NCBI GenBank assembly: GCA_963807785.1
Contig: CAWEEC010000092.1
Location: forward strand, 6,309-70,308
Length of the DNA: 64,000 nucleotides
From: an uncultured Gammaproteobacteria bacterium
Lineage (GTDB): Bacteria; Pseudomonadota; Gammaproteobacteria; SZUA-229
Direction: 5' to 3'
Part shown: piece by piece, positions 1 through 64,000 of the stretch
Position numbering within the stretch: the first letter of the stretch is position 1
Layout: each line of letters opens with the position of its first letter
Made by a program: the position numbers and the translations under genes
The notes under the pieces: model-generated
Told to the model about the DNA's origin: nothing
The model's database searches: none
Seen by the model: only the letters and a program-made list of their open reading frames with translations

Positions 1-365
1 GCAAGGTAAATCATGTAATCAACCGCCAACTTCACCTCTTCATCGTTCAAATCATCATTACCGCCGCGTGCCGGCATCATGCTGTAATCAGGCCCGATAA
101 AACCATTGATCGCATGTTCATAAAGAACCTGTTTACCTTTAATTAACCTGAAGCTCCATTCTTCCGGCCGCATGGGTATAGGTGCATCCGCAACCCCATA
201 GCCATGACAGGGCTCACAGTTTTGCAGCCAGAGCTCACGTCCCTGTGAGATGCTTTGCTCTTTTGATGTGATATATCTCACATCTGCATAAATCGGAGAC
301 ATGATTAATGACCCGATAAAACTCAATGCAGTGGCTGTGATTAATGCCTGCACGACAAAAGCCAT
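1..365 (-). CDS. class I c-type cytochrome (c5-like), 3' end runs off the window
   Basis: Hand translation of the minus strand from ATG 365..363: hydrophobic signal-like N-terminus, single CEPCH haem motif, then MMPARGG...EEVKLAVDYM typical of cytochrome c5. No stop before position 1. The ATG overlaps the TGA of the upstream ORF (TGATG). Confidence 0.75.
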   Translation of the reverse strand, partial: MAFVVQALITATALSFIGSLIMSPIYADVRYITSKEQSISQGRELWLQNCEPCHGYGVADAPIPMRPEEWSFRLIKGKQVLYEHAINGFIGPDYSMMPARGGNDDLNDEEVKLAVDYMIYL

Positions 366-970
366 CAGCCTTCGACCGGTATACGTATTACAACGCCGCC
401 CATAACATCACCCAGCTTGAAATCTTTCTTCGGTGTATCCGGGTGCTTGTTATGACAGGACACACATACCGGTGCGACGCCGGTATCGGCATAGATCGCA
501 GTAAAATATGTTTTTCCGCCCAGCTTTTCCGTGGTGTAATAGTTTTTACCTTTATTTTCGGCAACGTATTTCAAGCCTGCTTTTTCGGCATCCGTTTTTG
601 GTGCATTCTGTTTATTGATTGGCCACATGGATTGCAATGTATAACTGAAATCGACATCATCCAGTTTTTCTGCACGTTTCATTGCCAGCTCAGAGCCAAA
701 CCTGAACATCTGCGCCGGCAGTACCAGTGCCTTATCGTCTTCAAAATGCTCGGACGCCTTGATGACCTTCTCTTTCTTTACAAGCCTGTTTACAATTTTT
801 TTGGTGTATACAGACCGGTCTGAATCCATGACCAGATGCAGAGCATCTGCCATCGCTTTCACCGAAACAGTAGCATTGGTTACCGGTTCACTGGCTATCG
901 ATACGCCTGCTATGGCTATTGATGCTGCTGCAATTACACCAACAGCTGTCTTTACTTTCATCGTCTTCAT
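365..970 (-). CDS. secreted DUF3365 (Tll0287-like) haem-c domain protein
   Basis: 201 aa with a signal peptide (MKTMKVKTAVGVIAAASIAIAG) and a single C-terminal CVSCH motif followed by DFKLGDVMGGVVIRIP, as I recall for the DUF3365 family. Translationally coupled to the downstream cytochrome. Confidence 0.65.
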   Translation of the reverse strand: MKTMKVKTAVGVIAAASIAIAGVSIASEPVTNATVSVKAMADALHLVMDSDRSVYTKKIVNRLVKKEKVIKASEHFEDDKALVLPAQMFRFGSELAMKRAEKLDDVDFSYTLQSMWPINKQNAPKTDAEKAGLKYVAENKGKNYYTTEKLGGKTYFTAIYADTGVAPVCVSCHNKHPDTPKKDFKLGDVMGGVVIRIPVEG

Positions 971-1029
971 AGTTACCTCACTTGTTTAAGTAATTAATAG
1001 GGTCGAGTTAAAATTAAAAAATACGTTTA

Positions 1030-2457
1030 CTAGAATCCAAACATATCCGAATCATCATCCTGCTCGGCCGCTTCCTGCTCACGTCTTGCGCTTTCTTTGC
1101 GCGCCAGGTCCATACTCGTAACATGAACTTGAGCCTTGCCATTAAAATTGCTCTCTATGAGTGACACATCAGCCAGGGCATCAAGGGTATATTCCAGGCC
1201 GTGACAATGCAGGCAGGATGAGCGAATCATCTTTGAATTTGGCGAGAGGCTGGCACTCTGGTTATGATCTACAATGATGCGACTCATCCATTCGCTAACA
1301 TCATAATTAAACCGCGGCATGTGGCAGCTCGCGCAAGACACACCAGTGTTCTGCGCAGACTCTCCACTGGTTTCTTTTCGCCAAAGCTGATAATGCGAAG
1401 AATCCTTATAGGAAATACTGTGCTTATCTTCATGGCAACCCAGGCATGCTTCTACAGCTGCCTGTTGCACATTAAAACTGTGTGCACCATGGCAGCTGAC
1501 ACAGTTCAGCTCAAGATGGCCTGAATCTTTTTTCATCGGCAGCAGCGACAGTGCAGGAGTCATCGGGGACAGCCCTTGCTGCAGGCGCATTCCATGCTTA
1601 CCTTCCATGAAACGACTTACCTCAACACCATGACAACTCTCGCATACAGTATGATCAGGGTGGTCGTCCCATTGTGCCGGCTCATCATCAACTTGCTGTG
1701 CCATGTGACAAGCACTGCAGTTGACTCCCGAGCGGGCGTGCGCAGTTTCAAGCCACTGCATTTTTATGTCTGTGTCTACAGTTAACCTGTCGCTGGCATC
1801 GATATCGTTTTCATCCAGCCGCTCAACGGGGTATTTTTCCCGTGGGTATTCAACTATTTCATCCAGCAAAGCTGCAAACTCTTTTGCCGGTAAACTCATT
1901 TCCTCAAGCAATGGGGGTTCATTCAAATGCTTGATCAAAAAATCTGTATAGAGCGCGCGGTTATTATGAAAATTATGGCAGCCAGAGTCCTTGCAGGTTT
2001 CAAAGCCCATGCCCTGATGAGAAGGCCTGTCTTCTGCAATATCCTGGTGACAGTGAAAACAGACATCGACCGGTTGTGTTAATCCGTCTTTCGCTGTTAT
2101 CTCCGGCTTATGCTCGCTATGACAACTGATACACTGCAATGCATTTATGCTCTCCAGCAATTCCGCGTTTCTCGGATCCTTGAATTTTCTTGCCGGGTGC
2201 GAATCAAATGGTTTAACCCGATCTTTACCATGACAATCCACGCACGCTTGCTGCAGTACTTCACCACCACCAAATGAATCGGTATGGCACGCATCGCAGG
2301 CATCGATTAACTGGTGATGACCGGGTGACAAATCACCAGGCATGAATATCGCTTTGTCAGTATTATCATTCAGCATGGTCATCGCCAGCCATGAGCCCAG
2401 TATGAGTGACAGTAAAACCCACGCGATCCAGTAAACTGCTTTTTGGGTTATAACCAT
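1030..2457 (-). CDS. membrane-anchored multihaem cytochrome c (10 CxxCH plus one CxxxxCH)
   Basis: 475 aa with an N-terminal TM helix (VYWIAWVLLSLILGSWLAMTML). Motifs counted in the translation: CDACH, CVDCH, CISCH, CFHCH, CKDSGCH, CSACH, CESCH, CVSCH, CLGCH, CASCH, CLHCH. No CxxCK motif. Confidence 0.85.
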   Translation of the reverse strand: MVITQKAVYWIAWVLLSLILGSWLAMTMLNDNTDKAIFMPGDLSPGHHQLIDACDACHTDSFGGGEVLQQACVDCHGKDRVKPFDSHPARKFKDPRNAELLESINALQCISCHSEHKPEITAKDGLTQPVDVCFHCHQDIAEDRPSHQGMGFETCKDSGCHNFHNNRALYTDFLIKHLNEPPLLEEMSLPAKEFAALLDEIVEYPREKYPVERLDENDIDASDRLTVDTDIKMQWLETAHARSGVNCSACHMAQQVDDEPAQWDDHPDHTVCESCHGVEVSRFMEGKHGMRLQQGLSPMTPALSLLPMKKDSGHLELNCVSCHGAHSFNVQQAAVEACLGCHEDKHSISYKDSSHYQLWRKETSGESAQNTGVSCASCHMPRFNYDVSEWMSRIIVDHNQSASLSPNSKMIRSSCLHCHGLEYTLDALADVSLIESNFNGKAQVHVTSMDLARKESARREQEAAEQDDDSDMFGF

Positions 2458-2465
2458 GCTGCCGC

Positions 2466-4481
2466 CTAGAAGTAGTAACTTTTAACAACATGGAACCCCA
2501 GCAAAATCGGAATTGGCCAGAACAACACAATATGCAGCAATGTCCATTGACGCCGCTGTTTTTTTGCCAGTGCGGGTGACATTCTGTGCTCAGTCGCAAC
2601 GACAGTGCTCGCGTATGCACCAACAACTGTCAGTACAAGGAAGTTAATCATTAGCAACATATTCAACTCGTTGCCCAGACGAAACCCGGTATGGACAATT
2701 AATGCCACGAGCACACATACTCCCAGCACTGCATGGAAATATCGCCATAGATTAAAATCGCCAAAATCTATTTTGTTAATGCGTTTGCGCAGGGAAATAC
2801 CAAGACCGAGCAACATTAGCCCCAACATGGTGAAGCCACTGATCTGTTTCAATAGCGAGTTTCGCCAGAGCTCATCCCAGCGAATATCAACCTGAACGCT
2901 ATCTGCATAGGGAATACGCCAGATAAAAATGAACAATACAACGAGACACAGGGTGAAGGCTGACATGGCGAGAAGGCTTCGCCACGATCTGGTCGGCTCG
3001 ACACGTATATCTTCACCCAGCAGCTCGGCCAGTAATGGCTTGCATGATCCACATACACTTCCTGCACGTGTTTCGGAAGTAAGGCAGGCTATATTTTCAC
3101 AGCCTGATGTAACGACCTGTGTCAATCGGCCACGTGTGACACCGGTGCAATTGCAGACCACCGCAGCTGCAGGCCATGACACAACATCCATGTCTTCTTC
3201 ATTACCCCACAGATTACCACTGGACTTGAACCGTAGCAGGTGCCAGAAAGCCAGTCTTTTTTTGTTCACAATTGCATCTTGCAGTAATGATGATTCGTGC
3301 CAGTCACCGATAGCTATGGCGCCGATCAGTCGATTACCAAATAAACGAATCTTTCTGTAAATGCCGTGATCTTTTGATGTGTAAATGTATTCCTTGACGC
3401 CACCAGCCGATTCCTCGTCCACGCCTGTTCGACCCGCACTGAACACAGCCTGCTCCATGACTTTCAAACGAGTCGATTCCAGCGAGCCTATATAACGTGA
3501 ATTACCCCCTGACAACCGGTCAGCCAACACTGCAGCCTGCTCCAATCCTGGTTTGACCAGGCCGTAAACATTATTATTATGTTCGGCACATTCGCCGATG
3601 GCATAAACATGCTCATCTGAGGTTTCGAGATAGTCATTAATACGAATCCCTTTATGAAAAGCAATGCCACTATCTCTGGCCAAATCAGAATTGGGTCGAA
3701 TTCCCGCAGCTACAATCACTGTATCACAGGTGATTTCTCTACCACTACGTAAGCTAACTGCCTCTACCCGATTATTCCCCAGCACACTGACGACACTGTC
3801 ACCCAGCTCAACATAAACACCATTTTGCTCGACGTAATCTCTAAGGTAGTTGCCGCCACGCTGATCTAGCTGCTGCATCATCAGCCATTGGTTATGCTCG
3901 ATAACTGTGATTTGAGTATTGTAACGCTGCATCGCTCGAGCTGTTTCCAGCCCCAGCAATCCACCGCCTATAACGACCGTGTGCTGCGATTTCAACCTGC
4001 GAGCAAATAGCGAATCCGCTTCACTCAATGAACGAAAAGTAAATACGCCCTGATAATGAATATTGCCTATTGAAGGTATAAAAGGTCTGGAACCAACAGC
4101 AAGAACAAGATGTGAATAATGTTGTACATTGCCTGATGCGTCCGTAATGGTTCTTGCTACTCTGTCAATCCATTGGACTGCACAATTTAGACGCATTTCG
4201 ATAACAGCATCAGGCTGCACAGGCGTGCCAAGTTCAAGCTCATCCCTGTCTACATCTCCAGCAAGATAGGATGACAACCTTACTCTGTCGTAAGGGTTCC
4301 ACGGCTCACTGCCATATACAACAACCGGGTAGTCGCAAGCCTTTTTCACAAGCTCATTGACAAAGTGCATGCCAACCGGGCCTGCGCCAACAACTACAAT
4401 CGCTTCTTGTTCAAATGGCACATGTGTCTTTGACTCGTCAGTTTCGTCAACATGTTCTATTTGCTGTATTGCTATGCTCAT
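2466..4481 (-). CDS. NirB-type NAD(P)H-dependent flavoprotein with BFD-like [2Fe-2S] domain, fused to a C-terminal 5-TM putative di-haem-b module; no sirohaem domain
   Basis: 671 aa. GxGxxG at aa 31-36 (VVVGAGPVGM) and aa 172-177 (VVIGGGLLGLE). Cys cluster C443/C445...C477/C480 (CNCTG...CGSCKP). About five TM helices in aa 500-671, with His583-x13-His597 and His650-x13-His664 in two of them. Confidence 0.8.
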   Translation of the reverse strand: MSIAIQQIEHVDETDESKTHVPFEQEAIVVVGAGPVGMHFVNELVKKACDYPVVVYGSEPWNPYDRVRLSSYLAGDVDRDELELGTPVQPDAVIEMRLNCAVQWIDRVARTITDASGNVQHYSHLVLAVGSRPFIPSIGNIHYQGVFTFRSLSEADSLFARRLKSQHTVVIGGGLLGLETARAMQRYNTQITVIEHNQWLMMQQLDQRGGNYLRDYVEQNGVYVELGDSVVSVLGNNRVEAVSLRSGREITCDTVIVAAGIRPNSDLARDSGIAFHKGIRINDYLETSDEHVYAIGECAEHNNNVYGLVKPGLEQAAVLADRLSGGNSRYIGSLESTRLKVMEQAVFSAGRTGVDEESAGGVKEYIYTSKDHGIYRKIRLFGNRLIGAIAIGDWHESSLLQDAIVNKKRLAFWHLLRFKSSGNLWGNEEDMDVVSWPAAAVVCNCTGVTRGRLTQVVTSGCENIACLTSETRAGSVCGSCKPLLAELLGEDIRVEPTRSWRSLLAMSAFTLCLVVLFIFIWRIPYADSVQVDIRWDELWRNSLLKQISGFTMLGLMLLGLGISLRKRINKIDFGDFNLWRYFHAVLGVCVLVALIVHTGFRLGNELNMLLMINFLVLTVVGAYASTVVATEHRMSPALAKKQRRQWTLLHIVLFWPIPILLGFHVVKSYYF

Positions 4482-4495
4482 TAATTACCTGTCAC

Positions 4496-4537
4496 AAAAA
4501 AAACGCCCGCACATGATCTTCATCATTTGTGCGAGCG
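4496..4537 (-). terminator. intrinsic terminator inside the 5' leader of the flavoprotein/cytochrome operon (attenuator)
   Basis: Minus-strand RNA CGCUCGCACA-(14 nt, inner UGAU/AUCA pairing)-UGUGCGGGCG followed by U8. The stem is 10 bp with one G-U pair. It ends 15 nt before the ATG at 4481. Confidence 0.75.
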
Positions 4538-4585
4538 CCTCTGCTCATTGACTCTGTACAAAATGTACTAAAGGCCTTCTTTGGC
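4533..4585 (-). promoter_or_regulatory. candidate ANTAR (NasT) target: two hairpins with A-x-x-G hexaloops; the second competes with the leader terminator
   Basis: RNA GGCC-AAAGAA-GGCC (4572..4585) and GAGC-AGAGGC-GCUC (4533..4546). Both loops have A at position 1 and G at position 4. The 3' arm of hairpin 2 is part of the 5' arm of the terminator. Stems are only 4 bp and the linker is ~25 nt. Confidence 0.5.
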
Positions 4586-4614
4586 CAGAGCTATATTAAA
4601 GATTGCAATTAAAC

Positions 4615-4630
4615 TAGCATTTAGCGTGCC
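4615..4630 (-). promoter_or_regulatory. sigma-54 (-24/-12) promoter of the flavoprotein/cytochrome operon
   Basis: The minus strand reads TGGCACGCTAAATGCT. GG and GC have canonical spacing (consensus TGGCAC-N5-TTGCA). It lies ~135-150 nt upstream of the ATG at 4481. Confidence 0.75.
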
Positions 4631-4720
4631 AATCTTTTTTTATATATCTCCTTGATAATTTATTGAAACATCATCGTACTTACCTTTAAGGCACCAAGTT
4701 GGAACAGACGCATGAGCGGT

Positions 4721-4737
4721 TGCACTGCTATTGTGCC
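4721..4737. promoter_or_regulatory. NtrC-type enhancer site
   Basis: TGCACTGCTATTGTGCC has the GCAC-N7-GTGC spacing of TGCACC-N5-GGTGCA, ~95-110 nt upstream of the sigma-54 promoter. A weaker half-site lies at 4690..4706. Confidence 0.6.
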
Positions 4738-5222
4738 TAACATGTGATTTCATCTACTCTTAAAAGAAATTCATCGAAATTTATATAATGGCTTCCATCA
4801 CAGGAAAAATTCAACCCGACCATACCGTTTACGATATTCAATGATCCGGAGCGTAAGTATATTTGTGGATCCTTCAATCGAAGGTGTTTGAACTTTTCGA
4901 GTATCGGTGTAATGCTTTCGGGATTTATTACTGCATCTCGCGCATATTTTTTCAACGGGTAGACATTATAGTTATCGAGTTTAAGAAACTCGTCTTTCAC
5001 ATGTACTCTATATCTGAGCGGATCATCGATTAGCCATAAAGTCACTTGACCACTTGAAAAATGCACTTTTGCATGAAACACACCGTAATTGCATATGAGA
5101 TCAGCAACACGCGCAAGGACTTCGTCCAGGTGTTGATCAAACTCATTTAATTTACGTTCCTGATGAAAAAGAAACTCCCGTATTGATGGATCACCTCGAA
5201 TTTGTATCCAGTCGTTAGGCAT
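4737..5222 (-). CDS. hypothetical protein (161 aa), no family recognised
   Basis: Long ORF with a strong SD (GGGAGGG, 4 nt before the ATG), 52 nt downstream of nasT on the same strand. No TM helix, signal peptide or motif recognised. Confidence 0.6.
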   Translation of the reverse strand: MPNDWIQIRGDPSIREFLFHQERKLNEFDQHLDEVLARVADLICNYGVFHAKVHFSSGQVTLWLIDDPLRYRVHVKDEFLKLDNYNVYPLKKYARDAVINPESITPILEKFKHLRLKDPQIYLRSGSLNIVNGMVGLNFSCDGSHYINFDEFLLRVDEITC

Positions 5223-5274
5223 ATGACCCTCCCTTCACTCAGTGGTTGTAATGGCAGTTATATCTGCCTTATTT

Positions 5275-5847
5275 TTATACTAGTACTTCAGATGCAGATA
5301 TGATCTGCTCAGCGATCTCCCCCATACGTTTATTATGATTCATTGCCAGTTTCCGCATTGCATTATATGCCTGATCCTCACTCAGGCTTTTTGATTTCAT
5401 TATGATACCCTTGGCTTTCTCTACACGCTTGCGTTCCTGTAGTGCATTTTTTGTTTGCCATAACTCTTTTTTAAGTTTCTGTTGTTCCTGAAAACGCGCC
5501 CTGGCTACACCCAGTAGTGTGACCAGACGCTCTGGATCATTACAATCTACAACATAGGCTGTCGCCCCGGCCTTTACCGCGGCATCAATCGAATCGTGTT
5601 GTGAGTCACGGGTAAAGACAAGCATTGGCGTTGGCCGCCTCTCTGAAATTGCCTTCATTTCACGCAATATCGGCTGGTCTATTTCATCACTGACGATTAT
5701 CATCGCATCCGGGCGCAGTGATTCAACATACTTGCTGGCTTGATCATTTGGTCCGATTAGTTTCAGCAGGCGATAGCCGGCCCTGGACGCAGCACGCAGC
5801 AGCGGCTGCGAACTGTTCAGACAATCAGCAACAAGAATCAGATCCAT
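5275..5847 (-). CDS. nasT: ANTAR-domain antitermination regulator, NasT/AmiR type
   Basis: 190 aa: N-terminal receiver-like domain, coiled linker, and a C-terminal ANTAR signature (ERKRVEKAKGIIMKSKSLSEDQAYNAMRKLAMNHNKRMGEIAEQII). Confidence 0.85.
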   Translation of the reverse strand: MDLILVADCLNSSQPLLRAASRAGYRLLKLIGPNDQASKYVESLRPDAMIIVSDEIDQPILREMKAISERRPTPMLVFTRDSQHDSIDAAVKAGATAYVVDCNDPERLVTLLGVARARFQEQQKLKKELWQTKNALQERKRVEKAKGIIMKSKSLSEDQAYNAMRKLAMNHNKRMGEIAEQIISASEVLV

Positions 5848-5882
5848 GTAACCATCTTTAAAATATAAGATATATATACTAT

Positions 5883-5898
5883 TGCAATATATATGCCA
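5883..5898 (-). promoter_or_regulatory. sigma-54 promoter of nasT
   Basis: The minus strand reads TGGCATATATATTGCA with canonical GG/GC spacing, 36-51 nt upstream of the ATG at 5847. Confidence 0.7.
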
Positions 5899-6003
5899 TC
5901 AGAACGAACAGCTTTAACCGCTTGAAAATGCATAGGAGCTAACTTTCTATATAGAGGACTTCATCAATCCTGTGAAACCGCTTGGTGCACTAGCTGCAGT
6001 CAT

Positions 6004-6020
6004 CGCACTTCCTTGGTGCG
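6004..6020. promoter_or_regulatory. NtrC-type enhancer site upstream of nasT
   Basis: CGCACTTCCTTGGTGCG (GCAC-N7-GTGC), ~110-135 nt upstream of the nasT sigma-54 promoter. An adjacent half-site TGCAC lies at ~5986. Confidence 0.6.
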
Positions 6021-6045
6021 GTTATATCTACATCAACCTAATTAA

Positions 6046-6442
6046 TAACCGTACCAAGGCAGTAATCGCGCGGTTATCTATTCGCTTGGCGTGCTGACAT
6101 ATGAAATGCTGACCGGTAAATTACCATATGGAGACAGCTTGACGCCTAATCTGAACGGGCGTACGTTGATTAAAATTGAGTATACTGTGCAATAATATAT
6201 AACCCGATGATTCCATTATAGCTTGATGGCACGCTCGAAAAAGCAGTCAGCACTGACCAGTGTTCACGTTATGATACTTTCTCCGAATTTCTTTATGATC
6301 TGACACACCCTAATCCGGCTTTCATGAATCGTTCAGTACCCTTGCTGGAAAGCAACCCCGCCCTGCTCTGGAAGCTTGTAGCAGGAATATCGATACTGTT
6401 AAACCTGGTACTGATCTACCTCATGTTCGGCACAATACAGGC
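6046..6442 (+). pseudogene. relic of a Ser/Thr protein kinase: C-lobe and C-terminal TM only, frameshifted, with an in-frame TAG
   Basis: Frame 1 gives ...VIYSLGVLTYEMLTGKLPYG (kinase subdomain IX) and stops at 6193. The next frame gives NPMIPL*LDGTLEKAVSTDQCSRYDTFSEFLYDLTHPNPAF plus a TM segment. TAG at 6219..6221 sits where Trp is expected. The whole N-lobe is missing. Confidence 0.7.
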
Positions 6443-6577
6443 ATGCAAAAAACAAGCTGCATTATCCTGGCCGGTGGCAATGGCAAGCGCATGGGCGGTA
6501 TTGATAAAGGCTTGTTGCAATATAATGGCAAGCGACTCATCGATCACTACACACTCGTAATCGATAATGAGACGTAG
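6443..6577 (+). pseudogene. mobA: 44-codon stub of mobA (molybdenum cofactor guanylyltransferase)
   Basis: MQKTSCIILAGGNGKRMGGIDKGLLQYNGKRLIDHY matches the N-terminal nucleotide-binding motif of MobA (~195 aa in full-length proteins), then the ORF terminates. Confidence 0.65.
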
Positions 6578-6669
6578 TTTCACAATATTAATTCACAAGA
6601 CCAACTTGATAGTTAGCAATATTTGTCACTTCCCTTGCACACAATCCCATTGAGCATGACAATAGCGCA

Positions 6670-7812
6670 ATGGAACTAACGACTCATCAGCGTCGCCAGG
6701 CAATCAACCACGTTACCCTCTGGGGCGTTTTCGTCAATCTTGTGTTATCAGTAGCCAAGCTGGCTGGCGGATTTTACGGTCATTCCCAGGCCCTGATCGC
6801 TGACGGACTGCATTCACTGTCTGACCTGGCCAGTGATGCCATGGTTTTTGTAGCCGCCAGACATGCCAGCGAAGACGCGGATGAGGAACATCCCTATGGC
6901 CATGCGCGCTTTGAAACCATCGCCACCGTGGCGCTTTCTGTACTGCTGGTGATCGTTAGTCTAGGCATCGCCTATGACGCCATAGTCAGTCTGGTGACTG
7001 AAGAAGCCATCGAGAAACCGGATCTTTTCACCCTCTGGATAGCAGCTTTTTCCATACTCAGTAATGAAGGTCTCTATCACTACACCAAGTTTGTCGGTAC
7101 CCGTATACGCTCCAACCTGTTACATGCCAATGCGTGGCATCATCGCAGTGATGCAGTTTCGTCCGTCATTGTGCTGGTTGGTATTGCCGGGACACAGTTT
7201 AATATGCCTAAACTCGATGCCTATGCTGCGGTTGTTGTTGCCATAATGATTGCCAGGATAGGTTTTAAACTCGGATATGACAGTGTTCAGGAGCTGGTTG
7301 ATGCAAGTCTCGAACCCGAGCTGGTGGAACGGATTCGTAACAACATCCTGTCACACGAAGATGTTTGCGCATTACACATGTTGCGCACACGCAGAATGGG
7401 ACACAACGCGCTGGTTGATGTACATATTCTCGTTGCTCCCAGGCTCAGCGTTTCGGAAGGTCATCATATCTCTGAAACCGTAGAAAAATCTTTGATAGAT
7501 TCATTTGATGAAATCAACGACGTGACGGTGCATATCGATCCGGAAGACGACGAACAGGAAGCACGCAGCATGTACCTGCCCTTGCGCAGTGAGCTGATCA
7601 TTGCATTAAAACACGAATGGTCAAAAATTCCGGAGCTGGATGCGATTGATGATATTACCCTGCATTACCTGGCTGGCGAGATCTCTGTTGAGGCCAGCTT
7701 ACCACTGGAACAAGTGGGTGACCCCGAACTGACCAGGGAATTGCAAACCCGCTTCTCAAAAGCCAGCCTTAACGTGCCTTCAGTTGGGCGCGCGATCCTG
7801 AGATATCACTAG
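6670..7812 (+). CDS. cation diffusion facilitator (CDF) family metal efflux transporter
   Basis: 380 aa. Six-TM N-terminal domain with HSLSDLASD and HRSDAVSS motifs, plus a cytoplasmic C-terminal domain, as in FieF/YiiP-type CDFs. Confidence 0.85.
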   Translation: MELTTHQRRQAINHVTLWGVFVNLVLSVAKLAGGFYGHSQALIADGLHSLSDLASDAMVFVAARHASEDADEEHPYGHARFETIATVALSVLLVIVSLGIAYDAIVSLVTEEAIEKPDLFTLWIAAFSILSNEGLYHYTKFVGTRIRSNLLHANAWHHRSDAVSSVIVLVGIAGTQFNMPKLDAYAAVVVAIMIARIGFKLGYDSVQELVDASLEPELVERIRNNILSHEDVCALHMLRTRRMGHNALVDVHILVAPRLSVSEGHHISETVEKSLIDSFDEINDVTVHIDPEDDEQEARSMYLPLRSELIIALKHEWSKIPELDAIDDITLHYLAGEISVEASLPLEQVGDPELTRELQTRFSKASLNVPSVGRAILRYH

Positions 7813-7829
7813 CGCACCATTTTGATGCA
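7813..7829. promoter_or_regulatory. NtrC enhancer site 1 upstream of glnA
   Basis: CGCACCATTTTGATGCA. The left half is perfect; the right half is ATGC instead of GTGC. Confidence 0.55.
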
Positions 7830-7842
7830 TATACTATCCAGC

Positions 7843-7859
7843 CGCACTGCTATGGTGCG
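7843..7859. promoter_or_regulatory. NtrC enhancer site 2 upstream of glnA
   Basis: CGCACTGCTATGGTGCG (GCAC-N7-GTGC), ~65-80 nt upstream of the glnA sigma-54 promoter. Confidence 0.65.
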
Positions 7860-7920
7860 TTTTATCCGCATATTTGCAAGATTGTGTACAAAAAAACAGA
7901 CATTTAGTCCATTTTAAAGC

Positions 7921-7936
7921 TGGCACAATTCATGCA
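7921..7936 (+). promoter_or_regulatory. sigma-54 promoter of glnA (glnAp2-type)
   Basis: TGGCACAATTCATGCA with canonical GG/GC spacing, ~95 nt upstream of the ATG at 8031. Confidence 0.8.
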
Positions 7937-8030
7937 GAATACCGCATTACTAAGATTAGCCCCGTCGCTAACACTTGTTCGTTGATTAGTGGCGGAAAAT
8001 TCATTCCATAATATTCTGGAGAGTAAACAA

Positions 8031-9440
8031 ATGTCTGCAAGTGACGTTTTAAAAATGATCAAGGAAAAAGACGTTAAATTCGTTGATTTCCGCTTTACTG
8101 ACACCCAGGGCAAGGAACAGCATGTATCCGTACCTTCCCATACTATCGATGAAGATGTACTCAGCGAAGGTAAAATGTTCGATGGTTCATCAATCCAGGG
8201 CTGGAAAGGTATTAACGAATCAGACATGATTTTGATGCCAGACTGCGAATCACAGGTAATTGACCCCTTCTGCGAGGAAGTAACCATGAACCTGCGTTGC
8301 GATATTGTCGAACCGACAAATATGCAAGGTTACAACCGTGATCCTCGTTCCATTGCCAATCGTGCTGAGGCTTATCTGAAATCAACCGGCATCGGTGATA
8401 TCGCTTACTTTGGCCCCGAGAATGAATTTTTCGTCTTCGATGGCGCTAAATGGGGTGATGAAATGGGTGGCGTTTTCTACGCGATCGAATCCGAAGAAGC
8501 AGCCTGGAACACCGGCAAGGACTATGATGGCAACAATATGGGTCACCGCCCGGGCGTAAAAGGCGGTTACTTTCCTGTTCCCCCTATCGATTCACTGCAG
8601 GACCTGCGCTCCACCATGTGCCTGACCATGGAAGAAATGGGCTGTGAAACAGAAGTGCATCACCACGAAGTGGGTACCGCTGGCCAGTGCGAAATCGGTG
8701 CGTTGTTCAACACCATGGTTCGCAAGGCCGACGAAGTCCAGATCTACAAATATGTTGTACACAATGTCGCGCATGCATTTGGCAAAACAGCGACGTTTAT
8801 GCCAAAACCGATGGTAGGCGATAACGGCAACGGCATGCACGTTCACCAGTCAATCTCGAAAGATGGAGAAAACATTTTCTCAGGCGACCTGTATGGCGGC
8901 CTGTCGGAAACAGCCCTTTACTATATCGGCGGCATCATCAAACATGCCAAGGCATTGAATGCCTTTGCCAACGCTTCTACCAACAGTTACAAGCGCCTGG
9001 TACCGGGCTTCGAAGCACCGGTAATGCTGGCCTATTCCGCACGTAACCGTTCTGCATCGATTCGTATTCCACACGTGTCGAACCCGAAAGCACGTCGTGT
9101 TGAAATCCGATTCCCGGATTCAACGGCCAACCCATACCTGTGCTTTGCCGCTATGCTAATGGCAGGTCTTGACGGTATTCAGAACAAACTGCATCCGGGC
9201 GAAGCACTGGATAAGGACCTGTATGATCTGCCGCCTGAAGAAGAAGCGGCTATTCCACAGGTTGCTTTCTCGTTTGACGAAGCATTGAAAGCACTCGATG
9301 CAGACCGTGCCTTCCTCACTGCCGGCGGTGTATTTGATGATGACGTGATCAATGGTTACATCAAGCTCAAACAGGCCGAGGTGCAACGTTATCGTGCTGC
9401 TGTTCATCCCTGTGAATTCGATATGTACTACAGCGTTTAA
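8031..9440 (+). CDS. glnA: glutamine synthetase type I
   Basis: Full-length GSI ([24 protein letters not shown]..., NGSGMH-type region, adenylylation-loop region). I prefer ATG 8031, preceded by GGAGAG, over the GTG 7989 listed in the ORF track. Confidence 0.97.
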
Positions 9441-9463
9441 CTGCTACATATCTTCGCAAACAG

Positions 9464-9490
9464 AGCCCCGCAATCGCGGGGCTTTTTTTT
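9464..9490 (+). terminator. rho-independent terminator after glnA
   Basis: AGCCCCGC-AATC-GCGGGGCT followed by T8. Confidence 0.9.
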
Positions 9491-9570
9491 GCACAATGTG
9501 AACTTGTCTGTAAATTACCTTACCAAAACAATTAGTTGAACTTGCCTGTAACTAAGACTAAGCTCATGGC

Positions 9571-10143
9571 ATGAACTTGAAATACACTATCCTGATGCTG
9601 GCTTCAACAGCAATGATTTATGCCGCTAGCGCTGATGCCCGGTTTTACAAAAGCGTGGATGCAGAAGGTAATATCGTCTATTCCGATACACCAACGCCGG
9701 GCGCAGAACAACTTACACCACCACCAATTTCGACGGTTGAAGGCCGGCCTGTAGCCAAAGACACCAGCAATGAAGCACAAACCAGCGATGAGGCTGCGAC
9801 TGAAGAACCGAGTAAAAAGCCGCCGACCAGGTACACAAAATTCAGTATCGTGCAGCCCGTCAAAGATGACACCATCTGGAGCAACAACGGTGCGGTACCG
9901 GTGTCGCTGAAACTTGAACCTCCCCTGGATACCGAAAACGGCCACAGTATCTGGGTTTATGTCGATGGCAAGGCTGTGGTCAGAAAGAGTCAGAGCCTGG
10001 TACAGCCATTGTCCGGAATCGACCGCGGCACGCACAGAATTCGGGCTGAAATCAGGGATGAAAAGCGCAAGACCCTGAAACGCACCAGTGATGTGACGAT
10101 TTACCTGAAGCGCGTTTCCGCCATACCCCGCAGCGGCCCCTGA
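9571..10143 (+). CDS. DUF4124-domain secreted protein
   Basis: Signal peptide followed by FYKSVDAEGNIVYSDTP, the DUF4124 signature as I recall it. It lies between glnA and ntrB, a position I recall as common in other gammaproteobacteria. Confidence 0.7.
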   Translation: MNLKYTILMLASTAMIYAASADARFYKSVDAEGNIVYSDTPTPGAEQLTPPPISTVEGRPVAKDTSNEAQTSDEAATEEPSKKPPTRYTKFSIVQPVKDDTIWSNNGAVPVSLKLEPPLDTENGHSIWVYVDGKAVVRKSQSLVQPLSGIDRGTHRIRAEIRDEKRKTLKRTSDVTIYLKRVSAIPRSGP

Positions 10144-10203
10144 CGGCTCAACAGGCTTTACTAACCACGTCGATCACTAACCTTCATTATAAATAGTCAC
10201 CTG

Positions 10204-10227
10204 CGCACCAAATTGGTGCGTTATAAT
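10204..10227. promoter_or_regulatory. perfect NtrC palindrome abutting a TATAAT box upstream of ntrB
   Basis: CGCACCAAATTGGTGCG (10204..10220) is a perfect 17-bp palindrome. TATAAT follows at 10222..10227, the layout of an NtrC-repressed sigma-70 glnL promoter. Confidence 0.6.
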
Positions 10228-10387
10228 CCCTGTTACAGTCATAAAGCTGTCAAATTACCCTGAAACGAGCTCTAAAACCACGGTGACAATATCGTAAGTC
10301 ACTGTTATTCAGAACTATTTTTCAATATTTAACTGATTTCATATTGAATTCCGAGAATTGGTTCGATACTTGCAAATAGCAATAACG

Positions 10388-11446
10388 ATGAGCGACACAA
10401 ATCCGTTACAAGCCATTCTGGACAACCTGCATTCTGCGGTACTGGTCATAAATCAGGACCTCGGCATTGAGTGCATGAATCCCTCAGCCGAGCATCTGTT
10501 CCAGATCAGTAACAAACGCGCCCTGAAGCGCTCGATCAAGGACCTGATTCCTGATAAACCTGAATTTCATGATCGACTGAGCCGCTCAATTATTTCGGGT
10601 CACCCGTTTACGGTGTACGACATCAGCATGCAAAGCCATGACGGCACTATCATCAATGCTGACTATTCGGTTTCTCCAATTGCTTACAAAGCGAACGGTA
10701 GATACCTGTTGCTCGAATTTACCCGCCTGGGCAGTTTGATGCGAATTTCAAAAGAAGAAACCTTGTTGCACCAGCACGAGGCAACCAAAAGCCTGCTTCG
10801 AGGTCTTGCCCACGAGATCAAAAATCCGCTTGGTGGCATTCGCGGGTCTGCACAGTTACTCGACAGAGAGCTGGATGAAGAAGGCAAACAATTCACCGGC
10901 ATAATCATTCGTGAAGCTGATCGTCTTCAGAACCTGGTAGATCGAATGCTTGGACCCAAGAATTTACCGGTAAAAGGTAAGCTTAATATACATAAGGTAC
11001 TGGAACATGTTCGCCAGCTTGTTCAGGCCGAAGCCAAGTCAATTACATTTATCGCGGATTATGACCCGAGCCTTCCAGATCTTCATGCAGATGAATCCAT
11101 GCTGATACAGGCATTGTTGAATATCGCCAGAAATGCGGTTGCCGCACTCAGTGGTGAAGGTCAGGTAACATTACGTACACGGTCACGACGAAACTGCGCA
11201 ATAAGATCTCACATTTACCCACTGCTTGCCCAGATTGACATTATCGATAATGGTGAAGGCATACCTGAAGACCTCGCTGAAACACTTTTCTTTCCCATGG
11301 TCACTGGTCGGGCTGAGGGCACCGGCCTTGGTCTATCCATTGCGCAGTCATTGATACAACAACACAACGGCCTGATTGAATTTACCAGTAAGCCGAATGA
11401 GACATGTTTCACTATTTTAATACCTTTGGAGAATGGCCATGACTGA
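10388..11446 (+). CDS. glnL: nitrogen regulation sensor histidine kinase NtrB
   Basis: PAS N-terminus, H-box LAHEIKNPLGGIRG, N-box NIARNA, DNGEGIP, GTGLGLSIA. I prefer ATG 10388 over the TTG 10358 in the ORF track. Confidence 0.93.
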   Translation: MSDTNPLQAILDNLHSAVLVINQDLGIECMNPSAEHLFQISNKRALKRSIKDLIPDKPEFHDRLSRSIISGHPFTVYDISMQSHDGTIINADYSVSPIAYKANGRYLLLEFTRLGSLMRISKEETLLHQHEATKSLLRGLAHEIKNPLGGIRGSAQLLDRELDEEGKQFTGIIIREADRLQNLVDRMLGPKNLPVKGKLNIHKVLEHVRQLVQAEAKSITFIADYDPSLPDLHADESMLIQALLNIARNAVAALSGEGQVTLRTRSRRNCAIRSHIYPLLAQIDIIDNGEGIPEDLAETLFFPMVTGRAEGTGLGLSIAQSLIQQHNGLIEFTSKPNETCFTILIPLENGHD

Positions 11447-12842
11447 CGAACGTCATATCTGGATCATCGATGATGACGATTCGATACGTTTCGTTTTACA
11501 AAAAGCGCTGGAAAATGCCAACATGCAGGTCACCAGTTTCGATAGCGCCAACAATATTCTGGACAGGCTGCAACTGGGCGAGCCTGATGCCATCATTACC
11601 GACGTTCGCATGCCTGGTATGGATGGCCTTGAATTACTCTCAAAATTGTCTGATCAGTATCCAACATTACCGGTCATAATCATGACCGCTCACACTGATC
11701 TCGACAGTGCCGTATCTGCTTATCAGGGAGGCGCATTCGAGTATTTACCCAAACCATTCGACATTGATGATGCTGTCGAGCTTGCGCAACGTGCCAGTGA
11801 CCGTCATAAGGAGCAATTACACAGCGTGTCTGATATCACCTCAGACACGCCTGAAATTATTGGCGAAGCGCCATCCATGCAGGAAGTATTTCGCGCTATT
11901 GGTCGTTTATCCAAATCGAACATAAATGTATTAATCACTGGCGAATCCGGAACGGGTAAAGAACTTGTTGCACTTTCGCTACACAGACACAGTCCGCGTG
12001 CACAGCAATCGTTTATTGCTATAAATACTGCTGCGATACCAAAAGAGTTGCTTGAATCAGAATTGTTTGGTCATGAAAAAGGCGCATTCACAGGAGCGCA
12101 ATCACTCAGACATGGCCGTTTTGAACAGGCTGATGGGGGCACCCTGTTCCTCGATGAAATAGGTGACATGCCGGCAGAATTGCAAACTCGATTACTACGA
12201 GTGTTATCCGATGGCGAATTTTATCGCGTTGGCGGACATACTCCAATCAAGGTCGATGTACGTGTTATTGCTGCAACTCACCAGAACCTTGAACAAAATG
12301 TTAAAAAGGGGCTTTTTCGTGAGGACCTGTTTCATCGGCTTAATGTCATTCGAATCCAGCTACCTTCATTACGAGAAAGGCGTGAAGATATTCCTGCATT
12401 ACTCAGGCTGTTCATGGAGAGGGCGATAAAAGAGCTTGAGGTCGAACAAAAAACAATTTTGCCAGAAGTTGAAGACTACCTTTCGACTCTGGAGTGGCCA
12501 GGCAATGTAAGACAACTCGAAAACACATGCCACTGGCTTGCAGTGATGACTTCCGGACAAACCATTCATATGTCCGATCTACCACACGAATTGCAACCTG
12601 ATATCGGCAAACAGACCGAATCATCTGCACCTAACTGGCAGGATGGACTATCTAACTGGTGTCAGCAACAGCTGGCATCTGGCAACAGGGGAATCGCGGA
12701 GCAGGTGATTACAGAAGTTGAAATGATACTGATCAAGGTTGCATTAAATAAAACTGGCGGGCGCAGGAATGATGCAGCAAATCTGCTCGGTTGGGGAAGA
12801 AACACGCTAACAAGAAAAATCAAGGAACGCGATATCGATTGA
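11433..12842 (+). CDS. glnG: nitrogen regulation response regulator NtrC (sigma-54 activator)
   Basis: REC domain ([12 protein letters not shown]...DVRMPGMDG), AAA+ domain with GESGTGKE and GAFTGA, and a C-terminal Fis-type HTH. Overlaps ntrB by 14 nt. Confidence 0.95.
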
Positions 12843-12864
12843 TCTCTCGGCGGTAAAGTCATAA

Positions 12865-12951
12865 GCCGCGAAGAACGCAAAAAGCGCAAGTAAAATATTA
12901 TGTGTTAAAAGTAATTTACTATTATTTGCGTCATTTGCGTTCTTCGCGGCT
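12865..12951. repeat. 87-nt element: perfect 18-bp inverted repeat flanking a 51-nt partly self-complementary spacer
   Basis: AGCCGCGAAGAACGCAAA (12865..12882) pairs with TTTGCGTTCTTCGCGGCT (12934..12951). It lies between convergent ntrC and the ABC ATPase gene. Confidence 0.8.
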
Positions 12952-12998
12952 AATATTAAGTTCTTTCGGAAGATAATTTTATATATTATTAGTGTTAA

Positions 12999-13718
12999 CT
13001 ACTCGTTTGAATTAATACAATTAATATAGGCCTCTTCAAGATTCTTTCCATTATATGCTTGCTTGAATTCTGTTGATGTACCTTGATACAGAATTCTGCT
13101 TTTATGTAATACAGACATGCTGTCAGCCAATTCATCAACGTCGGCCAGTACATGCGAACTGAAAAACACTGTAAGCCCCCGTTGCTTTAAATTGAGCAGC
13201 TGTTTTTTGAATAATACACGTGCTTTAGGGTCCAGGCCACTCATAGGCTCGTCAAGAATTAACAGTGATTTATTACTCAGTAGACATGATGTAATGCCCA
13301 GCTTCTGTGTCATGCCTTTGGACAAACGCCCAACCGAAGATTCCATAATTTCACGATCAAGCTCGAGTGCATCCAGCATTTTATCTATATCAGCGCTGTT
13401 GATGTTACTAGAATGCAGTTCAAGCATATATCGAATAAAATCCTTGCCCTTGAGATACAGGGGGGGTGAAAAACGATCAGGAAGGTAGGCAACCTGTTCT
13501 CGGGAACTTACTTTATGATGCGGCTTGCCAAACAAATTGACTGAACCACCATCGATTGAAATTAAATCCAGTATTGCCTTGATCATGGTCGTCTTGCCGC
13601 TTCCATTCATGCCCACGAGGCCGTAAAAATTACCTTCAGGGACATCCAGATCAATGCTATCTAGTACACGTTTTTTACCGTAAGATTTATCGACGTTCTG
13701 GCATTGAATAGCAAGCAT
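12999..13718 (-). CDS. ABC transporter ATP-binding protein (ABC-2 type)
   Basis: 239 aa. Walker A GMNGSGKTT, signature LSKGMTQK, Walker B LLILDEP. Confidence 0.9.
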   Translation of the reverse strand: MLAIQCQNVDKSYGKKRVLDSIDLDVPEGNFYGLVGMNGSGKTTMIKAILDLISIDGGSVNLFGKPHHKVSSREQVAYLPDRFSPPLYLKGKDFIRYMLELHSSNINSADIDKMLDALELDREIMESSVGRLSKGMTQKLGITSCLLSNKSLLILDEPMSGLDPKARVLFKKQLLNLKQRGLTVFFSSHVLADVDELADSMSVLHKSRILYQGTSTEFKQAYNGKNLEEAYINCINSNE

Positions 13719-13743
13719 TTTATTCGATTTGTTATTACTGCAT

Positions 13744-13768
13744 AAAAAAGAGCCCAGTATATGGGCTC
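13744..13768 (-). terminator. rho-independent terminator after the orphan pilin gene
   Basis: Minus-strand RNA GAGCCCA-UAUAC-UGGGCUC followed by U6. It sits between the pilin stop (13796) and the ABC ATPase start (13718). Confidence 0.85.
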
Positions 13769-13795
13769 CTGTTTTTAAAATATGTTCAATACAGA

Positions 13796-14497
13796 TTAGA
13801 AGTTTCTGAACACGGCTGCACAGTTATCGCTCGGATTCTGTAATTCATAATCATTCGCTGCAGTTATACACAAGCCTTCGGCTGTTGCATCCCAACCTGT
13901 ACCAGCAGTACCCAGCTGCATCGCACCAGAATCAGGTGAACCGTCATCTACCTTGCGATCCAGTTCGGCGATAACTTCTACAGGTATGCCACGGCCACTA
14001 ATAAGCTCGTGAGAAGCAGCTGCGCCTGTTTGTACCATGGTGCCATATGACAGATTCATGCCTGAACCAAAGCCATTATCCGGACAAACCGTTGGCGCGC
14101 AATTGTAAGCATCAGCAGCGACAGTTTGTGTATCGTCTGTATAGCCACCTGTTAAGTAGCCGGCGGCTTCAAGATGAACCCAGACACGCGCGCTTTCGGA
14201 CGTTGTATCGACCAGGCCATTACCGTCGCCGCCATCTGGTGCACCAGGCAGATTTACGTTTGATTGAGTTGTATTGTAATCGCCAGGGAATGCGCGATAG
14301 CGGTCCTGGAAACTGAACCAGGCTGCGGTAATACCATCAACAGTGTTATTCATCGCGCGCACACGCGCGGTGTTGATTAGTTCCTGACCCTTGAGCACAC
14401 CACCCAGGAGCAGACCGATTATGACCAGCACGATCGCGATTTCAATCAGGGTGAAGCCTTGCTGTTTATTCAATTTGTTCATAACTGTCACTTTCAT
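13796..14497 (-). CDS. prepilin-type (type IV pilin/pseudopilin) protein, orphan copy
   Basis: N-terminal ...KQQG/FTLIEIAIVLVIIGLLLGG is a class III signal peptide with the cleavage/methylation motif. An alternative start at ATG 14482 gives a 9-aa leader. The C-terminal Cys pairs are typical of pilins. Confidence 0.85.
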   Translation of the reverse strand: MKVTVMNKLNKQQGFTLIEIAIVLVIIGLLLGGVLKGQELINTARVRAMNNTVDGITAAWFSFQDRYRAFPGDYNTTQSNVNLPGAPDGGDGNGLVDTTSESARVWVHLEAAGYLTGGYTDDTQTVAADAYNCAPTVCPDNGFGSGMNLSYGTMVQTGAAASHELISGRGIPVEVIAELDRKVDDGSPDSGAMQLGTAGTGWDATAEGLCITAANDYELQNPSDNCAAVFRNF

Positions 14498-14527
14498 TTG
14501 TTATTGCCGTGTTGTTATTGTTATTAA

Positions 14528-14543
14528 AGCAATATCCATACCA
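14528..14543 (-). promoter_or_regulatory. sigma-54 promoter of the orphan pilin gene
   Basis: The minus strand reads TGGTATGGATATTGCT, with GG and TTGC at canonical spacing, 31-46 nt upstream of the ATG at 14497. Confidence 0.6.
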
Positions 14544-14619
14544 ACATTATATAGACCAAGAAACGCCCATTTACCCGCAAATTTGCCGCTTTACAGGCTG
14601 ATTTAAACTGTTATTTTGT

Positions 14620-15369
14620 CTAGTTATCAACATCTTGACGAATTTTCGTCATTTTTTCCTCAAGTACTCGAATTTTGTTCTGCAGAAACTCAAACTCATA
14701 TGGATCCGTGATTTCACCGCTGGCAATCAGGCCGCCAACCAGTATCTTTGCCGCCTCCACTTCGCCCATGTCCTCGAGTACGATAATTTTCATGTCCCTG
14801 GCCCAATAAGGCACGTTTGCACCGGTCGCTTTTTCTGCCAGGGCATGGGCATATTTCAATGCCAGCGGCAAGTCCTTGAGCTCGTGTTTGGCTGTGATCA
14901 CGGCATGCGCCAGCCAGCGCCAGTGCTTGTTCGGTTCCTGGTTGAACTTGGAGAAGATGTAGTCCATCATTTCGCGCTGTTTTTCGCGGTCACTCACGCC
15001 GCCGTATACCCTGGCCGCAACCAGCATGGGGTAATGCCCTCTCGGGTCCAGCTCGAGTATGGTATCGAGCCATTGTGTAACAACACCATAATCAAGCGCA
15101 TGCAGCGGTATACTGATGCCGGGCTGATTATCAAATGCCTGCAGCCATAAATTCAGCACTTTTGCTGCCGCTACCGGCTCACCAAACGAGCTCATCACAT
15201 AGGCCCGGTGCGACATCGGCTGCGATAAATCGTCAGCTCTGGCTACTATGGGCTCCTGCTGACTGTGCCAGAGTAATTGCATGGCCAGCGATATCACCAG
15301 TAATATAATTATGGCTGACGGGACGTCCCTGACTGGACGGTCTTTTTCGATAAAACGCCTGATCATCAA
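14620..15369 (-). CDS. hypothetical membrane-anchored, helical-repeat periplasmic protein
   Basis: 249 aa with one N-terminal TM helix (AIIILLVISLAMQLLW); the rest looks all-helical. Its start overlaps the permease stop (ATGA), which suggests translational coupling. Confidence 0.6.
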   Translation of the reverse strand: MMIRRFIEKDRPVRDVPSAIIILLVISLAMQLLWHSQQEPIVARADDLSQPMSHRAYVMSSFGEPVAAAKVLNLWLQAFDNQPGISIPLHALDYGVVTQWLDTILELDPRGHYPMLVAARVYGGVSDREKQREMMDYIFSKFNQEPNKHWRWLAHAVITAKHELKDLPLALKYAHALAEKATGANVPYWARDMKIIVLEDMGEVEAAKILVGGLIASGEITDPYEFEFLQNKIRVLEEKMTKIRQDVDN

Positions 15370-16178
15370 AAATTTTTACGATAAAAATCAAACATTGCTA
15401 TGGCTGACAGTAATACCGAGTAGATAACAGCCTGTCCGATTACAGGCATCAGCAAGCCAAAACTGCCGGTTCCGTGTGCAAGCCATTCGGTCTGGGTAAA
15501 TCGATGCAAATCGGGTAACAGCCAGGTCAGTAGCTCAACAAAGCCATCCATAAACTTCTGTGATACCGTAGTATGTGAAATAATTGGATACTTGGACATC
15601 AGGTAAATCGATGTCGCCGATCGTGATGCCGCATAGATAATGAACACGCCTGTTAGTGCTGCGGGTATCTGGTTGAATGTAAACATCATTACCAGGCCCA
15701 ACGCCACTACAAGAACCAGCTCAAAAAAGAGTGAAATACCCCATATAATGACCTGGTCAGCAGCAGCGTAAAACAGCAACATGGCGCTGAACATGACCGC
15801 GATGATGAGTGATACATGAACAAAACCGGTCAATTTACCCAGAAAGTAACTACTGCGATGGATTGGCATCGCCAGTATCATTTCCAGTGTCTTGTCCTGC
15901 AGCTCGCGCACACTACTTGAAACAACAAACATCGTAACAATGACAACTGCGCTTATTCTAAGAAATGCCGCGAGCACTGAAACCTGTGTTTCCCTGTGCT
16001 CGGTAATAGCCAGATCACCAATAAACTCTACCAGCCCAAAACTGATCACAATGATGAGTAATGACAGCCACAGCAGGCGATTACGCATCGACTCTATTAT
16101 GGTAAATTTCGAGATAGTGAATATTTTCGAATGCATTTTTAAGCCGCAAATTACTTTATCCATGTTAAGTGTAGGCAT
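15366..16178 (-). CDS. ABC-2 type transporter permease
   Basis: About six TM helices with an ABC-2/NosY-like layout (ESMRNRLLWLSLLIIV...). The probable true start is ATG 16136. Confidence 0.7.
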   Translation of the reverse strand: MPTLNMDKVICGLKMHSKIFTISKFTIIESMRNRLLWLSLLIIVISFGLVEFIGDLAITEHRETQVSVLAAFLRISAVVIVTMFVVSSSVRELQDKTLEMILAMPIHRSSYFLGKLTGFVHVSLIIAVMFSAMLLFYAAADQVIIWGISLFFELVLVVALGLVMMFTFNQIPAALTGVFIIYAASRSATSIYLMSKYPIISHTTVSQKFMDGFVELLTWLLPDLHRFTQTEWLAHGTGSFGLLMPVIGQAVIYSVLLSAIAMFDFYRKNF

Positions 16179-16184
16179 AACCTG

Positions 16185-17858
16185 ATGTCTTTTCTATCTG
16201 AAAAACTGCTTTTAGGAAATGAATATCGGCTGCTTGGCCTGATGATGGTTTCACTAATTGCAGCTATTTCATTCAGTGAAAACATAAATATCTCGCGCAG
16301 CCTGTTTATAACACATTTTGGGTTTTTCCTGATGTGGCAGCCCGTATACAAACAGGAAGACAACTTCAGCCTGGTCGACCTCATGATCTTGCTTGGCCTG
16401 ATCGGAATATTTATTGTCTGGCTGAATGTTTGGTTAACACCATTCTGGATGCTGCTGCTTCTTAGCCTGTTAACCGGCCGGATTTTCTCTCATGGTATGG
16501 GGCGCATTGCCTACGGCATAGCAGTTATCGTGCTTTTTTTACAGCTCATCTTGATAACGACACCTGACTTGTTCAACTTGCATGGCTTTTCAGCACCCGT
16601 TGTAGCGACGCTCGAACTGCTATTGATTTTGACCCTGTTTCCATTGTTTTTTATCAAATCAGATGAGCATCGCCACGCAACACATGTTGATTTTATACGT
16701 GGTTTTCTCATCGTAATACTCACATCGTACCTCTGCATGGGTAGCGTACTCGTTACTTTCAAGGCAAACATACCTTATATTCAGGCTCTTGCCAGCAGTA
16801 TCATTATAGCCGCCCTGTTCCTGCTGGTTACAGCATTACTGTGGTCGCCAAGAGGCGGCTTTTCAGGACTGGCACAACTTTGGGAAAAATATCTGCTCAA
16901 CATCGGCGGACCGTTTGAACAATGGATATCGCAGCTATCATCACTTGAAGCCAATACCTCGCTCGAACCCGATTATTTTCTGGATACCAGCATCAGGTAT
17001 CTACAGGAAAGGCACTGGATTAGTGGCATCTCGTGGAAAACTCAAAAAACCGACGGGATTGCCGGAGATGAAACCAGATACCAGGTTACGGTAAATGATG
17101 ACAAGGTTGAGTTGACACTGTATGCGTTCAGTCCAATAGGCCCTGCCCTGCTACTGCATACAAAATTATTACTCAGTGTTCTGATGTTTTATTACAAGGC
17201 AAAGTTGCAGGAACGACAATTAACCAGGCAGGCTCATTTACGCGCAATTTATGAAACCGGTTCAAAGCTTACACATGATGTTAAAAATATTTTGCAGTCT
17301 ACCAAGACACTTACGCAAGCGGTAATGCTGGAAGATGGTCGTAATGCCGAGACCTACCAGATACTGAAAAGACAGCTGCCGCTACTAACTGAAAGACTGC
17401 AGGCCACGCTGGACAAGCTCAGCGCACCGACACTGGAAGTTTCGGAATCCATATCACTCAAGTCATGGTGGCAGGAAGTACAGTCGAAATACGCGGGGCG
17501 TGATATCAATTTTACACAGTCCATACACAGTGACGCGTTAATACCACTCGAGGTTTTCAACACCGTAACAGAGAATCTACTCGATAATGCACGCTCCAAA
17601 CGGCTGATGCAGAACGATTTGTCAATTACTGTGTCACTACAGTCCGATAACAACAGAGTCACTCTTCGTGTGATTGATAGCGGTTCGCCTATAGCGAGTG
17701 AAACCAGGATGCAGTTGTTTGACGAGGTAATCTTTTCGGAGAGCGGGTTTGGTATCGGACTTTACCAGTCTGGGCAGCTGGCTAAACGTGCAGGATATAA
17801 CTTACAGCTTGAAAGCAACAACCAGGGCAATGTTTGCTTTTGTTTGTCTTCAACATAA
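16185..17858 (+). CDS. multi-TM sensor histidine kinase (PrsK-like by recollection)
   Basis: 557 aa. About 8-9 TM helices over the first ~230 aa, H-box LTHDVKNILQS, N-box ENLLDNARSKR, G-boxes IDSGSPI and GFGIGLYQS. Confidence 0.85.
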   Translation: MSFLSEKLLLGNEYRLLGLMMVSLIAAISFSENINISRSLFITHFGFFLMWQPVYKQEDNFSLVDLMILLGLIGIFIVWLNVWLTPFWMLLLLSLLTGRIFSHGMGRIAYGIAVIVLFLQLILITTPDLFNLHGFSAPVVATLELLLILTLFPLFFIKSDEHRHATHVDFIRGFLIVILTSYLCMGSVLVTFKANIPYIQALASSIIIAALFLLVTALLWSPRGGFSGLAQLWEKYLLNIGGPFEQWISQLSSLEANTSLEPDYFLDTSIRYLQERHWISGISWKTQKTDGIAGDETRYQVTVNDDKVELTLYAFSPIGPALLLHTKLLLSVLMFYYKAKLQERQLTRQAHLRAIYETGSKLTHDVKNILQSTKTLTQAVMLEDGRNAETYQILKRQLPLLTERLQATLDKLSAPTLEVSESISLKSWWQEVQSKYAGRDINFTQSIHSDALIPLEVFNTVTENLLDNARSKRLMQNDLSITVSLQSDNNRVTLRVIDSGSPIASETRMQLFDEVIFSESGFGIGLYQSGQLAKRAGYNLQLESNNQGNVCFCLSST

Positions 17859-17862
17859 CTGG

Positions 17863-18630
17863 CTATGGCAACATCCCGATCTCGACCATCCTTGCTTTTA
17901 ACTCGTAATCGCTTATCCAGAGAACGATATCATCAAACTCTCCGCCCGCCGTGGTGGTACCCGCTTCTGTTGGTGTACGGCTCAGAAACTCCGAGTTTGT
18001 ATCTGTATTGTTGATCTCGTCGAGATTTGCTGCCGGTATAGCCGGCCGTGCAACACCGTCAACACTCAAACCACCGTAGGTATTCTTACCATGCGTAAAG
18101 ATGACAGCGACAGCATTGGTTGCAACCAGTGGTGTTGTTGCACCATTCGCACTGCGGGTTCTGATTCGTCCGGTTCCCGCATCTGTCAGGCCAAACACAC
18201 TGCCCGCACCGCTGCCGTCATCTGAAAAGGCGGGATCCACCCAGTACCGGTACAGCGTGTTCCAGGAATCCGACGGTTTCAACCCCAATGTTCCCCAGGG
18301 CAAGTAACCCAGATAACCATCTGCTGCATCGGCATCACAGGTTCCAGTTGCTAAGTCTCTGTCTTCGAGTCCGCCATTTTCGCTATCACAATTGGTCTCG
18401 CACGGACAAGGCAGGAATGGACCGCCTGAACTGTAGACATATCCGAGGATCGCGTTTTTGATGATTTCAAGATCAGCCTGCGATTCAGCCCTTTTGGTCG
18501 TATCGATGCGCGCACCCAGGGTACCAAGGAAGCTTCCGATCAGCACACCAACAATGACAAGCACAATCGCGAGTTCGATCAATGTAAAGCCGGCTTGTTT
18601 ATGATTCATGGTCTTGATCATTATGGACAA
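17863..18630 (-). CDS. prepilin-type protein (pilin/pseudopilin), last gene of the filament operon
   Basis: MNHKQAG/FTLIELAIVLVIVGVLIG is a class III signal. The likely start is ATG 18609. Cys-rich globular part. Confidence 0.85.
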   Translation of the reverse strand: MSIMIKTMNHKQAGFTLIELAIVLVIVGVLIGSFLGTLGARIDTTKRAESQADLEIIKNAILGYVYSSGGPFLPCPCETNCDSENGGLEDRDLATGTCDADAADGYLGYLPWGTLGLKPSDSWNTLYRYWVDPAFSDDGSGAGSVFGLTDAGTGRIRTRSANGATTPLVATNAVAVIFTHGKNTYGGLSVDGVARPAIPAANLDEINNTDTNSEFLSRTPTEAGTTTAGGEFDDIVLWISDYELKARMVEIGMLP

Positions 18631-20081
18631 CTCACGACAGTTAACGGATCTGAATCTGTTATGCAGAAAGCTATATCATTGGCTGTTGGCGTGTAATTTC
18701 CGGTACCGTCCCCAACAGCATTATTCACTTCAATATAGTTTGCCAGTACGTTTTTTGTATCTACATCTCCGGCAAACGGTTCATTTCGCAACTGGGCACC
18801 GGTACGGCTGCCGGCATAGAGCACCACAGCGGCGTACTCATTAGCACCGACATCGATGCAGTTTGTGCCTACACAATTGGGCGCACCTGCATCGGCGATA
18901 CTGGTTGGTGCATAGTAGGCCGATACTGCGTAAAAAAAGTGATCTTTCCAGTTCTTCCATAACGTATATCCTTTAGCCCCCGAGCCTGTATTCAAATCTA
19001 TGTTCGGTCCACCGCCAACCACCAGTGAGTCACAATAACCTTTGTCAAACAGGAATGGCACTGCATCATTTGGTGCATTGGCAGCACCTAACGCTGCATC
19101 AGAATCGTCGACAGTATGCGGATAGCGCCCCAGGTAACTTACAGCCACTGTATCATCATAGTTTCCATCCAGCCTGTAATCCAGTCCGGCGAAATCTACA
19201 GCTACGGGCCTGGGTAGTTTGCGATTACCGCTGTTATTACCATAGGCAGCGATACACAGCGCCAATGCCTGCGTCAGCCGCCTCATCGCACTGTCCGCAC
19301 TGGTCATAAAATCCCGCCTCTTTGTAATGGCGTCCCATAGTTCCTGCCGAGTAATAGTGACCAGCTGGTCATTGTAAGGCACCGGCAGCTGGTCCGTATC
19401 CACACCCCGGTTGATTACATCGTCTATAGATAGTGCCGCGCCGGAAAGTGTCGAATTATCATAAACGCCATCGCCCTCCAGATAGTTCGCCGGCGTATAA
19501 TCAAGGCCACACTGCGATGTAATATCGAAAGTTCTGGCCTGTCCGGACAGCGCAACTGATGGATCATACAATACTGCCACAACTCGATCTTCTGCAAATG
19601 CTCCTGTTTTTAGATTAGCTTGAGCATCGTATACCCGGAACGCGCCATTTGAGTCTTCATTCAACATGTCCGGCAGAGTCGACACCGCGTCCTTGTACTC
19701 ACCTGATACCGCATACCAGAGGCAATTACCGCTACCCGACTTCAGTATGCCTGTTTCCAGGCTGGCCCATGGAAACAGCCCTAGCGTATTCACTTGCTTG
19801 CTTCCACACGTACCATGGCTACCACCTTCGACAATGGCATCAATACCCGTATCCGGGCAGGGCAGGAAGCCATATTCACCTGGATTACTGTCTTCATACA
19901 ATACCGCGAAATCGAGTAATGCCTGTTTTGCCCGGTTTAAAGATGTTTGTGTTGTCTGTGTCTGTTCGAGACGGAAATATTCTATTGGTACTTTTCTAAA
20001 CAGATAAACAATCGCAGCAAGAGAAATCACGATGACAAAGATTAGTAGCGCGATTCCTTTTTGCCCTGAGACATTGTCCAT
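18621..20081 (-). CDS. large (486 aa) minor-pilin-like protein with a PilX/GspK-like N-terminal anchor
   Basis: I prefer start ATG 20081 (MDNVSGQKGIALLIFVIVISLAAIVYLF). There is a hydrophobic N-terminal helix but no G/F cleavage motif. It shares a Cys-containing module with the 255-aa pilin. Confidence 0.6.
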   Translation of the reverse strand: MDNVSGQKGIALLIFVIVISLAAIVYLFRKVPIEYFRLEQTQTTQTSLNRAKQALLDFAVLYEDSNPGEYGFLPCPDTGIDAIVEGGSHGTCGSKQVNTLGLFPWASLETGILKSGSGNCLWYAVSGEYKDAVSTLPDMLNEDSNGAFRVYDAQANLKTGAFAEDRVVAVLYDPSVALSGQARTFDITSQCGLDYTPANYLEGDGVYDNSTLSGAALSIDDVINRGVDTDQLPVPYNDQLVTITRQELWDAITKRRDFMTSADSAMRRLTQALALCIAAYGNNSGNRKLPRPVAVDFAGLDYRLDGNYDDTVAVSYLGRYPHTVDDSDAALGAANAPNDAVPFLFDKGYCDSLVVGGGPNIDLNTGSGAKGYTLWKNWKDHFFYAVSAYYAPTSIADAGAPNCVGTNCIDVGANEYAAVVLYAGSRTGAQLRNEPFAGDVDTKNVLANYIEVNNAVGDGTGNYTPTANDIAFCITDSDPLTVVSCP

Positions 20082-20106
20082 ATGAATTGCTTTCACGATC
20101 AAGGTA

Positions 20107-20538
20107 TTACTGGTAATTGTCCTTGACCTGATCTTCCCCCTGAGACCAGCTCTGTCCGGGCTTGATTTGTATACGCTTGCCATCGACTCTTACCGGAACC
20201 TTATAGGTTTCTCGATCAGCTGCCTTCGGATTAACCTTCACACCTTTACTGAAGCCGTTATCAAGCGTACTTTCACCATTGACCCAGACCACATTTTCTC
20301 CATTACTTCTCATCATGACACCGTTGACTCTCACGTTTGTTGTCGCGCTGCTCTGCTCTGCCTCTTCCTGATAAGTGCCGCGCCTTACCGCATCCAGTTT
20401 TTGCCTCTGCCCAGCGTCAGTAAAAAGCCGCCCCAGCTTATCTATTTCGTCAGCAGAAACCGCCGGGCCAGAAATCAGCAGTATGGCTGATATCAGTAAA
20501 AATGCGGATCGACCGGACAGCAATTGAATAGTATTCAT
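20107..20538 (-). CDS. small secreted protein in the MshK/PilP position
   Basis: 143 aa with a signal peptide and a beta-rich C-terminus. The assignment rests on gene position only. Confidence 0.4.
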   Translation of the reverse strand: MNTIQLLSGRSAFLLISAILLISGPAVSADEIDKLGRLFTDAGQRQKLDAVRRGTYQEEAEQSSATTNVRVNGVMMRSNGENVVWVNGESTLDNGFSKGVKVNPKAADRETYKVPVRVDGKRIQIKPGQSWSQGEDQVKDNYQ

Positions 20539-20540
20539 GG

Positions 20541-21161
20541 CTAACTCTTCTCTGCTTTTTTTAGCGTATACCAGCTAAGCTCACAATAGGCTCTCATATT
20601 ATCTGCAGCCTCCTGATCGATTTCACCATGATGAATATTTTTATTAATCAGCTCGATATCGCATTTGTCTACAGAAACAAGGCCTTTTGCTTCCCTCTTT
20701 AATGTGCTCAACATTGCAAACAGATCCCCTTCATGAAGGAATTTCATATCGAGCGTCATCATGCTTTTAAATACGTCGATCCCTTTATATTTTTTGTCCA
20801 GGGCTTTTTTGTCAAGCAACTTTTGGCTGGCAATATTGTATTTGACTGATGTCATACCCCTTGACTCGGCAACACGTTGCACGATCTCTAACCAGCTAAG
20901 CCTGTTTTCATCACCTATGACTGAGTTACTTATCAGCTTTTTAAATGTATCTTCATGCTCAACAAGAATCTGGTTGTTCCGGTTAGCTTCGTCGATCTTG
21001 TTTCTCCAGCTATGCATTTCTCTCTTCATTTTGCTGTTTTCGTCGTTTGCCGTGTTTTTATACATACCAGACAATGTCACCACAGTTACCATTAACAACA
21101 GAACGCTTGTAAAAAGCACAAGGGGTTTTTTAATACTTCGATGAATGCTTAGCCTATACAT
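20541..21161 (-). CDS. bitopic inner-membrane protein, MshJ/PilO/GspM-like
   Basis: 206 aa with one N-terminal TM helix, a coiled coil and a periplasmic domain. Overlaps the upstream gene by 8 nt. Confidence 0.45.
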   Translation of the reverse strand: MYRLSIHRSIKKPLVLFTSVLLLMVTVVTLSGMYKNTANDENSKMKREMHSWRNKIDEANRNNQILVEHEDTFKKLISNSVIGDENRLSWLEIVQRVAESRGMTSVKYNIASQKLLDKKALDKKYKGIDVFKSMMTLDMKFLHEGDLFAMLSTLKREAKGLVSVDKCDIELINKNIHHGEIDQEAADNMRAYCELSWYTLKKAEKS

Positions 21162-22767
21162 GTTCAGGCGCCTTCATTACAACCTGGAGTGAAAACTGTC
21201 CACTTTTACTGCTTTGCGCACTCTGTGGAATTCCAGCCATAAACCGGCTTTCAGCGGAAAATTTCTTTTCCGGTCTGACTTCGACTGGCAGATTGATTGC
21301 CCTGACTTCTTCTACACGCTCACTGTTGCCGAGTGTAGAAATTATTTTGTTTATACTATTTACTGAATCCCTGTAACTACTGCTATCGAGCGGGATTCGA
21401 CCTGTTATAACTGCAACATGCTGTACTTCACTGGATGACGTGACATCCGTCGGTTTGTATAGCTTTTCTGGCTCTGACCTTCTATTACGCGCTTTCTTGT
21501 GTTTAGCATCATCGACTTGCCTGGTTGACCATTCAATCTTGTCTATATAAATACGACCAATTTTGGGATCGCCCACCAACTGGCTGAAGGCAACCATGAA
21601 GTTTAGTGGGGTTGTCTGACTATTGGTCTCTATTTGCTCAACCATGTCGACTGCCAGATCCATCAGGTTAGCATTCGAAAACAGCTCTTCGTATGCTGCG
21701 TATTTTTCCTCGTAAACACGCTTGAACTCATCTGTACGCTCGTTCAGTAGTGCTGTTGACTCTTTAAATGATATACCTTCGGATATGTTTGCCTCAGTCA
21801 TCAATAGTGAGACTATGATGATCAGTACGGATGCCGTATATAGTGCATTTGATGCAAGCGCATAGTAAAAGCGGCTGAATTCGTACCTGTGGCCATAATG
21901 ACTGGATGCGCTGTATTTATTTGCAGCAATACAGGCAAATAGTCCATCCGAGAACTTGTCGGGCAGGCCTTTAATGCCCAGCTTTGCAGTCACATCATTT
22001 AATCGGTGCACATGGTAATCGTTGAAATGATCAGAAGCGAATGCGCTTTCCAGTGAATCAATCTGCGCATTCGAGCCAATTATATGCACATGTATCATGT
22101 CAGTATCCTTTATCTGATACTGATTTCTTATATATGTCAGAGTTCTTTCTACTTCTGGTTTTGCATGTGAGCCAATATTGCTAATATTGCTAGCGTCCTG
22201 ATTGATTACAGATTGCCTGCTGGATAACATTTTCCCATCTTTAAACAATGTCTGCCTGAGATTACTATTGACCTGCTGACTTACAAGCAGCACATAACCT
22301 TTTTTTGCACCAATAACTGGAAGAATATAATTGCTGATTAATGGCAGGCTCCAGATGCCTGACAAAGGGACATCACACTCTTCGATAATTCTTATCCACG
22401 GCCTGATCAGTTCCGGATTTGTTATTGCCGCTAACAATACCTCATCATCCTTACGCCCGCTTTTCTGTCGCCCCTGAATTTCAGAGTATGTATACTGCCT
22501 GCTGGACCTGTAATGCCTGTCTATCAGTCTTGATATTACGGCTTTTCTGTCCTTACCATACACATGTGGTATCACGTCCTTTCTGAAATCTTCTTCAATA
22601 ACATCCAGCAATAACCCGGTTGGTGTTTTCGCCGATGACTCAAGATACTGTCTGAATTTTTCGTAACCATCTACATTTGACTCAAACGAGCACGCACCTT
22701 CCAGTTTTTTCCTGCTCCAGTGAAAAACTGTTAGTCGATGGCCTGAAAAATAGAATATTCTCTTCAT
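21154..22767 (-). CDS. MshI/GspL-like assembly protein (cytoplasmic domain + TM + periplasmic domain)
   Basis: 537 aa. Central TM helix (ALYTASVLIIIVSLLM) at ~aa 310, with soluble domains on both sides. It follows gspF, as platform-associated components do. Confidence 0.45.
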   Translation of the reverse strand: MKRIFYFSGHRLTVFHWSRKKLEGACSFESNVDGYEKFRQYLESSAKTPTGLLLDVIEEDFRKDVIPHVYGKDRKAVISRLIDRHYRSSRQYTYSEIQGRQKSGRKDDEVLLAAITNPELIRPWIRIIEECDVPLSGIWSLPLISNYILPVIGAKKGYVLLVSQQVNSNLRQTLFKDGKMLSSRQSVINQDASNISNIGSHAKPEVERTLTYIRNQYQIKDTDMIHVHIIGSNAQIDSLESAFASDHFNDYHVHRLNDVTAKLGIKGLPDKFSDGLFACIAANKYSASSHYGHRYEFSRFYYALASNALYTASVLIIIVSLLMTEANISEGISFKESTALLNERTDEFKRVYEEKYAAYEELFSNANLMDLAVDMVEQIETNSQTTPLNFMVAFSQLVGDPKIGRIYIDKIEWSTRQVDDAKHKKARNRRSEPEKLYKPTDVTSSSEVQHVAVITGRIPLDSSSYRDSVNSINKIISTLGNSERVEEVRAINLPVEVRPEKKFSAESRFMAGIPQSAQSSKSGQFSLQVVMKAPEHV

Positions 22768-22779
22768 ATGATTAACCGA

Positions 22780-23988
22780 TTACATTTTGACACTGGAAAC
22801 AGCATCATAAACGGGGCCTAATACAGCCATCATTATCCACATCATGATACCGCCAAGTATTATGGTGAGTATCGGCATCATAGCTGGCTCAAGCTTATCT
22901 ATCGATTCTTTCACTTCCCTGTTATAGAAGTAACTTACATTTAGTAATGCCTCATCCATTGCCCCCGTATCTTCACCGACTTTGAGCATACGAACGATCA
23001 TGGATGGAAACACGCCGATACTTTCAAAACTTTCACTTATCTGCGATCCTTCGGCTATGCTCTTTCTCGCCCTGTTAATGGAGTCCTCGAGCACAAGATT
23101 ATCAACCATATCTTCAGATATTCTCAGTGCGTCAAGCACAGTAATTCCCGAGCTGTACATCATCGCAAAATAGTTAGCAAAACGTGCCAGTTTGATTTTT
23201 GAAGCTAATGGACCTATTAACCAGATTTTCAATTTCAGGCCGTCTAGAAAGTACCTCAATGCAACACTGTTCCTGGCCGAAGCAATCACTATGAAATACA
23301 TTATTATTGGTGCTGTAAATATCAGATACCAGTAGTTCACAAATGCATCAGATATGTTCATCAAAATTATTGTATACAGGGGGATCTCTGTGCCGATATT
23401 TTTAACGAAAGGCAGTAATTGTGGCATCAGGTAGATCATCAGGAAACTCACTACACTTAATACAACAACAGTCACAATAGCAGGATAAATCATGATTTTC
23501 TTAGTATGCGAAGCCAGCTCATCCTGCCACATGGTGGTTTCTGCAAGGTCTCTTAGCACTTCTGGCAGGTTGCCTGTTTCTTCACCAACACGAACCAGCG
23601 TTACGTACACCTTGTCAAATATTTGTGGGTGTTCTAATAATGCCAGCGAAAGCGTTTTACCACCTTCAATATCATCGATTACTGTTTGCAACACATCGGT
23701 GAAGTGACTGTACTCTATGCTGTCCCTGATATCTTTAAGGCTATCCAGTAAAGGAACGCCAGATTTGGTAAGCTGCTCAACATGGAAAGTAAAATTTATC
23801 AGCTCTCGTCTAGATATCGTTTTCTTTTGCAGAATGGATCTTGATATCCTACTGTGTTCTTTATAACTAAGCAGGTCAAAACCCATGCTGCCCAGTCTTT
23901 TTTCAAGCTCCATCGGATTACTGGCGACCATGGTGTCAGAGCGCACTTTTCCTGCAGCATCGATAGTCTTGAATTTATAATCCGGCAT
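22780..23988 (-). CDS. type IV filament platform protein (GspF/PilC/MshG family)
   Basis: 402 aa with the duplicated T2SSF domain architecture and three TM segments. Confidence 0.9.
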   Translation of the reverse strand: MPDYKFKTIDAAGKVRSDTMVASNPMELEKRLGSMGFDLLSYKEHSRISRSILQKKTISRRELINFTFHVEQLTKSGVPLLDSLKDIRDSIEYSHFTDVLQTVIDDIEGGKTLSLALLEHPQIFDKVYVTLVRVGEETGNLPEVLRDLAETTMWQDELASHTKKIMIYPAIVTVVVLSVVSFLMIYLMPQLLPFVKNIGTEIPLYTIILMNISDAFVNYWYLIFTAPIIMYFIVIASARNSVALRYFLDGLKLKIWLIGPLASKIKLARFANYFAMMYSSGITVLDALRISEDMVDNLVLEDSINRARKSIAEGSQISESFESIGVFPSMIVRMLKVGEDTGAMDEALLNVSYFYNREVKESIDKLEPAMMPILTIILGGIMMWIMMAVLGPVYDAVSSVKM

Positions 23989-25704
23989 TTACATCAACCT
24001 CTGTGTCAGGTCGATAACACGTGAAACTTCCTGCAGTGATGTTTCTCCTTCAAGTACGCGCCGTATCGCATCGTCAGCCAGTGTCTTATAACCTGTTGAT
24101 TTAGCACAGGCTCGTAATTCGCCAAGCGTTGCGCGCTTGGCGATCTGCTCATCAAGCTGACTATCAATGCGTAATGCCTCGATGATAGCTACGCGGCCTT
24201 TATAACCGGTGTTATCACATTTTGCACAGCCGTCTGCCTCATATATAGTCAGCGCTTCGTTAACGTATTCAACACCAAGTAACTTGCTGTCAACATCATC
24301 GGCCTCCCTGGGTCTTTTACATGACGGGCAAAGCAGCCGCACCAGCCTCTGGCTGATAATTCCGATGATATTACCGGTCATGATATCCGGAAGCACGCCT
24401 ATATCCAGCAAACGTGGTATAGCGCCGATTGCCGAATTTGTATGTAACGTGGAAAGTACCTGGTGTCCTGTCATCGCGGCGCGGAAAGCCATATCAGCCG
24501 TGTCTTCATCACGAATTTCACCGACAAGAATAATATCCGGGTCCTGCCGCATCATGGATCGAATTCCATTAGCAAAATCCATACGTGCGACTTCGTTTAC
24601 CGATGTTTGCCTGATCATGTCAACCGGATATTCAACAGGATCCTCCAGTGTCATAATATTCACCTGTTCCGACTTGACGTAATTCAGCATGGAATACAAC
24701 GTCGTAGTCTTACCACTTCCGGTAGGCCCTGTTACCAGGATGATTCCTTCCGGCCTTGCCATCATCAATCTCAATGTGTGCAGGGTGGAATCATTAACAC
24801 CAAGCCTGTCCAGAGGTACAATACCTTTAGCGCGATCAAGTACACGAAGTACGATATTTTCGCCGTGGGTTGTTGGTTGTGCAGAAACACGAAAGTCAAC
24901 ACGATGTCCCTGTACCTGCAAACTTAACCTGCCATCCTGCGGTATCCTGGTTTCGGCTATGTTCATGTTAGACACCACCTTCAGGCGAACAACAATCGCC
25001 GACCAGTAGTCTTTATGCAGACTGCGAATCTGGCGCAATACACCATCTATGCGGTAACGCAGCCTTAAGAATCCGTCTTCGGGTTCAAAATGAATATCTG
25101 AAGCTTCGCGCTTGACGGCATCAGCCAATATCGCGTCTACCAAACGCACCAGAGGCTGGCTGTACTCATCATCTATCGCATCAAGACTCTTGTAATCAAT
25201 CTCTCCTGTTTCGATTTCATGCAAAATGCCATCGACTGACAACTCGTAACCATAAAACTGGTCAATGGCTTTTTTAATTTCACCTACACCAGCGACCAGC
25301 GGTATAATTTCGACCTTGCGTCCAACCAGCGCATGGATCCTGTCCTGCACCATCAAGTCAGAAGCATTCTTCATCGCAATTTTCAGCTGCTGGGCTACTT
25401 CATCAAAACTGACCGGGATGATGGTGTGGCGATCGGCAATTTCTTTCGGAATCATAGCAAGCGCGCCCTGATCGGGAATTACATTACCAAGGTCTACACT
25501 ACCAACACCCAGAATCTTGCCAAGCACATCGCGCATGACAGATTCGGAGACAAAACCCAGGGAAACGAGAATTTCACCTATCAGGCGCCCGTTTTTTTTC
25601 TGCTCGGTTAATGCGATCTCTACCTGGTCATAAGTCACCAGGCCTTTCTCAATCAGCTCTTCACCGAGTCGCTTTTTTTTCTTTATAATTGCTGGCGCGT
25701 TCAT
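23989..25704 (-). CDS. type IV filament assembly ATPase (GspE/MshE family) with MshEN-type N-terminal domain
   Basis: Walker A GPTGSGKTTT, Asp and His boxes, tetracysteine CPSC...CAKC, and N-terminal RLGEELIEKGLVTYDQVEIALTEQ. Confidence 0.93.
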   Translation of the reverse strand: MNAPAIIKKKKRLGEELIEKGLVTYDQVEIALTEQKKNGRLIGEILVSLGFVSESVMRDVLGKILGVGSVDLGNVIPDQGALAMIPKEIADRHTIIPVSFDEVAQQLKIAMKNASDLMVQDRIHALVGRKVEIIPLVAGVGEIKKAIDQFYGYELSVDGILHEIETGEIDYKSLDAIDDEYSQPLVRLVDAILADAVKREASDIHFEPEDGFLRLRYRIDGVLRQIRSLHKDYWSAIVVRLKVVSNMNIAETRIPQDGRLSLQVQGHRVDFRVSAQPTTHGENIVLRVLDRAKGIVPLDRLGVNDSTLHTLRLMMARPEGIILVTGPTGSGKTTTLYSMLNYVKSEQVNIMTLEDPVEYPVDMIRQTSVNEVARMDFANGIRSMMRQDPDIILVGEIRDEDTADMAFRAAMTGHQVLSTLHTNSAIGAIPRLLDIGVLPDIMTGNIIGIISQRLVRLLCPSCKRPREADDVDSKLLGVEYVNEALTIYEADGCAKCDNTGYKGRVAIIEALRIDSQLDEQIAKRATLGELRACAKSTGYKTLADDAIRRVLEGETSLQEVSRVIDLTQRLM

Positions 25705-25706
25705 GA

Positions 25707-26960
25707 CTATTGAATGGCCCCCAGATAAGCCAGTCTGCTTTTAACAGCATCTGGAGAAAAACTGATATTCTTGCCATTGGCAAGCTTCAAACTGTCTTCA
25801 TAATAGGCCCTGGCTTCCCTGTATTTGCCAAGATGATCCAGGCTGACAGCCAGGTTATAGGCGTAATCAGGGTTCTCACCATCAACTTTCCATGCGTTAA
25901 AAAAGGCCTGCTGTGCTTCTGGCCAGCTCTTTTTCTGTATATACAGATTGCCCAGTGCAAACTGCAGATTAGAATCGTCAGGCCGAAACTCTATTAACTG
26001 CTTAAGCCTGGTCTCGCTAAGTTCTGCTCCACTGGTTTGAGCAATGTTTGCAAGCCCGGCATGTGCATGCGGATCTCGTGGATCACGTTCCAGTAGTTGA
26101 ATGTATAGATCCCTGGCCGTTGCAGAATCACCCTGTTGCAGCGCCACAGCAGCCATTCCCAGCACAGCGTCATGATTATCTGGCTCCTTGTCCAGAACCT
26201 TTTCATATTCACGTCTTGCTGATTCATAATGCTTGCTCTGATACGCAAGCCAGCCACGTTGCAGTGCTTCACTTACCGGGTCACGCTTCTCTGCTTTTTG
26301 CACGCTAAATGTCTGTTTTGCCAACGGCACATCTCCAGGCCTGGCATCATTTATTGTTGATGTGCTGGCTGCAGCCCTGGCCTTTATTCCTTTCCTGGTG
26401 CTCGATTCTGTCTTGACGTTCGACTCGGGAACAACCGCCAGTGAGGTCAAATTTTCTTCGATTCTTGTTTTGGATTTGAGTGTTGCAAGCGCAATCTGGT
26501 GTTTACGCTGCATTGACTCCAGCTCATCCAGCATGTCGAAATAGAAATACAGGCCACCAATTGATAAAAGCAAAAGAGAACCAATCACCACACCACCCCA
26601 ACTCAGCATCCTTGACTTCTTGTGTTCGATATTTGTCTTATTTATGAGTAGCTTTAATGCCTCGTCAGTTACTGTTGTCGGCGTTTGTATTATGCGTTGC
26701 TGATGAAAACCAGCTTCTGACGTTTCATTAAACTCAGGCGATGCAGTATCCTGCATGGCAGCCGAAGCCAGATGCTGATCATCAAGCTCAAGCTCCTCAA
26801 GCAGCTCTAGATCTGGTTGCCTGCCCTTGTATTCGGGCTGCACCGGGTCTTGATCAAGCAGCAGCTCAGACTCATCACCCGACTCTGCCTGTAAATCTGC
26901 AGAATTCGCGCTTTGCTTCGCTTGAGCAGCTTTTTTCAGGGCATCCAGTAACAGGCTCAT
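25707..26960 (-). CDS. TPR-repeat protein with GspB-like N-terminus (MshN-like position)
   Basis: N-terminal MSLLLDALKKAAQ resembles the GspB/ExeB N-terminus. One TM helix at ~aa 120-140. The C-terminal ~180 aa hold TPR repeats. Confidence 0.6.
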   Translation of the reverse strand: MSLLLDALKKAAQAKQSANSADLQAESGDESELLLDQDPVQPEYKGRQPDLELLEELELDDQHLASAAMQDTASPEFNETSEAGFHQQRIIQTPTTVTDEALKLLINKTNIEHKKSRMLSWGGVVIGSLLLLSIGGLYFYFDMLDELESMQRKHQIALATLKSKTRIEENLTSLAVVPESNVKTESSTRKGIKARAAASTSTINDARPGDVPLAKQTFSVQKAEKRDPVSEALQRGWLAYQSKHYESARREYEKVLDKEPDNHDAVLGMAAVALQQGDSATARDLYIQLLERDPRDPHAHAGLANIAQTSGAELSETRLKQLIEFRPDDSNLQFALGNLYIQKKSWPEAQQAFFNAWKVDGENPDYAYNLAVSLDHLGKYREARAYYEDSLKLANGKNISFSPDAVKSRLAYLGAIQ

Positions 26961-26996
26961 GTTTATACGCTTGCTCGATATTATTCAAAATGGTAT

Positions 26997-28658
26997 TTAC
27001 TGCTCATCTTCATTTGAGCCACTCTCGATCGCCTGTGCAGTATTCAGCTTCTTCTTGTTTTCTGTCTGCAGTTCTTCAAGTAAATATTTTCTATATTCCT
27101 TGAAATCACCGGTCAAACTTGCGTCATGAGTAACGACGGGGCGAATAAAAATGACCAGTTCTGACTTAACATACTCGTCTTGCTGATATCTGAACAAGGC
27201 GCCAAGAAATGGAATGCTGGATAATAGCGGAACACCGGTTATCGATTTGTCAATCTGGTCCTGCATAAGACCGCCGATAACAGCGGTATCGCCATTTTCT
27301 ATCTTAAGAACTGACTCGATTTCACGTACCTGTATTATCGGTATCTCGTTGGTAACGCCTGCATCGGCCAGTGCGGGATTCGGGTCCTTGACGAATCCAA
27401 TGATGCGTGAAATAGTTGGTCTGACATTCAGCGTTACCACATCGTTCTGATCAATATAGGGCGTCACGGTCATAACAAAACCAACCGGTACCGTATTAAC
27501 ATCAGTATCTACTGCCACTGCAGAATTTTGATTTACAGCCCCGGGAACCGCCTCAACTTCGACATTAAAGTAAACCTCGTTATCGACCACCTTCAATAAT
27601 GCGCTTTGATTGTTAATCGCCATTACTTTTGGGCTTGACAGCACTTTCACATCACCAAAGGTTTCTAGCGCCTTTAATGTAACGTTCAGTGGATTACCAT
27701 TTACACTATCGGCAATATTGAGCGAAAAGAAAGGTGTCTGGCCCAGATTACCACCGAGCAGGTCCTGGGTAACCGATGCATTCGGATCGCTGGTTACAAA
27801 TGACCAGTCAATACCTGCCTGATACTTATCACTTAACTTGACCTCGGCAATGGTTGCTTCGATGAGTACCTGCCTTTGTACACTGTCGAGCACCTTGTCG
27901 ATAAAACTCTGTATCTGCACATGCTGTTTTGCGGTTGCGTTCACCGCAATCATGCCACTTTCTCTATTGACGATAATGTTTTCGCTGGTATCAACATCAT
28001 TACCCTTGCTGGATTTAACCTTCTCACCAATCATTTTCGCGATATTTATCGTCAGCGTTTTCCAGAATTGATTGTTCGATGTATTCTCTACAAGTGAGCT
28101 GGAATTATTTCCGCCTTTCTCACCGCCGCCACTTTGACCACCCTCAACATTGCCACTACCGGTTGATTTTATCTCGGATGAAATCTCAACCGTACCCGTA
28201 CTGATGCGTGACATATTCAGATAGTCGATGTTGTAGATTTTCAGATGTGGCTTGTCCGCCTGCACACGTAATGTGCCGTCAAGCAGATGATATCGAATGT
28301 TGGCCTGTTGTGATATTCGGTCAAGAATTTTTGGTAACGTCTGGTCAATAGCATTCATAGTGACGTTACCTTCAATATCATTTTCTATATCGAGATTAAG
28401 CTTTGCATCTCTGGCCATTGAAAACAGCAATTCGCGAATTGGCACATCGTGCACAACTACTGTATATGTTTCGAGGTTAGGCCTTTGCACCGGCATTGGC
28501 AGCACTGGTACGCGCGAGATAGCTTCCGGAATGTTATCCATAGCAGGTGCATCGATCATCAAGTGGCCATCAGACACATCCGGAGGATTGGATGCCCCAC
28601 ATCCGGCAATCATCAATAGCCCGAAAATTAAACTGCTTTTTATTATTATAATGTTCAT
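26997..28658 (-). CDS. secretin (GspD/PilQ/MshL family) lipoprotein
   Basis: Lipobox LLMIAGC after the ATG 28658 start. The C-terminal secretin domain (VLSSPKVMAINNQSALLKV...VPLLSSIPFLGALFR) is clear. Confidence 0.9.
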   Translation of the reverse strand: MNIIIIKSSLIFGLLMIAGCGASNPPDVSDGHLMIDAPAMDNIPEAISRVPVLPMPVQRPNLETYTVVVHDVPIRELLFSMARDAKLNLDIENDIEGNVTMNAIDQTLPKILDRISQQANIRYHLLDGTLRVQADKPHLKIYNIDYLNMSRISTGTVEISSEIKSTGSGNVEGGQSGGGEKGGNNSSSLVENTSNNQFWKTLTINIAKMIGEKVKSSKGNDVDTSENIIVNRESGMIAVNATAKQHVQIQSFIDKVLDSVQRQVLIEATIAEVKLSDKYQAGIDWSFVTSDPNASVTQDLLGGNLGQTPFFSLNIADSVNGNPLNVTLKALETFGDVKVLSSPKVMAINNQSALLKVVDNEVYFNVEVEAVPGAVNQNSAVAVDTDVNTVPVGFVMTVTPYIDQNDVVTLNVRPTISRIIGFVKDPNPALADAGVTNEIPIIQVREIESVLKIENGDTAVIGGLMQDQIDKSITGVPLLSSIPFLGALFRYQQDEYVKSELVIFIRPVVTHDASLTGDFKEYRKYLLEELQTENKKKLNTAQAIESGSNEDEQ

Positions 28659-28710
28659 TAATTTACCAAGTACAAAATGCGCATCAATCATGCTTGCTCA
28701 TGTCACAGGC

Positions 28711-30135
28711 TTAACTGCTTGACTCAAGATCCTTCCTAAGTGCACTAACACGGCGCAAGAACGGCTTGCTAGCCTTCATGTCTGCCGGCAGATTTTGAAG
28801 TATGGAACGGGCAGTTTGTCTCGAATCAAAATCGTTATACAGAACACTGTACATACGACTTCCTCCGATTCTAGTTTCATAGACATAAATCTTTTCAAAA
28901 TCAAGGAGATCGGATGGGCCGCGCAGAAAATCCTCAAGCGCTTTTGCGTCTGCGATGCGTGTCATGAAGAGCTGGATACTGTAGTGTTCATCATCAACTG
29001 CTGACAGCCATTTTTCTGTTTCACTGAGACGCTGATCAAGTAACGTGGGCCTGATTCTGCTCTTATTATTTGTTTCACTGCTGCCTGTTTTTTCCTCTAC
29101 TAATGCATCAGCCACCGCCATTGTTTTAGTTGTTATCGTCATGGCTGACGTTGCATTACCATTATCACTGTTGTGTACAGACTGTTTACTTTGAGACACA
29201 GGCATAACCGATACCTGTTCTATACCCGGTCCAATCCAGCCCGGTATCATTGACCCGACCCAAACTGCCAGTAACAAAGCGGCAATCACTCCGCCGGTCA
29301 TAAACACAGGTCTATAACTAGTCCCCTTTCTAAAATCACTATCTTTGGCTGCGCTGGCAACATGCCCGACCTTGACTTCATGACTGCCCTCGGAGAACGA
29401 GGCCATCAGGGACTTGTCAGCAATGATATTTATACGTCTGGATAAGCCACTTGAATATTTTTCAACAGCACTGGCCGTGCGCTGATTGAACAGGCTGGGC
29501 CCCCGGTAACCAACGGACCGCAGCCTGAAGTTGAGATAATCCAGGGTATCTTCCGGCGGGAACGGATCCAGATAAAAACTGTGCGTAATCCTTTCTTTCA
29601 ATTGCCTGATCTGTGGCTGCGCCAGCTTGTCATCCAGCTCGGGTTGCCCGAACAGCACCATTTGCAGAAGTTTGTGCTGATCAGTTTCAAGGTTACTCAG
29701 TAAGCGAATTTCTTCCAGCGTTTCCACAGGCATGCTCTGCGCTTCTTCAACAAACACAACCACCTGGCGATTGTCTGCGTGCTTCTTCAACAGGTAGCCC
29801 TGCAGTTTCTGCATCACATCGAGTTTACTATCATCGTTTCTTACCCCCAGATTTAGCTCATGTGCAATTACATGCAGGATATTATCCGGGGACAGGCTCG
29901 GGTTCGCTATATAAACAACGTCTACGACGTCTGACAGCTTCACTTCCAGCATACGACACAACATCGTCTTACCACTGCCAACCTCACCAACAACTTTAAT
30001 GATGCCCTCACCCGAATTTATTGCATAAATCAATGCTTCCAGTGCAGCACCACGCTTGCTACCTTCAAAGAACATGCTGGTGTCAGGCGTTATTTTGAAC
30101 GGCGACCGATCGAGTCCGAAATGCTCAAGATACAT
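28711..30135 (-). CDS. ExeA/GspA/MshM-family AAA ATPase with TM segment and C-terminal SPOR-like domain
   Basis: MYLEHFGLDRSPF..., Walker A GEVGSGKT, Walker B VVVFVEEAQ, and a TM helix at ~aa 285-305. The C-terminus YSIQLFMTRIADAKALEDFL...YSVLYNDFDSRQTA has a SPOR-like pattern. Confidence 0.85.
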   Translation of the reverse strand: MYLEHFGLDRSPFKITPDTSMFFEGSKRGAALEALIYAINSGEGIIKVVGEVGSGKTMLCRMLEVKLSDVVDVVYIANPSLSPDNILHVIAHELNLGVRNDDSKLDVMQKLQGYLLKKHADNRQVVVFVEEAQSMPVETLEEIRLLSNLETDQHKLLQMVLFGQPELDDKLAQPQIRQLKERITHSFYLDPFPPEDTLDYLNFRLRSVGYRGPSLFNQRTASAVEKYSSGLSRRINIIADKSLMASFSEGSHEVKVGHVASAAKDSDFRKGTSYRPVFMTGGVIAALLLAVWVGSMIPGWIGPGIEQVSVMPVSQSKQSVHNSDNGNATSAMTITTKTMAVADALVEEKTGSSETNNKSRIRPTLLDQRLSETEKWLSAVDDEHYSIQLFMTRIADAKALEDFLRGPSDLLDFEKIYVYETRIGGSRMYSVLYNDFDSRQTARSILQNLPADMKASKPFLRRVSALRKDLESSS

Positions 30136-31581
30136 TTAATTGCTCCCCAGTTTTTGTACTCTGCTATACAACGTGGTTCTATTTACATGCAGGGCTTCAG
30201 CTGCCTTGCTGATATTATTATTATATTTTTCCAGCGCAATACGTATACAGCGACTTTCTATATCACTGAGTAAATCATCAAGCTTCAATTCACCCGCTTC
30301 AATTTTGCCTACAATATATTCATCAGTGAGAGACGGGCTTAATTCGTTCAGAGCCTCGGCTGACAGTTGCGTCTCGAGCTCTTCATTCAGCTGTGCATAT
30401 GTCACTACGCTTCCCGGATACTTGGTGCCCAGCCGAATAACAATATTTCTTAATTCTCTAACATTACCCGGGAATGCATAGCTCTCCCAAAGTTGTATTG
30501 CTTCGTTATCAAAGGTGAACGGTGATACCGTATCAGCATACATTTGCTGAAAATGATCGAGCAACAGCTGCTTATCTTCCTCACGATCACGTAGCGGCGG
30601 CATGCTGATGTGTAATATGCCAAGGCGATGATATAGATCCGCCCTGAAATAACCTGTCGACACTTCTTCACTCAATACCTTGTTAGTTGCCGCAACGATA
30701 CGGGCATGTGACTGGTGCACCCTGGTTTCACCGACGCGGTAGAACTCACCTGTCTCCAGTACGCGCAACAACTTGCTTTGCAGTTCCAGGGGCAGCTCGC
30801 CGATCTCGTCCAGAAACAAAGTGCCTTTGCCCACCTCGATAAAGAAGCCCTTGTGCTCCTGATCAGCGCCGGTAAAGGCACCCTTTCTATGGCCAAATAG
30901 CTGCGCCTCGAGCAAATCGGGCGCGATCGACGCGCAATTGATTACCATGTTGGGTTCATTTTTACGCTTGCTACTTTCATGCAGTGCTTTTGCTATCATT
31001 TCCTTGCCTGTTCCCGATTCGCCTTCGATCAATACCGGAAATGGCGAGTCGGCAAACTGCTGTATCTGGTTGTGCACTGCTTCAATGGCGGCACTGCAAC
31101 CAATGAGACGGCTTTGCGCTTGGGTTTCACGCTTGATATCTATCGCATGCAATCGCTGTTGATGTTGCAAACGACTCAGCAGCAGGTCAGGATCTGCCGG
31201 TTTGGCAATAAAATCAACCGCACCCAATGTCAATGCATGCTGGATATTGACGTCATTATCCTGCCCGGACAGAACCAGAATTTTCATATGGGGATTTTTT
31301 GTGATGAGCTCTCGAATCAGCTCGAAACCTTCGTCAGGTTTGTGCGGAAAAGGCGGTAACCCAAGATCCACCAGCGCAATGTCCGGACAAAGCTCAGGCG
31401 CAGACACCCGGCTGATGGCCGCATTCCTGGTATCCGCAACGATCACCTGGTAGTGCTTGCCCAGCATGAAACCAAGGCTCTCCGCTATTAATGGATCATC
31501 ATCGACCAGCAGTAGTGTTGATTTGTGCGCTATTTCCGATTTCATCGCGGTTTCAGGCATACTACGCCCCGTTTTTAGCAA
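30136..31581 (-). CDS. sigma-54-dependent response regulator (PrsR/PilR-like), first gene of the filament operon
   Basis: REC domain with VDLGLPPFPHKPDEGF, AAA+ domain with GESGTGKE and GAFTGA, and a C-terminal HTH. Its stop codon directly abuts the exeA-like ATG. Confidence 0.9.
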   Translation of the reverse strand: MLKTGRSMPETAMKSEIAHKSTLLLVDDDPLIAESLGFMLGKHYQVIVADTRNAAISRVSAPELCPDIALVDLGLPPFPHKPDEGFELIRELITKNPHMKILVLSGQDNDVNIQHALTLGAVDFIAKPADPDLLLSRLQHQQRLHAIDIKRETQAQSRLIGCSAAIEAVHNQIQQFADSPFPVLIEGESGTGKEMIAKALHESSKRKNEPNMVINCASIAPDLLEAQLFGHRKGAFTGADQEHKGFFIEVGKGTLFLDEIGELPLELQSKLLRVLETGEFYRVGETRVHQSHARIVAATNKVLSEEVSTGYFRADLYHRLGILHISMPPLRDREEDKQLLLDHFQQMYADTVSPFTFDNEAIQLWESYAFPGNVRELRNIVIRLGTKYPGSVVTYAQLNEELETQLSAEALNELSPSLTDEYIVGKIEAGELKLDDLLSDIESRCIRIALEKYNNNISKAAEALHVNRTTLYSRVQKLGSN

Positions 31582-31607
31582 TTATGTTGACCATCTACCA
31601 TATATAG

Positions 31608-31635
31608 CAGAACACACTATTAATAATGTGTTCTG
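31608..31635. promoter_or_regulatory. 9-bp perfect inverted repeat in the divergent regulator/trmL promoter region
   Basis: CAGAACACA-N10-TGTGTTCTG, 27-54 nt upstream of the first ATG of the sigma-54 activator gene. Confidence 0.4.
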
Positions 31636-31683
31636 GGCGTATTTACGGTCATCGAATTTAAATATAAAAGATAAACTCCAGCC

Positions 31684-32154
31684 ATGTTCAATATCGTGTT
31701 GTACCAGCCAGAAATACCGCCCAATACTGGCAATATTATCCGCCTGTGCGCGAATACCGGCTGCCGGCTTCACCTGGTTGAACCGCTGGGTTTTGACTTG
31801 AATGAAAAGAAGCTGCGCCGCGCCGGGCTGGATTACCACGAGTGGGCAGATATCGAAGTCCATCCTGACCTGGCATCGGCGTGCAGCTCGGCAGGCAATA
31901 TTTATGCGCTATCAACCCGGGGCACGCAGACATATAACGAGGCGCTATTCCGGGCCGGCGATACCCTGGTTTTCGGGCCCGAAACGCGGGGCTTACCCGA
32001 CAGTTACCTGGATACAATCGCCCGACACAGGATTCTTCGCATTCCCATGCTCAGGCACAGTCGCAGCCTGAACCTGTCAAACGCGGTAGCCGTGGTGGTT
32101 TACGAGGGTTTGCGCCAGAACAATTTTGCTGACGAGGCGATAGAACTGCGCTAG
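31684..32154 (+). CDS. trmL: tRNA (cytidine/uridine-2'-O)-methyltransferase TrmL
   Basis: 156 aa, SPOUT family: MFNIVLYQPEIPPNTGNIIRLCANTG...LNLSNAVAVVVYE. Confidence 0.92.
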   Translation: MFNIVLYQPEIPPNTGNIIRLCANTGCRLHLVEPLGFDLNEKKLRRAGLDYHEWADIEVHPDLASACSSAGNIYALSTRGTQTYNEALFRAGDTLVFGPETRGLPDSYLDTIARHRILRIPMLRHSRSLNLSNAVAVVVYEGLRQNNFADEAIELR

Positions 32155-33164
32155 ATCAGTTCGGCGATGGATTTTCGCTCCAGTAGTGAACGCACCGCGT
32201 CATGCGGGTGAAAGCCTTCATACAGTACTTTATGCACCTGCTCGATGATGGGTAATTCGACGCGAAATTTCTGGCCCAGTCTCACTGCTTCCAGCGATGA
32301 ACGTACACCTTCTATCTCCTGGCCGATTTCTGCAGCAATCGCCTGTTTACTCAGGCCTTTCGCCAGCAGCAAGCCGGTACGGCGATTTCGCGACTGATCT
32401 TCAGTGCAGGTCAGTACCAGGTCACCCAATCCGGCCAGCCCCATAAAGGTGTCACGTTTGCATCCCATGGCATCACCGAGACGCATAATCTCGGCCAGGC
32501 CTCGAGTAATCAGGGCGGCCCTGGAGTTGGCTCCAAAGCCAAGCCCGTCAGCGATACCGGCGGCAATAGCCAGCGGGTTTTTGAGTGCGCCTCCGAGCTC
32601 AACACCGGCGATATCATCGCTGGTGTAAGCACGAAAGTAGCCATTGTGCAGGCAGTCACGCCACTCATTGGCGACCACCTCGAGATTTGCTGCGATGGTA
32701 ATCGCCGTGGGCAAATCACGCGCAACCTCCTTGGCAAAAGTCGGGCCGGAAATCACTGCCAGCTTGCTGCACTGGGGAATTTCTTCGGCAAAAATTTCGT
32801 GCAACAGCTTACCGGTGCCCTCTTCAAGGCCCTTACTGGCCCATGCAACGGACATGCCTTCATGGAACAATGATGAGGATGAATTTAAAAACGACCGATA
32901 GGCATGGCTGGGTATAACTAACAGCACCAGCAGTTCACCACCGTGCAGTGCCTGTTCGAGGCTGGAATAAAGCTCCAGATTGTCGGGAAACGCGACATCA
33001 GGCAGGTATTTCTGGTTGCAACGATCCTGCTGCAGGTGCTCGACATGCTCCGGGTGATTACCCCAGAGCCTTACGTTTAATCCTGCCCGGGCCAGGTGAA
33101 TAGCGAGTGCGGTACCCCATGATCCCGCTCCCAGAACAGTAACGGTTTTATGTTGCGTACTCAC
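32151..33164 (-). CDS. gpsA: NAD(P)H-dependent glycerol-3-phosphate dehydrogenase
   Basis: 337 aa: VLGAGSWGTALA..., typical GpsA across the full length. Confidence 0.95.
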   Translation of the reverse strand: MSTQHKTVTVLGAGSWGTALAIHLARAGLNVRLWGNHPEHVEHLQQDRCNQKYLPDVAFPDNLELYSSLEQALHGGELLVLLVIPSHAYRSFLNSSSSLFHEGMSVAWASKGLEEGTGKLLHEIFAEEIPQCSKLAVISGPTFAKEVARDLPTAITIAANLEVVANEWRDCLHNGYFRAYTSDDIAGVELGGALKNPLAIAAGIADGLGFGANSRAALITRGLAEIMRLGDAMGCKRDTFMGLAGLGDLVLTCTEDQSRNRRTGLLLAKGLSKQAIAAEIGQEIEGVRSSLEAVRLGQKFRVELPIIEQVHKVLYEGFHPHDAVRSLLERKSIAELI

Positions 33165-33173
33165 AAAGATTGC

Positions 33174-33665
33174 TTAATGGGCCGTATCCTGAGTGGCCGC
33201 GGCCGCCTGTTGTTGCTGCTGAGCCTGTTGCATATACAGGGCATTGAAGTTTACCGGTGCGAGTAACAACGGCGGGAAACCACCCTTGCCTACCAGTTCG
33301 GCAACGGCTTCACGCGCAAACGGAAACAGGGTTTCCGGGCAGAATGCGCCCAGCATTCCTCTCAGGTTTTCCTGGTCAAAGCCAGCGATGGTGAAAATGC
33401 CTGACTGCGTCAATTCAACCAGAAAAGCTGTTTTCTCGCTTTGCTTTGCTGTGACGGTAATTTTCAGATCGACCTCAAAGGTATCCTTGCCGATGGACTG
33501 ATTGGAACTGTTCAGCTGAATATTAACTTCAGGCTGCCATTCGCCATCAGCAAAAACGGTAGGCACATTGGGCGACTCGAATGATACGTCTTTCAGATAG
33601 AGCTTCTGAATCGAAAATTGCTGCTCCTGGGCTTGCCCTTGTGCTGGTTGATTTTCCTCGGCCAT
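33174..33665 (-). CDS. secB: protein-export chaperone SecB
   Basis: 163 aa: FSIQKLYLKDVSFESPN...LFPFAREAVAELV. Confidence 0.95.
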   Translation of the reverse strand: MAEENQPAQGQAQEQQFSIQKLYLKDVSFESPNVPTVFADGEWQPEVNIQLNSSNQSIGKDTFEVDLKITVTAKQSEKTAFLVELTQSGIFTIAGFDQENLRGMLGAFCPETLFPFAREAVAELVGKGGFPPLLLAPVNFNALYMQQAQQQQQAAAATQDTAH

Positions 33666-33694
33666 GATGATGTCTCTAGATTGTTGTTTGATGT

Positions 33695-34120
33695 TTATTT
33701 TTTGGTGAGCGGCAAATTTGCATCTTGCCAGCTCAGAATCCCACCAGCCAGATTATGCACATTACTGAAACCCGTACGCTTTAGAATTTTACAGGCTTTA
33801 CCTGAGATATTGCCACTGCGGCAATACGCCAGTACGGGCTTGTCCTTGTCTTTTGCCAGTGCGTCAAGCTGGCTTTTTAATGCTGACATCGGAACATTTC
33901 TGGCATTCCTGATATGACCGTTAGTGAAATCCGCGGCCTCGCGCACATCAAGTACGACCGCATCATCATTGTTCATTAGTCGAATTGCCGCCGTCGGCTC
34001 TATCTGATTTGCCCTGCCGGTCTGGTGTTCATACTCGGCCTTGATGACCAGAAGCAAAACCACGACGAAGGCACCAACCAGTAACAGATTATTGCCCGCA
34101 AATTCGATTAACTGTTCCAT
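33695..34120 (-). CDS. membrane-anchored rhodanese-domain protein (YibN-like)
   Basis: N-terminal TM helix and a rhodanese domain with the active-site loop CRSGNISG. Confidence 0.85.
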   Translation of the reverse strand: MEQLIEFAGNNLLLVGAFVVVLLLVIKAEYEHQTGRANQIEPTAAIRLMNNDDAVVLDVREAADFTNGHIRNARNVPMSALKSQLDALAKDKDKPVLAYCRSGNISGKACKILKRTGFSNVHNLAGGILSWQDANLPLTKK

Positions 34121-34163
34121 AGAACCAGGATCAAGTTGTATTACAAATCAAGCCAGAACAGGC

Positions 34164-34499
34164 TTAATCATGTATCTTTTTGGCGGAACAAAACACTTCC
34201 TGCATCATGCCTATCAGGCGCAGTGTACGCGTATCACTCACACGATAGAAAACCTTGTTAGCATCCTTGCGTGAAGCGAGTATACCTTTATCACGCAGAA
34301 TAGCGAGATGCTGGGAAATATTGCTTTGTGATGTTCCCACCGATTCGACAATATCCTGTACACTCACTTCCTGATCACCCAGTGTACATAGTATTTTAAG
34401 TCTTAGCGGGTGGGACATGGCCTTGAGGGAACGGGATGCTCGATTGATGTCCTCTTCACGAGTCATCAAAACTGTATTTTCAAGATTTGCAACATTCAT
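34164..34499 (-). CDS. ArsR/SmtB-family transcriptional regulator (two-Cys, BigR/SqrR-like layout)
   Basis: LKAMSHPLRLKILCTL...QSNISQHLAILRD wHTH. Cys residues lie in helix 2 and near the C-terminus. I prefer ATG 34499 over the longer ORF in the track. Confidence 0.8.
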   Translation of the reverse strand: MNVANLENTVLMTREEDINRASRSLKAMSHPLRLKILCTLGDQEVSVQDIVESVGTSQSNISQHLAILRDKGILASRKDANKVFYRVSDTRTLRLIGMMQEVFCSAKKIHD

Positions 34500-34671
34500 C
34501 TTTAGTGTAACCTGGCAAGAATTATTTATAATTATATAAGTAAACAACAATACAATAATACACAATTTTAATTCAAAAAAAATACCAATTATCAGAAAAT
34601 AGGCAAGATTTTATATATTCTTTACTGGCGCAGTTCGCCTTGTTGTAATTTCAGAGCAACATAAAACACAT

Positions 34672-35869
34672 ATGTACCTTCGTAACAGATCCATAAACGT
34701 CATCAATATACTGTTATTTTCTCTGTTATTTCTTCAAACACCGGTTTTTGCCGCAGACAAAGTAGAATTTGAACGCTATCAGAAAAAGCTGGAGAAGGTT
34801 CAACAAAGTATCGACAAGGTAAAAAAACACCTGAAGAGCACACGCTTCAAGCGTGGCCACGTGGTAACGGAGTTACAACAGCTCGAAAGCGAGATCAGTA
34901 AAAACGCCTCGGCGCTGAAACAAACCGAGGAGAAAATCGAAAGCCTGAATAACAATATATCAGACCTGCGCGGCGACCTCGGCAAGCTCAATAAAAAGCT
35001 GAAAACACAGCGCCAAAGCCTGGCGGAGCAGGTTCGCACAGCGTATGCCATCGGTCATCAGCAACAGGTAAAAATGCTGTTAAATCAACAAGATCCAGCT
35101 GAAATGGGGCGGGTTATGGTGTACTTTAATTACCTTAATCGTGCGCGCAAGCAGCAGATCAGTGATTTTCTTGACAGTATCGCTGAAAAACAACGGACTA
35201 GAAGATGAACTGAAGACGGCACTGCACGAGCACCAGGAAAGCCTGAATAAACGCAAAAAACAGAAAAATTCACTTCTTGGTCAAAGACTTAAGAGAAACC
35301 GGCTGCTCGCCAGACTGGAACGCAAAATCAACAATCAGGAGAAAAACCTCACCGAGCTCGAAGGCAGTCGTAATCGAATCGAAAATTTGCTGATGTCGCT
35401 GGGTGAGCTGCTGGCAGACATTCCACCAGGACCATCAGATTCACAGCCTTTCAAACAGCAGAAGGGAAAGCTGCCATGGCCCGCATCCGGCCCATTTCTC
35501 GCCACCTATGGTGAAACGCGCAATCAGGGCGGTTTAAAATGGAATGGCGTACTGATCAGCGTAGCCCATGGCAGCCCGGTTCGCGCTGTGAGTCGTGGCC
35601 GGATCGCATTTGCAGACTGGCTCCAAGGCTTTGGTTTTATTACGATTATTGACCATGGCGAGGGATACATGAGCCTCTACGGGCATAATGAAACCCTGAT
35701 AAAGCAGGCCGGTGACTGGGTCAATGCGGGCGATGTTATAGCCACCAGCGGCGACAGCGGGGGACAGCCAATGCCCGGGGTTTATTTCGAGATACGCTCA
35801 AGGGGCAAACCGGTCAATCCCGGCAGCTGGTGCTCCAGAAAGGCCGCGCACAGGGCCAGTGTTAAATAG
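34672..35869 (+). pseudogene. envC: EnvC-like murein hydrolase activator (coiled coil + LytM/M23 domain), interrupted by one +1 frameshift
   Basis: Two overlapping ORFs, 34672..35208 and 35141..35869. The span is 1198 nt (3n+1). Deleting one A from the A5 run at 35186..35190 would restore a single frame. The M23 domain is intact. Confidence 0.85.
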
Positions 35870-35994
35870 CCTGCCATCGGGAACCAGTAGACGTTCGATA
35901 GCTCTATATATAATAATGTGAAATCCAGATACGAATTTGATGGTAACTGGGCTATAGTAGTGAGGTACAGGGCCATGTCGGCCTGGAGATATTC

Positions 35995-37314
35995 ATGAGC
36001 AAACAATTCAAGACCGCGCTGGTAATGGTCTTCGGCATATTTTTCGGCATCTCAGTTTCCCTAACGGGCAATGTTCTGGCCAACAAAGAAGAGGCCAAAG
36101 GCTTACCGCTTGATCAGCTGCGTAATTTTTCAGACATCTTTTCCCGAATCAAATCGGATTATGTAGAAGATGTAGCGGACGATGTACTGCTGGAACATGC
36201 CATTCGCGGTATGTTATCTGGACTCGATCCACATTCAACCTATCTCAGCCCTGACGAATACAACGAACTGCGAATCGGTACGTCGGGTGAATTTGGCGGC
36301 CTGGGTATACAGGTTGGCATGGAAGACGGTTTCGTAAAAGTGATCTCACCCATCGATGACACGCCCGCATTCAAGGCCGGACTGGAAGCAGGGGACCTGA
36401 TTATTCGCCTGGATGAAAAGACCGTCAAAGGCCTCACGCTCAATGAAGCGGTAAAAATCATGCGCGGCAAGCCAGGCACCGATATTGAATTAACCGTGGT
36501 GCGTGAGGGCGAGGACAAACCGCTCACCTTCGTTGTCACTCGCGATGTCATCAAGGTTAAAAGTGTCAAGAATAGAATGCTCGATCCGGGATATGGTTAC
36601 ATTCGAATCAGTAACTTCCAGTCAAGAACAGCGCCGCAACTACTGGCAGCAATCAACGCTCTGAAGGAAGAAAACAAGGCCAATCTGAAAGGCCTTGTAC
36701 TTGACCTGCGTAATAATCCAGGTGGTGTTTTGAATGCGGCAGCAGAAGTTTCTGACCTGTTTATAAACAAGGGTAAGCTCGTTTACACCGAGGGTCGTAT
36801 CGATAACTCGCATTATGAGTATAACGCCAAGCCCGGTGACATTCTTGATGGCGCTCCTGTGGTTGTACTGATTAACGGTGGCTCCGCTTCGGCATCAGAA
36901 ATTGTTGCCGGCGCACTTCAGGACCATAGACGCGCTGTTGTCATGGGTAGTAAATCATTCGGCAAAGGTTCAGTACAAACCATTCAGGAGCTCAGAAGCG
37001 GCGGTGCTGTCAAGATTACAACTGCGCGTTATTTCACGCCAAAAGGCAGATCGATTCAGGGCGCTGGAATCACACCGGACATCATACTCGATAAATACAC
37101 CGTGACTTCAACCGAAGATGACTCAGTTTCACGCATTAAAGAATCTGACTTGAGCAACCATATCAGCAACCCGACCATGTCGGATGAAGACATCAAAAAG
37201 TCGGAAAAGGCGTCTAATCAGGCCAAGGGCGACAAGGTTTTGGCGACTGAAGACTATCAGCTTCACGAAGCGCTTCTACTGTTGAAAGGCTTGACCATCC
37301 TGAGTAAATCCTGA
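35995..37314 (+). CDS. S41 family carboxy-terminal processing protease
   Basis: 439 aa. PDZ domain, then GGSASASEIVAGALQD and KGS catalytic motifs. Confidence 0.92.
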   Translation: MSKQFKTALVMVFGIFFGISVSLTGNVLANKEEAKGLPLDQLRNFSDIFSRIKSDYVEDVADDVLLEHAIRGMLSGLDPHSTYLSPDEYNELRIGTSGEFGGLGIQVGMEDGFVKVISPIDDTPAFKAGLEAGDLIIRLDEKTVKGLTLNEAVKIMRGKPGTDIELTVVREGEDKPLTFVVTRDVIKVKSVKNRMLDPGYGYIRISNFQSRTAPQLLAAINALKEENKANLKGLVLDLRNNPGGVLNAAAEVSDLFINKGKLVYTEGRIDNSHYEYNAKPGDILDGAPVVVLINGGSASASEIVAGALQDHRRAVVMGSKSFGKGSVQTIQELRSGGAVKITTARYFTPKGRSIQGAGITPDIILDKYTVTSTEDDSVSRIKESDLSNHISNPTMSDEDIKKSEKASNQAKGDKVLATEDYQLHEALLLLKGLTILSKS

Positions 37315-37335
37315 TTCCGGATAACAGCCATCTAG

Positions 37336-38133
37336 ATGCTGCCTAAACGATACAGGCGATCGGTAGTTCTATCTATACTGATCGCCTTTTTTGTGCCCGC
37401 CTGTTATGCAGATAAATTAGCCAGCATTATTATCGATGACCTTGGTAATAATCTAGAGTACGGTAAAAAGGCCATTGATCTACCTGGCCCGATTACATTA
37501 GCCTTCCTGCCACATACTGTGTTTGCCACTGAGCTCGCAGACAAGGCACACCGTTCCGGTAAAGAAATCATGCTGCACTTGCCATTACAGTCAGTCAGCC
37601 ATCACAGTCATACACCCGGAACCTTAAAACTGCATATGACGCATAACGAGTTCATCAGTCAGCTCGAATCAGATATGAAATCTGTTCCGCATATCAAGGG
37701 CATTAACAATCACATGGGAAGTTTGCTCACACAACATCCTGGTCACATGAACTGGTTAATGGCTGCGCTGGCAAACGAGGGTAATCTCTATTTTGTTGAC
37801 AGTAGAACAACAACCAAATCTGTAGTTTCACTTTTTGCCAAAAAACACAAGGTACCGCATCTGGATCGTGATATTTTCCTTGATCCGGACTTCAGGCCGG
37901 AAACAATTCGCAGAGAATTCACACGCTTCGTCAACAAGGCCCAACAGACAGGATATGCGATCGCTATTGCGCATCCGCACCCTCGCACAATACAATTCAT
38001 AAAAGAACATATCTATGAGCTTGAACAGCAGGGTATTAAGCTCGTTCCAGTATCAGAGATGATAACCAATATACATATCCGCGAGGAAACTAACAATGTC
38101 GCGAGTACTGGTTCCGCTGGCTCAAGGCTGTGA
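37336..38133 (+). CDS. divergent polysaccharide deacetylase family protein (YibQ-like)
   Basis: 265 aa: signal peptide, IIIDDLG..., LAFLPH...HLPL motifs. Syntenic with the envC-like gene, as in E. coli. Confidence 0.8.
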   Translation: MLPKRYRRSVVLSILIAFFVPACYADKLASIIIDDLGNNLEYGKKAIDLPGPITLAFLPHTVFATELADKAHRSGKEIMLHLPLQSVSHHSHTPGTLKLHMTHNEFISQLESDMKSVPHIKGINNHMGSLLTQHPGHMNWLMAALANEGNLYFVDSRTTTKSVVSLFAKKHKVPHLDRDIFLDPDFRPETIRREFTRFVNKAQQTGYAIAIAHPHPRTIQFIKEHIYELEQQGIKLVPVSEMITNIHIREETNNVASTGSAGSRL

Positions 38134-38644
38134 AGAACTTGAAGCCATAACAATTACTGACTTGCTGGTACGCGCCGGAGTAGAAGTAACTACCGCCGGT
38201 CTCGATGACAGGCCCGTGACTGCATCTCGTGGTACCACCATTGTTCCCGATACATCGATAGATACGCTACTCGATCAAACTTTCGATCTGATCGTATTAC
38301 CAGGCGGTTTACCCGGTGCTGATCATTTGCGTGATAACGCAAGCATCCAGACTCTGTTGAAGAACCATGCTGCCCGTGGCAAGTACATAGCTGCCATTTG
38401 CGCTGCTCCCAAAGCGCTTGCTGCTGCTGGTCTGCTCGAAGGAAAAAAAGCAACCGCATACCCCGGCACGCTCGAAGCACTGGGTAATGACAAGATTGAT
38501 ATAACAAGCTCGGCCCTGGAAATCGATGGCAATATTGTGACCTCGCGCGGACCGGGTACGGCGATGGATTTCACGCTGGCACTTATCGAATTGCTGGAAG
38601 GACCGGCCAAAAGGGAGCAGGTCAACCAGCAACTGGTCAGATAA
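38096..38644 (+). CDS. DJ-1/PfpI family protein (YajL-like)
   Basis: 182 aa with the nucleophile elbow AAICAAP. Confidence 0.88.
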   Translation: MSRVLVPLAQGCEELEAITITDLLVRAGVEVTTAGLDDRPVTASRGTTIVPDTSIDTLLDQTFDLIVLPGGLPGADHLRDNASIQTLLKNHAARGKYIAAICAAPKALAAAGLLEGKKATAYPGTLEALGNDKIDITSSALEIDGNIVTSRGPGTAMDFTLALIELLEGPAKREQVNQQLVR

Positions 38645-38754
38645 CCCCCGCGTATCGAGCTCCACGATAAGACCCTGAATATTTTAATATTTATACACAT
38701 AGCTGATCCGCTATAATACCTGACTTGTTTACCAGGTTATTAATTCGGGATACG

Positions 38755-39093
38755 ATGATGCAGGCACAAATTAACGGCAAAACCATTCAACTCAGCGAGG
38801 CCGGTTGGCTGGAAAACCTGGACGAATGGAACGAAGAACTCGCACAGCAGATTGCCAGCAATGAAAAAATTGATGCGTTAACCACTGAACACTGGGACAT
38901 CATCAACGAAGCTCGCGAGTACTTTATTGATAATGGCCAGGTGTGCGAGCCACGCGCATTTTCTAAAATCATGAAGAAAAAATTTGGCAATGACCGCAGC
39001 GATCAAAAATACATTTATTCCCTGTTTCCCACAGGCCTGATTAAATGTGCCAACAAGATTGCAGGATTACCTCGACCAAAAGGTTGTAGCTAG
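38755..39093 (+). CDS. TusE/DsrC-family sulfur-relay protein with two C-terminal Cys
   Basis: The C-terminus LFPTGLIKCANKIAGLPRPKGCS has a penultimate Cys and a second Cys 13 residues upstream. I prefer start ATG 38755. Confidence 0.85.
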   Translation: MMQAQINGKTIQLSEAGWLENLDEWNEELAQQIASNEKIDALTTEHWDIINEAREYFIDNGQVCEPRAFSKIMKKKFGNDRSDQKYIYSLFPTGLIKCANKIAGLPRPKGCS

Positions 39094-39270
39094 ATACCAC
39101 TGTAAGTTAGCTTTTATATTTCGGTGCTAAATTATGTTCTCGCTGCCTGTCGATTGGCAGCAGCAAGCCATGGATAAAATTTATTTTCTGTGTCGCCATT
39201 CAGAGCGGGTAGGGGTCTGTTGTCGTTACAGCACTGGTAAAACTACCCCGGCCTGCAGACAGCCCTCTCA

Positions 39271-39960
39271 TTATGAAGCATAACGTACTGCCTCGACGCG
39301 CATACACAGTGTTACATCATCACTCACCATCGGTGTCAGACTGATAATACCAAACTCCGATCGACGGATTTTCGTTGAAGCTTTCACCTGAATCCGTTGA
39401 CCGTTATCACTGATATTCGCGTCCTTCTCAGTCAGTACAACATGAAACCCGACTGACCGCGTCACATCACGAATTGTCAAATCACCAATTAATACTGCTT
39501 CTTTTTCACTAACCCAGTAAAAACCTGTGCTCACAAATATGAATTCAGGGTAATCATCACTGTTGAAAAAATCTTCTCCTTCAAGGAGCATCTCAATAAA
39601 TCCTGCCGGCGCCTCCAGACTTCCCGTTTCAACCATCATCATGGCCTGGCCATTAGTGCCGGTTGAATCATTTTCTACCGTGAAGCCACCTTTGAAGTTG
39701 TTAAATTTCCCCTCAATCATACCTATTGGACTATCGACACAAAACCCCATTGATGAGGATGTTGGTTGAATACGATACAGATTTCCTTTAGCAGCAGCAT
39801 CAAGCATATGCTGAAGCGCAGACTCATCAACGTTGCGGTGTTTGAAGGCAGCACAGAGTCCATCACTACTGTCATCCTGCATCACAACATTATCAGCGTT
39901 TGATACAAAAGAAAGTACGATAAAAATCAGTATTTTCGATAACAAGCGGACATTAAACAT
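39271..39960 (-). CDS. secreted YceI-like protein, paralogue 1
   Basis: Signal peptide and YceI pattern (LYRIQPTSSSMGFCVDSPIGMIEGKFNNFKGG...YPEFIFVS...GDLTIRDVTRSVGF...RRSEFGI). Confidence 0.8.
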   Translation of the reverse strand: MFNVRLLSKILIFIVLSFVSNADNVVMQDDSSDGLCAAFKHRNVDESALQHMLDAAAKGNLYRIQPTSSSMGFCVDSPIGMIEGKFNNFKGGFTVENDSTGTNGQAMMMVETGSLEAPAGFIEMLLEGEDFFNSDDYPEFIFVSTGFYWVSEKEAVLIGDLTIRDVTRSVGFHVVLTEKDANISDNGQRIQVKASTKIRRSEFGIISLTPMVSDDVTLCMRVEAVRYAS

Positions 39961-39981
39961 ATTGAATAAAACCGTACCAAG

Positions 39982-40666
39982 CTAATAATAGTGACTTAAC
40001 AGCAACGGCTTTCCAGATGACGGATCTGGTATGTTTATGTTTCTCGCTGCCTGCATTGTGAGACATAATTTAACCGGCTGGTCTCGCACAACCACCCGCT
40101 TACGGTTAAAAGTATCTGTGCTGATTTCCGTGATAGCTTTCAGGGCGATGATATCCTGCCGGGTGCCTGGCATACCGGCATCCGGCAAAGCAATATCCAG
40201 CACAAGCTGACGTTTATCGCTGGCAGTCGTCAGAATACCGGTAATTTTAGCTGTCTGTTTCGTGATAGCGAAATCAGTTGCTTCAAATGACATGCGCTTC
40301 AATTCGTCTGACAGGTACTCATTATCTGAGATGCTGGCCGTGACCGCATCGGTAGCTACATGACCTGCAGATACAATCGATTGCCGTTCTCTCCACTGTG
40401 ACAGGCCCGAATTCACGTCTTTGAAGATACCTTCGCTTGTACCATCGTCAGTTCGCCAGCAAAAGCCCGTCATTATTGACTCGGGTATCAACTGGTATGT
40501 GGAAGACTGTTTCATGCTGCGCAGCAGGTTTTCTAGCAAAAGCAACATCCGTTGCCTGCCCATTTTGTACCGCATCGATTCGCTCGAGGGAAAAATATAC
40601 CGCATAGCCCATGATCACAATAAAAACCACGGCAAGCATTGCACGTGTATTGAACTGTATAAACAT
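39982..40666 (-). pseudogene. divergent YceI-like paralogue 4, probably split by a +1 frameshift
   Basis: A 72-aa ORF (40448..40666, signal anchor) and a 207-aa ORF (39982..40605, YQLIPESIMTGFC...KLCLTM) overlap in different frames. The span is 685 nt (3n+1), giving 227 aa, the same size as paralogues 1-3. Confidence 0.45.
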
Positions 40667-41013
40667 CCTGCAACCTCCATAGTTAACATTAGTAATTTAT
40701 AATATGCTTATTATATAAAATCAAGTAACCAGACAAAATGATATGAATTTTTATTACGGTTATGTAAGGACAAACCAAGGGCAGACCTGATATAACCTGC
40801 GTGCCTTGGCATTGCCGCGCCTGATGGGCCGGGAATATACAGGCATGCCAGTAGGTTTGTCGGCGATAACAAGCTGATATTCAGTGGACCGGTATATCTG
40901 CCCAATTGCACACATTTTATAATCCAGTCAGATACAGGCTGTTAAAATCACTGCATGATTATTACTACCGGGTTGTTTATGGCTCAGAGTAAGCAGAACT
41001 TTGGCACCAGGAC

Positions 41014-41796
41014 ATGAGATCCATTTTATTTGATCTGGACGGCGTACTTTATACCGGTGAAAACGCGATCGGGGGAGCAGCAGCTACAATTAACTGGTGT
41101 CTGGACAAGGCTATCCCTCATCTTTTTCTGACCAACACAACTTCTCGTCCACGTACTGCCCTGGTCGATAAACTTGCCCGGTTTAATATCAACTCAAACC
41201 CTGCCGATTTTCTGACTCCACCCGTCGCGGCAAAGCAATGGTTAATCAGGCATGTTGACGGCGCCATTGCACTTTTCATTCCTGATGCAACGCGCGATGA
41301 ATTTACAGCGTTCGAACAATGCGGGCAATCGGCCGAGTCCGGTGCTGCTGCGGTTGTCATTGGTGATCTGGGCGAAGCCTGGGATTTTAAAACGCTGAAC
41401 CGTGCATTTCGCCTGCTCATGAGCTCGCCAGATACAAAGCTAATTGCCCTGGGGATGACTCGTTACTGGCGTGCAGAAGACGGGCTCAGGCTGGATGCGG
41501 CCCCGTTTGTAAAAGCGCTGGAACATGCCAGTGGTCGTCAAGCTGTTGTACTCGGAAAACCCTCAAAAGAATTTTATTCAAGCGCACTGGACAAACTTGG
41601 CTGCGATGCCAGTGAAACCATAATGATAGGTGATGATATCCGGGGTGATATCGAGGGATCACAGAATACGGGTATACGGGGCATACTGGTAACAACGGGC
41701 AAGTTTCAACCCACGGATATGGAGCAGGGCATAAAGCCTTATGACGTAATACCAAGCATCGCCGAATTACCCGCATGGTGGGATGCTCATAACTGA
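41014..41796 (+). CDS. HAD-superfamily subfamily IIA hydrolase
   Basis: 260 aa. FDLDGVLY motif I, LTNTTS motif II, GDD near the C-terminus. Confidence 0.85.
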   Translation: MRSILFDLDGVLYTGENAIGGAAATINWCLDKAIPHLFLTNTTSRPRTALVDKLARFNINSNPADFLTPPVAAKQWLIRHVDGAIALFIPDATRDEFTAFEQCGQSAESGAAAVVIGDLGEAWDFKTLNRAFRLLMSSPDTKLIALGMTRYWRAEDGLRLDAAPFVKALEHASGRQAVVLGKPSKEFYSSALDKLGCDASETIMIGDDIRGDIEGSQNTGIRGILVTTGKFQPTDMEQGIKPYDVIPSIAELPAWWDAHN

Positions 41797-41830
41797 CAAC
41801 TACAACCAGCTATTGAATTAAAGCTGCGTA

Positions 41831-42499
41831 CTATTGTGCCTGGTACCTGAGCGCACTTACTCGCATACATAGATCGACATTATCGCTGACAAGCAAGGAC
41901 AGGCTGTCTATTCCAAAATCTGAACGCTGTATATTTGCAGTTGCTGTTACCACTATTTCCTGTTCGTGCTCGGCACGTGTACCTATTATATTGGTCAACT
42001 CGACTCTGAATCTGACGGGTTTACTTATGCCGTGCATTGTTAACATGCCATACAAGCTCGCTGTGGTATCAGTTTCCCATCTGAGCGCATTGCTGACAAA
42101 AAGTATTTTTGGAAATTTCTGCGCATGCAGGAAGCGCTCACTTTGCAACATATCTCTAATAAATTCACTATCAGTCTTGAGGCTTGCAGAATCAATCATG
42201 ACCAGCATTTGTGATTCATCTCCCCACACTTCACGTCGCAGGGCGAGTCCTCCCTGAATTCGCCTGAACTCGGCCTCTACACGCCCGACCAGGCTATCAA
42301 CGCAGAACCCGACTCTGGAAGTTGTCGAATGAATTCGATACAGGTGGCCATCTTTAGCCGCATCCAGCATCTCGGCAACCAGCGCCTGGTCAACCACACC
42401 GTTTCTGAAGGGTGCACAAATGCGGTTATCTGCCGCATTTACTACAAATATAAAACCAGATAGATAAAGGGCGAGAGTAATTTTAAGGAATTGGCGCAT
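41831..42499 (-). CDS. secreted YceI-like protein, paralogue 2
   Basis: Same architecture and conserved Cys positions as paralogues 1 and 3 (ICAPF, GFCVDS, LCMRV). Confidence 0.8.
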   Translation of the reverse strand: MRQFLKITLALYLSGFIFVVNAADNRICAPFRNGVVDQALVAEMLDAAKDGHLYRIHSTTSRVGFCVDSLVGRVEAEFRRIQGGLALRREVWGDESQMLVMIDSASLKTDSEFIRDMLQSERFLHAQKFPKILFVSNALRWETDTTASLYGMLTMHGISKPVRFRVELTNIIGTRAEHEQEIVVTATANIQRSDFGIDSLSLLVSDNVDLCMRVSALRYQAQ

Positions 42500-42652
42500 T
42501 TATAACCACGGACCTGCATCGGTCTTCCGATTATAGGCAGTAGCCCGGACAAAAAGATTGAGACAGGTCAAAGACTGTTAAATGACCTTTTGCAGCTTAA
42601 ACCGGTGAATAGATGGTTTTGATATACAACAATAGCTGCTATACAAACCGTC

Positions 42653-43330
42653 TCATGAGCTGTATTTTACTGCGTCAACACTCATGCACAGGTTTACCGA
42701 GTCACTAACCATAGGTGATAGCGCATTTAATCCGAATTCAGACCGACGTATTAAGGTTGTTGCCTTAACAAGAATACGCTGCTCTTTTTCGTGCTCGCCG
42801 GACTCTTCGATGAGTTTCACATGAAAACCAACCTGCTTGGTGATGCCGTGCATGGTCAAATCACCCAGCAGCACTGCCTCGGTTTTACTGACCCACTTGA
42901 ATCCGGTGCTGACAAAGAGGATTTCGGGATAATTATCGACATCAAAGAATTTCTTGCCTTTAAGTATGCTTTCAATAAAAGACCCGTTTGCGTCCAGGCT
43001 GGCTGTGTTGACCATAACCACGGCCTGCTCGTCTTTGGACTGGCTTTGCTGCAAGAATGTGAGCCCACCCTTGAAGTCTTTAAATTCGCCTTCAATAAGG
43101 CCAATTGGGCTGTTGATACAAAATCCGACTTTAGATGTCGACGGCTTGATACGATACAAGTGACCGTCCTCAGCAGCAGCCAGCATTTTCGAGACAACCG
43201 CGTCATCAACGATACCTTCTTTGAAAGGTGCACAAATATCGCTTTCAGCTATGGCAAGCGCTGAAACAGCAGACAGTAACAACCCGACAAATACACTTTT
43301 AATGATCTTCATACTACACACCATAGTCAT
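42653..43330 (-). CDS. secreted YceI-like protein, paralogue 3
   Basis: About half of residues are identical to paralogue 1 by eye. ICAPF, GFCINS and LCMSV are conserved. Signal peptide ends ALAIA. Confidence 0.8.
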   Translation of the reverse strand: MTMVCSMKIIKSVFVGLLLSAVSALAIAESDICAPFKEGIVDDAVVSKMLAAAEDGHLYRIKPSTSKVGFCINSPIGLIEGEFKDFKGGLTFLQQSQSKDEQAVVMVNTASLDANGSFIESILKGKKFFDVDNYPEILFVSTGFKWVSKTEAVLLGDLTMHGITKQVGFHVKLIEESGEHEKEQRILVKATTLIRRSEFGLNALSPMVSDSVNLCMSVDAVKYSS

Positions 43331-43513
43331 AGACTGCGGATTAATATTAGCGAATTCTAATATAGATGCCCGTGGGTGTCAAGCTGACATGATAGATTGA
43401 ATCTCATCTGTTTTTTGTAACTAATTGTTTATATTTATTATTTATTAACCGATGCTGTTGTGATATCGAGCCCGCTGCTACTTCAGCCTGTTCCAGCACC
43501 CTGACAGACCTGC

Positions 43514-43554
43514 AAAAAGAAAGCCCCTGTCGGCTGACGCCGGCAGGGGCTTTC
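43514..43554 (-). terminator. rho-independent terminator after the cold-shock gene
   Basis: Minus-strand RNA GAAAGCCCCUG...CAGGGGCUUUC (11-bp stem plus inner pairs) followed by U5. Confidence 0.9.
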
Positions 43555-43579
43555 AAATCAGAAAAAGCAGCAGCGAGTA

Positions 43580-43789
43580 CTAGATCGCTTTTACGTTTTC
43601 AGCCTGCGGGCCTTTCTGGCCCTGGGTTACTGTAAATTCAACCTTCTGGCCTTCAGACAGGGTTTTAAAGCCTTCGCCAGTAATGGCGCTGAAATGCACA
43701 AAAACATCGGGGCCGGATTCCTGTTCGATAAAGCCGAAACCCTTTGTATCATTGAAGAATTTAACTGTTCCTGTAACGGTGTTTGACAT
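43580..43789 (-). CDS. cold-shock protein, CspA family
   Basis: 69 aa: [15 protein letters not shown] (RNP1), VFVHFSAI (RNP2). Confidence 0.95.
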
Positions 43790-44036
43790 AGTTATTACCT
43801 GTATAAATATAATTACTTTAAGTTGGTTATTGCTAAGAAATACAGGTATTACTTATGAATTGCAGGACGAATTAGCGAGAATAGACGTCATAATGGTGTA
43901 CATAAATATTGCCTTATATTTCAGGCTGTAAGGATTATACACAGCGATGTGATTCCGTCAAACTAATTTTCAAAATAAATATACTGCCTTATTTGAGTAA
44001 ACCCTGATTATTAATCCTGTTTTACCAGTATCGTTT

Positions 44037-47000
44037 TTAATGTTTTTCTCGATGTACCCAGTCAGCCCCTAGTGTACCTTGTGACCTGTCAAGATAGTTC
44101 TGGCTGGTCACCCATTCGATCATATGCTCGGCTTTTTCGAAATGTTCATTCAAATCCGCCCATTTTTCTGTTTCATCCTCGTTGGTATCGTCCATTTTCT
44201 GTTCAACATAATCCCTGTTCATACACCAAAGCGCAGCATCTCGCTCCTGCTTGATCCTCAGTCTCTCCTGGTACCAGTCACTCTGCAAAAGATAATCTCT
44301 TGTGAACATGTCACGAATAGCTGGATCATCAATGTTCATACCTTCATAACTGCCATGCGCCATGATATGAAGCAAGGCCTGTAAAGGAGGGCAGGCGTCA
44401 TTGACCGAATCATCTTCAAAGTAAGCATTAGCAACACGTTGCTGTGCTTCAGTTATATTGTGTATACCATCAACATAGGCATCCATGTCCTGCGTTTCAG
44501 GCCGTAACATGACCTCATCAAATACGATTGTTGGACTATCAAATACCTTACCGAAATAGGCATGTACAAAATGGTCTGTTATTCTGTACCCAAGCCTGCT
44601 CGCATGTACTGTTTTCCCGTTGTATTCAAAATCATCCAGTTTTTCCAGGTAGCCATGCTCAATCAAAAACTCGGGGTCACGATGCTTTACCGGAATTCGG
44701 CACCATATTTCCGGTATCAGCATACTGATATCATGATCGATGCGGCGCGTACCAATATAGCCTGCTGCCGTGGTAAAACCATGGTGCCCGCATAATATGA
44801 ATGCAACCAGGGCGTTATTCAGATCCGAAGTTGTTGATAATGAATTGAACGGCCCTTTTGTGAGCGCACCTTCCGATCCGGCTCCCGTAGTAGAAGGTGA
44901 CTTGCCGGTCAGGCTACAGATAAGGTCCATAAACAATTCAGGCAATTCCTGGTAATGGATCGGGTTGTACACCGCCAGCGGGCGAATACCTGCTTTTTTA
45001 TCCTGCGGATTGTTTCGATGACCCTGCAATACTGAATTCACCGGGAAATATACTGGCTGTTCAAGTGTCAGGCCGCGTGCCAGCCGCGTGCCCATTACAG
45101 CAAGATACTTGTGTCGCGGATTTGCCAGATCGGGACGCTGCTGTAGATAGCGTACATTCAGGCTGGGCTTGCCATTAACGATACGGGGATGTGACGATGA
45201 CACGAAATACTGGTCGTCTGGCTTGGTGGCAGCATCACGAATTCGTTGTTGCATAGGCTCTGAATACTCTTCAAAGCCGACCACATCTTCTACCAGCTCG
45301 CGGGCATCAAGGCTGGTTAGTGGCTGAAAGTTGGAAATAAAATTATTCGTTCCAGCCAGATCCGACTCTGTTTGTGTATCTAAACCACGATTAATGGCAT
45401 CATCCGGGCGCTGGAACAGATGGTTTTCACAATTAACAACCAGCTTGATACTTTTATTACTGTAATCCCTGTTAAGTCCCTCAACGTAATTGGTTGGCAC
45501 CACCACGGAAGCTGTTATGTCATCTTCCATTTGTACTTTTTTTGCAGCTACAAAATCCTGACGCAGTTTGTATATGCGCCAGGTACCATCACTGTGGATA
45601 CCGACACGCAAGTAACCGGTGATAAGCTTACGGCCCTGGTATTTGAGTTCATGCCCGGGATTACCATTTACTTCATCTACCGTAAAGTGTTTTCGCCAGG
45701 TCTTTCCCCATTTCTGCTTGTAGAACCGCTTGATCATGAATACCAGCGCAAGAATATGTTGCGCTATAGTTTCAAGCCACTGGTTATGTTCATCTGTAAA
45801 TTCAGCAGATGGTGTTAACAATTTGATTACCGAACCAAGGCTACGCTCGTTGCTTAATAACGTTCGTGCGTCTGTTACCGATGGATCACGAAACCTGTTT
45901 GAATAGTCCCTGTTGAAAATGGCTTCAACCTGGTCAAGGTCTTTATCATAATCACCTATATATATCGGACCACATAACATGGAGTCCTGTATAGATTTTG
46001 AAATTTCTGATTTACCACCACCGGATACCGTGCTGGGCTTATGGCAGAAAGTACCTTCACCGAGGGTTCCAATCAGCCGCCAGCTGGGCGCCTTGGGATG
46101 TTTTTCCATATGTACTTTAAAACCACTGGGGTACAGGTATGAGTGCCTGGCCAATAATTTTATTTGCTGTAGTTCTCCATGTTTATACCAGCTGATATGA
46201 TGTTGTTGCATATCAATTTGCGCAGTCTCGGGAATATATAGAATATCCGGATAGTTCAAATCTACAGCATAACCCTGTTCCTTGATGTTAATGCTGCCTT
46301 CCAGCTGCTTGCATAAACGCTTAAAGGTATGACCACTCATCTCCAGTTCGATCTTTGGCAAATATGTTTCACCAAGATTAAAGCGAGGGAAGGCAAGCGC
46401 GCCTCCTGAATGCTCTTCCTCAACACCACCAAACAGATTGGCTGAATAACTTATTTGTGATTTAACTTCTTTTTTACTGTAACCAAAATAATTATCCGCA
46501 ATTATCGTGACAACAACACCTGACATATCACGACAAACAATCTTGAACGCCTGGCCATCATTATATAACTCGTTATCATCTTCCCAGCACATACCGTCTT
46601 TGCGTTGACGTTGCGTTGCATTATCAATATGCGGCAGGCCAAGCGCTTTTTTACTAAGTCGTGTTAAATGTGGTGCCAGAATGATACAGCCACTATGTCC
46701 TGTCCAGTGATCAATATCTAGCGCAGCATCATTTTCGGAAAGGAATGGATCACCCGCATTGCCAAAGATTGACTCTACGAAATCGAGATTTGCTACCAGG
46801 CTGCCCGGCGCAAACATGCGTGTTTCCAGGCTCTTCGCAGGCATTACACCTGCCACCTCCGGGCGCACGACAGGCCTTACCAGTAATGATACCCACAGAT
46901 CTATTGGTTTAGCTAACTGACTGGTAATCGGCAAGCCCATAAACTCTGTTGGCGGATCCAGGGCAACCTGCAATAAGTTGGCAAAAACGGCCACAGGGAC

Positions 47001-47495
47001 TGCCTTCTTGTCGGCCGGTACCGGCAATCCGCCTTCGACAATATGAAACACACCCGCAGTAGTGCGTCGATCATTTTTTGGATTATGCAGCACGCCCTGT
47101 TGCACGCGGTAGGATTCGAGCAATGAAGACTGGTATTTGTTTGCATCAAGCGGCAAGGATAACTCGCGTGCAATACCAGGCGCATTAAGCGTAAACGTTT
47201 CACCCGGTAAACTCACAGTGACATCAACATCATTACGTGCAAAATAATCGTTGAGAAAATCCTGTATGCGTTGATCAGCAGGACAGCGATACTCAGCCAG
47301 CAGGCGTCTCTGCTCAGAATAGTTTTTCAGCAGGCTGTCGGCGATTGATAGGTAGCTACGATCTGTGTTGAGCTCACAGCGATGCCCCATTGCCGCCAGC
47401 TGTAAACATATATGCTCCAGGTTGATCTGACGTTGATCAATCGCTCTTCTTTCAGGGCGGGAGTACTGCGCATCAGATTTAATTACCGTAGCCAA
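44037..47495 (-). CDS. 1152-aa conserved protein, possibly PPi-type phosphoenolpyruvate carboxykinase family (uncertain)
   Basis: A single uninterrupted ORF, soluble, with the P-loop-like segment VSGGGKSEISKS. The size and overall look match my recollection of ~1130-1150-aa PPi-PEPCKs. No alignment was possible. Confidence 0.35.
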   Translation of the reverse strand: MATVIKSDAQYSRPERRAIDQRQINLEHICLQLAAMGHRCELNTDRSYLSIADSLLKNYSEQRRLLAEYRCPADQRIQDFLNDYFARNDVDVTVSLPGETFTLNAPGIARELSLPLDANKYQSSLLESYRVQQGVLHNPKNDRRTTAGVFHIVEGGLPVPADKKAVPVAVFANLLQVALDPPTEFMGLPITSQLAKPIDLWVSLLVRPVVRPEVAGVMPAKSLETRMFAPGSLVANLDFVESIFGNAGDPFLSENDAALDIDHWTGHSGCIILAPHLTRLSKKALGLPHIDNATQRQRKDGMCWEDDNELYNDGQAFKIVCRDMSGVVVTIIADNYFGYSKKEVKSQISYSANLFGGVEEEHSGGALAFPRFNLGETYLPKIELEMSGHTFKRLCKQLEGSINIKEQGYAVDLNYPDILYIPETAQIDMQQHHISWYKHGELQQIKLLARHSYLYPSGFKVHMEKHPKAPSWRLIGTLGEGTFCHKPSTVSGGGKSEISKSIQDSMLCGPIYIGDYDKDLDQVEAIFNRDYSNRFRDPSVTDARTLLSNERSLGSVIKLLTPSAEFTDEHNQWLETIAQHILALVFMIKRFYKQKWGKTWRKHFTVDEVNGNPGHELKYQGRKLITGYLRVGIHSDGTWRIYKLRQDFVAAKKVQMEDDITASVVVPTNYVEGLNRDYSNKSIKLVVNCENHLFQRPDDAINRGLDTQTESDLAGTNNFISNFQPLTSLDARELVEDVVGFEEYSEPMQQRIRDAATKPDDQYFVSSSHPRIVNGKPSLNVRYLQQRPDLANPRHKYLAVMGTRLARGLTLEQPVYFPVNSVLQGHRNNPQDKKAGIRPLAVYNPIHYQELPELFMDLICSLTGKSPSTTGAGSEGALTKGPFNSLSTTSDLNNALVAFILCGHHGFTTAAGYIGTRRIDHDISMLIPEIWCRIPVKHRDPEFLIEHGYLEKLDDFEYNGKTVHASRLGYRITDHFVHAYFGKVFDSPTIVFDEVMLRPETQDMDAYVDGIHNITEAQQRVANAYFEDDSVNDACPPLQALLHIMAHGSYEGMNIDDPAIRDMFTRDYLLQSDWYQERLRIKQERDAALWCMNRDYVEQKMDDTNEDETEKWADLNEHFEKAEHMIEWVTSQNYLDRSQGTLGADWVHREKH

Positions 47496-47796
47496 GTTAT
47501 TGCTTCCTGATTTGTTCAGTTCGGAGGGTGTATTTTAATAATCTGGAGTATATATTACCAATTACGCTGCAACTGGCAAAAACGGCTTTGAATGCCAATC
47601 AATATCAACTTCCAGCAGCGTTATATTGATGTTATTAATACCTTGCACTACAAAGGTGCGTAATTACTGGAAGTTACGCTGTATTGGGCAGTGAGATTTA
47701 TGCTGTATCTTGTGATTTTCCAGGCTTATCCGGCCAATGTTCTTCAGCGCGAGATGATGACTGATATTGCAGAAGAACTATGACAGCATACTAAAA

Positions 47797-49155
47797 TTAC
47801 TTTTTGCTCGGTCTCTGCCAGCCGCTGATGGTTTTCTGTGCTGTTCTGCTCAATGTTAGCTCGCCATCTTCCGTATCCCTGGTTATCGTGCTGCCAGCAC
47901 CAATCGTTGAATTTTTACCTACGGTTACCGGAGCAACAAGCTGTGTATCCGAACCTATAAAAGCACCATCCTTGATAATGGTTTTATGTTTGTTGGCGCC
48001 ATCATAGTTACACGTTATCGTACCGGCCCCTATGTTTACATTACTACCAACTTCGGTATCACCCAGATAGGTAAGGTGATTGGCTTTACTGCCAATTCCA
48101 AGTTGCGAGTTTTTAACTTCCACAAAATTGCCGACCCTGCTGTTTTGTTTCAAGTGTGTTCCAGGACGTAGTCTTGCAAAGGGTCCCACTTCGACATCAG
48201 TATCAATGCTTGTGTTCTCGATCACGGAATAAGGTTTGATTACGCATCTATCAGCTATGCTGCTCTCGCTGATCACGCACCCGGCACCAATTGTTACATT
48301 ATTACCAATAGTAACCTTGCCCTCAAAGATACAATTTATATCTATGAATGAGTCATTGCCGATTATGAGCTCACCGCGCACATCAACCCTTGCCGGATCT
48401 GCCATTGATACGCCTTGTGCCATTAGCTCGTTAGCTATTTCGCTTTGTTTTATTCGTTCGAGTCTGGACAACTGGTTTCTGTCGTTCACGCCTTCCACCT
48501 CATATGTATTTTCTGGCTGTGATGTTATTATCTTTTTTCCGTCTTTGACCGCCAGCTCTATTACATCTGTTAAATAATATTCGCCCTGAACATTATTGTT
48601 ATCAATTTTTCTCAAGCACTCGTTGAGGAAACCAGCCTGTAACGCAAGCATGCCAGTATTTACTTCTGTAATTTGTTTTTGTTCATCCGTTGCGTCTTTA
48701 TGCTCAACGATGGCAATCACGTTATCACCATCACGAATGACGCGCCCGTACCCGGTTGGGTCCTGCAGATTAACCGTCAATAATGCAACGGTGTCTGCAG
48801 TGACATTATTAACCAGCGTCTTGAGTGTGTGAGATTTAATTAGGGGAACGTCGCCATACAATATCAGCACAACATGGTCAGCTTCGATATGCGGACTGGC
48901 TTGCTGAACAGCATGCGCTGTTCCCAGCTGCTCTGCCTGTAGCACCCACTCTACATTGAAATTACTACAATAGTCATGGAGGTGTTCGCCGCCGTGCCCA
49001 TAAACGATATGGATATCATCTGTACCAAGCTCAAGACTGCGTTTGTACACATGCTCAAGCATCGGCGTTCCCGCAAGCTTGTGCATTACCTTGGGTAAGG
49101 CGCTTTTCATGCGTGTGCCCTGGCCGGCGGCAAGAATAATCACACTGAGTTTCAT
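47797..49155 (-). CDS. glmU: bifunctional UDP-N-acetylglucosamine pyrophosphorylase / glucosamine-1-phosphate N-acetyltransferase
   Basis: 452 aa: LAAGQGTRMKS, with a left-handed beta-helix hexapeptide C-terminal half. Confidence 0.96.
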   Translation of the reverse strand: MKLSVIILAAGQGTRMKSALPKVMHKLAGTPMLEHVYKRSLELGTDDIHIVYGHGGEHLHDYCSNFNVEWVLQAEQLGTAHAVQQASPHIEADHVVLILYGDVPLIKSHTLKTLVNNVTADTVALLTVNLQDPTGYGRVIRDGDNVIAIVEHKDATDEQKQITEVNTGMLALQAGFLNECLRKIDNNNVQGEYYLTDVIELAVKDGKKIITSQPENTYEVEGVNDRNQLSRLERIKQSEIANELMAQGVSMADPARVDVRGELIIGNDSFIDINCIFEGKVTIGNNVTIGAGCVISESSIADRCVIKPYSVIENTSIDTDVEVGPFARLRPGTHLKQNSRVGNFVEVKNSQLGIGSKANHLTYLGDTEVGSNVNIGAGTITCNYDGANKHKTIIKDGAFIGSDTQLVAPVTVGKNSTIGAGSTITRDTEDGELTLSRTAQKTISGWQRPSKK

Positions 49156-49172
49156 GCAATTGCCTTGTATTG

Positions 49173-49197
49173 AAAAAAGGCCGGGATTAACCGGCCT
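49173..49197 (-). terminator. rho-independent terminator after atpC, 18 nt before the glmU start
   Basis: Minus-strand RNA AGGCCGG-UUAAUC-CCGGCCU followed by U6. Confidence 0.8.
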
Positions 49198-49238
49198 GGT
49201 AATAATAGCTTATATACACGCGCAGTGATGGCGATTGC

Positions 49239-49658
49239 TTATTTTCTTCTGCGCAGCTTCTTGATGGTTTCGATTTTAGCGATAGCTTCGATCAGCTCCG
49301 CCTTGGCGCGTGCATAATCCAGATCTGATTTCTTGTCCGCCATGGCGGCTTCAGCCTGGGCTTTGGCTTCTTTCGCTGCGGCTTCGTCAATATCTGCAGC
49401 TCTGATCGCCGTATCTGAAAGGATGGTCACGACGTGTGGCTGTACTTCGAGGATTCCACCATTAACGAAGAATGACTGCTCTTCACCGTCCTGCAGAATG
49501 ATACGCACTTCGCCTGGCTTCAACTTGGTGAGCAGGGGAGCATGGCGCGGGTGAATACCAACTTCGCCCATCTCTGCAGGCGCATAGCATTCGATGACTG
49601 TGCCCGAATATATCTCGGTTTCAGCGCTTACGATATCTACGTGCATTGTCATTGACAT
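49239..49658 (-). CDS. atpC: F1 ATP synthase epsilon subunit
   Basis: 139 aa, typical epsilon sequence and operon position. Confidence 0.95.
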
Positions 49659-49678
49659 GTTATATCACTCTTTGCCAA

Positions 49679-51091
<1,413 letters not shown>

Positions 51092-51100
51092 TCAACGTGT

Positions 51101-51966
51101 TTAAACAGCTGCAGCACCACTGACGATTTCGGAAATTTCCTGGGTAATCGCGGCCTGTCTGGCTTTGTTATAAACGGTTTGTAATTCTTTAATTATGTCG
51201 CCGGCATTATCTGTTGCGCTCTTCATCGCAACCATGCGGGCTGACATTTCACTGGCAATATTCTCAACCAGGCCCTGGTAGACCTGGGACTCGATGAAGC
51301 GGAACATCAGGCCATCAATGATGTGCCTGGCCTCGGGCTCATAGATATAGTCCCAGTGGTGCTCCAGCTCCTGGTCAAGCTCACCGCTGATGGGAACCAT
51401 CTGGTGAATTGTCGGCTGCTGCGTCATGGTATTAACAAATTCGTTATGCACTAGATAGAGGCGATCAATTTTGCCTTCGTCATAGGCATCCAGCATCACC
51501 TTAACGGTACCAATCAGGTCTTCCATCGAGGGATTGTCACCCAGATGATCCACCTGGGCCACCAGCTTGCACTTGAAACGGCCGAAAAAACCTGACCGCT
51601 TTTTTGCCAATGGCACACACATCCACTTCAACACCCTGGCTGTCCCATTCCATCATCTCTCGTACCGTCGCCTTGAACATGTTTGTATTCAAACCGCCGC
51701 AGAGGCCGCGATCGGTGGAAACGATGATGTAGCCAACACGATTTACTTGCTCGCGATCACTCAAATAAGGATGTTTGTACTCGGGATGGGCCTGCGCCAG
51801 ATGCGCCAGCACGTTGCGGATTTTTTCGGCATACGGGCGCGCAGGCATGCATACGGTCCTGTGCTTTACGCATTTTACTCGCAGCAACCATTTCCATGGC
51901 CTTGGTGATCTTCTGAGTATTCTGAATACTCTTGATCTTGGTGCGTATTTCTTTTGCGCCTGCCAT
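51101..51966 (-). pseudogene. atpG: F1 ATP synthase gamma subunit, interrupted by two +1 frameshifts
   Basis: Three overlapping fragments together rebuild a 287-aa AtpG colinear with E. coli. The span is 866 nt (3n+2). The extra bases are near 51843 (GCC-T-GCG) and in the A6 run at 51585..51590 (T6 on the coding strand). Confidence 0.9.
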
Positions 51967-51997
51967 TTCTTTATCCCGTTATCCTGTTATTTCTCGC

Positions 51998-53541
<1,544 letters not shown>

Positions 53542-53553
53542 TTTAATTTCCTC

Positions 53554-54090
53554 TTAACGGCTCAAATTTATCGCCAGCGACTCGAGCTGGGATTTCATTG
53601 AACCATCGATAATTGTGTCTCCGGCCTTGATAACAACGCCACCAATAAGTGATTCATCGGTTGATGTGGTAATTGATACATCACGGCCCAGTTTGCTTTT
53701 CAACATGTCGGTAATGGCCTGTTCCTGTTCGCCGCTGAGTGCGAATGCAGAAATCACCTGGGCTTCAATTTTTCCCTCGGCTTCTGCGCGGTAGGTTTCA
53801 AACTGACGGGCAACTTCCGCAAGCGCTTTGAGGCGTCCGTTTTCGGCCATTAATCTGACCAGGTTCTGTTGCTGCTGATTGAGCTTGTCAGACAAGACTT
53901 TCAGCATCAGCTCGCCTTTCTGTTCTTTACTGAGTTGCGGCTGCTCGAGCACGTCCTGCATGCCTGCATCAGATGCGACTGCAGCCATCAATGCCAGTGC
54001 CTCATCCCAGCTATCGACAGATGCTGTCTGGGTTGCAAGCGCATAAACCGCGCGGGCATAGGGACGTGCTGTAGTGGTGTAGTCTGCCAT
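53554..54090 (-). CDS. atpH: F1 ATP synthase delta subunit
   Basis: 178 aa, OSCP/delta family, correct operon position. Confidence 0.93.
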   Translation of the reverse strand: MADYTTTARPYARAVYALATQTASVDSWDEALALMAAVASDAGMQDVLEQPQLSKEQKGELMLKVLSDKLNQQQQNLVRLMAENGRLKALAEVARQFETYRAEAEGKIEAQVISAFALSGEQEQAITDMLKSKLGRDVSITTSTDESLIGGVVIKAGDTIIDGSMKSQLESLAINLSR

Positions 54091-54108
54091 GGTGCGTCAG
54101 TCTCCAGC

Positions 54109-54579
54109 CTAAAGCTGTGCCGCCAGGTCATCGAGCGCGCTTGAGTGCGCTGCATTATCGACTTCGCGCTTGAGCACCTTCTCTGCACCGGCAATTGCCA
54201 GCGTGACGACTTCCTTGCGTAAATGCTCGCGCGCGCGATTAACTTCCTGCTCGATTTCAGCATTGGCTCCAAGCTTGATACGCTCGGCTTCAGTTCTTGC
54301 GTCACCCTTGGCTTCATCGACTATTTCAGTCGCACGTTTCTGCGCCTGCGCAATAATGTCCGCCGCCTGGCCCTTGGCCTTTTTCAACTGTTCAGCGACT
54401 TTTTTCTCAGCCAGTTCCTGTTCATGCTGTCCACGTTCCGCTGCAGCCAGGCCATCTGCAATCTTTTTCTTGCGCGCAGTCAGTGCGTTGACAAGGGGTG
54501 GCCACACGAAGGCGTAACAGAACCACACAAACACGGCAAAAGTGATCGATTGCCCAATCAGCGTTAAATTGATATTCAT
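54109..54579 (-). CDS. atpF: Fo ATP synthase b subunit
   Basis: 156 aa with an N-terminal TM helix and a long charged helix. Confidence 0.93.
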
Positions 54580-54610
54580 ACGCTAGTACCGTTTCTGATT
54601 ATGTCGCTTG

Positions 54611-54874
<264 letters not shown>

Positions 54875-54889
54875 TTAATTAATTCTGTG

Positions 54890-56217
<1,328 letters not shown>

Positions 56218-56338
56218 TCGAGCTAACCTTCAGCGCAGGTGACTGTTTGCGCGGCTTTGGAACGCGCGCAGATTATAAGTAGCGCGCTCTTGCTGGTCAA
56301 GTTGATATGTTGTTATAAAAGTATTTTATGGGCGTGTT

Positions 56339-57205
56339 TTACTGGATGTGCGCCAGAATACCCTCGAGCTCATCCAGCGAACTGTAATTGATTTCCAGTC
56401 GACCCTTGCCTTTGGTTTTCTGATGAATATTAACGGCAGCCCCGAGCTTTTCTGACAAATCGCTTTCCAGTTTTTTGATATCCGGGTCCTTGGCCAAGGG
56501 CCTGGGCTTTTTCGCCGGATTCAGCGTCTTGCGTACCAGCTGTTCGGTCTCACGCACGGACAAACCTTTTTTCGCGGTTTCCCTCGCGAGCTGGCTTTGC
56601 ACTGCGCCGGTGACACCGAGCAGGGCGCGCGCGTGGCCCATTTCAATGGTTCGCTGCTCCAGCAGCTGTTTCACATCGGCATTCAAATCCTGCAGCCGCA
56701 ACAGGTTGGTCACCGCGGCACGGGAGCGCGCTACGGTATCAGCGACTTGCTGATGCGTCATACTGAACTCGTCGATCAAGCGCTGTAACGCGACCGATTC
56801 TTCCAGTGGATTAAGGTTTTCGCGCTGTATGTTCTCGATCAAAGATACAGCCGCAGCGGTCTGGTCATCAAAGTGCTTGATGACGGCAGGCACCTGTTCG
56901 AGCCCGGCTATTTGCGCAGCACGCCAGCGCCTTTCACCCGCGACGATCTCGTAGCTGTTATCAGCGCCAGCCCGTACTACGATCGGCTGCACCACGCCCT
57001 GGGAACGGATCGAGTCGGCCAGTTCATTGAGCGTCTGTTCATCAAAATGGGTCCGCGGCTGCCACGGTCCGCGCCTGACCAGGTCAATCGCAAGTTCACG
57101 CAGCTCATCCTGGTGTTGAACAGTGGTCATGGCCTCGACCGTATCGGTGCCGCCAAGCAAGGCATTTAATCCTCGACCCAGGCCTTTTTTCTTTGTTGCC
57201 ATCAT
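56339..57205 (-). CDS. parB: chromosome partitioning protein ParB
   Basis: 288 aa: GLGRGLNALL, IVAGERRWRAA, HTH region. Confidence 0.95.
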   Translation of the reverse strand: MMATKKKGLGRGLNALLGGTDTVEAMTTVQHQDELRELAIDLVRRGPWQPRTHFDEQTLNELADSIRSQGVVQPIVVRAGADNSYEIVAGERRWRAAQIAGLEQVPAVIKHFDDQTAAAVSLIENIQRENLNPLEESVALQRLIDEFSMTHQQVADTVARSRAAVTNLLRLQDLNADVKQLLEQRTIEMGHARALLGVTGAVQSQLARETAKKGLSVRETEQLVRKTLNPAKKPRPLAKDPDIKKLESDLSEKLGAAVNIHQKTKGKGRLEINYSSLDELEGILAHIQ

Positions 57206-57244
57206 TATTACCGTTGAGAACTCTGCTTAATTTATCCGCTACAC

Positions 57245-58054
57245 TCAGACCATGGCTGGCGCATCTGCCGATGCTTGTGTTGAAGCATTGCGTGCATTAC
57301 GTCGCAATATTTCACCGGCCAGCGCCAGGTAGGCAAGTGCGCCACGCGAAGTCTTTTCATACAGTAATGCCGGTAGACCGTAACTGGGTGCTTCTGCAAG
57401 TCGAACATTGCGCGGCACGATGGTGCGGTATACCTTGTCGCCAAAATGCTCGACTAATTGTGCCGATACATCATTTGACAGGGTATTGCGCGGATCAAAC
57501 ATGGTACGCAACAGGCCCTCGATTTGCAGATGTGGATTAACCGATGAACGTACCTGCTCGATAGTATCGAGCAGCGACGTCAGCCCTTCGAGTGCATAGT
57601 ATTCGCATTGCATCGGGATAATGACGCCATCAGCAGCAACCATGGCATTCAGTGTCAACATGTTTAACGCCGGCGGACAATCCAGGATGACAAATTCGTA
57701 GTCATGCTTGATGTTAGCAAGACACTCCTTCAACCGCGTTTCAGCCCCGTTGGAGCGCATCAGCTCGACTTCGGCCGCAGTCAGATCGCTGTTTGACGGC
57801 AGCAGATCTATGCCAACGTTTTCAACATGCTGCAGGCAACTGCGTGCATCCAGGCCCTGTAGCAGCACATCACACAGCGTCGTTTCGAGCGCACGTTTAT
57901 CAACGCCAACGCCCATGGTGGCATTGCCCTGTGGATCCAGATCAACCAGCAGGACCTTGCGTTTGGTGGCAGCAAGCGATGCGGCAAGATTCACACTGGT
58001 CGTGGTTTTGCCTACCCCGCCTTTCTGGTTAGCGAGCGCCATTACTTGAGTCAT
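57245..58054 (-). CDS. parA: chromosome partitioning ATPase ParA (Soj)
   Basis: Start ATG 58054 (MTQVMALANQKGGVGKTTT, deviant Walker A), 1 nt after the rsmG stop. Confidence 0.95.
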   Translation of the reverse strand: MTQVMALANQKGGVGKTTTSVNLAASLAATKRKVLLVDLDPQGNATMGVGVDKRALETTLCDVLLQGLDARSCLQHVENVGIDLLPSNSDLTAAEVELMRSNGAETRLKECLANIKHDYEFVILDCPPALNMLTLNAMVAADGVIIPMQCEYYALEGLTSLLDTIEQVRSSVNPHLQIEGLLRTMFDPRNTLSNDVSAQLVEHFGDKVYRTIVPRNVRLAEAPSYGLPALLYEKTSRGALAYLALAGEILRRNARNASTQASADAPAMV

Positions 58055-58055
58055 A

Positions 58056-58691
58056 TCAGTGTGTTTTCTCGATTTCGAGTAAATGCCTTTCAGCGTCCAG
58101 CCCATATATATTCAATGTATGTGATTGTTTCAAGACATAACCTGGAACATCAATTGATTCATCAAGCTTGCCCTGCATGATCAATATCCGGGTCTCCGGT
58201 TTATGCAAATGCGCCGTATTTTTAACAATCTCTCTGCTGTCTGCATAGGCGCGTGCAATCACTGCATCGAAGTATATCCTATGATCATCCATCATGGGTG
58301 AATAGGCTTCAACCCGTTGATTGACCACTTCGACATTGGCAAGTCCGAGGGTTATTTTGGCCTGGGTCAGAAAGCGGGCTTTTTTGCCATTACTGTCAAG
58401 CAACACAAAGCGATTGTGCGGCATAGCGATCGCCAGTGGTATACCGGGCAAACCGGCACCACTACCCACATCGAGTATCAGGCCTGCGCCGATATAGGGC
58501 AACACAGCAAGGCTGTCCAGTAAATGTTTACTCAACATCTCACTGCTGTCGCGGATGGCGGTCAGGTTGAAAGCCCGGTTCCAGTGACTGAGCAGGCCAA
58601 GATAGTCAATCAGTTTATGCGTGGCGGACTCGGGCAGTCCGATGTCCATGGCCTCGAGGCCGATATTTAATTCTGTTAACAGGCTTTCCAC
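58056..58691 (-). CDS. rsmG: 16S rRNA (guanine527-N7)-methyltransferase
   Basis: 211 aa: SAM-binding DVGSGAGLPGIPLAI. Confidence 0.95.
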   Translation of the reverse strand: MESLLTELNIGLEAMDIGLPESATHKLIDYLGLLSHWNRAFNLTAIRDSSEMLSKHLLDSLAVLPYIGAGLILDVGSGAGLPGIPLAIAMPHNRFVLLDSNGKKARFLTQAKITLGLANVEVVNQRVEAYSPMMDDHRIYFDAVIARAYADSREIVKNTAHLHKPETRILIMQGKLDESIDVPGYVLKQSHTLNIYGLDAERHLLEIEKTH

Positions 58692-58707
58692 TAATTGGCG
58701 CAGATCA

Positions 58708-60589
58708 TTAATGCGAAGCTTTTTTCAGGTGTACCATCAATAATGAGATCGCAGCGGGCGTCACTCCTGGAATACGACTGGCCTGGCCGATGGTCTGCGG
58801 CCGAAAATCTGTCAGCTTCTGGGTAACTTCTGCAGACAGTCCCCGCACGGACTGGTAGTCGATCACGTTTGGTATCAGTGTCTGCTCATGGCGGCGGGCT
58901 TTCTCGATTTCAGCATGCTGCCGTTGGAGATAACCCGAGTATTTGGCCTGGATTTCCACCTGTTCTGCCACGGCAGCATCGCTGACGGCGCCGCCAATCG
59001 CGGCTGTCAGCTTTTGATAGTCGATTTCGGGCCGACGCAATAGATCGCTGGCCTTGTAATCGCGCGACAGCGGCTTATCGAGATAAGCCGATAATTGCTC
59101 GCCGGGTTCCGAATCAGGCAGTACTGTGAGCCCACTCAAACGGCGTTGTTCATGGGCTATAGCCTCGCTTTTTTGCGCAAACGCGCGCCAGTGCGCAGCG
59201 TTGATCAGGCCCATTTCACGCGCTACCGAGGTTAATCTCAGGTCCGCATTGTCTTCGCGTAATATCAGGCGATATTCGGCACGGCTGGTAAACATACGGT
59301 AGGGCTCGGTGGTACCGCGCGTAATCAGATCATCGACCAGTACGCCCAGGTAAGCCTGATCGCGAGCGGGTGTCCAGGCTTCCTGTTGCTGCACTCGGCG
59401 AGTGGCATTAATGGCTGCCAGCAAGCCCTGTGCCGCTGCTTCTTCATAACCGGTGGTACCGTTGATTTGCCCTGCGAAAAACAGGCCATGAATGAATTTG
59501 GTTTCGAGTGATGCTTTCAGGTCACGCGGATCAAAATAATCATATTCGATGGCATAGCCGGGGCGGGTGATGTGGGCATGCTCAAATCCCTTCATCGAGC
59601 GCACGAATGCGAGCTGGACATCAAACGGCAGGCTGGTTGAAATACCGTTGGGATACACCTCGTGCGTGTTCAGACCTTCGGGTTCGATGAAAATCTGGTG
59701 CGCGTCCTTATCGGCAAAACGCACGATCTTGTCTTCGATCGACGGACAGTAACGCGGGCCAATGCCTTCGATAACACCGCTGTACATCGGTGAACGGTCC
59801 AGGCCGCCACGGATGATGTCATGTGTGCGGTTATTGGTATGGGTGATGTGGCAGCTGATCTGTTGCGGGTGTTGTTCAGTCTTGACCGGTGAAAGAGAAT
59901 ACCGGTGTCGGGGTATCGCCCGGCTGTTCCTGCAAGCCGGAGTAATCAATGCTGCGGCCGTCAATGCGGGGCGGGGTGCCGGTTTTCAATCGGCCTACAC
60001 GGAAAGGCAGTTCTCGCAAACGATGTGCCAGCGCTATCGATGGCGGATCCCCGGCACGACCGCCTGAATGGTGACTTTCGCCGATATGGATCTTGCCGCC
60101 CAGGAAGGTGCCCACGGTCAAAACCACCGACCGCGCGCGGAATTTAAGCCCCATCTGGGTAATAACGCCGCAAACCTGGTCGCCCTGCCCATCGTTGGCG
60201 ATAATCAGGTCATCAACCGCCTGCTGGAAGATGGAAAGATTGGGCTGATTTTCCAGCGCCTGTCGAATCGCGGCCTTGTACAGCACTCGATCGGCCTGGG
60301 CCCGGGTAGCCCGTACCGCTGGTCCCTTGCGGCTGTTGAGCATACGGAACTGGATGCCACCCCGGTCAGCCGCCTTTGCCATGATGCCACCCATGGCATC
60401 GATTTCTTTTACCAGATGGCCCTTGCCAATACCGCCGATGGCCGGGTTGCAGCTCATTTGCCCCAGGGTCTCGATGTTGTGAGACAGCAACAGGGTTTTT
60501 ACACCCATGCGCGCGGCCGCCAGCGCGGCCTCGGTGCCTGCATGGCCACCGCCGATCACGATCACATCAAAACTTTCACTATAGAACAT
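58708..60589 (-). pseudogene. mnmG: tRNA uridine-5-carboxymethylaminomethyl modification enzyme MnmG, interrupted by one +1 frameshift
   Basis: A 237-aa N-terminal fragment and a 418-aa C-terminal fragment overlap at 59876..59964. Removing one base near 59884 (GGT-C-AAG) gives [24 protein letters not shown], colinear with E. coli MnmG. The span is 1882 nt (3n+1). Confidence 0.9.
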
Positions 60590-60803
60590 TACTCATCTGC
60601 TCACATAAACCCAGGCCGCAAATTATAAATTAATCATGCATTTATTTCTTTTTGATTTTGTCCGGGTTTTCGCACTGGGACCGGTCTGGTTTGTATACTG
60701 ACGTCAGGCATAAGCTGTTTATATAGAATCCATATCTAACAAAGTGCTACATCGTTACAACACCAATGGAACTCTGTCCGTGAATAACAGTCTGTCATTG
60801 GTG

Positions 60804-61409
60804 ATGAAAATTTACCGAATCAATATGTCTTCTGTTTACAGGTTATTTTTTGTAACGTGTTTACTTGGTGTCCTTTTTATAACCCCGAATTTCGCGACTG
60901 GTGCTGTTAAACAACAGGCTGATGACACCATTGCTTCCGGATACAGTGCACTCAAACTTTTCCTTGAGGACGAACAACACCTGACAACCATCCGGCGCGT
61001 TAAAACCGTGCTTACTTTTGAGGGTATCAGCGACGGATCTAAAAAACTTATCGACGACATAGCCGACTCCTCAGAACAGGCGCTTGAGGAACTGGAAAAA
61101 CTTGCAGCAGCCAAACCGGTTATCGTGTTTCACGACTTTTCTGATGATTCAATCGGCAAGGCCACGCTCGATTCTTTACGTATCGCTACCGCAAAAGAAT
61201 TTCTCCTGGACACCGATGACTTCGAAAAGAACCTGTTGCTCAGCCAGTCCAAAATCCTGCGCGTAATTAGTCATCTAGCCCGGCAGCTGGAACAAAAAGA
61301 AACCAGCGTCAGGCGTAAGGCCTGGCTCAACAAGCTTGCTCTCCGTTTTGAAAATTATTATCAGCAAGTGTATGCGCGGATATCAGTTACGGGGAAAGCA
61401 AGCGCATAA
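60804..61409 (+). CDS. hypothetical secreted protein
   Basis: A signal-like segment (VYRLFFVTCLLGVLFITPNFATG) followed by a helical, acidic protein. No family recognised. The start is uncertain (60744, 60804 or 60825). Confidence 0.55.
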   Translation: MKIYRINMSSVYRLFFVTCLLGVLFITPNFATGAVKQQADDTIASGYSALKLFLEDEQHLTTIRRVKTVLTFEGISDGSKKLIDDIADSSEQALEELEKLAAAKPVIVFHDFSDDSIGKATLDSLRIATAKEFLLDTDDFEKNLLLSQSKILRVISHLARQLEQKETSVRRKAWLNKLALRFENYYQQVYARISVTGKASA

Positions 61410-61566
61410 ATAATAATGCGTGCATCATTGCCGCGAATCACGCCTGGCTCGCATACGGATTACAAAGTATTGAAACCATAGCAATATACTGACTTTTCTT
61501 TGTTTTCAGCCAATTATTCTATAGTCTATATGTGCGCTTATTTGTGGAAAACATTAATACACCGCA

Positions 61567-62436
61567 TCAGTCGAACACCACTGTTCGATTACCACATACC
61601 AGCAGGTTGTGATTAAGCTGGTGCCATATCGCGCGCGCTAACACGACTTTCTCAAGGTCGCGGCCTTTTCTTATCATGTCATCAACCGTGTCTTTATGAC
61701 TGACGTGAACCACATCCTGTTCAATAATCGGACCCGCATCAAGATCTGCTGTCACATAATGACTGGTTGCGCCAATAATTTTCACGCCACGTTCGTAAGC
61801 TGAGTGGTAAGGGCGGCCGCCGGGAAAGGCGGGCAGAAATGAATGATGAATATTGATAATACGTTGCGGATAATGTTCGATAAAATTTTCGCTCAATATC
61901 TGCATATAGCGCGCAAGCACGATAAAGTCGATTTGGTATTTATCCAGCAACTCGAGCTGCTTCTGTTCCTGCGCCTGTTTGTTTTCCTTACTAACAGGCA
62001 AACAGAAATATTCAATATCAAATCGCTCGGCAACTGCGGCCATGTCGTTATGATTGCTTATGATCAGCGGTATATCCACCTGCCACTCACCGGCTTCATA
62101 ACGCGATAATATGTCATAAAAACAATGTGGTTTTTTTGATACAAACAAGGCCATTCGAGGCACATCATAAGAGAAATGCAACCACCATTGCATATCAAAG
62201 TGAGTGGCAACATTCGATGCGAACATCTCGCCAATCTGATCTGAAGCAAGTGCAAACTTTTCCAGGTCCCATTCGACCCGCATGAAAAACCTCTGATGCT
62301 CTGAATCAACATGCTGGTCCAGGCTGAGAATGTTTCCGCTGTTATTGAAAATAAAGTCGGTAATCGATACCACAATACCGGGTTTGTCTTTGCAATAAAT
62401 CAGCAGAATTGCAGAATTTGTGCTGGCATTATTCAT
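61567..62436 (-). CDS. purU: formyltetrahydrofolate deformylase
   Basis: 289 aa: N-terminal ACT domain and a formyltransferase domain (INIHHSFLPAFPG). Confidence 0.93.
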   Translation of the reverse strand: MNNASTNSAILLIYCKDKPGIVVSITDFIFNNSGNILSLDQHVDSEHQRFFMRVEWDLEKFALASDQIGEMFASNVATHFDMQWWLHFSYDVPRMALFVSKKPHCFYDILSRYEAGEWQVDIPLIISNHNDMAAVAERFDIEYFCLPVSKENKQAQEQKQLELLDKYQIDFIVLARYMQILSENFIEHYPQRIINIHHSFLPAFPGGRPYHSAYERGVKIIGATSHYVTADLDAGPIIEQDVVHVSHKDTVDDMIRKGRDLEKVVLARAIWHQLNHNLLVCGNRTVVFD

Positions 62437-62688
62437 TCTATAATTAATATTGATGTGTGGTTATTTTCCTGACACAAAGGTTAGCATGGAATATTCAACT
62501 TTCTAATTACTATTAGAGATTGAGCATGCGCTTGTATTAAAGGAATTAATTGTATTCGTATACATAAGTATAGTTAACATAGATCAATGCGTCGGCTAAC
62601 AACGCATGGTGAGATCTTGCCGGGCATGTTATTGTCAACAACATGTTTTTTTACATGCTTACACACTTGTTCAAAAACCGGGGCTGTC

Positions 62689-63390
62689 ATGAAGACACTG
62701 ATAAATAACTTTCTTGATGTTATAGGTTTCAATCGCCGCACGGTGAGTCACCGCGAGCGTATAATTACCAGCCTGGGCGGCTTCTGCGGCATTGTCGGTG
62801 TCTATTTCGTAAGTGACTCACTACTGGATGCGCAGGGCACAGCCATGATCGTTGCCTCTATGGGCGCTTCCGCCGTATTATTGTATGCCGTACCGCACTC
62901 TTCACTTGCTCAACCATGGAATGTTATAGGCGGCCACCTGGTATCCGCTGTCATTGGTGTTAGTTGTGCACGTTTTATTCCTGATATGCTGCTGGCTGCC
63001 GCACTTAGTGTTGGTTGCGCTATCGCAGCCATGCATTACTTACGCTGCATTCATCCACCAGGTGGTGCAACAGCATTGAGTGCCGTTATAGGTGGGCCCA
63101 TGGTTTACACACTGGGATATGGTTATGTACTACAACCGGTATTTATCAACTGTATCGTGATACTGGCTATCACTATCGTATTCAATGCATTGTTTGACTT
63201 TTACCGATACCCGGCACTGCGTGCTAAATCAGGCCTGCAAAATATAAAACATGATGACCATTACCCGCCAATTGCACATGCTGACCTGGTTTATGCACTC
63301 AGCCAGATTGATACCATGGTAACGGTAACAGAAGAAGATCTGCTGACTATTTATGAACTTGCCACCGGAAGAGATAAATCAGCCGGCTGA
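62689..63390 (+). CDS. HPP-family membrane protein
   Basis: The HPPGGATAL signature (CIHPPGGATAL) and four TM helices. I prefer ATG 62689 over 62587. Confidence 0.8.
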   Translation: MKTLINNFLDVIGFNRRTVSHRERIITSLGGFCGIVGVYFVSDSLLDAQGTAMIVASMGASAVLLYAVPHSSLAQPWNVIGGHLVSAVIGVSCARFIPDMLLAAALSVGCAIAAMHYLRCIHPPGGATALSAVIGGPMVYTLGYGYVLQPVFINCIVILAITIVFNALFDFYRYPALRAKSGLQNIKHDDHYPPIAHADLVYALSQIDTMVTVTEEDLLTIYELATGRDKSAG

Positions 63391-63411
63391 TGGTTGTATT
63401 ATATTTATTGC

Positions 63412-63627
63412 ATGAACGTGATTAATGAATCAAAACTGACTTGTCCCCTGTGTGGCTATGCTGAAACCATATCCATGGCGGAAGATTCATGCCTGTACTT
63501 CCATGAATGCCGCCAGTGTGGAAAGTTAATCAGGCCTAAAGCAGGGGACTGCTGTGTGTTCTGTTCCTATGGAAGCGTTCCCTGTCCATCGATACAAATC
63601 TCACAAGCAAACAACTCGTGTTGCTAG
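63412..63627 (+). CDS. small Cys-rich GDCCVxC-motif protein
   Basis: 71 aa: CPLCG...CRQCG...GDCCVFCSYG...CC. Starts 22 nt after the HPP gene stop. Confidence 0.65.
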   Translation: MNVINESKLTCPLCGYAETISMAEDSCLYFHECRQCGKLIRPKAGDCCVFCSYGSVPCPSIQISQANNSCC

Positions 63628-64000
63628 ACTGCAGTCATTTTATTGGATAGCACACCAATGCCTTCAATTGACACTTCTATCAGCTGACCATCTTCCATAG
63701 CAGCTGCGTTAAGCCCTGTGCCACAAGCGATGATATCGCCAGGATATAAGGTCATATCCTGCGAAATCATGCTTACCAGCTTTTGTGGTCTGAACACCAT
63801 ATCAGTCACCGGGTACTCCTGCAGCAACTTGCCGTCCAGTCTTGACTGAATAATCAGGGAATCTACATCAAGGCCGGTGGCAATCACTGGCCCAAAGACG
63901 CCAAAGCTGTCAAAACCTTTTGCGCGTGTCCATTGCGGAAATGATGGGTCGCGTTTCAGAATTTCTTTCGCTGTAACGTCATTAATGCAGGTATAGCCAA
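63624..64000 (-). CDS. fumarylacetoacetate hydrolase (FAH) family protein, 5' end runs off the window
   Basis: The listed 87-aa ORF continues upstream in frame to the window edge (GYTCINDVTAKEILKRDPSFPQWTRAKGFDSFGVFGPVIATGL...). This is a typical FAH C-terminal domain. Confidence 0.85.
   Translation of the reverse strand, partial: GYTCINDVTAKEILKRDPSFPQWTRAKGFDSFGVFGPVIATGLDVDSLIIQSRLDGKLLQEYPVTDMVFRPQKLVSMISQDMTLYPGDIIACGTGLNAAAMEDGQLIEVSIEGIGVLSNKMTAV

Follow-up and report, generated by a model that had tools for sequence, protein, structure and literature searches.

The nitrite reductase NrfA and the octahaem nitrite reductases reduce NO and hydroxylamine too. Flavinylation-associated cytochromes b have been proposed to move electrons over the cytoplasmic membrane to redox proteins on its extracytosolic side, and haem b binding via four central His was demonstrated for a DUF4405 protein (PMC11334425). 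In Bradyrhizobium japonicum, narK-bjgb-flp-nasC is described as a NasT-controlled nitrate-assimilation operon with a globin and a flavoprotein, Bjgb and Flp being reported to counter NO, a by-product of nitrate assimilation (PMC4724949). NasT binding requires hexaloops with an A at position 1 and a G at position 4 (PMC10783516).

Here, we describe an operon at the start of a 64-kb stretch of DNA (the window) in which a NirB-type flavoprotein is fused to a membrane module and encoded next to a multihaem cytochrome c. A literature search found no published account of such an operon, which appears to be widespread, to lack an earlier description and to be induced under nitrogen shortage. On balance, we consider it probable that this locus is a quinone-independent transmembrane electron conduit and a part of the nitrate-assimilation regulon.

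Domain composition of the fusion protein

The first gene of the operon (2466..4481, minus strand) encodes a 671-aa protein, which the ORF, Pfam matches, homologues and an AlphaFold2 model (full-length pLDDT 81) indicated to be a fusion of a NirB-type flavoprotein, a BFD [2Fe-2S] domain and a five-helix putative di-haem b module. A FAD/NAD(P)H two-dinucleotide-binding domain (aa 28-307; 3561..4400, minus strand; Pyr_redox_2, E 6e-54) is followed by a Rubredoxin_C-type reductase C-terminal domain (aa 336-407; 3261..3476, minus strand; Pfam PF18267, E 7e-15) and a BFD-like [2Fe-2S] domain (aa 441-489; 3015..3161, minus strand; Fer2_BFD, E 1e-8; 35.7 bits, cut-off 26 bits), and no NIR_SIR or NIR_SIR_ferr domain was detected in the fusion by Pfam. 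These results agree with a preliminary description of the locus, which had reported the FAD/NAD(P)H and BFD modules, the missing sirohaem domain and about five C-terminal transmembrane helices. The NCBIfam NirB model matched the first ~490 residues over its positions 1-480 of 794, with 374 bits against a 578-bit cut-off (E 1e-111).

More than 100 full-length homologues of the fusion were found. In 44 homologues, with identity down to 47%, the BFD cysteines C443, C445, C477 and C480 and both dinucleotide-binding glycine motifs (G32/G34/G37 and G172-G177) were invariant, and these residues, together with the histidines described below, were present even in a Pirellulaceae (Planctomycete) protein of 36% identity. 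E195 was also invariant in the homologue alignment. As an acidic residue is a general sign of NADH preference in Rossmann folds, E195 hints at a preference for NADH.

The undecahaem cytochrome and the downstream haem proteins

The second gene (1030..2457, minus strand) follows after a gap of 8 nt, rather than the 9 nt given previously, and encodes, as had been described, a membrane-anchored cytochrome with 10 CxxCH motifs and one CxxxxCH (CKDSGCH). This 475-aa undecahaem cytochrome c has a hydrophobic N-terminal anchor (aa 11-29) and NrfA/octahaem-nitrite-reductase-like modules, and all 11 haem motifs were kept in seven orthologues, with identity down to 39%. Its profile matched TvNiR (E 4e-7) and NrfA (E 5e-7) among PDB sequences; aa 220-291 aligned with TvNiR 5-80 and aa 329-437 with TvNiR 329-428, the second segment including CxxCHMP(R/K)...H.Q...CLxCH. 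The cytochrome contains no CxxCK motif, it has no alignable counterpart of the NrfA haems 1-3 segment and catalytic residues, and the part equivalent to NrfA haems 2-3 is absent. In the Pfam and NCBIfam searches, NrfA models scored far below their cut-offs (19.6 vs 595 bits and 18.5 vs 24.1 bits). Some annotation pipelines call orthologues "NrfA". With 11 haems to ligate, the cytochrome has 13 His outside the motifs that are invariant in the alignment of the seven orthologues; bis-His ligation of every haem is thus possible, and the protein could be purely a wire.

The third gene (365..970, minus strand) encodes the DUF3365 haem protein noted earlier, a 201-aa periplasmic Tll0287-like (sCache_haem) haem-c protein without an axial Cys (PF11845, E 5e-19). 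Its hydrophobic N-terminal segment is consistent with a signal peptide, and Cys is confined to CVSCH across eight orthologues. Among Cache-haem proteins without this Cys, the single one tested is a tight NO binder (bioRxiv 10.64898/2026.02.01.703092). The published stand-alone Cache-haem example, which has an axial Cys, behaved as a redox protein and not as an NO binder. The ATG of the next gene overlaps the stop codon of the Tll0287-like gene; this gene, of which the 5' part (1..365, minus strand) lies in the window and the rest continues past the window start, encodes a monohaem class-I cytochrome c (CEPCH). The full 142-aa orthologue at locus L005 matched Cytochrome_CBB3, so that Pfam puts the protein into the Cytochrome_CBB3/class I group, and its earlier c5-type assignment is tentative. 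In a 97% relative and 12 other loci, the operon goes on with a fifth gene, beyond the window here, for an FHb-type globin whose best matches were flavohaemoprotein and Vitreoscilla-type globins.

Gene order and genomic neighborhood

Of the 13 NirB-type loci that we read, 11 extend far enough downstream to show the whole operon, and all of these have the order fusion, cytochrome, Tll0287-like protein, optional cytochrome c and globin. The other two, the window and the short L006 contig, are truncated and agreed with this order as far as their sequence reaches; 27 further contigs, paired by equal contig size, were common to both homologue lists. A survey of co-occurrence with the multihaem gene and nasT had been suggested in the preliminary description. 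Besides the conserved order, a gene for a NasT-type ANTAR response regulator (5275..5847, minus strand; ANTAR, E 6e-20) was found at an equal position in L004, L005, L008, L087 and L088. Between nasT and the operon lies a gene for a conserved 161-aa protein (4737..5222, minus strand) with no Pfam or NCBIfam match; in L004, the equal position is taken by a 323-aa protein, whose C-terminal half shares 50% identity with it.

The glnA-ntrB-ntrC genes directly adjoin the locus, and the operon is usually found among nasT, nrtABC and nirBD-nasA. In relatives, a genuine NirB adjoins (accompanied by NirD and NasA at two loci; 927 bits for the separate NirB of a close relative), as do NrtABC-like transporter genes. 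A gene for an NsrR-like regulator was divergently upstream at one locus only (152.9 bits against a 182-bit cut-off).

Regulatory elements and nitrogen response

A sigma-54-type promoter, TGGCACGctaaATGCT (4616..4631, minus strand), is the sole one-mismatch match to TGGCACG-N4-TTGCW in the window, and equivalent sites were found upstream of the orthologues in L005, L004, L087, L006 and L001. An NtrC-like site, GGCACCAAGTTGGAACA (4690..4706, plus strand), lies ~60 bp upstream of it and is weak, with three mismatches. The leader contains two hairpins, GGCC-AAAGAA-GGCC (4573..4586, minus strand) and TGAGC-AGAGGC-GCTCG (4532..4547, minus strand), each presenting a hexaloop with A1 and G4. The second overlaps the 5' arm of an intrinsic terminator (4496..4542, minus strand), which has a long GC-rich stem and T8 and ends ~15 nt before the start codon. 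For the terminator, folding gave a minimum free energy of -39.6 kcal/mol (z = -5.5). In L005, hairpin 1 reads GACC...GGTC, with both arms altered and four pairs kept, one as G-U. Of 10 upstream regions that we inspected, the window among them, 7 have a T-run. The sigma-54 site and ANTAR-type leader proposed previously are real and conserved. Under nitrogen limitation, the NtrC-dependent sigma-54 promoter would start transcription, and the leader terminator would be read through only with NasT on the two A-N-N-G-N-N hexaloop hairpins, i.e., when nitrate or nitrite is present.

The Cupriavidus necator orthologues H16_B0948, B0950 and B0951 showed log2 fold changes of 4.5, 5.2 and 4.5 (22-37-fold) in the N-depleted phase. 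This strong induction, together with the sigma-54 site, the NtrC-like sites and the conserved ANTAR dual-hexaloop leader with its terminator, supports the nitrogen control of the operon that the preliminary description had suggested. The C. necator study added no nitrate. Induction under this condition fits general nitrogen scavenging no less well than it fits NO defence.

The induction by N depletion alone, the NtrC/sigma-54 control and the placement within nas clusters would suit a conduit serving as a periplasmic assimilatory reductase, in which a catalytic undecahaem cytochrome turns nitrite, hydroxylamine or another N oxide into ammonium for nitrogen acquisition; the profile matches to octahaem nitrite reductase and NrfA (E ~4e-7) and the "NrfA" label of the pipelines point in the same direction. 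We nevertheless regard this explanation as unlikely. Cytoplasmic nitrite reduction is already provided by the NirB and NrtABC-like genes that adjoin the operon in relatives, with NirD and NasA at two loci. The cytochrome lacks CxxCK and alignable NrfA haems 1-3 and catalytic residues, the NrfA models score far below their cut-offs, and the conserved globin would be left unexplained.

The membrane module and its histidines

The C-terminal part of the fusion (aa 500-670; 2472..2984, minus strand) contains five hydrophobic segments (502-520, 546-564, 582-600, 610-628 and 648-666), which match five long helices in the AlphaFold2 model (TM-only pLDDT 84.9, pTM 0.80). K/R-rich loops at 565-575 and 630-644 (positive-inside) indicate an N-in/C-out topology. 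The His of this region are 583, 597, 632, 650 and 664, and, as noted in the preliminary description, H583/H597 on TM3 and H650/H664 on TM5 each form a His-x13-His pair. All four paired His were invariant in 44 of 44 homologues and are placed at matched depths. From the cytoplasm, H583 (codon 2733..2735, minus strand; residue 2 of segment 582-600) and H650 (2532..2534, minus strand; residue 3 of segment 648-666) are 2-3 residues into TM3 and TM5, in the cytoplasmic leaflet, and H597 (2691..2693, minus strand; residue 16) and H664 (2490..2492, minus strand; residue 17) are 16-17 residues in, in the periplasmic leaflet. This arrangement suggests that the module may bind haem b.

The preliminary description had raised the question of whether the module belongs to a non-redox family. 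In Pfam searches with 28 members, the TM region matched no such family consistently; its matches were weak and to di-haem cytochrome b families, with DUF4405 in 18 of 28 and Ferric_reduct in 4 of 28, plus Ni_hydr_CYTB and PepSY_TM. Those of the window protein were below the Pfam gathering score (17-19 bits vs 26.7). A profile search of PDB sequences with the module gave no match, and Foldseek recovered no fold, NOX and DUOX included, at a significant level: its top matches were talin helical bundles, and DUOX1 reached E 0.87 only.

The TM module occurred in 812 representative clusters, and was C-terminal in 150 of 150 among the matches listed. It was located behind a BFD-containing dehydrogenase in all eight sequences whose domains were checked, including a variant architecture consisting of a cNMP-binding or EF-hand domain, BFD, an FNR-type FAD/NAD domain and the TM module. 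The FNR-type variant gene is followed by an orthologous multihaem cytochrome gene (43% identity, E 2e-131), and no globin gene follows the cytochrome at that locus. Since the module is fused to an unrelated dehydrogenase and yet has the orthologous cytochrome next to it, the TM module and the cytochrome form the core unit, which lends the conduit architecture a separate line of support.

The same variant bears on a reading in which the flavoprotein, like Flp, serves cytoplasmic partners (the globin, NasA or both), the TM part being an anchor or a quinone-reactive cytochrome b, and the cytochromes c being linked to the quinone pool and not fed directly from NAD(P)H. The Flp/Bjgb precedent, the globin always co-encoded in NirB-type operons and the weak matches to Ni_hydr_CYTB, the quinone-reactive di-haem b family of FdnI/HyaC type, are in line with this reading. 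We judge it quite improbable: the FNR-type swap keeps the orthologous cytochrome without a globin gene after it, a mere anchor would not need four invariant His at matched depths within the membrane, and in the eight sequences checked, a BFD-containing dehydrogenase precedes the C-terminal module. A NOX/FRE-like oxidoreductase acting on periplasmic Fe(III), another metal or O2 (giving superoxide), and co-regulated with nitrate assimilation because the latter is iron-demanding, would account for the ferric-reductase-like H-x13-H pairs on two helices one helix apart, the Ferric_reduct matches in 4 of 28 members and the NOX5-like EF-hand or cNMP domains of variants, but is highly improbable, as iron-uptake genes or a Fur-type context were seen at no locus, the constant partners (globin, Cache-haem protein, nas genes and NasT leader) are nitrogen-related and an 11-haem cytochrome would be superfluous for O2 reduction.

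Proposed electron path

For the transmembrane conduit that we favor, we infer the following path of electrons. Cytoplasmic NAD(P)H, probably NADH, would reduce the FAD of the NirB-type domain, which would pass electrons to the BFD [2Fe-2S] cluster and then to a haem b held by H583/H650 close to the cytoplasmic face. A second haem b, held by H597/H664 close to the periplasmic face, would deliver them to the anchored undecahaem cytochrome c and to two proteins that are its soluble partners, the monohaem c and the Cys-less Cache-haem protein. At its periplasmic end, the chain may reduce a reactive nitrogen species, with NO as the leading candidate and hydroxylamine or nitrite next. In the cytoplasm, the co-encoded FHb-type globin would remove NO, and could plausibly be re-reduced by the fusion flavoprotein, as proposed for Flp and Bjgb in Bradyrhizobium.

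The most likely task of the conduit is the reduction of NO or related nitrogen compounds arising in nitrate assimilation. The adjacent true NirBD, the globin and the Cys-less Cache-haem protein lead us to favor periplasmic NO, hydroxylamine or nitrite reduction over primary nitrite assimilation. The two cytochrome segments shared with octahaem nitrite reductase and NrfA, the NsrR-like neighbor at one locus and the precedent of the NasT-controlled Bradyrhizobium operon also point to reactive nitrogen. The globin outside the window and the genuine NirB and NrtABC-like neighbors likewise make primary nitrite acquisition less likely than the reduction or salvage of reactive nitrogen. Taken together, our data confirmed the sequence observations of the preliminary description and partly supported its interpretation as an NAD(P)H-to-periplasm conduit for nitrogen: the architecture and nitrogen control were supported, the pairing of the His around haem b is putative, and primary nitrite acquisition became less likely.

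Comparison with known systems

The protein joins an NAD(P)H-flavin dehydrogenase to a membrane module and in this resembles NOX5, DUOX, bacterial SpNOX, FRE and MsrQ/YedZ. As in ferric-reductase-domain proteins, two helices with a third between them each carry a His pair ~13 residues apart, with a haem b (putative here) by each membrane face and electrons leaving the cytoplasm, and some variants share EF-hand regulatory domains with NOX5. Unlike in NOX/FRE, the dehydrogenase is N-terminal, of NirB/Pyr_redox_2 type and equipped with an extra [2Fe-2S] BFD cluster, the TM helices number five instead of six, and the proposed acceptor is a dedicated multihaem cytochrome c instead of O2 or Fe(III). 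The DUF4405, PepSY-like and MsrQ-like flavinylation-associated cytochromes b (PMC11334425) are small membrane proteins that have, as here, four conserved His at their center, and DUF4405 was the commonest Pfam match of our module, although sub-threshold for the window protein. However, DUF4405 models have six TM helices, compared with five here, and these cytochromes pair with ApbE-flavinylated partners, in place of which this locus has a fused NAD(P)H dehydrogenase and a multihaem cytochrome c.

The fusion shares with NirB, the large subunit of assimilatory NAD(P)H nitrite reductase, the FAD/NAD and BFD [2Fe-2S] domains, the genomic neighborhood and the NasT/sigma-54 control, but has a membrane module in place of the sirohaem/[4Fe-4S] catalytic half. 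Like narK-bjgb-flp-nasC, the operon combines a single-domain FHb-type globin with an NAD(P)H flavoprotein under NasT control; in contrast to the Flp system, described as cytoplasmic (PMC4724949), this one has its flavoprotein integrated in the membrane and adds three periplasmic haem-c proteins. The undecahaem cytochrome resembles NrfA and the octahaem TvNiR/ONR in its two segments alignable to TvNiR, and differs in having 11 haems instead of 5 or 8, an N-terminal c3-like half with a membrane anchor, no CxxCK and an unalignable catalytic-haem region. Finally, the leader differs from NalA (Rfam P11), the NasT-antiterminated leader of Pseudomonas nirBD (PMC10783516), in controlling another operon and in a sequence that is not recognisably homologous (15.8 bits, cut-off 70 bits, E 1.5), but shares with it the sigma-54 promoter, the adjacent nasT and a pair of hairpins with A1/G4 hexaloops, of which the second competes with an intrinsic terminator.

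Domain Composition and Conservation of the Fusion Protein

The fusion protein of 671 amino acids is encoded, as are all genes of this finding, on the minus strand (2466-4481). Pfam placed a Pyr_redox_2 domain at aa 28-307 (E = 6e-54), a Rubredoxin_C domain at aa 336-407, and a Fer2_BFD domain at aa 441-489 (35.7 bits against a 26-bit cut-off), and detected neither of the sirohaem/[4Fe-4S] nitrite reductase domains, NIR_SIR and NIR_SIR_ferr, in the protein. The NirB model of NCBIfam, TIGR02374, scored 374.5 bits against a cut-off of 578.35 and aligned over model positions 1-480 of 794 only. The N-terminal FAD/NAD(P)H region and the four-Cys BFD of NirB are present and a full-length sirohaem match is absent, in agreement with what a preliminary description of this DNA had proposed, and, because the model match is confined to positions 1-480, the protein is NirB-like in its electron-input half only. 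Databases name the family 'FAD-dependent oxidoreductase' or 'nitrite reductase (NADH) large subunit' (JGI and NCBI pipelines); the latter label is wrong, as the fusion fails the NirB family cut-off.

Full-length homologues numbered more than 100, with lengths of about 660-690 aa, and most came from gammaproteobacterial metagenomes; those of Cupriavidus necator, Noviherbaspirillum, and Piscinibacter are about 50% identical to the fusion. In an alignment of 44 sequences, with identities down to 47%, the four BFD cysteines (C443, C445, C477, and C480), both glycine-rich dinucleotide motifs, an RKR loop, and four histidines of the transmembrane (TM) module were invariant, and a Pirellulaceae homologue of 36% identity likewise kept the four histidines. 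The conservation of these histidines had been left by the preliminary description as a point to be checked. Also invariant is E195, located where the second strand of the NAD-binding fold ends, which suggests NADH as the donor. A truncated or degenerate nirB was ruled out, since this length and the TM module are conserved across hundreds of clusters. A genome-contig scan with the full-length alignment relied on FAD-domain peptides and mostly gave ordinary NirB-type proteins, the fusion accounting for 3 of 80 loci, and co-occurrence was therefore judged from contigs encoding homologues.

Topology and Predicted Haem Ligands of the Membrane Module

The last 170 residues of the fusion contain five hydrophobic segments (502-520, 546-564, 582-600, 610-628, and 648-666), which coincide with five long helices in the AlphaFold2 model (pLDDT 81 for the full-length protein; pLDDT 84.9 and pTM 0.80 for the TM module alone). 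As the loops at 565-575 and 630-644 are rich in K/R, an N-in/C-out topology is predicted. Histidines of the TM region are found at positions 583, 597, 632, 650, and 664, and H632 is kept in 42 of 44 homologues. The other four form two invariant pairs, H583-x13-H597 on TM3 and H650-x13-H664 on TM5, with one helix between them. Counted from the cytoplasmic side, the histidines sit 2-3 residues (H583 and H650) and 16-17 residues (H597 and H664) into TM3 and TM5, depths that would fit a haem close to each of the two faces of the membrane. Hydropathy, AlphaFold2, and the histidine positions all reproduce the five or so TM helices and the two His-x13-His pairs reported earlier.

A profile of the TM module only, searched against 1.84 billion representative proteins, matched 812 clusters at E ≤ 1e-3, 343 of them at E ≤ 1e-30, and the match was C-terminal in all 150 of the matches listed. 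Short matches (143-500 aa) were rejected as stand-alone TM proteins and are regarded as 5'-truncated gene calls; the three tested begin within the BFD, Rubredoxin_C, or Pyr_redox_2 domains. When 28 members were scanned singly, the recurring Pfam matches were DUF4405, DUF4079, Ni_hydr_CYTB, Ferric_reduct, and PepSY_TM, all of which are di-haem b families. DUF4405 (PF14358) was matched by 18 of the 28 members with a best E of 1.8e-5, and it scored 17.2-19.4 bits, below its gathering score of 26.7, with the window protein itself. Ferric_reduct (PF01794) was matched by 4 of the 28 (best E 0.0066), with no significant match. A Foldseek search of the PDB with the TM-only AlphaFold2 model returned no significant fold match (talin bundles, the best, E 0.17; DUOX1, E 0.87 and TM-score 0.30; cytochrome b of bc1, E 2.6), and the TM-module profile had zero matches at E ≤ 10 among PDB sequences. 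A DUF4405 protein has been purified and binds haem b through four central conserved histidines (PMC11334425). Taken together, we infer that the TM module is a putative di-haem cytochrome b.

The Undecahaem Cytochrome

The next gene (1030-2457, minus strand) encodes a 475-aa cytochrome that is anchored in the membrane by its N-terminus and carries ten CxxCH motifs plus one CKDSGCH. The co-operonic cytochrome with ten CxxCH and one CxxxxCH motif stood as previously described, with the gap to the fusion gene corrected from 9 to 8 nt. All 11 haem motifs were kept in seven orthologues with identities down to 39%, and, as 13 further histidines are invariant, every haem could be bis-His ligated. A profile of the cytochrome matched the octahaem nitrite reductase TvNiR (E 4e-7) and NrfA (E 5e-7) among PDB sequences, with two modules aligning (aa 220-291 with TvNiR 5-80 and aa 329-437 with TvNiR 329-428). 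No CxxCK catalytic motif was found in the protein, and the catalytic region was not alignable to TvNiR or NrfA. The scores against Cytochrom_C552 (18.5 bits, cut-off 24.1) and the NrfA model NF008339 (19.6, cut-off 595) were below the cut-offs, as was that against the DmsE/MtrA decahaem family TIGR03508 (40.7 bits, cut-off 192.2), of which it is not a member. By these comparisons, the cytochrome is a modular relative of NrfA and the octahaem nitrite reductases, outside their family, and it may be catalytic or a wire alone. The JGI and NCBI pipelines name it 'NrfA' or 'formate-dependent nitrite reductase c552 subunit', names for which the family cut-offs are not passed.

FNR-Type Variants with the Same Membrane Module

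Among the longer TM-module proteins, the NirB-type dehydrogenase is swapped for one of the FNR type, with the TM module and its motifs unchanged. These variants (profile matches P0252, P0298, and P0365) combine two to three cNMP-binding domains or EF-hand domains with Fer2_BFD and FAD_binding_6/NAD_binding_1, the FNR domain being N-terminal to the TM module. At two loci on prokaryotic contigs (L092, 6001-10789, and L093, 2187-6939), the gene directly after the variant encodes an orthologous multihaem cytochrome of 505-517 aa (43% identity to that of the window, E 2e-131), and no globin gene follows the cytochrome. These cytochromes have lost the third haem motif, and CRGACH stands in place of CxxxxCH. 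The TM module has thus been joined to two NAD(P)H-flavin dehydrogenases that are unrelated to each other and both carry a BFD [2Fe-2S] domain, and the multihaem partner is kept with each. A dehydrogenase swap with the cytochrome kept would be expected if the TM module receives electrons from an NAD(P)H dehydrogenase in the cytoplasm and passes them to that cytochrome, and we regard these variants as our strongest new evidence for a conduit. Their domain composition further suggests that they are second-messenger-gated versions of it.

Gene Order and Neighbourhood of the Operon

Downstream of the multihaem gene, a DUF3365 haem protein and a c5-type cytochrome had been noted, and both genes were confirmed; 'c5' is to be read as a tentative label. 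The first is a Tll0287-like haem-c protein (365-970, minus strand; PF11845, 69.5 bits against 24.1). The second is a monohaem cytochrome c on the same strand that begins at 365, with its ATG overlapping the preceding stop codon, and extends past the window start. The CxxCH of the Tll0287-like protein is invariant in eight orthologues, none of which has a cysteine outside it (0/8), and the Cys/His axial ligation of Tll0287 and of the stand-alone Pseudomonas putida protein does not extend to the protein of the window. The family has recently been redefined as haem-c Cache domains, and tight NO binding has been found in the sole Cys-less Cache-haem member studied to date (bioRxiv 10.64898/2026.02.01.703092).

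The operon is larger than the window shows. In a 97%-identical relative (L005), the monohaem cytochrome c is followed by a 140-aa globin, a three-gene ABC transporter, and, after the transporter genes, a genuine NirB (927 bits against the 578-bit cut-off). The transporter, which consists of an NMT1_2 binding protein, a permease, and an ATPase and is of a kind known from nitrate-assimilation clusters, is read from its sequence as probably NrtABC-like. The best matches of the globin were flavohaemoprotein-type single-domain globins, Methylacidiphilum HGb, Vitreoscilla Hb, and Hmp. Thirteen NirB-type loci were compared, from gammaproteobacterial MAGs, C. necator H16 (H16_B0948-B0951), Noviherbaspirillum, Pseudazoarcus (a short contig), and a Pirellulaceae MAG. 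The order fusion, undecahaem cytochrome, Tll0287-like protein, optional monohaem cytochrome c, and globin was found at all 11 loci with sufficient downstream sequence, and the two truncated ones (the window and a short contig, L006) match it as far as their sequence goes. A further 27 contigs were common to the homologue lists of the fusion and the cytochrome when contigs of identical length were equated, which is a proxy match and not a direct check. Six loci have nasT upstream of the operon, four have NrtABC-like transporter genes nearby, and two have nirB-nirD-nasA next to it.

Other neighbours were also seen. At one locus (L091), an NsrR-like Rrf2 regulator (4050-4481, minus strand; 152.9 bits against NsrR, cut-off 182) is divergent from the operon, which ends in two tandem globin genes (9453-10399, plus strand). 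On chromosome 2 of C. necator H16 (L001, 12551-17971) and in Noviherbaspirillum (L086, 11829-15974), ccmA-H directly follow the module in place of nas genes. In the window, nasT and the operon are separated by a 161-aa ORF (4737-5222, minus strand) that matches neither Pfam nor NCBIfam models. A 323-325-aa protein occupies this position in two other loci (L004 and L087), and the ORF product shares 50% identity with its C-terminal half; the ORF product is thus conserved and may be part of the NasT circuit.

Regulation of the Operon

A sigma-54 site, TGGCACGCTAAATGCT, with its GG-N10-GC element correctly spaced, is located at 4616-4631 (minus strand) in the 255-nt region 5' of the fusion gene and is the sole consensus match with one mismatch in the 64 kb; an NtrC-like site with three mismatches lies about 60 bp upstream of it (4690-4706). 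The leader contains hairpin 1, GGCC-AAAGAA-GGCC, and then hairpin 2, TGAGC-AGAGGC-GCTCG, the 3' part of which doubles as the 5' arm of a strong terminator ending in T8, and it folds with a minimum free energy of -39.6 kcal/mol (z = -5.5). Binding of NasT/ANTAR proteins needs two hexaloops in which the first base is A and the fourth is G (PMC10783516). Hairpins with such A1/G4 hexaloops were present in 8 of 10 orthologous loci (17 observed vs. 3.0 ± 1.8 in shuffled sequences), and hairpin 1 of the closest relative reads GACC...GGTC for GGCC...GGCC, so that both arms differ and four pairs, one of them G-U, are kept. The leader has the design of an ANTAR (NasT) antitermination leader, and NasT binding and read-through dependent on nitrate or nitrite are predicted. 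The promoter, hairpins, and terminator, together with their recurrence upstream of orthologues, bear out the sigma-54/NtrC promoter and ANTAR-type leader of the preliminary description. Rfam gave no match in the window at gathering thresholds; at permissive ones, P11, a Pseudomonas sRNA family that we take to be NalA, the nirBD leader, matched over the leader (4502-4643, minus strand) with 15.8 bits against 70 and E 1.5, a mere hint.

In RNA-seq of C. necator H16 in the nitrogen-depleted phase, H16_B0948, B0950, and B0951 had log2 fold changes of 4.5, 5.2, and 4.5, and the genes induced in this way have been linked to sigma-54 promoters (PMC3734047). Three lines of evidence thus support the proposed nitrogen control of the operon: its sequence, conservation, and a published experiment on the C. 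necator orthologues.

In the window, glnA, ntrB (NR-II, 330 bits), and ntrC (NR-I, 723 bits) lie within a few kb of the operon (7989-12842, plus strand). NtrC-like sites and a sigma-54-like site (7921-7936) are found upstream of glnA, the site coordinates also including 7813-7829 and 10204-10220, and a near-perfect NtrC palindrome, CGCACCAAATTGGTGCG, precedes ntrB. Upstream of nasT there are a sigma-54-like element, TGGCATATATATTGCA, at 5883-5898 (minus strand) and an NtrC-like site at 5973-5989; the nasT antiterminator may itself also be under NtrC control.

Proposed Mechanism and Alternatives

We propose that electrons would pass from NAD(P)H to FAD, to the [2Fe-2S] cluster, to a haem b at H583/H650, and then to a second haem b at H597/H664, from which the anchored undecahaem cytochrome would deliver them to the soluble haem-c partners and the substrate. 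Such export of cytoplasmic electrons would be driven by the membrane potential and dissipate it, which would suit detoxification or assimilation better than energy conservation. Inward flow, with periplasmic oxidation reducing NAD+, was rejected, as it would run uphill in redox terms and against the membrane potential. We consider this conduit architecture probable.

The substrate would be a periplasmic reactive nitrogen species (RNS), NO first and then hydroxylamine or nitrite. Relatives of the cytochrome among NrfA and the octahaem nitrite reductases reduce NO, NH2OH, and NO2-, and this relationship is one reason to favour periplasmic RNS. Others are that NirB (with NirD and NasA at two loci) and the NrtABC-like genes already give an assimilatory route, that an NO-dioxygenase-type globin is always in the operon, and that the Cache-haem protein is Cys-less, as is the sole tested member that binds NO. 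There is also a precedent in Bradyrhizobium, where a NasT-controlled globin and flavoprotein of the nas operon defend against NO and the flavoprotein Flp is proposed to re-reduce its globin (PMC4724949); the fused flavoprotein may re-reduce its globin too, in the manner proposed for Flp. A role with NO or other RNS is a plausible, still tentative, assignment when taken by itself; as for the conduit and this role combined, we lean slightly in favour.

A periplasmic assimilatory nitrite or hydroxylamine reductase, as first suggested in the preliminary description, is a possible alternative to which the induction of the C. necator orthologues by nitrogen depletion alone would be well suited; it would, however, be redundant beside the adjacent NirBD, and the cytochrome is without the catalytic signature of NrfA. 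We disfavour an Flp-like reductase acting in the cytoplasm, with the membrane part as an anchor or as a cytochrome b that reacts with quinones, since the pairing of TM module and cytochrome is kept in the FNR-type variant, where no globin gene comes after. A NOX/FRE-like enzyme directed at metal or O2 had no supporting genomic context among the loci read.

Returning to a conduit that serves periplasmic RNS, a wider reading can be put forward, which we consider conceivable and rather doubtful as a whole. The conduit would represent an unrecognised class of transmembrane NAD(P)H oxidoreductase (flavin, [2Fe-2S], and di-haem b) that bypasses the quinone pool and powers a dedicated periplasmic undecahaem enzyme; in many Proteobacteria and some Planctomycetes, it would be a standard but so far overlooked component of the regulon for nitrate assimilation. 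It would convert NO, hydroxylamine, or nitrite in the periplasm to ammonium or a harmless product, so that nitrogen salvage and protection are combined. On the same reading, cyclic-nucleotide- or Ca2+-gated FNR-type dehydrogenases would have recruited the TM module independently, as a general, regulatable electron exporter.

Significance

As a rule, electrons reach the periplasmic redox enzymes of bacteria by way of the quinone pool. A wire running straight from NAD(P)H to the periplasm, if true, would be a different energetic solution, which dissipates membrane potential and is independent of respiration, and the conduit would be a new prokaryotic counterpart of the NOX enzymes. Through the module, the nitrate-assimilation regulon would gain four haem proteins, which may explain how assimilating cells handle NO or hydroxylamine outside the cytoplasm, with N2O or NO emission possibly affected. 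The family comprises 812 clusters at 50% identity; its nirB mislabel can inflate metagenomic nitrogen-cycle counts, and the NirB and NrfA mislabels together are a likely source of error in such gene counts. The presence of the module in the genetically tractable C. necator H16 (H16_B0948-B0951) makes direct testing feasible.

Comparison with Known Systems

The preliminary description knew of no characterised system of such architecture, and full-text literature searches likewise gave no description of the fusion or the operon; a survey of the FRD superfamily makes no mention of a fusion with NirB, 2Fe-2S, or pyridine-nucleotide domains. By the comparisons made here, the fusion is evidently not NirB, and the undecahaem cytochrome is evidently not NrfA. 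In its working, the conduit would be a transmembrane NAD(P)H oxidoreductase, as NOX/FRE enzymes are. In the FRD motif, two TM helices with one helix between them each carry a pair of histidines spaced by 13 (or 12) residues (PMC3591440), and the fusion has this spacing and helix arrangement. FRD/NOX proteins, however, have six TM helices and a C-terminal FNR-type FAD/NADPH domain, whereas the fusion has five and an N-terminal dehydrogenase of the Pyr_redox_2 type. The conduit also resembles the electron-exporting cytochromes b of the DUF4405/MsrQ type, but it differs from these and from NOX/FRE in model scores, helix number, type and position of the dehydrogenase, the extra [2Fe-2S] cluster, and the acceptor. 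We rate it as a candidate transmembrane NAD(P)H-to-haem electron exporter of unprecedented composition and regulon.

What the first reader, a model, noticed from the sequence alone, without database searches (positions are those of the whole stretch)
4482..4737. Three-layer control region: NtrC site, sigma-54 promoter, and an ANTAR-style terminator/antiterminator leader
Reading the minus strand upstream of the operon, these elements appear in order:
- An NtrC-type site, TGCACTGCTATTGTGCC.
- A canonical -24/-12 promoter, TGGCACGCTAAATGCT.
- A hairpin GGCC-AAAGAA-GGCC.
- A hairpin GAGC-AGAGGC-GCUC.
- A 10-bp-stem terminator with U8, ending 15 nt before the start codon.

Both hexaloops have A at position 1 and G at position 4, the published hallmark of ANTAR-bound dual hairpins. 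The 3' arm of the second hairpin is part of the terminator's 5' arm, so the two structures are mutually exclusive. A NasT-type ANTAR gene lies 800 nt upstream on the same strand. This is the classical logic of nasT-controlled nitrate/nitrite assimilation operons, applied here to a non-canonical operon.

Caveats: the hairpin stems are only 4 bp, and the ~25-nt linker is longer than I remember for typical ANTAR targets.
Basis: partly seen in the sequence, partly recalled or inferred. Interest (0 to 1): 0.6.

Follow-up and report, generated by a model that had tools for sequence, protein, structure and literature searches.

The report
NasT-type attenuator before haem-flavin operon
The 250 bases in front of an undescribed flavoprotein/multihaem-cytochrome operon hold a nitrogen-starvation promoter and a protein-switchable transcription stop of the well-known nitrate-assimilation (NasT/ANTAR) type. 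The control design is ordinary, but it places this uncharacterised operon in the nitrate-assimilation regulon.

Summary
- an NtrC-like dyad at 4721-4737;
- an exact sigma-54 promoter at 4631-4616;
- hairpin P1, GGCC-AAAGAA-GGCC, at 4586-4573;
- hairpin P2, GAGC-AGAGGC-GCUC, at 4546-4533;
- a -21 kcal/mol terminator with U8 at 4537-4496, whose 5' arm includes the 3' arm of P2.

Comparison shows this is not chance. A covariance model built from seven other leaders, without the window, scores this one at 54 bits. It finds only three sites in the whole 3.5-Mb genome. One of them precedes the canonical nrtABD-nirB nitrate-assimilation genes 5 kb downstream on the same strand.

The same design precedes the orthologous operon in about 48 of 78 loci from Gamma- and Betaproteobacteria. 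Loop position 4 is G in every leader with a letter there, and position 1 is A in about 30 of 33. The closing pairs are C:G, and the stems show many compensatory changes. Sediment populations carry a G-C to A-U double change in P1.

NasT, NtrB, NtrC and RpoN are all encoded. No NasS sensor was found, and the 26-nt linker is longer than in the published motif, though long linkers are conserved in this genus.

Verdict: a new member of a known regulatory kind. The interest lies in the operon it controls.

The parts
4721..4737 (.). NtrC-like dyad TGCACTGCTATTGTGCC (enhancer site 1). Its centre is about -124 from the predicted transcription start, and it begins right after the orf161 stop codon.
   Evidence: It has 1 mismatch to TGCAC-N7-GTGCA. 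In 31 of 41 orthologous promoters there is such a site at -30..-180, against 14 of 205 control windows. Population variants keep the GCAC and GTGC cores.
4690..4706 (.). Weaker second NtrC-like site (minus strand TGTTCCAACTTGGTGCC), 31 bp from site 1.
   Evidence: It has 3 mismatches. The 31-bp spacing resembles the 32 bp between the paired sites of glnAp2, which I cite from my own knowledge. This site is inferred only.
4616..4631 (-). Sigma-54 (-24/-12) promoter TGGCACGCTAAATGCT. The predicted start is near 4605.
   Evidence: It is an exact consensus match, one of 2 in the window against 0.30 expected. A promoter of this kind is conserved upstream of 45 of 77 orthologous operons. The GG and GC elements are kept in population variants. 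rpoN is present in the genome.
4573..4586 (-). P1 hairpin GGCC-AAAGAA-GGCC: a hexaloop with A1 and G4 and a C:G closing pair. It can be extended to 4590-4569 across a 2x2 internal loop.
   Evidence: Covariation: 4 of 7 pairs show double changes within the genus, and all 4 outer pairs do so across 37 leaders. Sediment contigs X3 and X4 carry G4585-C4574 changed to A-U.
4556..4568 (-). Small hairpin within the 26-nt linker (GUACA-UUU-UGUAC).
   Evidence: It appears in the minimum-free-energy fold. Seven of 10 long linkers fold into a small hairpin, with z-scores of only -1.3 to -2.0. This is suggestive, not established.
4533..4546 (-). P2 hairpin GAGC-AGAGGC-GCUC: a hexaloop with A1 and G4 and a C:G closing pair. 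This is the antiterminator.
   Evidence: On its own it has a free energy of -5.5 kcal/mol. P2 is conserved in all eight genus leaders, with one G-C to A-U swap. In the 37-leader alignment the P2 loop is A-A-H-G-G-C, with G4 in 33 of 33. Relatives read AAAGGC here.
4496..4537 (-). Intrinsic terminator. The 5' arm (4537-4528) includes the last loop base of P2 and its 3' arm. The 3' arm is 4513-4504 and U8 is 4503-4496.
   Evidence: Free energy -21.4 kcal/mol. Of its 9 pairs, 5 show compensatory changes and 97% of cells are paired.
5275..5847 (-). nasT: a 190-aa pseudo-receiver plus ANTAR protein, the presumed antiterminator.
   Evidence: Pfam ANTAR at 6e-20. Its nearest solved relatives are a response regulator (6wsh), the putative antiterminator 1s8n, NasR (4akk) and AmiR (1qo0). 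It is the only strong ANTAR protein in the genome. A near-consensus sigma-54 promoter lies at 5898-5883.
4737..5222 (-). orf161, an unknown gene between nasT and the leader.
   Evidence: No Pfam or NCBIfam match. Homologues lie near nasT in at least three other loci (L028, L029, L104). Its role was not tested.
2466..4481 (-). First gene of the controlled operon: a 671-aa flavoprotein with the NirB N-terminal FAD/NAD and BFD [2Fe-2S] modules and a C-terminal membrane domain, but no sirohaem domain.
1030..2457 (-). 475-aa multihaem cytochrome c with 10-11 CxxCH motifs.
   Evidence: More than 584 related loci exist in public genomes.
3..970 (-). Tll0287-like haem-c protein (970-365) and a small cytochrome c (365 onward, running off the window). 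A globin gene follows outside the window.
   Evidence: A globin is present in 70 of about 80 related loci.

Best explanation
The stretch 4737-4482 (minus strand) is the control region of a five-gene operon: flavoprotein, multihaem cytochrome, Tll0287-like haem protein, cytochrome c and globin.

Layers 1 and 2. Under nitrogen limitation, phosphorylated NtrC binds the dyad at 4721-4737, and perhaps a weaker one at 4690-4706. It activates RNA polymerase-sigma-54 at TGGCAC-N5-ATGC (4631-4616), and transcription starts near 4605.

Layer 3. By default the roughly 110-nt leader folds into the -21 kcal/mol terminator followed by U8, and transcription stops before the start codon. When the ANTAR protein NasT is active, a NasT dimer binds the two A-N-N-G-N-N hexaloops of P1 and P2. 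That stabilises the weak P2 stem (-5.5 kcal/mol). P2 then holds the outer five to six bases of the terminator's 5' arm, so the remaining hairpin is no longer next to the U tract, and the polymerase reads into the operon.

The same NasT also controls the nrtABD-nirB leader 5 kb downstream.

What is shown: sequence, structure, conservation, covariation and the presence of all the factors. What is inferred: NtrC and NasT binding, antitermination, and nitrate/nitrite as the inducing signal.
For: - All elements are present at the stated places.
- Model R2, built from 7 other leaders, scores the window leader at 54.1 bits (E = 1e-8). Only 3 sites exist in the 3.5-Mb genome: this leader, its copy on contig C20, and the nrtA leader.
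- The nrtA leader has the same design: NtrC-like GCAC/GTGC half-sites, TTGGCACGGTAACTGCAT, P1 CGGCU-AAUGAU-GGCCG, a long linker, P2 GAGC-AAUGGC-GCUC and a terminator. It precedes nrtA-nrtB-nrtD-nirB.
- Model R1, built from 11 leaders of other families, finds a site within 350 nt upstream of the flavoprotein gene in 48 of about 78 loci. It also finds second sites, mostly before nrtA.
- Covariation across 37 leaders: 88.8% of cells are paired against 71% when shuffled, 70 double-change cells against 21, and 0 of 500 shuffles reach the observed value. The terminator covaries as well.
- Loop position 4 is G in 33 of 33 leaders, position 1 is A in 30 of 32-33, and the closing pair is C:G or U:G in all.
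- In sediment populations the variants spare A1/G4 and the GG/GC promoter elements, and they include a compensatory G-C to A-U change in P1.
- NtrC-like sites are enriched upstream of orthologous promoters: 31 of 41 against 14 of 205 controls.
- nasT, ntrB, ntrC and rpoN are all encoded.
- Published hallmarks and mechanism match: PMC3369931, PMC7496416, PMC10783516, PMC3795266.
Against: - There is no experimental or transcript evidence. No RNA run holds the stretch.
- The 26-nt linker is far longer than the 5-12 nt of the E. faecalis eut leaders, where a 14-nt linker abolished induction (PMC3369931).
- Against R1, the short-linker model, the window scores only 13.3 bits.
- No NasS-like sensor gene exists in this 93%-complete assembly, so the nitrate/nitrite signal is inferred only from the shared regulon.
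- P1 has only 4 contiguous base pairs.
- The window's P2 loop has G at position 2, where 33 of 33 other leaders have A.
- No Rfam family reaches its threshold.
Confidence: 0.85

Rival explanations
1. The attenuator is real, but a factor other than the adjacent NasT reads it. That factor could be the second, weak ANTAR-domain protein on contig C96 or a non-ANTAR RNA-binding protein. NasT would then serve only the nrtA leader.
For: A second ANTAR match exists at G000:C96:9531-9680 (28 bits). The window's P2 loop (AGAGGC) and P1 loop (AAAGAA) differ slightly from those of the nrtA leader (AAUGGC, AAUGAU).
Against: The two leaders share architecture and the GAGC/GCUC P2 stem, and a single model finds both. 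nasT lies directly upstream of this operon here and in about 25 other loci. Close relatives read AAAGGC in P2.
Confidence: 0.05
2. The main product is the roughly 110-nt terminated leader itself, acting in trans as a nitrogen-regulated small RNA. The leader RNA NalA of P. aeruginosa is listed among RpoN-dependent RNAs (PMC4253122). Read-through would be secondary.
For: The default fold terminates efficiently. The leader is transcribed from a strong sigma-54 promoter.
Against: Outside the hairpins the sequence is poorly conserved. Conservation falls on the ANTAR loops, the stems and the P2/terminator overlap, which are features of a cis switch. This rival does not exclude the cis role.
Confidence: 0.05
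3. Chance resemblance: an ordinary sigma-54 promoter and a 5' hairpin or terminator, with the hexaloops having no function.
For: The stems are short, and A1/G4 hexaloop hairpins with at least 4 bp occur at about 1.3 per kb per strand.
Against: The only other C:G-closed pair of such hairpins in 128 kb lies inside a coding region. The leader scores 54 bits against an independent model. Covariation and loop invariance hold across 37 leaders.
Confidence: 0.01

Closest known systems
NalA, the nirBD leader of Pseudomonas aeruginosa and P. putida (NtrC/RpoN promoter plus NasT antitermination; Romeo et al. 2012, pmid 22493305, cited in PMC4253122; PMC10783516)
   Same: A sigma-54 promoter dependent on NtrBC. 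A leader with two hexaloop hairpins whose A1 and G4 are needed for NasT binding. A Rho-independent terminator that NasT prevents from forming. The consensus of Rfam RF00625 (P11), as printed, shows the same order: TGGCAC-N5-CUGC, two hexaloop hairpins (AACGAU and AUAGAA), then a terminator.
   Different: The target is not nirBD but a flavoprotein/multihaem/globin operon. The linker is 26 nt and probably holds its own small hairpin. No nasS partner gene was found. The leader scores 15.8 bits against RF00625, whose gathering score is 70, so it is not a member of that Rfam family.
ANTAR two-hairpin substrate as defined for EutV, NasR and AmiR (Ramesh et al. 2012, PMC3369931; NasR SELEX, PMC7496416)
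   Same: Two stem-loops with at least 3 bp each. Hexanucleotide loops with A at position 1 and G at position 4. A terminal C:G pair. The second hairpin is mutually exclusive with an intrinsic terminator.
   Different: The linker is 26 nt, and 22-39 nt across this genus, against 5-12 nt in the eut leaders, where 14 nt was deleterious.
Klebsiella oxytoca nasF leader with NasR, and Paracoccus denitrificans nasA leader with NasS-NasT (PMC7496416, PMC3795266)
   Same: Dual control of nitrate-assimilation genes, by nitrogen limitation through Ntr and by nitrate/nitrite through an ANTAR antiterminator acting on the leader RNA.
   Different: The regulator here has neither NasR's NIT sensor domain nor a NasS partner, so the way the signal enters is unknown.
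Bradyrhizobium diazoefficiens NasT acting on nap and nos (PMC6759348)
   Same: A precedent for NasT antitermination controlling periplasmic haem/cytochrome redox systems rather than only the assimilatory reductases.
   Different: The target genes and the organism class differ. Those targets are denitrification genes of known function.

Membership tests
ANTAR-target dual-hairpin RNA (Ramesh et al. 2012) | Two stem-loops, each with at least 3 base pairs | tested here: met
   P1 has 4 bp and can be extended across an internal loop. P2 has 4 bp plus a U-G pair.
ANTAR-target dual-hairpin RNA (Ramesh et al. 2012) | Hexanucleotide loops with A at position 1 and G at position 4 | tested here: met
   The loops are AAAGAA and AGAGGC. 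Across 37 related leaders, G4 is present in 33 of 33 and A1 in 30 of 32-33.
ANTAR-target dual-hairpin RNA (Ramesh et al. 2012) | Conserved terminal C:G closing pair (PMC7496416) | tested here: met
   Both hairpins close with C:G. In related leaders the counts are CG 26 and UG 6 for P1, and CG 30 and UG 3 for P2.
ANTAR-target dual-hairpin RNA (Ramesh et al. 2012) | [quoted passage not shown] | tested here: met
   The last loop base of P2 and its 3' arm (4537-4533) form the outer part of the terminator's 5' arm, and U8 follows. The same overlap is seen in all leaders inspected.
ANTAR-target dual-hairpin RNA (Ramesh et al. 2012) | Short linker giving close proximity of the two loops (5-12 nt in eut leaders) | tested here: not met
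   The linker is 26 nt. It is 22-39 nt in all 8 leaders of this genus, including the nrtA leaders. An internal linker hairpin may restore proximity, but support for it is weak.
ANTAR-target dual-hairpin RNA (Ramesh et al. 2012) | Genome encodes an ANTAR protein | tested here: met
   nasT lies about 790 nt upstream on the same strand.
ANTAR-target dual-hairpin RNA (Ramesh et al. 2012) | Bound by the ANTAR protein, with binding preventing termination | not testable with these tools
   This needs EMSA, in vitro transcription or reporter fusions.
Sigma-54 / NtrC-dependent promoter | GG at -24 and GC at -12 with the consensus TGGCAC-N5-TTGCW | tested here: met
   TGGCACGCTAAATGCT is an exact match to TGGCAC-N5-WTGCW, with 2 found against 0.30 expected. 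rpoN is present.
Sigma-54 / NtrC-dependent promoter | NtrC dyad sites about 100-140 bp upstream, and ntrBC present | tested here: met
   The site at 4721-4737 has 1 mismatch. Such sites are enriched in orthologues, 31 of 41 against 7% of controls. ntrB and ntrC both score above the NCBIfam cut-offs. Binding itself was not tested.
Rfam RF00625 (Pseudomonas sRNA P11) | Score at or above the gathering threshold of 70 bits | tested here: not met
   The window scores 15.8 bits, E = 0.5. Six related leaders give no Rfam match at E <= 0.1.
NasS-NasT two-component system | An NrtA-like cytoplasmic sensor NasS that sequesters NasT | tested here: not met
   PF13379 matches only the two halves of nrtA in the whole assembly. 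The assembly is 93% complete, so absence is not proven.

The most novel reading that the evidence does not exclude
The NtrC/sigma-54/ANTAR wiring is conserved in dozens of genomes and sits between nasT and nrtABD-nirB. On this reading it marks the flavoprotein-multihaem-Tll0287-cytochrome-globin operon as an unrecognised working part of nitrate assimilation. The operon could carry electrons from NAD(P)H to the periplasm to reduce or detoxify nitrite, NO or hydroxylamine. In this clade NasT would work without NasS, perhaps with orf161 as a new partner, and on a long-linker, three-hairpin variant of the ANTAR target.
Probability: 0.45. Interest if true: 0.75.

Novelty: new member of a known kind. 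Interest (0 to 1): 0.45.

Why it matters
The regulatory design itself is textbook for nitrate-assimilation genes. Its value here is as a functional label. The operon occurs in more than 580 bacterial species, and I found no description of it in three literature searches. This leader says the operon is switched on only when fixed nitrogen is scarce and the nitrate-assimilation antiterminator is active. That narrows its likely role to nitrogen-oxide chemistry linked to assimilation, and it gives a simple experimental handle: leader-reporter fusions with and without NasT.

The conserved 22-39-nt linker shows that ANTAR proteins can read hairpins much further apart than the EutV work suggested. 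The missing NasS raises the question of how this NasT senses its signal.

Tried and rejected
- Rfam scans of the leader and of six related loci found no family at threshold. There was only a weak architectural resemblance to RF00625.
- Model R1, built from short-linker leaders, aligned only P2 and the terminator of the window (13.3 bits), because it cannot span the long linker. Model R2, built from the genus leaders without the window, solved this.
- The pattern count for TGCAC-N7-GTGCA with up to 2 mismatches is not enriched over the whole window: 32 found against 45 expected. The NtrC argument therefore rests on position and on conservation in orthologues, not on the count.
- The simple terminator scanner missed the terminator because of the bulged stem.
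- A second dual-hexaloop pair at 59197/59152 turned out to lie inside the mnmG coding sequence, so it is a chance match.
- An alternative P1 nearer to P2 (UUGU-ACAGAG-UCAA) was rejected. Its closing pair is mismatched and it is not conserved in the closest leader (L020).
- No RNA sequencing run holds the region, so transcript ends could not be examined.
- I considered that frameshifted nirB and nrtA mean the new operon replaces the canonical pathway. I rejected this as unsupported, because related populations lack the extra base at both places.

Full report
**What is in the window.** On the minus strand the gene order is as follows.
- nasT (5847-5275): 190 aa, Pfam ANTAR at 6e-20.
- orf161 (5222-4737): no family match.
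- A 255-nt gap.
- A 671-aa flavoprotein (4481-2466). It has the FAD/NAD and BFD [2Fe-2S] modules of NirB and a C-terminal membrane domain, but no sirohaem domain.
- A 475-aa cytochrome c with 10-11 haem motifs (2457-1030).
- A Tll0287-like haem protein (970-365).
- A small cytochrome c (365 onward).

The window is G000:C92:6309-70308. The contig upstream of the window's first base shows that a globin gene overlaps the end of the cytochrome c gene, so it is a fifth operon member.

**Checking the observation.** Every listed element is present.
- NtrC-type dyad at 4721-4737.
- TGGCACGCTAAATGCT at 4631-4616.
- P1, GGCC-AAAGAA-GGCC, at 4586-4573.
- A 26-nt linker.
- P2, GAGC-AGAGGC-GCUC, at 4546-4533.
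- Terminator arms at 4537-4528 and 4513-4504, with U8 at 4503-4496.
- Fourteen bases later, the ATG at 4481.

The fold of 4610-4482 has -42.7 kcal/mol (z = -4.4) and shows P1 and the terminator but not P2. Taken alone, the terminator has -21.4 kcal/mol and P2 has -5.5 kcal/mol. The default state is therefore termination, and P2 needs outside stabilisation.

The promoter is one of two exact TGGCAC-N5-WTGCW matches in 64 kb, against 0.30 expected. The other lies before glnA. A pair of C:G-closed A1/G4 hexaloop hairpins within 60 nt occurs only twice in 128 kb of strand, and the second pair is inside mnmG.

**The same leader elsewhere in this genome.** About 5 kb downstream on the same strand, after the globin gene, the following elements occur in order:
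- NtrC-like GCAC/GTGC half-sites;
- TTGGCACGGTAACTGCAT;
- P1, CGGCU-AAUGAU-GGCCG;
- a 26-nt linker holding a small palindrome;
- P2, GAGC-AAUGGC-GCUC;
- a terminator.

The genes that follow are nrtA, nrtB, nrtD and a true nirB with a NIR_SIR domain. This is the canonical nitrate-assimilation operon.

A covariance model (R2) was built from seven long-linker leaders without the window. It scores the window leader at 54.1 bits, E = 1.3e-8. In the whole 3.5-Mb assembly it finds only three real sites:
- the window leader;
- the nrtA leader;
- the leader of a second copy of the operon on contig C20, whose proteins are 68-90% identical to the window's.

**Orthologous leaders.** The four-gene core is conserved in relatives. 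An alignment of the cytochrome found more than 584 loci in Gamma- and Betaproteobacteria, Verrucomicrobiota and Nitrospirota. Named examples are Halochromatium glycolicum DSM 11080 and MAGs of Thiobacillus denitrificans, Alcanivorax, Granulosicoccus and Methylophilaceae.

Upstream of the flavoprotein gene, the 77 regions examined show the following.
- 45 have a sigma-54 promoter.
- 42 have an A1/G4 hexaloop hairpin followed by a T-run.
- 21 have both hairpins with stems of at least 4 bp.

The usual form is P1, then 1-9 nt, then P2 of the type GGAC-AAAGGC-GUCC. The loop's GGC and the 3' arm of P2 lie inside the terminator's 5' arm.

Model R1, built from 11 such leaders, finds 73 sites in 864 kb. 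Of these, 48 lie within 350 nt upstream of the flavoprotein gene, and most of the rest precede nrtA.

Covariation is strong.
- Across 37 leaders, 88.8% of cells pair against 71% in shuffles, with 70 double-change cells against 21. No shuffle out of 500 reaches the observed values.
- Within the genus, P1 has 4 of 7 pairs with double changes, and the terminator has 5 of 9.
- Loop position 4 is G in 33 of 33 leaders, position 1 is A in 30 of 32-33, and closing pairs are C:G or U:G throughout.

**Natural variation.** Contigs from sediment metagenomes, about 95% identical to the window, carry 20-odd differences in 4380-4800.
- None touches A1 or G4 of either loop, or the promoter's GG and GC.
- P2 loop position 2 changes from G to A, giving the common AAAGGC.
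- The inner terminator pair U-A becomes U-G.
- In two runs (X3, X4), G4585-C4574 of P1 becomes A-U on the same contigs, a compensatory double change.

**NtrC layer.** The site at 4721-4737 has one mismatch to TGCAC-N7-GTGCA. The pattern as such is not enriched in the window, but its position is informative.
- It lies about 124 nt upstream of the predicted start.
- A weaker site lies 31 bp further on.
- The glnA and nasT promoters have similar sites upstream.
- Of 41 orthologous promoters, 31 have such a site at -30..-180, against 14 of 205 control windows.

ntrB and ntrC lie in the window and score above the NCBIfam cut-offs. rpoN is on contig C102.

**Mechanism.** This matches the published scheme.
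- NtrBC and RpoN start transcription of nas operons under nitrogen limitation.
- The leader forms a Rho-independent terminator.
- NasT binds two hexaloop hairpins through A1 and G4 and prevents termination (PMC10783516; Romeo et al. 2012, cited in PMC4253122; PMC3795266).
- The ANTAR substrate is defined as two hairpins of at least 3 bp, A1/G4 hexaloops, conserved closing pairs, and a second hairpin that overlaps the terminator (PMC3369931, PMC7496416).

All of these features are met here except the short linker.

**What differs.**
1. The linker is 26 nt, and 22-39 nt in all eight leaders of this genus, including the two before nrtA. In the eut system the range is 5-12 nt, and 14 nt was harmful (PMC3369931). 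Seven of ten long linkers can form a small hairpin, but the support is weak, with z-scores of -1.3 to -2.0.
2. No NasS-like gene is found. PF13379 hits only nrtA.
3. The NasT receiver domain has Asp where the aligned response regulator has its conserved Lys (VVD against VKP). It also has Ala-Asp where receivers usually carry an acidic pair (my own knowledge). It therefore looks like a pseudo-receiver controlled by a partner protein, as in AmiC-AmiR and NasS-NasT. The partner is unknown. orf161, which lies near nasT in at least three other loci, is a candidate that I did not test.
4. The controlled operon is not a known nitrate or nitrite reductase.

**Limits.** There are no transcript data. 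No Rfam family covers these leaders. Binding, antitermination and the inducing signal are all inferred.

**Verdict.** The leader is a new member of the NasT/ANTAR attenuator kind, in a long-linker form. Its main value is that it places an undescribed, widespread haem-flavin operon in the nitrate-assimilation regulon. Earlier notes of this scan on other genomes reached the same view. I treated them as leads and reproduced the evidence independently here.

Noticed in passing
G000:C92:5520-5620 (L107 5619..5520, minus strand), about 690-790 bases before the window's first base: A second leader of identical design (NtrC-like sites, sigma-54 promoter, P1, long linker, P2, terminator) lies in front of nrtA-nrtB-nrtD-nirB. 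The whole cluster reads nasT-orf161 | leader | five-gene haem operon | leader | canonical nas genes, all on one strand.
   Followed up: yes
L107 about 1436 (nirB) and about 5082 (nrtA): Both canonical genes change reading frame in this assembly. Sediment-metagenome contigs of close relatives lack one base at exactly these two places, so intact forms exist. I could not tell whether this is an assembly error or recent pseudogenes.
   Followed up: partly
L107 6264..5842 (minus strand), just outside the window: A 140-aa globin gene starts about 20 nt before the stop of the small cytochrome c gene, which suggests translational coupling. A globin follows the cytochromes in 70 of about 80 related loci, so the operon has five genes.
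   Followed up: partly
G000:C20:1-9709 (L020): A second copy of the leader and operon is in the same bin, with proteins 68-90% identical to the window's, followed by a NirB-like gene. It could be a paralogue or a contig from a related organism, since the bin has 8% contamination. The contig starts inside the upstream region, so no nasT is visible.
   Followed up: partly
window 4737-5222 (minus strand): orf161 has no family match. Homologues lie beside or near nasT in L028, L029 and L104, and elsewhere in L030, L044 and L065. With no NasS in the genome, it is a candidate NasT partner.
   Followed up: no
window 5883-5898 (minus strand), with dyads at 5973-5989 and 6004-6020: nasT has its own near-consensus sigma-54 promoter (TGGCATATATATTGCA) with two NtrC-like dyads 75-120 nt upstream. 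The antiterminator itself therefore appears to be under Ntr control.
   Followed up: partly
G000:C96:9531-9680: A second, weak ANTAR-domain match (28 bits) lies in a 246-aa open frame. Its targets are unknown, and model R2 finds no further leader in the genome.
   Followed up: no
related loci L050, L063, L076, L083: In some genomes the sigma-54 promoter lies about 50 nt from the flavoprotein start with no attenuator. In L083 the ANTAR leaders sit further downstream in the locus (9111, 10818) instead. The Ntr layer therefore seems more widespread than the ANTAR layer.
   Followed up: partly

Follow-up and report, generated by a model that had tools for sequence, protein, structure and literature searches.

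Which kind of type IV filament machine does this locus encode, and how is the expression of its subunits controlled? The window (the whole 64-kb stretch of DNA analysed here) harbours an MSH-type type IV pilus machine in a conserved variant that is so far uncharacterised. No description of this variant was found in the literature searched, in line with the uncharacterised subtype proposed in the first-pass annotation. All sixteen genes were confirmed at their first-pass positions by ORF calls and family scans, and four of the encoded proteins did not match any Pfam or NCBIfam family. The operon of eleven packed or overlapping genes recognised earlier, running on the minus strand from 31581 down to 17863, was recovered with intergenic distances from a 10-nt overlap to a 36-nt spacer. 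The regulator gene is the first cistron, also as first described, and the 255-aa prepilin gene is the last. The features are as follows.

31601..31634, minus strand: inferred operon promoter region, palindrome and TGCTATATA box, read from sequence
30136..31581, minus strand: sigma-54 response regulator (Pfam Response_reg, Sigma54_activat, HTH_8)
28711..30135, minus strand: MshM/ExeA-like ATPase (AAA_22, E 2e-27)
26997..28691, minus strand: MshL-type lipoprotein secretin (TIGR02519; lipobox MIAG/C)
25707..26960, minus strand: bitopic TPR protein, in the position of MshN in canonical clusters (TPR families)
23989..25704, minus strand: GspE/MshE-type extension ATPase (T2SSE, E 1.5e-127, and MshEN)
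22780..23988, minus strand: GspF/PilC/MshG-type inner-membrane platform protein (two T2SSF domains)
21154..22767, minus strand: 537-aa assembly protein (no family match; PilM/GspL-like fold by AF2/Foldseek)
20541..21161, minus strand: 206-aa bitopic protein (no family match; one N-terminal membrane segment)
20107..20538, minus strand: 143-aa secreted periplasmic protein (no family match; signal peptide ...AVSA/DE)
18621..20081, minus strand: 486-aa pilin-like protein (GQKG/IALLIF, without Glu5)
17863..18630, minus strand: 255-aa prepilin, GFTLIE (N_methyl, E 6e-8; TIGR02532)
16185..17858, plus strand: multi-pass histidine kinase, convergent on the operon end (HATPase_c)
15366..16178, minus strand: ABC-2-type permease (weak ABC2_membrane_2, _3 and _4 matches)
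14620..15369, minus strand: 249-aa bitopic protein (no family match)
14617..14632, minus strand: inverted repeat TGTTGATAACTAGACA, putative enhancer (UAS)
14528..14543, minus strand: sigma-54 promoter TGGTATGGATATTGCT
13796..14497, minus strand: 233-aa prepilin, GFTLIE, candidate major pilin (N_methyl, E 3e-8)
13748..13770, minus strand: intrinsic terminator hairpin, 9 bp, then a T run
12999..13718, minus strand: ABC transporter ATP-binding protein (ABC_tran, E 1.5e-22)

By sequence, the machine is of the MSH class, which agrees with the MSH/T2SS-like type IV filament operon first proposed. The secretin scores 253.7 against the equivalog model TIGR02519 (MshL), barely above the cutoff of 250.2, stays below the cutoffs of the GspD, PilQ and SctC models, and has MshL as its closest match within the Aeromonas chromosome. 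The MshM/ExeA-like ATPase shares 42.6% identity with Aeromonas MshM across residues 1-267. It possesses one membrane segment (283-301) and an extra C-terminal periplasmic SPOR domain (found in 15 of the 19 orthologs, E 8e-7 at best), which gives the protein an ExeA-like build. The extension ATPase carries the N-terminal MshEN c-di-GMP-binding motif RLGEELIEKGLVTYDQVEIALTEQ (NF053729, 61.2, cutoff 38), and MshE, at 37.5% identity, is the best of its three places in the Aeromonas chromosome. Since its identity is 40.9% to XcpR (over 83% of the length) and about 35% to PilB, this ATPase is approximately equidistant from MshE, XcpR and PilB, and the class call rests mainly on MshL, MshM and the architecture. 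The platform protein is 27% identical to Aeromonas MshG. The TPR protein, with one membrane segment at about 119-143, shows a weak likeness to Aeromonas MshN that is confined to the TPR region; the GspB-like N-terminus once ascribed to it was not recovered, as Pfam T2SSB gave no match in this protein.

The MSHA locus of Vibrio and the Bfp locus of Aeromonas (mshHIJKLMNEGF/BACDOPQ) have in common with this locus the MshL-type secretin, the MshM-type ATPase, the MshN-like TPR protein, the MshE-type ATPase with the MshEN c-di-GMP motif and the MshG-type platform, as well as the single-locus organisation without prepilin peptidase or retraction ATPase. In agreement with the first-pass annotation, a prepilin-peptidase motif was found nowhere in the 64 kb, and the locus holds no retraction ATPase. 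The absence of the peptidase is not unusual, since all MSH loci lack it and each is a single locus (PMC6668835). Gene order is I-J-K-L-M-N-E-G in MSHA/Bfp and M-L-N-E-G-I-J-K here, the last three being I-, J- and K-like, and thus unlike Vibrio or Aeromonas msh as first stated. Further differences are the regulator as first cistron, the lack of MshH, and the extra membrane segment and SPOR domain of the MshM-like protein. MshI, J, K, F, O, P and Q are without detectable sequence similarity here (for all except MshF, in a comparison of the Aeromonas proteins with the locus proteins), and identities to Aeromonas proteins reach only 25-43%. Three pilin-like genes are present, against seven or so in MSHA/Bfp, and the candidate major pilin is encoded apart from the operon, within an ABC-2 module and behind a sigma-54 promoter.

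The three genes following the platform gene encode proteins without family. The 537-aa protein had no match in Pfam or NCBIfam. Its AF2 model (mean pLDDT 77) matched PilM best by Foldseek (5eoy/5eou, E 1e-12), along with FtsA and the EpsL/GspL cytoplasmic domains. It is predicted to consist of a cytoplasmic PilM/GspL-like actin-fold domain, a membrane segment in a long helix and a periplasmic alpha/beta domain, and on this model its architecture is that of a PilM-PilN fusion, GspL or MshI. The 206-aa protein has two invariant periplasmic Cys and no match in Pfam, PDB sequences or to Aeromonas MshJ; from position and topology it is taken to be the PilO/GspM/MshJ analogue. Likewise, the 143-aa protein, without a family match, is taken from its position to be the analogue of PilP, MshK or the GspC HR domain.

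Only two GFTLIE prepilin signals are present in the 64 kb. The 486-aa protein (520 aa in the mechanical ORF, 486 aa in the NCBI record) carries GQKG/IALLIF without Glu5, in the style of GspK/PilX, and a globular domain of about 420 aa that is rich in Cys; eight Cys are invariant. Its AF2 model (pLDDT 89.9, pTM 0.86) has a 60-residue N-terminal helix, and the fold found no match in the PDB by Foldseek (best E 2.9). We regard this protein as a candidate tip or priming subunit, and the 255-aa prepilin is probably a minor pilin.

A small set of pilin-like proteins is also a property of some secretion systems, and the locus could encode a T2SS-like machine in which a short periplasmic pseudopilus drives folded substrates out via the secretin. 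Its nearest parallel is the "atypical" Pul system of Geobacter, with two or three pseudopilins only (PMC3543383). Here there are just three pilin-like genes, one without Glu5, as GspK, there is no retraction ATPase in the locus, and the top NCBIfam families of the extension ATPase and platform protein are GspE and GspF. The ExeA-like ATPase, with a peptidoglycan-binding domain (SPOR in 15/19 orthologs) and a bitopic partner, points in the same direction. An ExeA/ExeB-type pair assembles the secretin in the T2SS of Aeromonas and Vibrio. Common to ExeA/ExeB (GspA/GspB) and this locus are an AAA-type ATPase that has one membrane segment and carries a peptidoglycan-binding domain in the periplasm, and the adjacent bitopic partner and secretin; however, SPOR replaces PG_binding_1 here and the partner, an MshN-like TPR protein, gave no T2SSB match. 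Every T2SS equivalog model stayed under its cutoff (GspD 156 vs 351, GspE 509 vs 630, GspF 294 vs 424, GspG 32 vs 89), while the secretin passes MshL and the ATPase N-terminus is of the MshE c-di-GMP type. The curated GspC, GspL and GspM models gave no match among the 537-, 206- and 143-aa proteins, and no conserved candidate substrate gene is present in the locus. At 233 and 255 aa the pilins are large, and the strong promoter and the terminator dedicated to one of them are in keeping with an abundant fibre subunit. A secretion machine of this kind is therefore unlikely.

The first-pass annotation described the third pilin as interrupting an ABC-2 transporter. The gene positions confirm that it lies inside that cluster, but its most informative property was missed: among the genes of the locus it alone has a sigma-54 promoter, and its product is probably the key regulated subunit. 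Located 3.4 kb downstream of the operon end, the 233-aa prepilin gene forms its own transcription unit, with the promoter TGGTATGGATATTGCT 30 nt upstream of the start codon and a strong terminator hairpin directly 3' of the gene. Of the three pilin-like genes it is conserved best, with 58-91% identity among gammaproteobacterial relatives in the matches listed. Related loci here and below are the best 80 of 148 matches, all from MAGs. Among these listed matches, a strict sigma-54 motif precedes the 233-aa pilin gene in 24 of 32 orthologs and, for 17 of the 19 other genes checked, no ortholog at all; the two exceptions are the regulator gene (3/38 loci) and the 143-aa gene (1/67). A looser motif was present in all 21 listed loci with regulator and kinase, and the two listed loci without either gene also lack the promoter. 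Promoter, upstream repeat and terminator accompany the kinase and regulator genes from locus to locus. These transcription signals mark the 233-aa protein as the probable regulated major pilin.

The inverted repeat TGTTGATAACTAGACA (consensus TGTYGA-N4-TMRACA), which precedes the sigma-54 site by about 73 nt, is the single match in the 64-kb window. Among the matches listed, 27 related loci carry a copy, 26 of them at the same position, and this placement reaches the distant relatives L064 and L069. The repeat lies partly within the 3' end of the 249-aa gene, so that coding constraint could account for some of its conservation. We consider it a putative enhancer (UAS) for the sigma-54 activator. 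The region inferred to be the operon promoter contains a 26-nt palindrome running into the TGCTATATA box, which resembles an extended -10 element and recurs before the regulator gene in almost every related locus among the matches listed.

The regulator comprises REC, AAA+ and Fis-type HTH domains, and its translation probably begins at the ATG at 31560. Its top NCBIfam family is TIGR02915 (PrsR), with 342 bits against a cutoff of 502.6. The REC domain by itself reaches 82.8 bits (E 2e-23) with this model, the next family reaching 50 bits, and TIGR02915 was absent from the top 25 for the receiver of the neighbouring true NtrC. For the kinase core, PrsK is the top family (44 bits, runner-up 33), and the kinase scores 41 against the PrsK model, whose cutoff is 300. 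The likeness to PrsR/PrsK seen at first pass thus stands at the domain level but does not extend to membership. The membrane part of the kinase (residues 1-342) matched no family. Of the nine-TM kinase converging on the operon end, the convergent histidine kinase stands, and for the nine segments the hydropathy scan gives about 7-9. Kinase and regulator co-occur in 21 loci and are co-absent in 2 (among the matches listed); in the betaproteobacterial locus L077 the regulator is present, with neither the kinase nor such a pilin nearby. The kinase probably pairs with the regulator, and the two probably turn on the separately transcribed pilin gene in the ABC cluster.

In the type IVa pili of Pseudomonas, Myxococcus and Geobacter, the membrane kinase PilS and the sigma-54 regulator PilR control pilA. 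This locus likewise combines a multi-pass membrane kinase, a sigma-54 enhancer-binding response regulator and a sigma-54 promoter before a monocistronic pilin gene. It differs in that receiver and kinase core are nearest, among the families compared, to PrsR and PrsK, the two genes are 12 kb apart at opposite operon ends, and the membrane domain of the kinase has no family. The nearest curated families are those of PrsK/PrsR/PrsT (Haft 2006, PMC1569441), with the same cis layout and a spacer of about 60-70 nt; in PrsR regulons a motif, a spacer and a sigma-54 site precede a single-gene unit (PMC1569441). Here, however, the scores do not reach the equivalog cutoffs, the target gene encodes a type IV pilin and the kinase and regulator genes are not adjacent.

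This likeness raises the possibility that the locus belongs to a PEP-CTERM/exosortase-type exopolysaccharide system or serves as its export route, since PrsR, PrsK and TIGR03015 are the top NCBIfam families of three of its proteins and the cis layout is like that of PrsR regulons. All three proteins are nevertheless under the curated cutoffs. For the ATPase, the proposed membership in the XrtA-associated family (TIGR03015) fails at 211.7 against 324.5; only DamX, very weakly, matched otherwise among NCBIfam models, so the hit may reflect the generic ExeA-type ATPase fold and not a PEP-CTERM link, and the protein is 43% identical to a genuine MshM. In line with the first-pass annotation, exosortase and PEP-CTERM proteins were not found: the PEP-CTERM motif occurs nowhere in the 64 kb, and no exosortase family was found among the 40 window ORFs scanned, nor in the flanks of the betaproteobacterial loci examined. 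With a pilin and not a PEP-CTERM gene as sigma-54 target, such a system is very improbable.

The 233-aa pilin gene parts the ABC ATPase gene from the permease gene, both syntenic (the permease in gammaproteobacterial loci, among the matches listed). The permease has about six membrane segments, and its gene overlaps that of the 249-aa protein. The latter matched no Pfam or NCBIfam family, gave only a weak TPR signal against PDB sequences, has 2207 unnamed relatives and is a conserved partner of the ABC module. Synteny suggests that this module may be linked to the pilus. Conversely, transporter, 249-aa protein and kinase could be unrelated neighbours that serve another envelope function and among which the pilin landed: betaproteobacterial and some other loci keep the eleven-gene operon without ABC module or kinase, and the 249-aa protein and permease show no homology to pilus proteins. 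This is quite unlikely, because the order kinase, permease, 249-aa gene, pilin and ABC ATPase beside the operon is kept to relatives with about 29% identity of the 537-aa protein (L064, L068), the enhancer-like repeat reaches into the end of the 249-aa gene, and kinase and regulator are gained or lost together with the promoter. In Myxococcus, PilGHI is an ABC transporter with an extra protein beside pilA. The M. xanthus arrangement (PMC6060248) shares an ABC-2-type transporter and extra protein beside a sigma-54 pilin gene and kinase/regulator genes; the likeness is one of gene arrangement, and here the pilin gene lies between the accessory and ATPase genes.

Taken as a whole, the reading that we consider reasonably probable is a type IV pilus machine of the MSH class that has a regulatory circuit of its own. 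The multi-pass kinase would phosphorylate the PrsR-like regulator, which would bind the inverted repeat and activate sigma-54 transcription of the 233-aa pilin, the major subunit. The ExeA-like ATPase, with its peptidoglycan-binding SPOR domain, and the TPR protein would act as secretin-assembly pair, and c-di-GMP on the extension ATPase would license polymerisation. The 486-aa and 255-aa proteins would prime or cap an adhesive fibre that exits via the secretin. The ABC-2 transporter and the 249-aa protein may, by analogy with Myxococcus PilGHI, be accessory factors for pilus biogenesis, and the prepilin peptidase would be supplied from elsewhere in the genome.

Loci of this type occur in many uncultured sediment and marine proteobacteria, and the 537-aa protein family comprises about 1,900 clusters at 50% identity. 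Among the matches listed, gene order, GC3 and the flanks (ntrBC and, at the opposite end, trmL/gpsA) are conserved in about 45 related MAG loci, which does not fit the "island" of the first-pass annotation. The whole locus with its flanks stays syntenic in relatives whose 537-aa protein is as little as about 45-50% identical, and the operon order persists to 23%, Betaproteobacteria included. The pilin genes are richer in GC (0.49-0.52) than the assembly genes (0.39-0.43), as had been seen by eye, but GC3 is similar (0.46-0.52 and 0.43-0.45); the gap sits in codon positions 1 and 2 and thus reflects amino-acid composition.

All genes named by the first-pass annotation were found at their coordinates, both in the ORF list and in the Pfam and NCBIfam scans. 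Judged from sequence and structure models, the locus is predicted to encode a type IV filament machine whose design is recognisable, well conserved and abundant, with a predicted regulatory circuit and a subunit of putatively novel fold. The main new result is the predicted sigma-54 circuit at the 233-aa pilin gene.

Features of the locus, with positions in the window
31581 to 17863 (-): operon of eleven genes, in the order sigma-54 response regulator, AAA_22 ATPase, secretin, TPR protein, GspE-type ATPase, GspF-type platform protein, proteins of 537, 206 and 143 aa (no family match), 486-aa pilin-like protein, 255-aa prepilin
16185-17858 (+): multi-pass histidine kinase, convergent on the end of the operon
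Past the kinase: ABC-2 permease, 249-aa protein (no family match), 233-aa prepilin (13796-14497, -), ABC ATPase
14543-14528 (-): sigma-54 promoter TGGTATGGATATTGCT, 30 nt upstream of the 233-aa pilin gene
14617-14632 (-): inverted repeat TGTYGA-N4-TMRACA, about 73 nt further upstream than the sigma-54 site
Flanks: glnA-ntrB-ntrC and, at the opposite end, trmL-gpsA-secB

Neighbouring genes of the operon overlap by up to 10 nt or lie up to 36 nt apart. The kinase gene is divergent from the ABC-2 permease gene (16137-16184) and separated from it by at most about 48 bp, or by 6 bp with mechanical ORF starts, and because this gap is so short, their promoters must overlap coding sequence. The kinase and 255-aa pilin genes are convergent, with 4 bp between the stop codons and without a terminator hairpin. 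Elsewhere, a 1152-aa ORF (44037-47495, -) is without NCBIfam match at E 1e-25, and Rfam and tRNA scans detected no RNA genes in the window. In its 50-60 kb part (52336-53541 and 58708-59964), the atpA ORF covers just positions 1-390 of the 503-position model and the mnmG ORF just 223-616 of 616 model positions; these partial ORFs are apparent frameshifts or assembly errors.

MSH systems are defined by mshA, E, G, L, and M, are encoded in a single locus, and all lack a prepilin peptidase (Denise 2019, PMC6668835). The secretin, which possesses an N-terminal lipobox (MIAG/C), narrowly passes the MshL equivalog TIGR02519 (253.7 bits, cutoff 250.2) and falls below the cutoffs of the GspD, PilQ, and SctC models. 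The GspE-type ATPase harbours the Pfam MshEN domain and scores 61.2 against NF053729 (cutoff 38), which describes an MshE-related c-di-GMP motif that is directly readable in the protein as RLGEELIEKGLVTYDQVEIALTEQ. As canonical msh reference we used NZ_AP026896.1 (locus L082), retrieved from the plasmid collection as Aeromonas caviae 'plasmid pKAM479_3'; with 4.9 Mb and a full canonical msh cluster on board, it is evidently a mislabelled chromosome. The AAA_22 ATPase is 42.6% identical to Aeromonas MshM in its ATPase part (E 4e-75), and the GspE-type ATPase, the platform protein, and the secretin are 37.5%, 27%, and 25% identical to MshE, MshG, and MshL, respectively, MshG being the single paralog compared for the platform. 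Among the paralogous places in the Aeromonas chromosome, the top match of the secretin was MshL and that of the ATPase was MshE (of three), the latter protein being about equally similar to XcpR, PilB, and MshE, which, like the narrow pass of the secretin, is a caveat on the class. The resemblance of the pilins to MshA and MshB is confined to the N-terminal 30-40 residues. No prepilin-peptidase motif was found within the 64-kb window, as the first-pass annotation had noted; this absence is to be expected, since all MSH systems lack a peptidase (PMC6668835).

The ATPase similarities and the architecture of the MshM-like protein also bear on a different reading, a T2SS-like secretion machine. 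Compared with Aeromonas MshM, the MshM-like protein adds a membrane segment and a C-terminal SPOR domain, an ExeA-like architecture, and the SPOR domain is present in 15 of its 19 orthologs. All T2SS equivalogs score below their cutoffs (GspD 156 vs 351, GspE 509 vs 630, GspF 294 vs 424, GspG 32 vs 89), and no family match to GspC, GspL, or GspM was obtained among the operon proteins, so that we consider a secretion machine of this kind unlikely. Type IVa pilus components are likewise below cutoff (PilB 504 vs 676, PilQ 126 vs 284), a PilT gene is absent from the locus, and the PilM-like fold occurs solely within the 537-aa fusion-type protein. A lead to the Ralstonia megaplasmid, through the NE1609/RSp0148/GSU1783 family of GspE proteins listed in Table 2 of Haft 2006 (PMC1569441), was discarded as a different system, consisting of an F-E gene pair only, without MshM or secretin.

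The locus differs from canonical MSH in gene order and in its accessory proteins. For the 537-, 206-, 143-, and 486-aa families, neither Pfam nor NCBIfam gave a match, and none of their profiles significantly matched MshI, J, K, O, P, or Q of Aeromonas. A Pfam search at E up to 5 with every member of the 206-aa and 143-aa families detected no PilO, PilP, GspM, or MshJ/K signal. Searches of PDB sequences with profiles of the 537-, 206-, 143-, and 249-aa families returned nothing past a weak TPR signal, and a PADLOC scan of the proteins without family match returned nothing. The AlphaFold2 model of the 537-aa protein (pLDDT 77) shows a PilM/GspL/FtsA-type actin-fold domain, a membrane segment in a long helix, and a periplasmic alpha/beta domain; going by this model, the predicted architecture is that of a PilM-PilN fusion, GspL, or MshI. 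Among the accessory proteins, just this PilM/GspL-like fold fits the MSH set. From size, topology, and position only, the 206-aa protein would be PilO-like and the 143-aa protein PilP-like. The 486-aa protein possesses the N-terminus GQKG/IALLIF without Glu5, similar to the GspK/PilX kind, and was modelled with high confidence (pLDDT 90, pTM 0.86) as a 60-residue pilin-like helix followed by a Cys-rich globular domain for which Foldseek detected no match in PDB. With a confident fold and no match in PDB, this subunit is a candidate new adhesin or tip module.

The first-pass annotation described the locus as an island, which is rejected by synteny and GC3. The entire locus, with both modules and the same flanking genes, was present on a metagenomic contig of 2.5 Mb, on which the homologue of the 537-aa protein is 51% identical. 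Among GTDB species genomes, relatives of the 537-aa protein were detected in at least 148 loci; the best 80 of the 148 are all from MAGs, labelled as Thiotrichaceae, Arenicellales, and unclassified Gammaproteobacteria, with Cellvibrionaceae, Sulfuricella, and Sulfurimicrobium among the more distant ones. In the tblastn synteny table, the operon order from the regulator to the 255-aa prepilin (regulator, MshM-like, secretin, TPR, ATPase, platform, 537, 206, 143, 486, 255) is kept in about 45 long loci, even where the 537-aa protein is just 23% identical. The module of kinase, permease, 249-aa protein, pilin, and ABC ATPase is kept in gammaproteobacterial loci to about 29% identity. In a natural variant, the betaproteobacterial locus L077, the regulator is present, and kinase, ABC module, and such a pilin are absent nearby. 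The difference in GC content between pilin and assembly genes reported by the first-pass annotation is real; it is located in codon positions 1 and 2 of the Gly/Ala/Thr-rich pilins, and GC3 is alike. At 50% identity, the 537-aa family comprises around 1,900 clusters, and at 90% identity, the 249-aa family comprises more than 2,200; both families are unnamed, and each observed copy is labelled 'hypothetical'. Exact-protein look-ups returned nothing for the ATPase and a sole 1.8-kb Logan contig for the 537-aa protein, which has no relative in the plasmid collection. The system is common among uncultured Gamma- and Betaproteobacteria of sediments and marine habitats, and no published description of this variant was found in the literature searched.

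A scan of the window with a loose sigma-54 consensus gave no more matches than expected by chance, and the site at 14528-14543 is convincing only because of the comparative analysis. The strict motif is present upstream of 24 of the 32 orthologs of the 233-aa pilin. Of 19 other genes checked, 17 have it upstream of none of their orthologs, the exceptions being the regulator (3 of 38 loci) and the 143-aa protein (1 of 67). The inverted repeat further upstream has no second match in the 64-kb window; of the 27 related loci in which it was found, 26 have it at the same position, the distant loci L064 and L069 among them. All loci with both regulator and kinase possess the promoter (21 of 21), and the two covered loci without them, the natural variants L053 and L080, have neither sigma-54 site nor palindrome in front of this gene. 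The 233-aa pilin gene is directly followed by a hairpin of 9 bp and a T run. Together, the kinase, the sigma-54 activator, the enhancer palindrome, the promoter, and the pilin gene would form a compact circuit, largely a prediction from the sequence.

The layout upstream of the pilin gene is the same as that of PrsR targets, in which single-gene units are preceded by a motif and, after a spacer of about 63 nt, a sigma-54 site (Haft 2006, PMC1569441). The receiver domain of the regulator alone scores 82.8 bits with PrsR and 50 with the next family, whereas PrsR is not in the top 25 for the true NtrC receiver encoded next door; the top family of the kinase core is PrsK. At full length, both proteins are below the cutoffs of the TIGR02915 and TIGR02916 equivalogs (regulator 342 vs 502.6, kinase 41 vs 300). 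The PrsK/PrsR likeness proposed for this pair therefore stands at the level of domains, where these families are the nearest relatives with the same logic, and not as family membership. The MshM-like ATPase, suggested to be XrtA-associated, is not a member of TIGR03015 (211.7, cutoff 324.5). This kinship could be taken to indicate a functional link with PEP-CTERM systems, which we regard as highly improbable: the sigma-54 target here is a pilin and not a PEP-CTERM gene, no PEP-CTERM motif was found in the window, and no exosortase family was found among the 40 window ORFs scanned.

In the most likely account of the locus, the kinase would signal to the regulator, which would bind the palindrome and drive sigma-54 transcription of the 233-aa protein, the candidate major pilin. 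The c-di-GMP-binding ATPase would polymerise this pilin on a platform that the 486- and 255-aa proteins prime, and the fibre would exit via the secretin, whose assembly the SPOR-bearing ATPase and the TPR protein may aid. The single tie between the ABC-2 module and the pilus is synteny, and the transporter genes match general ABC and ABC-2 families only. That the neighbouring modules are unrelated is quite improbable, considering their joint conservation and the co-occurrence of promoter, regulator, and kinase. The PilGHI transporter of Myxococcus is, to our knowledge, the only precedent for a pilus-linked ABC-2 module. The module described here may be the second such case, independent of the first, in which an ABC-2 transporter is linked with a pilin gene, and could help to explain why PilGHI is required in Myxococcus. 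A broader proposal, possible but on the doubtful side, is that the locus represents a distinct, ancient, and widespread type IV filament clade, sister to or outside canonical MSH and deserving its own class, with its own three-family alignment subcomplex unknown to Pfam, a tip subunit whose fold PDB lacks, a dedicated ABC-2 exporter in fibre biogenesis, a PrsKR-derived sigma-54 circuit, and maybe a function unseen in type IV filaments.

Upstream of the regulator gene (31601-31634, -), a palindrome of 26 nt, AGAACACATTATTAATAGTGTGTTCT, leads into a TGCTATATA box. Comparison at the same position in the related loci L004-L074 revealed that this box is kept in nearly all of them. In one subclade, it overlaps a sigma-54-like motif, TGGCA(A/G)CATTTCTGCT, the GG of which is missing in the window; this overlap would allow autoregulation of the regulator in that subclade. 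A similar box, GCTATATAA, is located just 5' of the pilin sigma-54 site.
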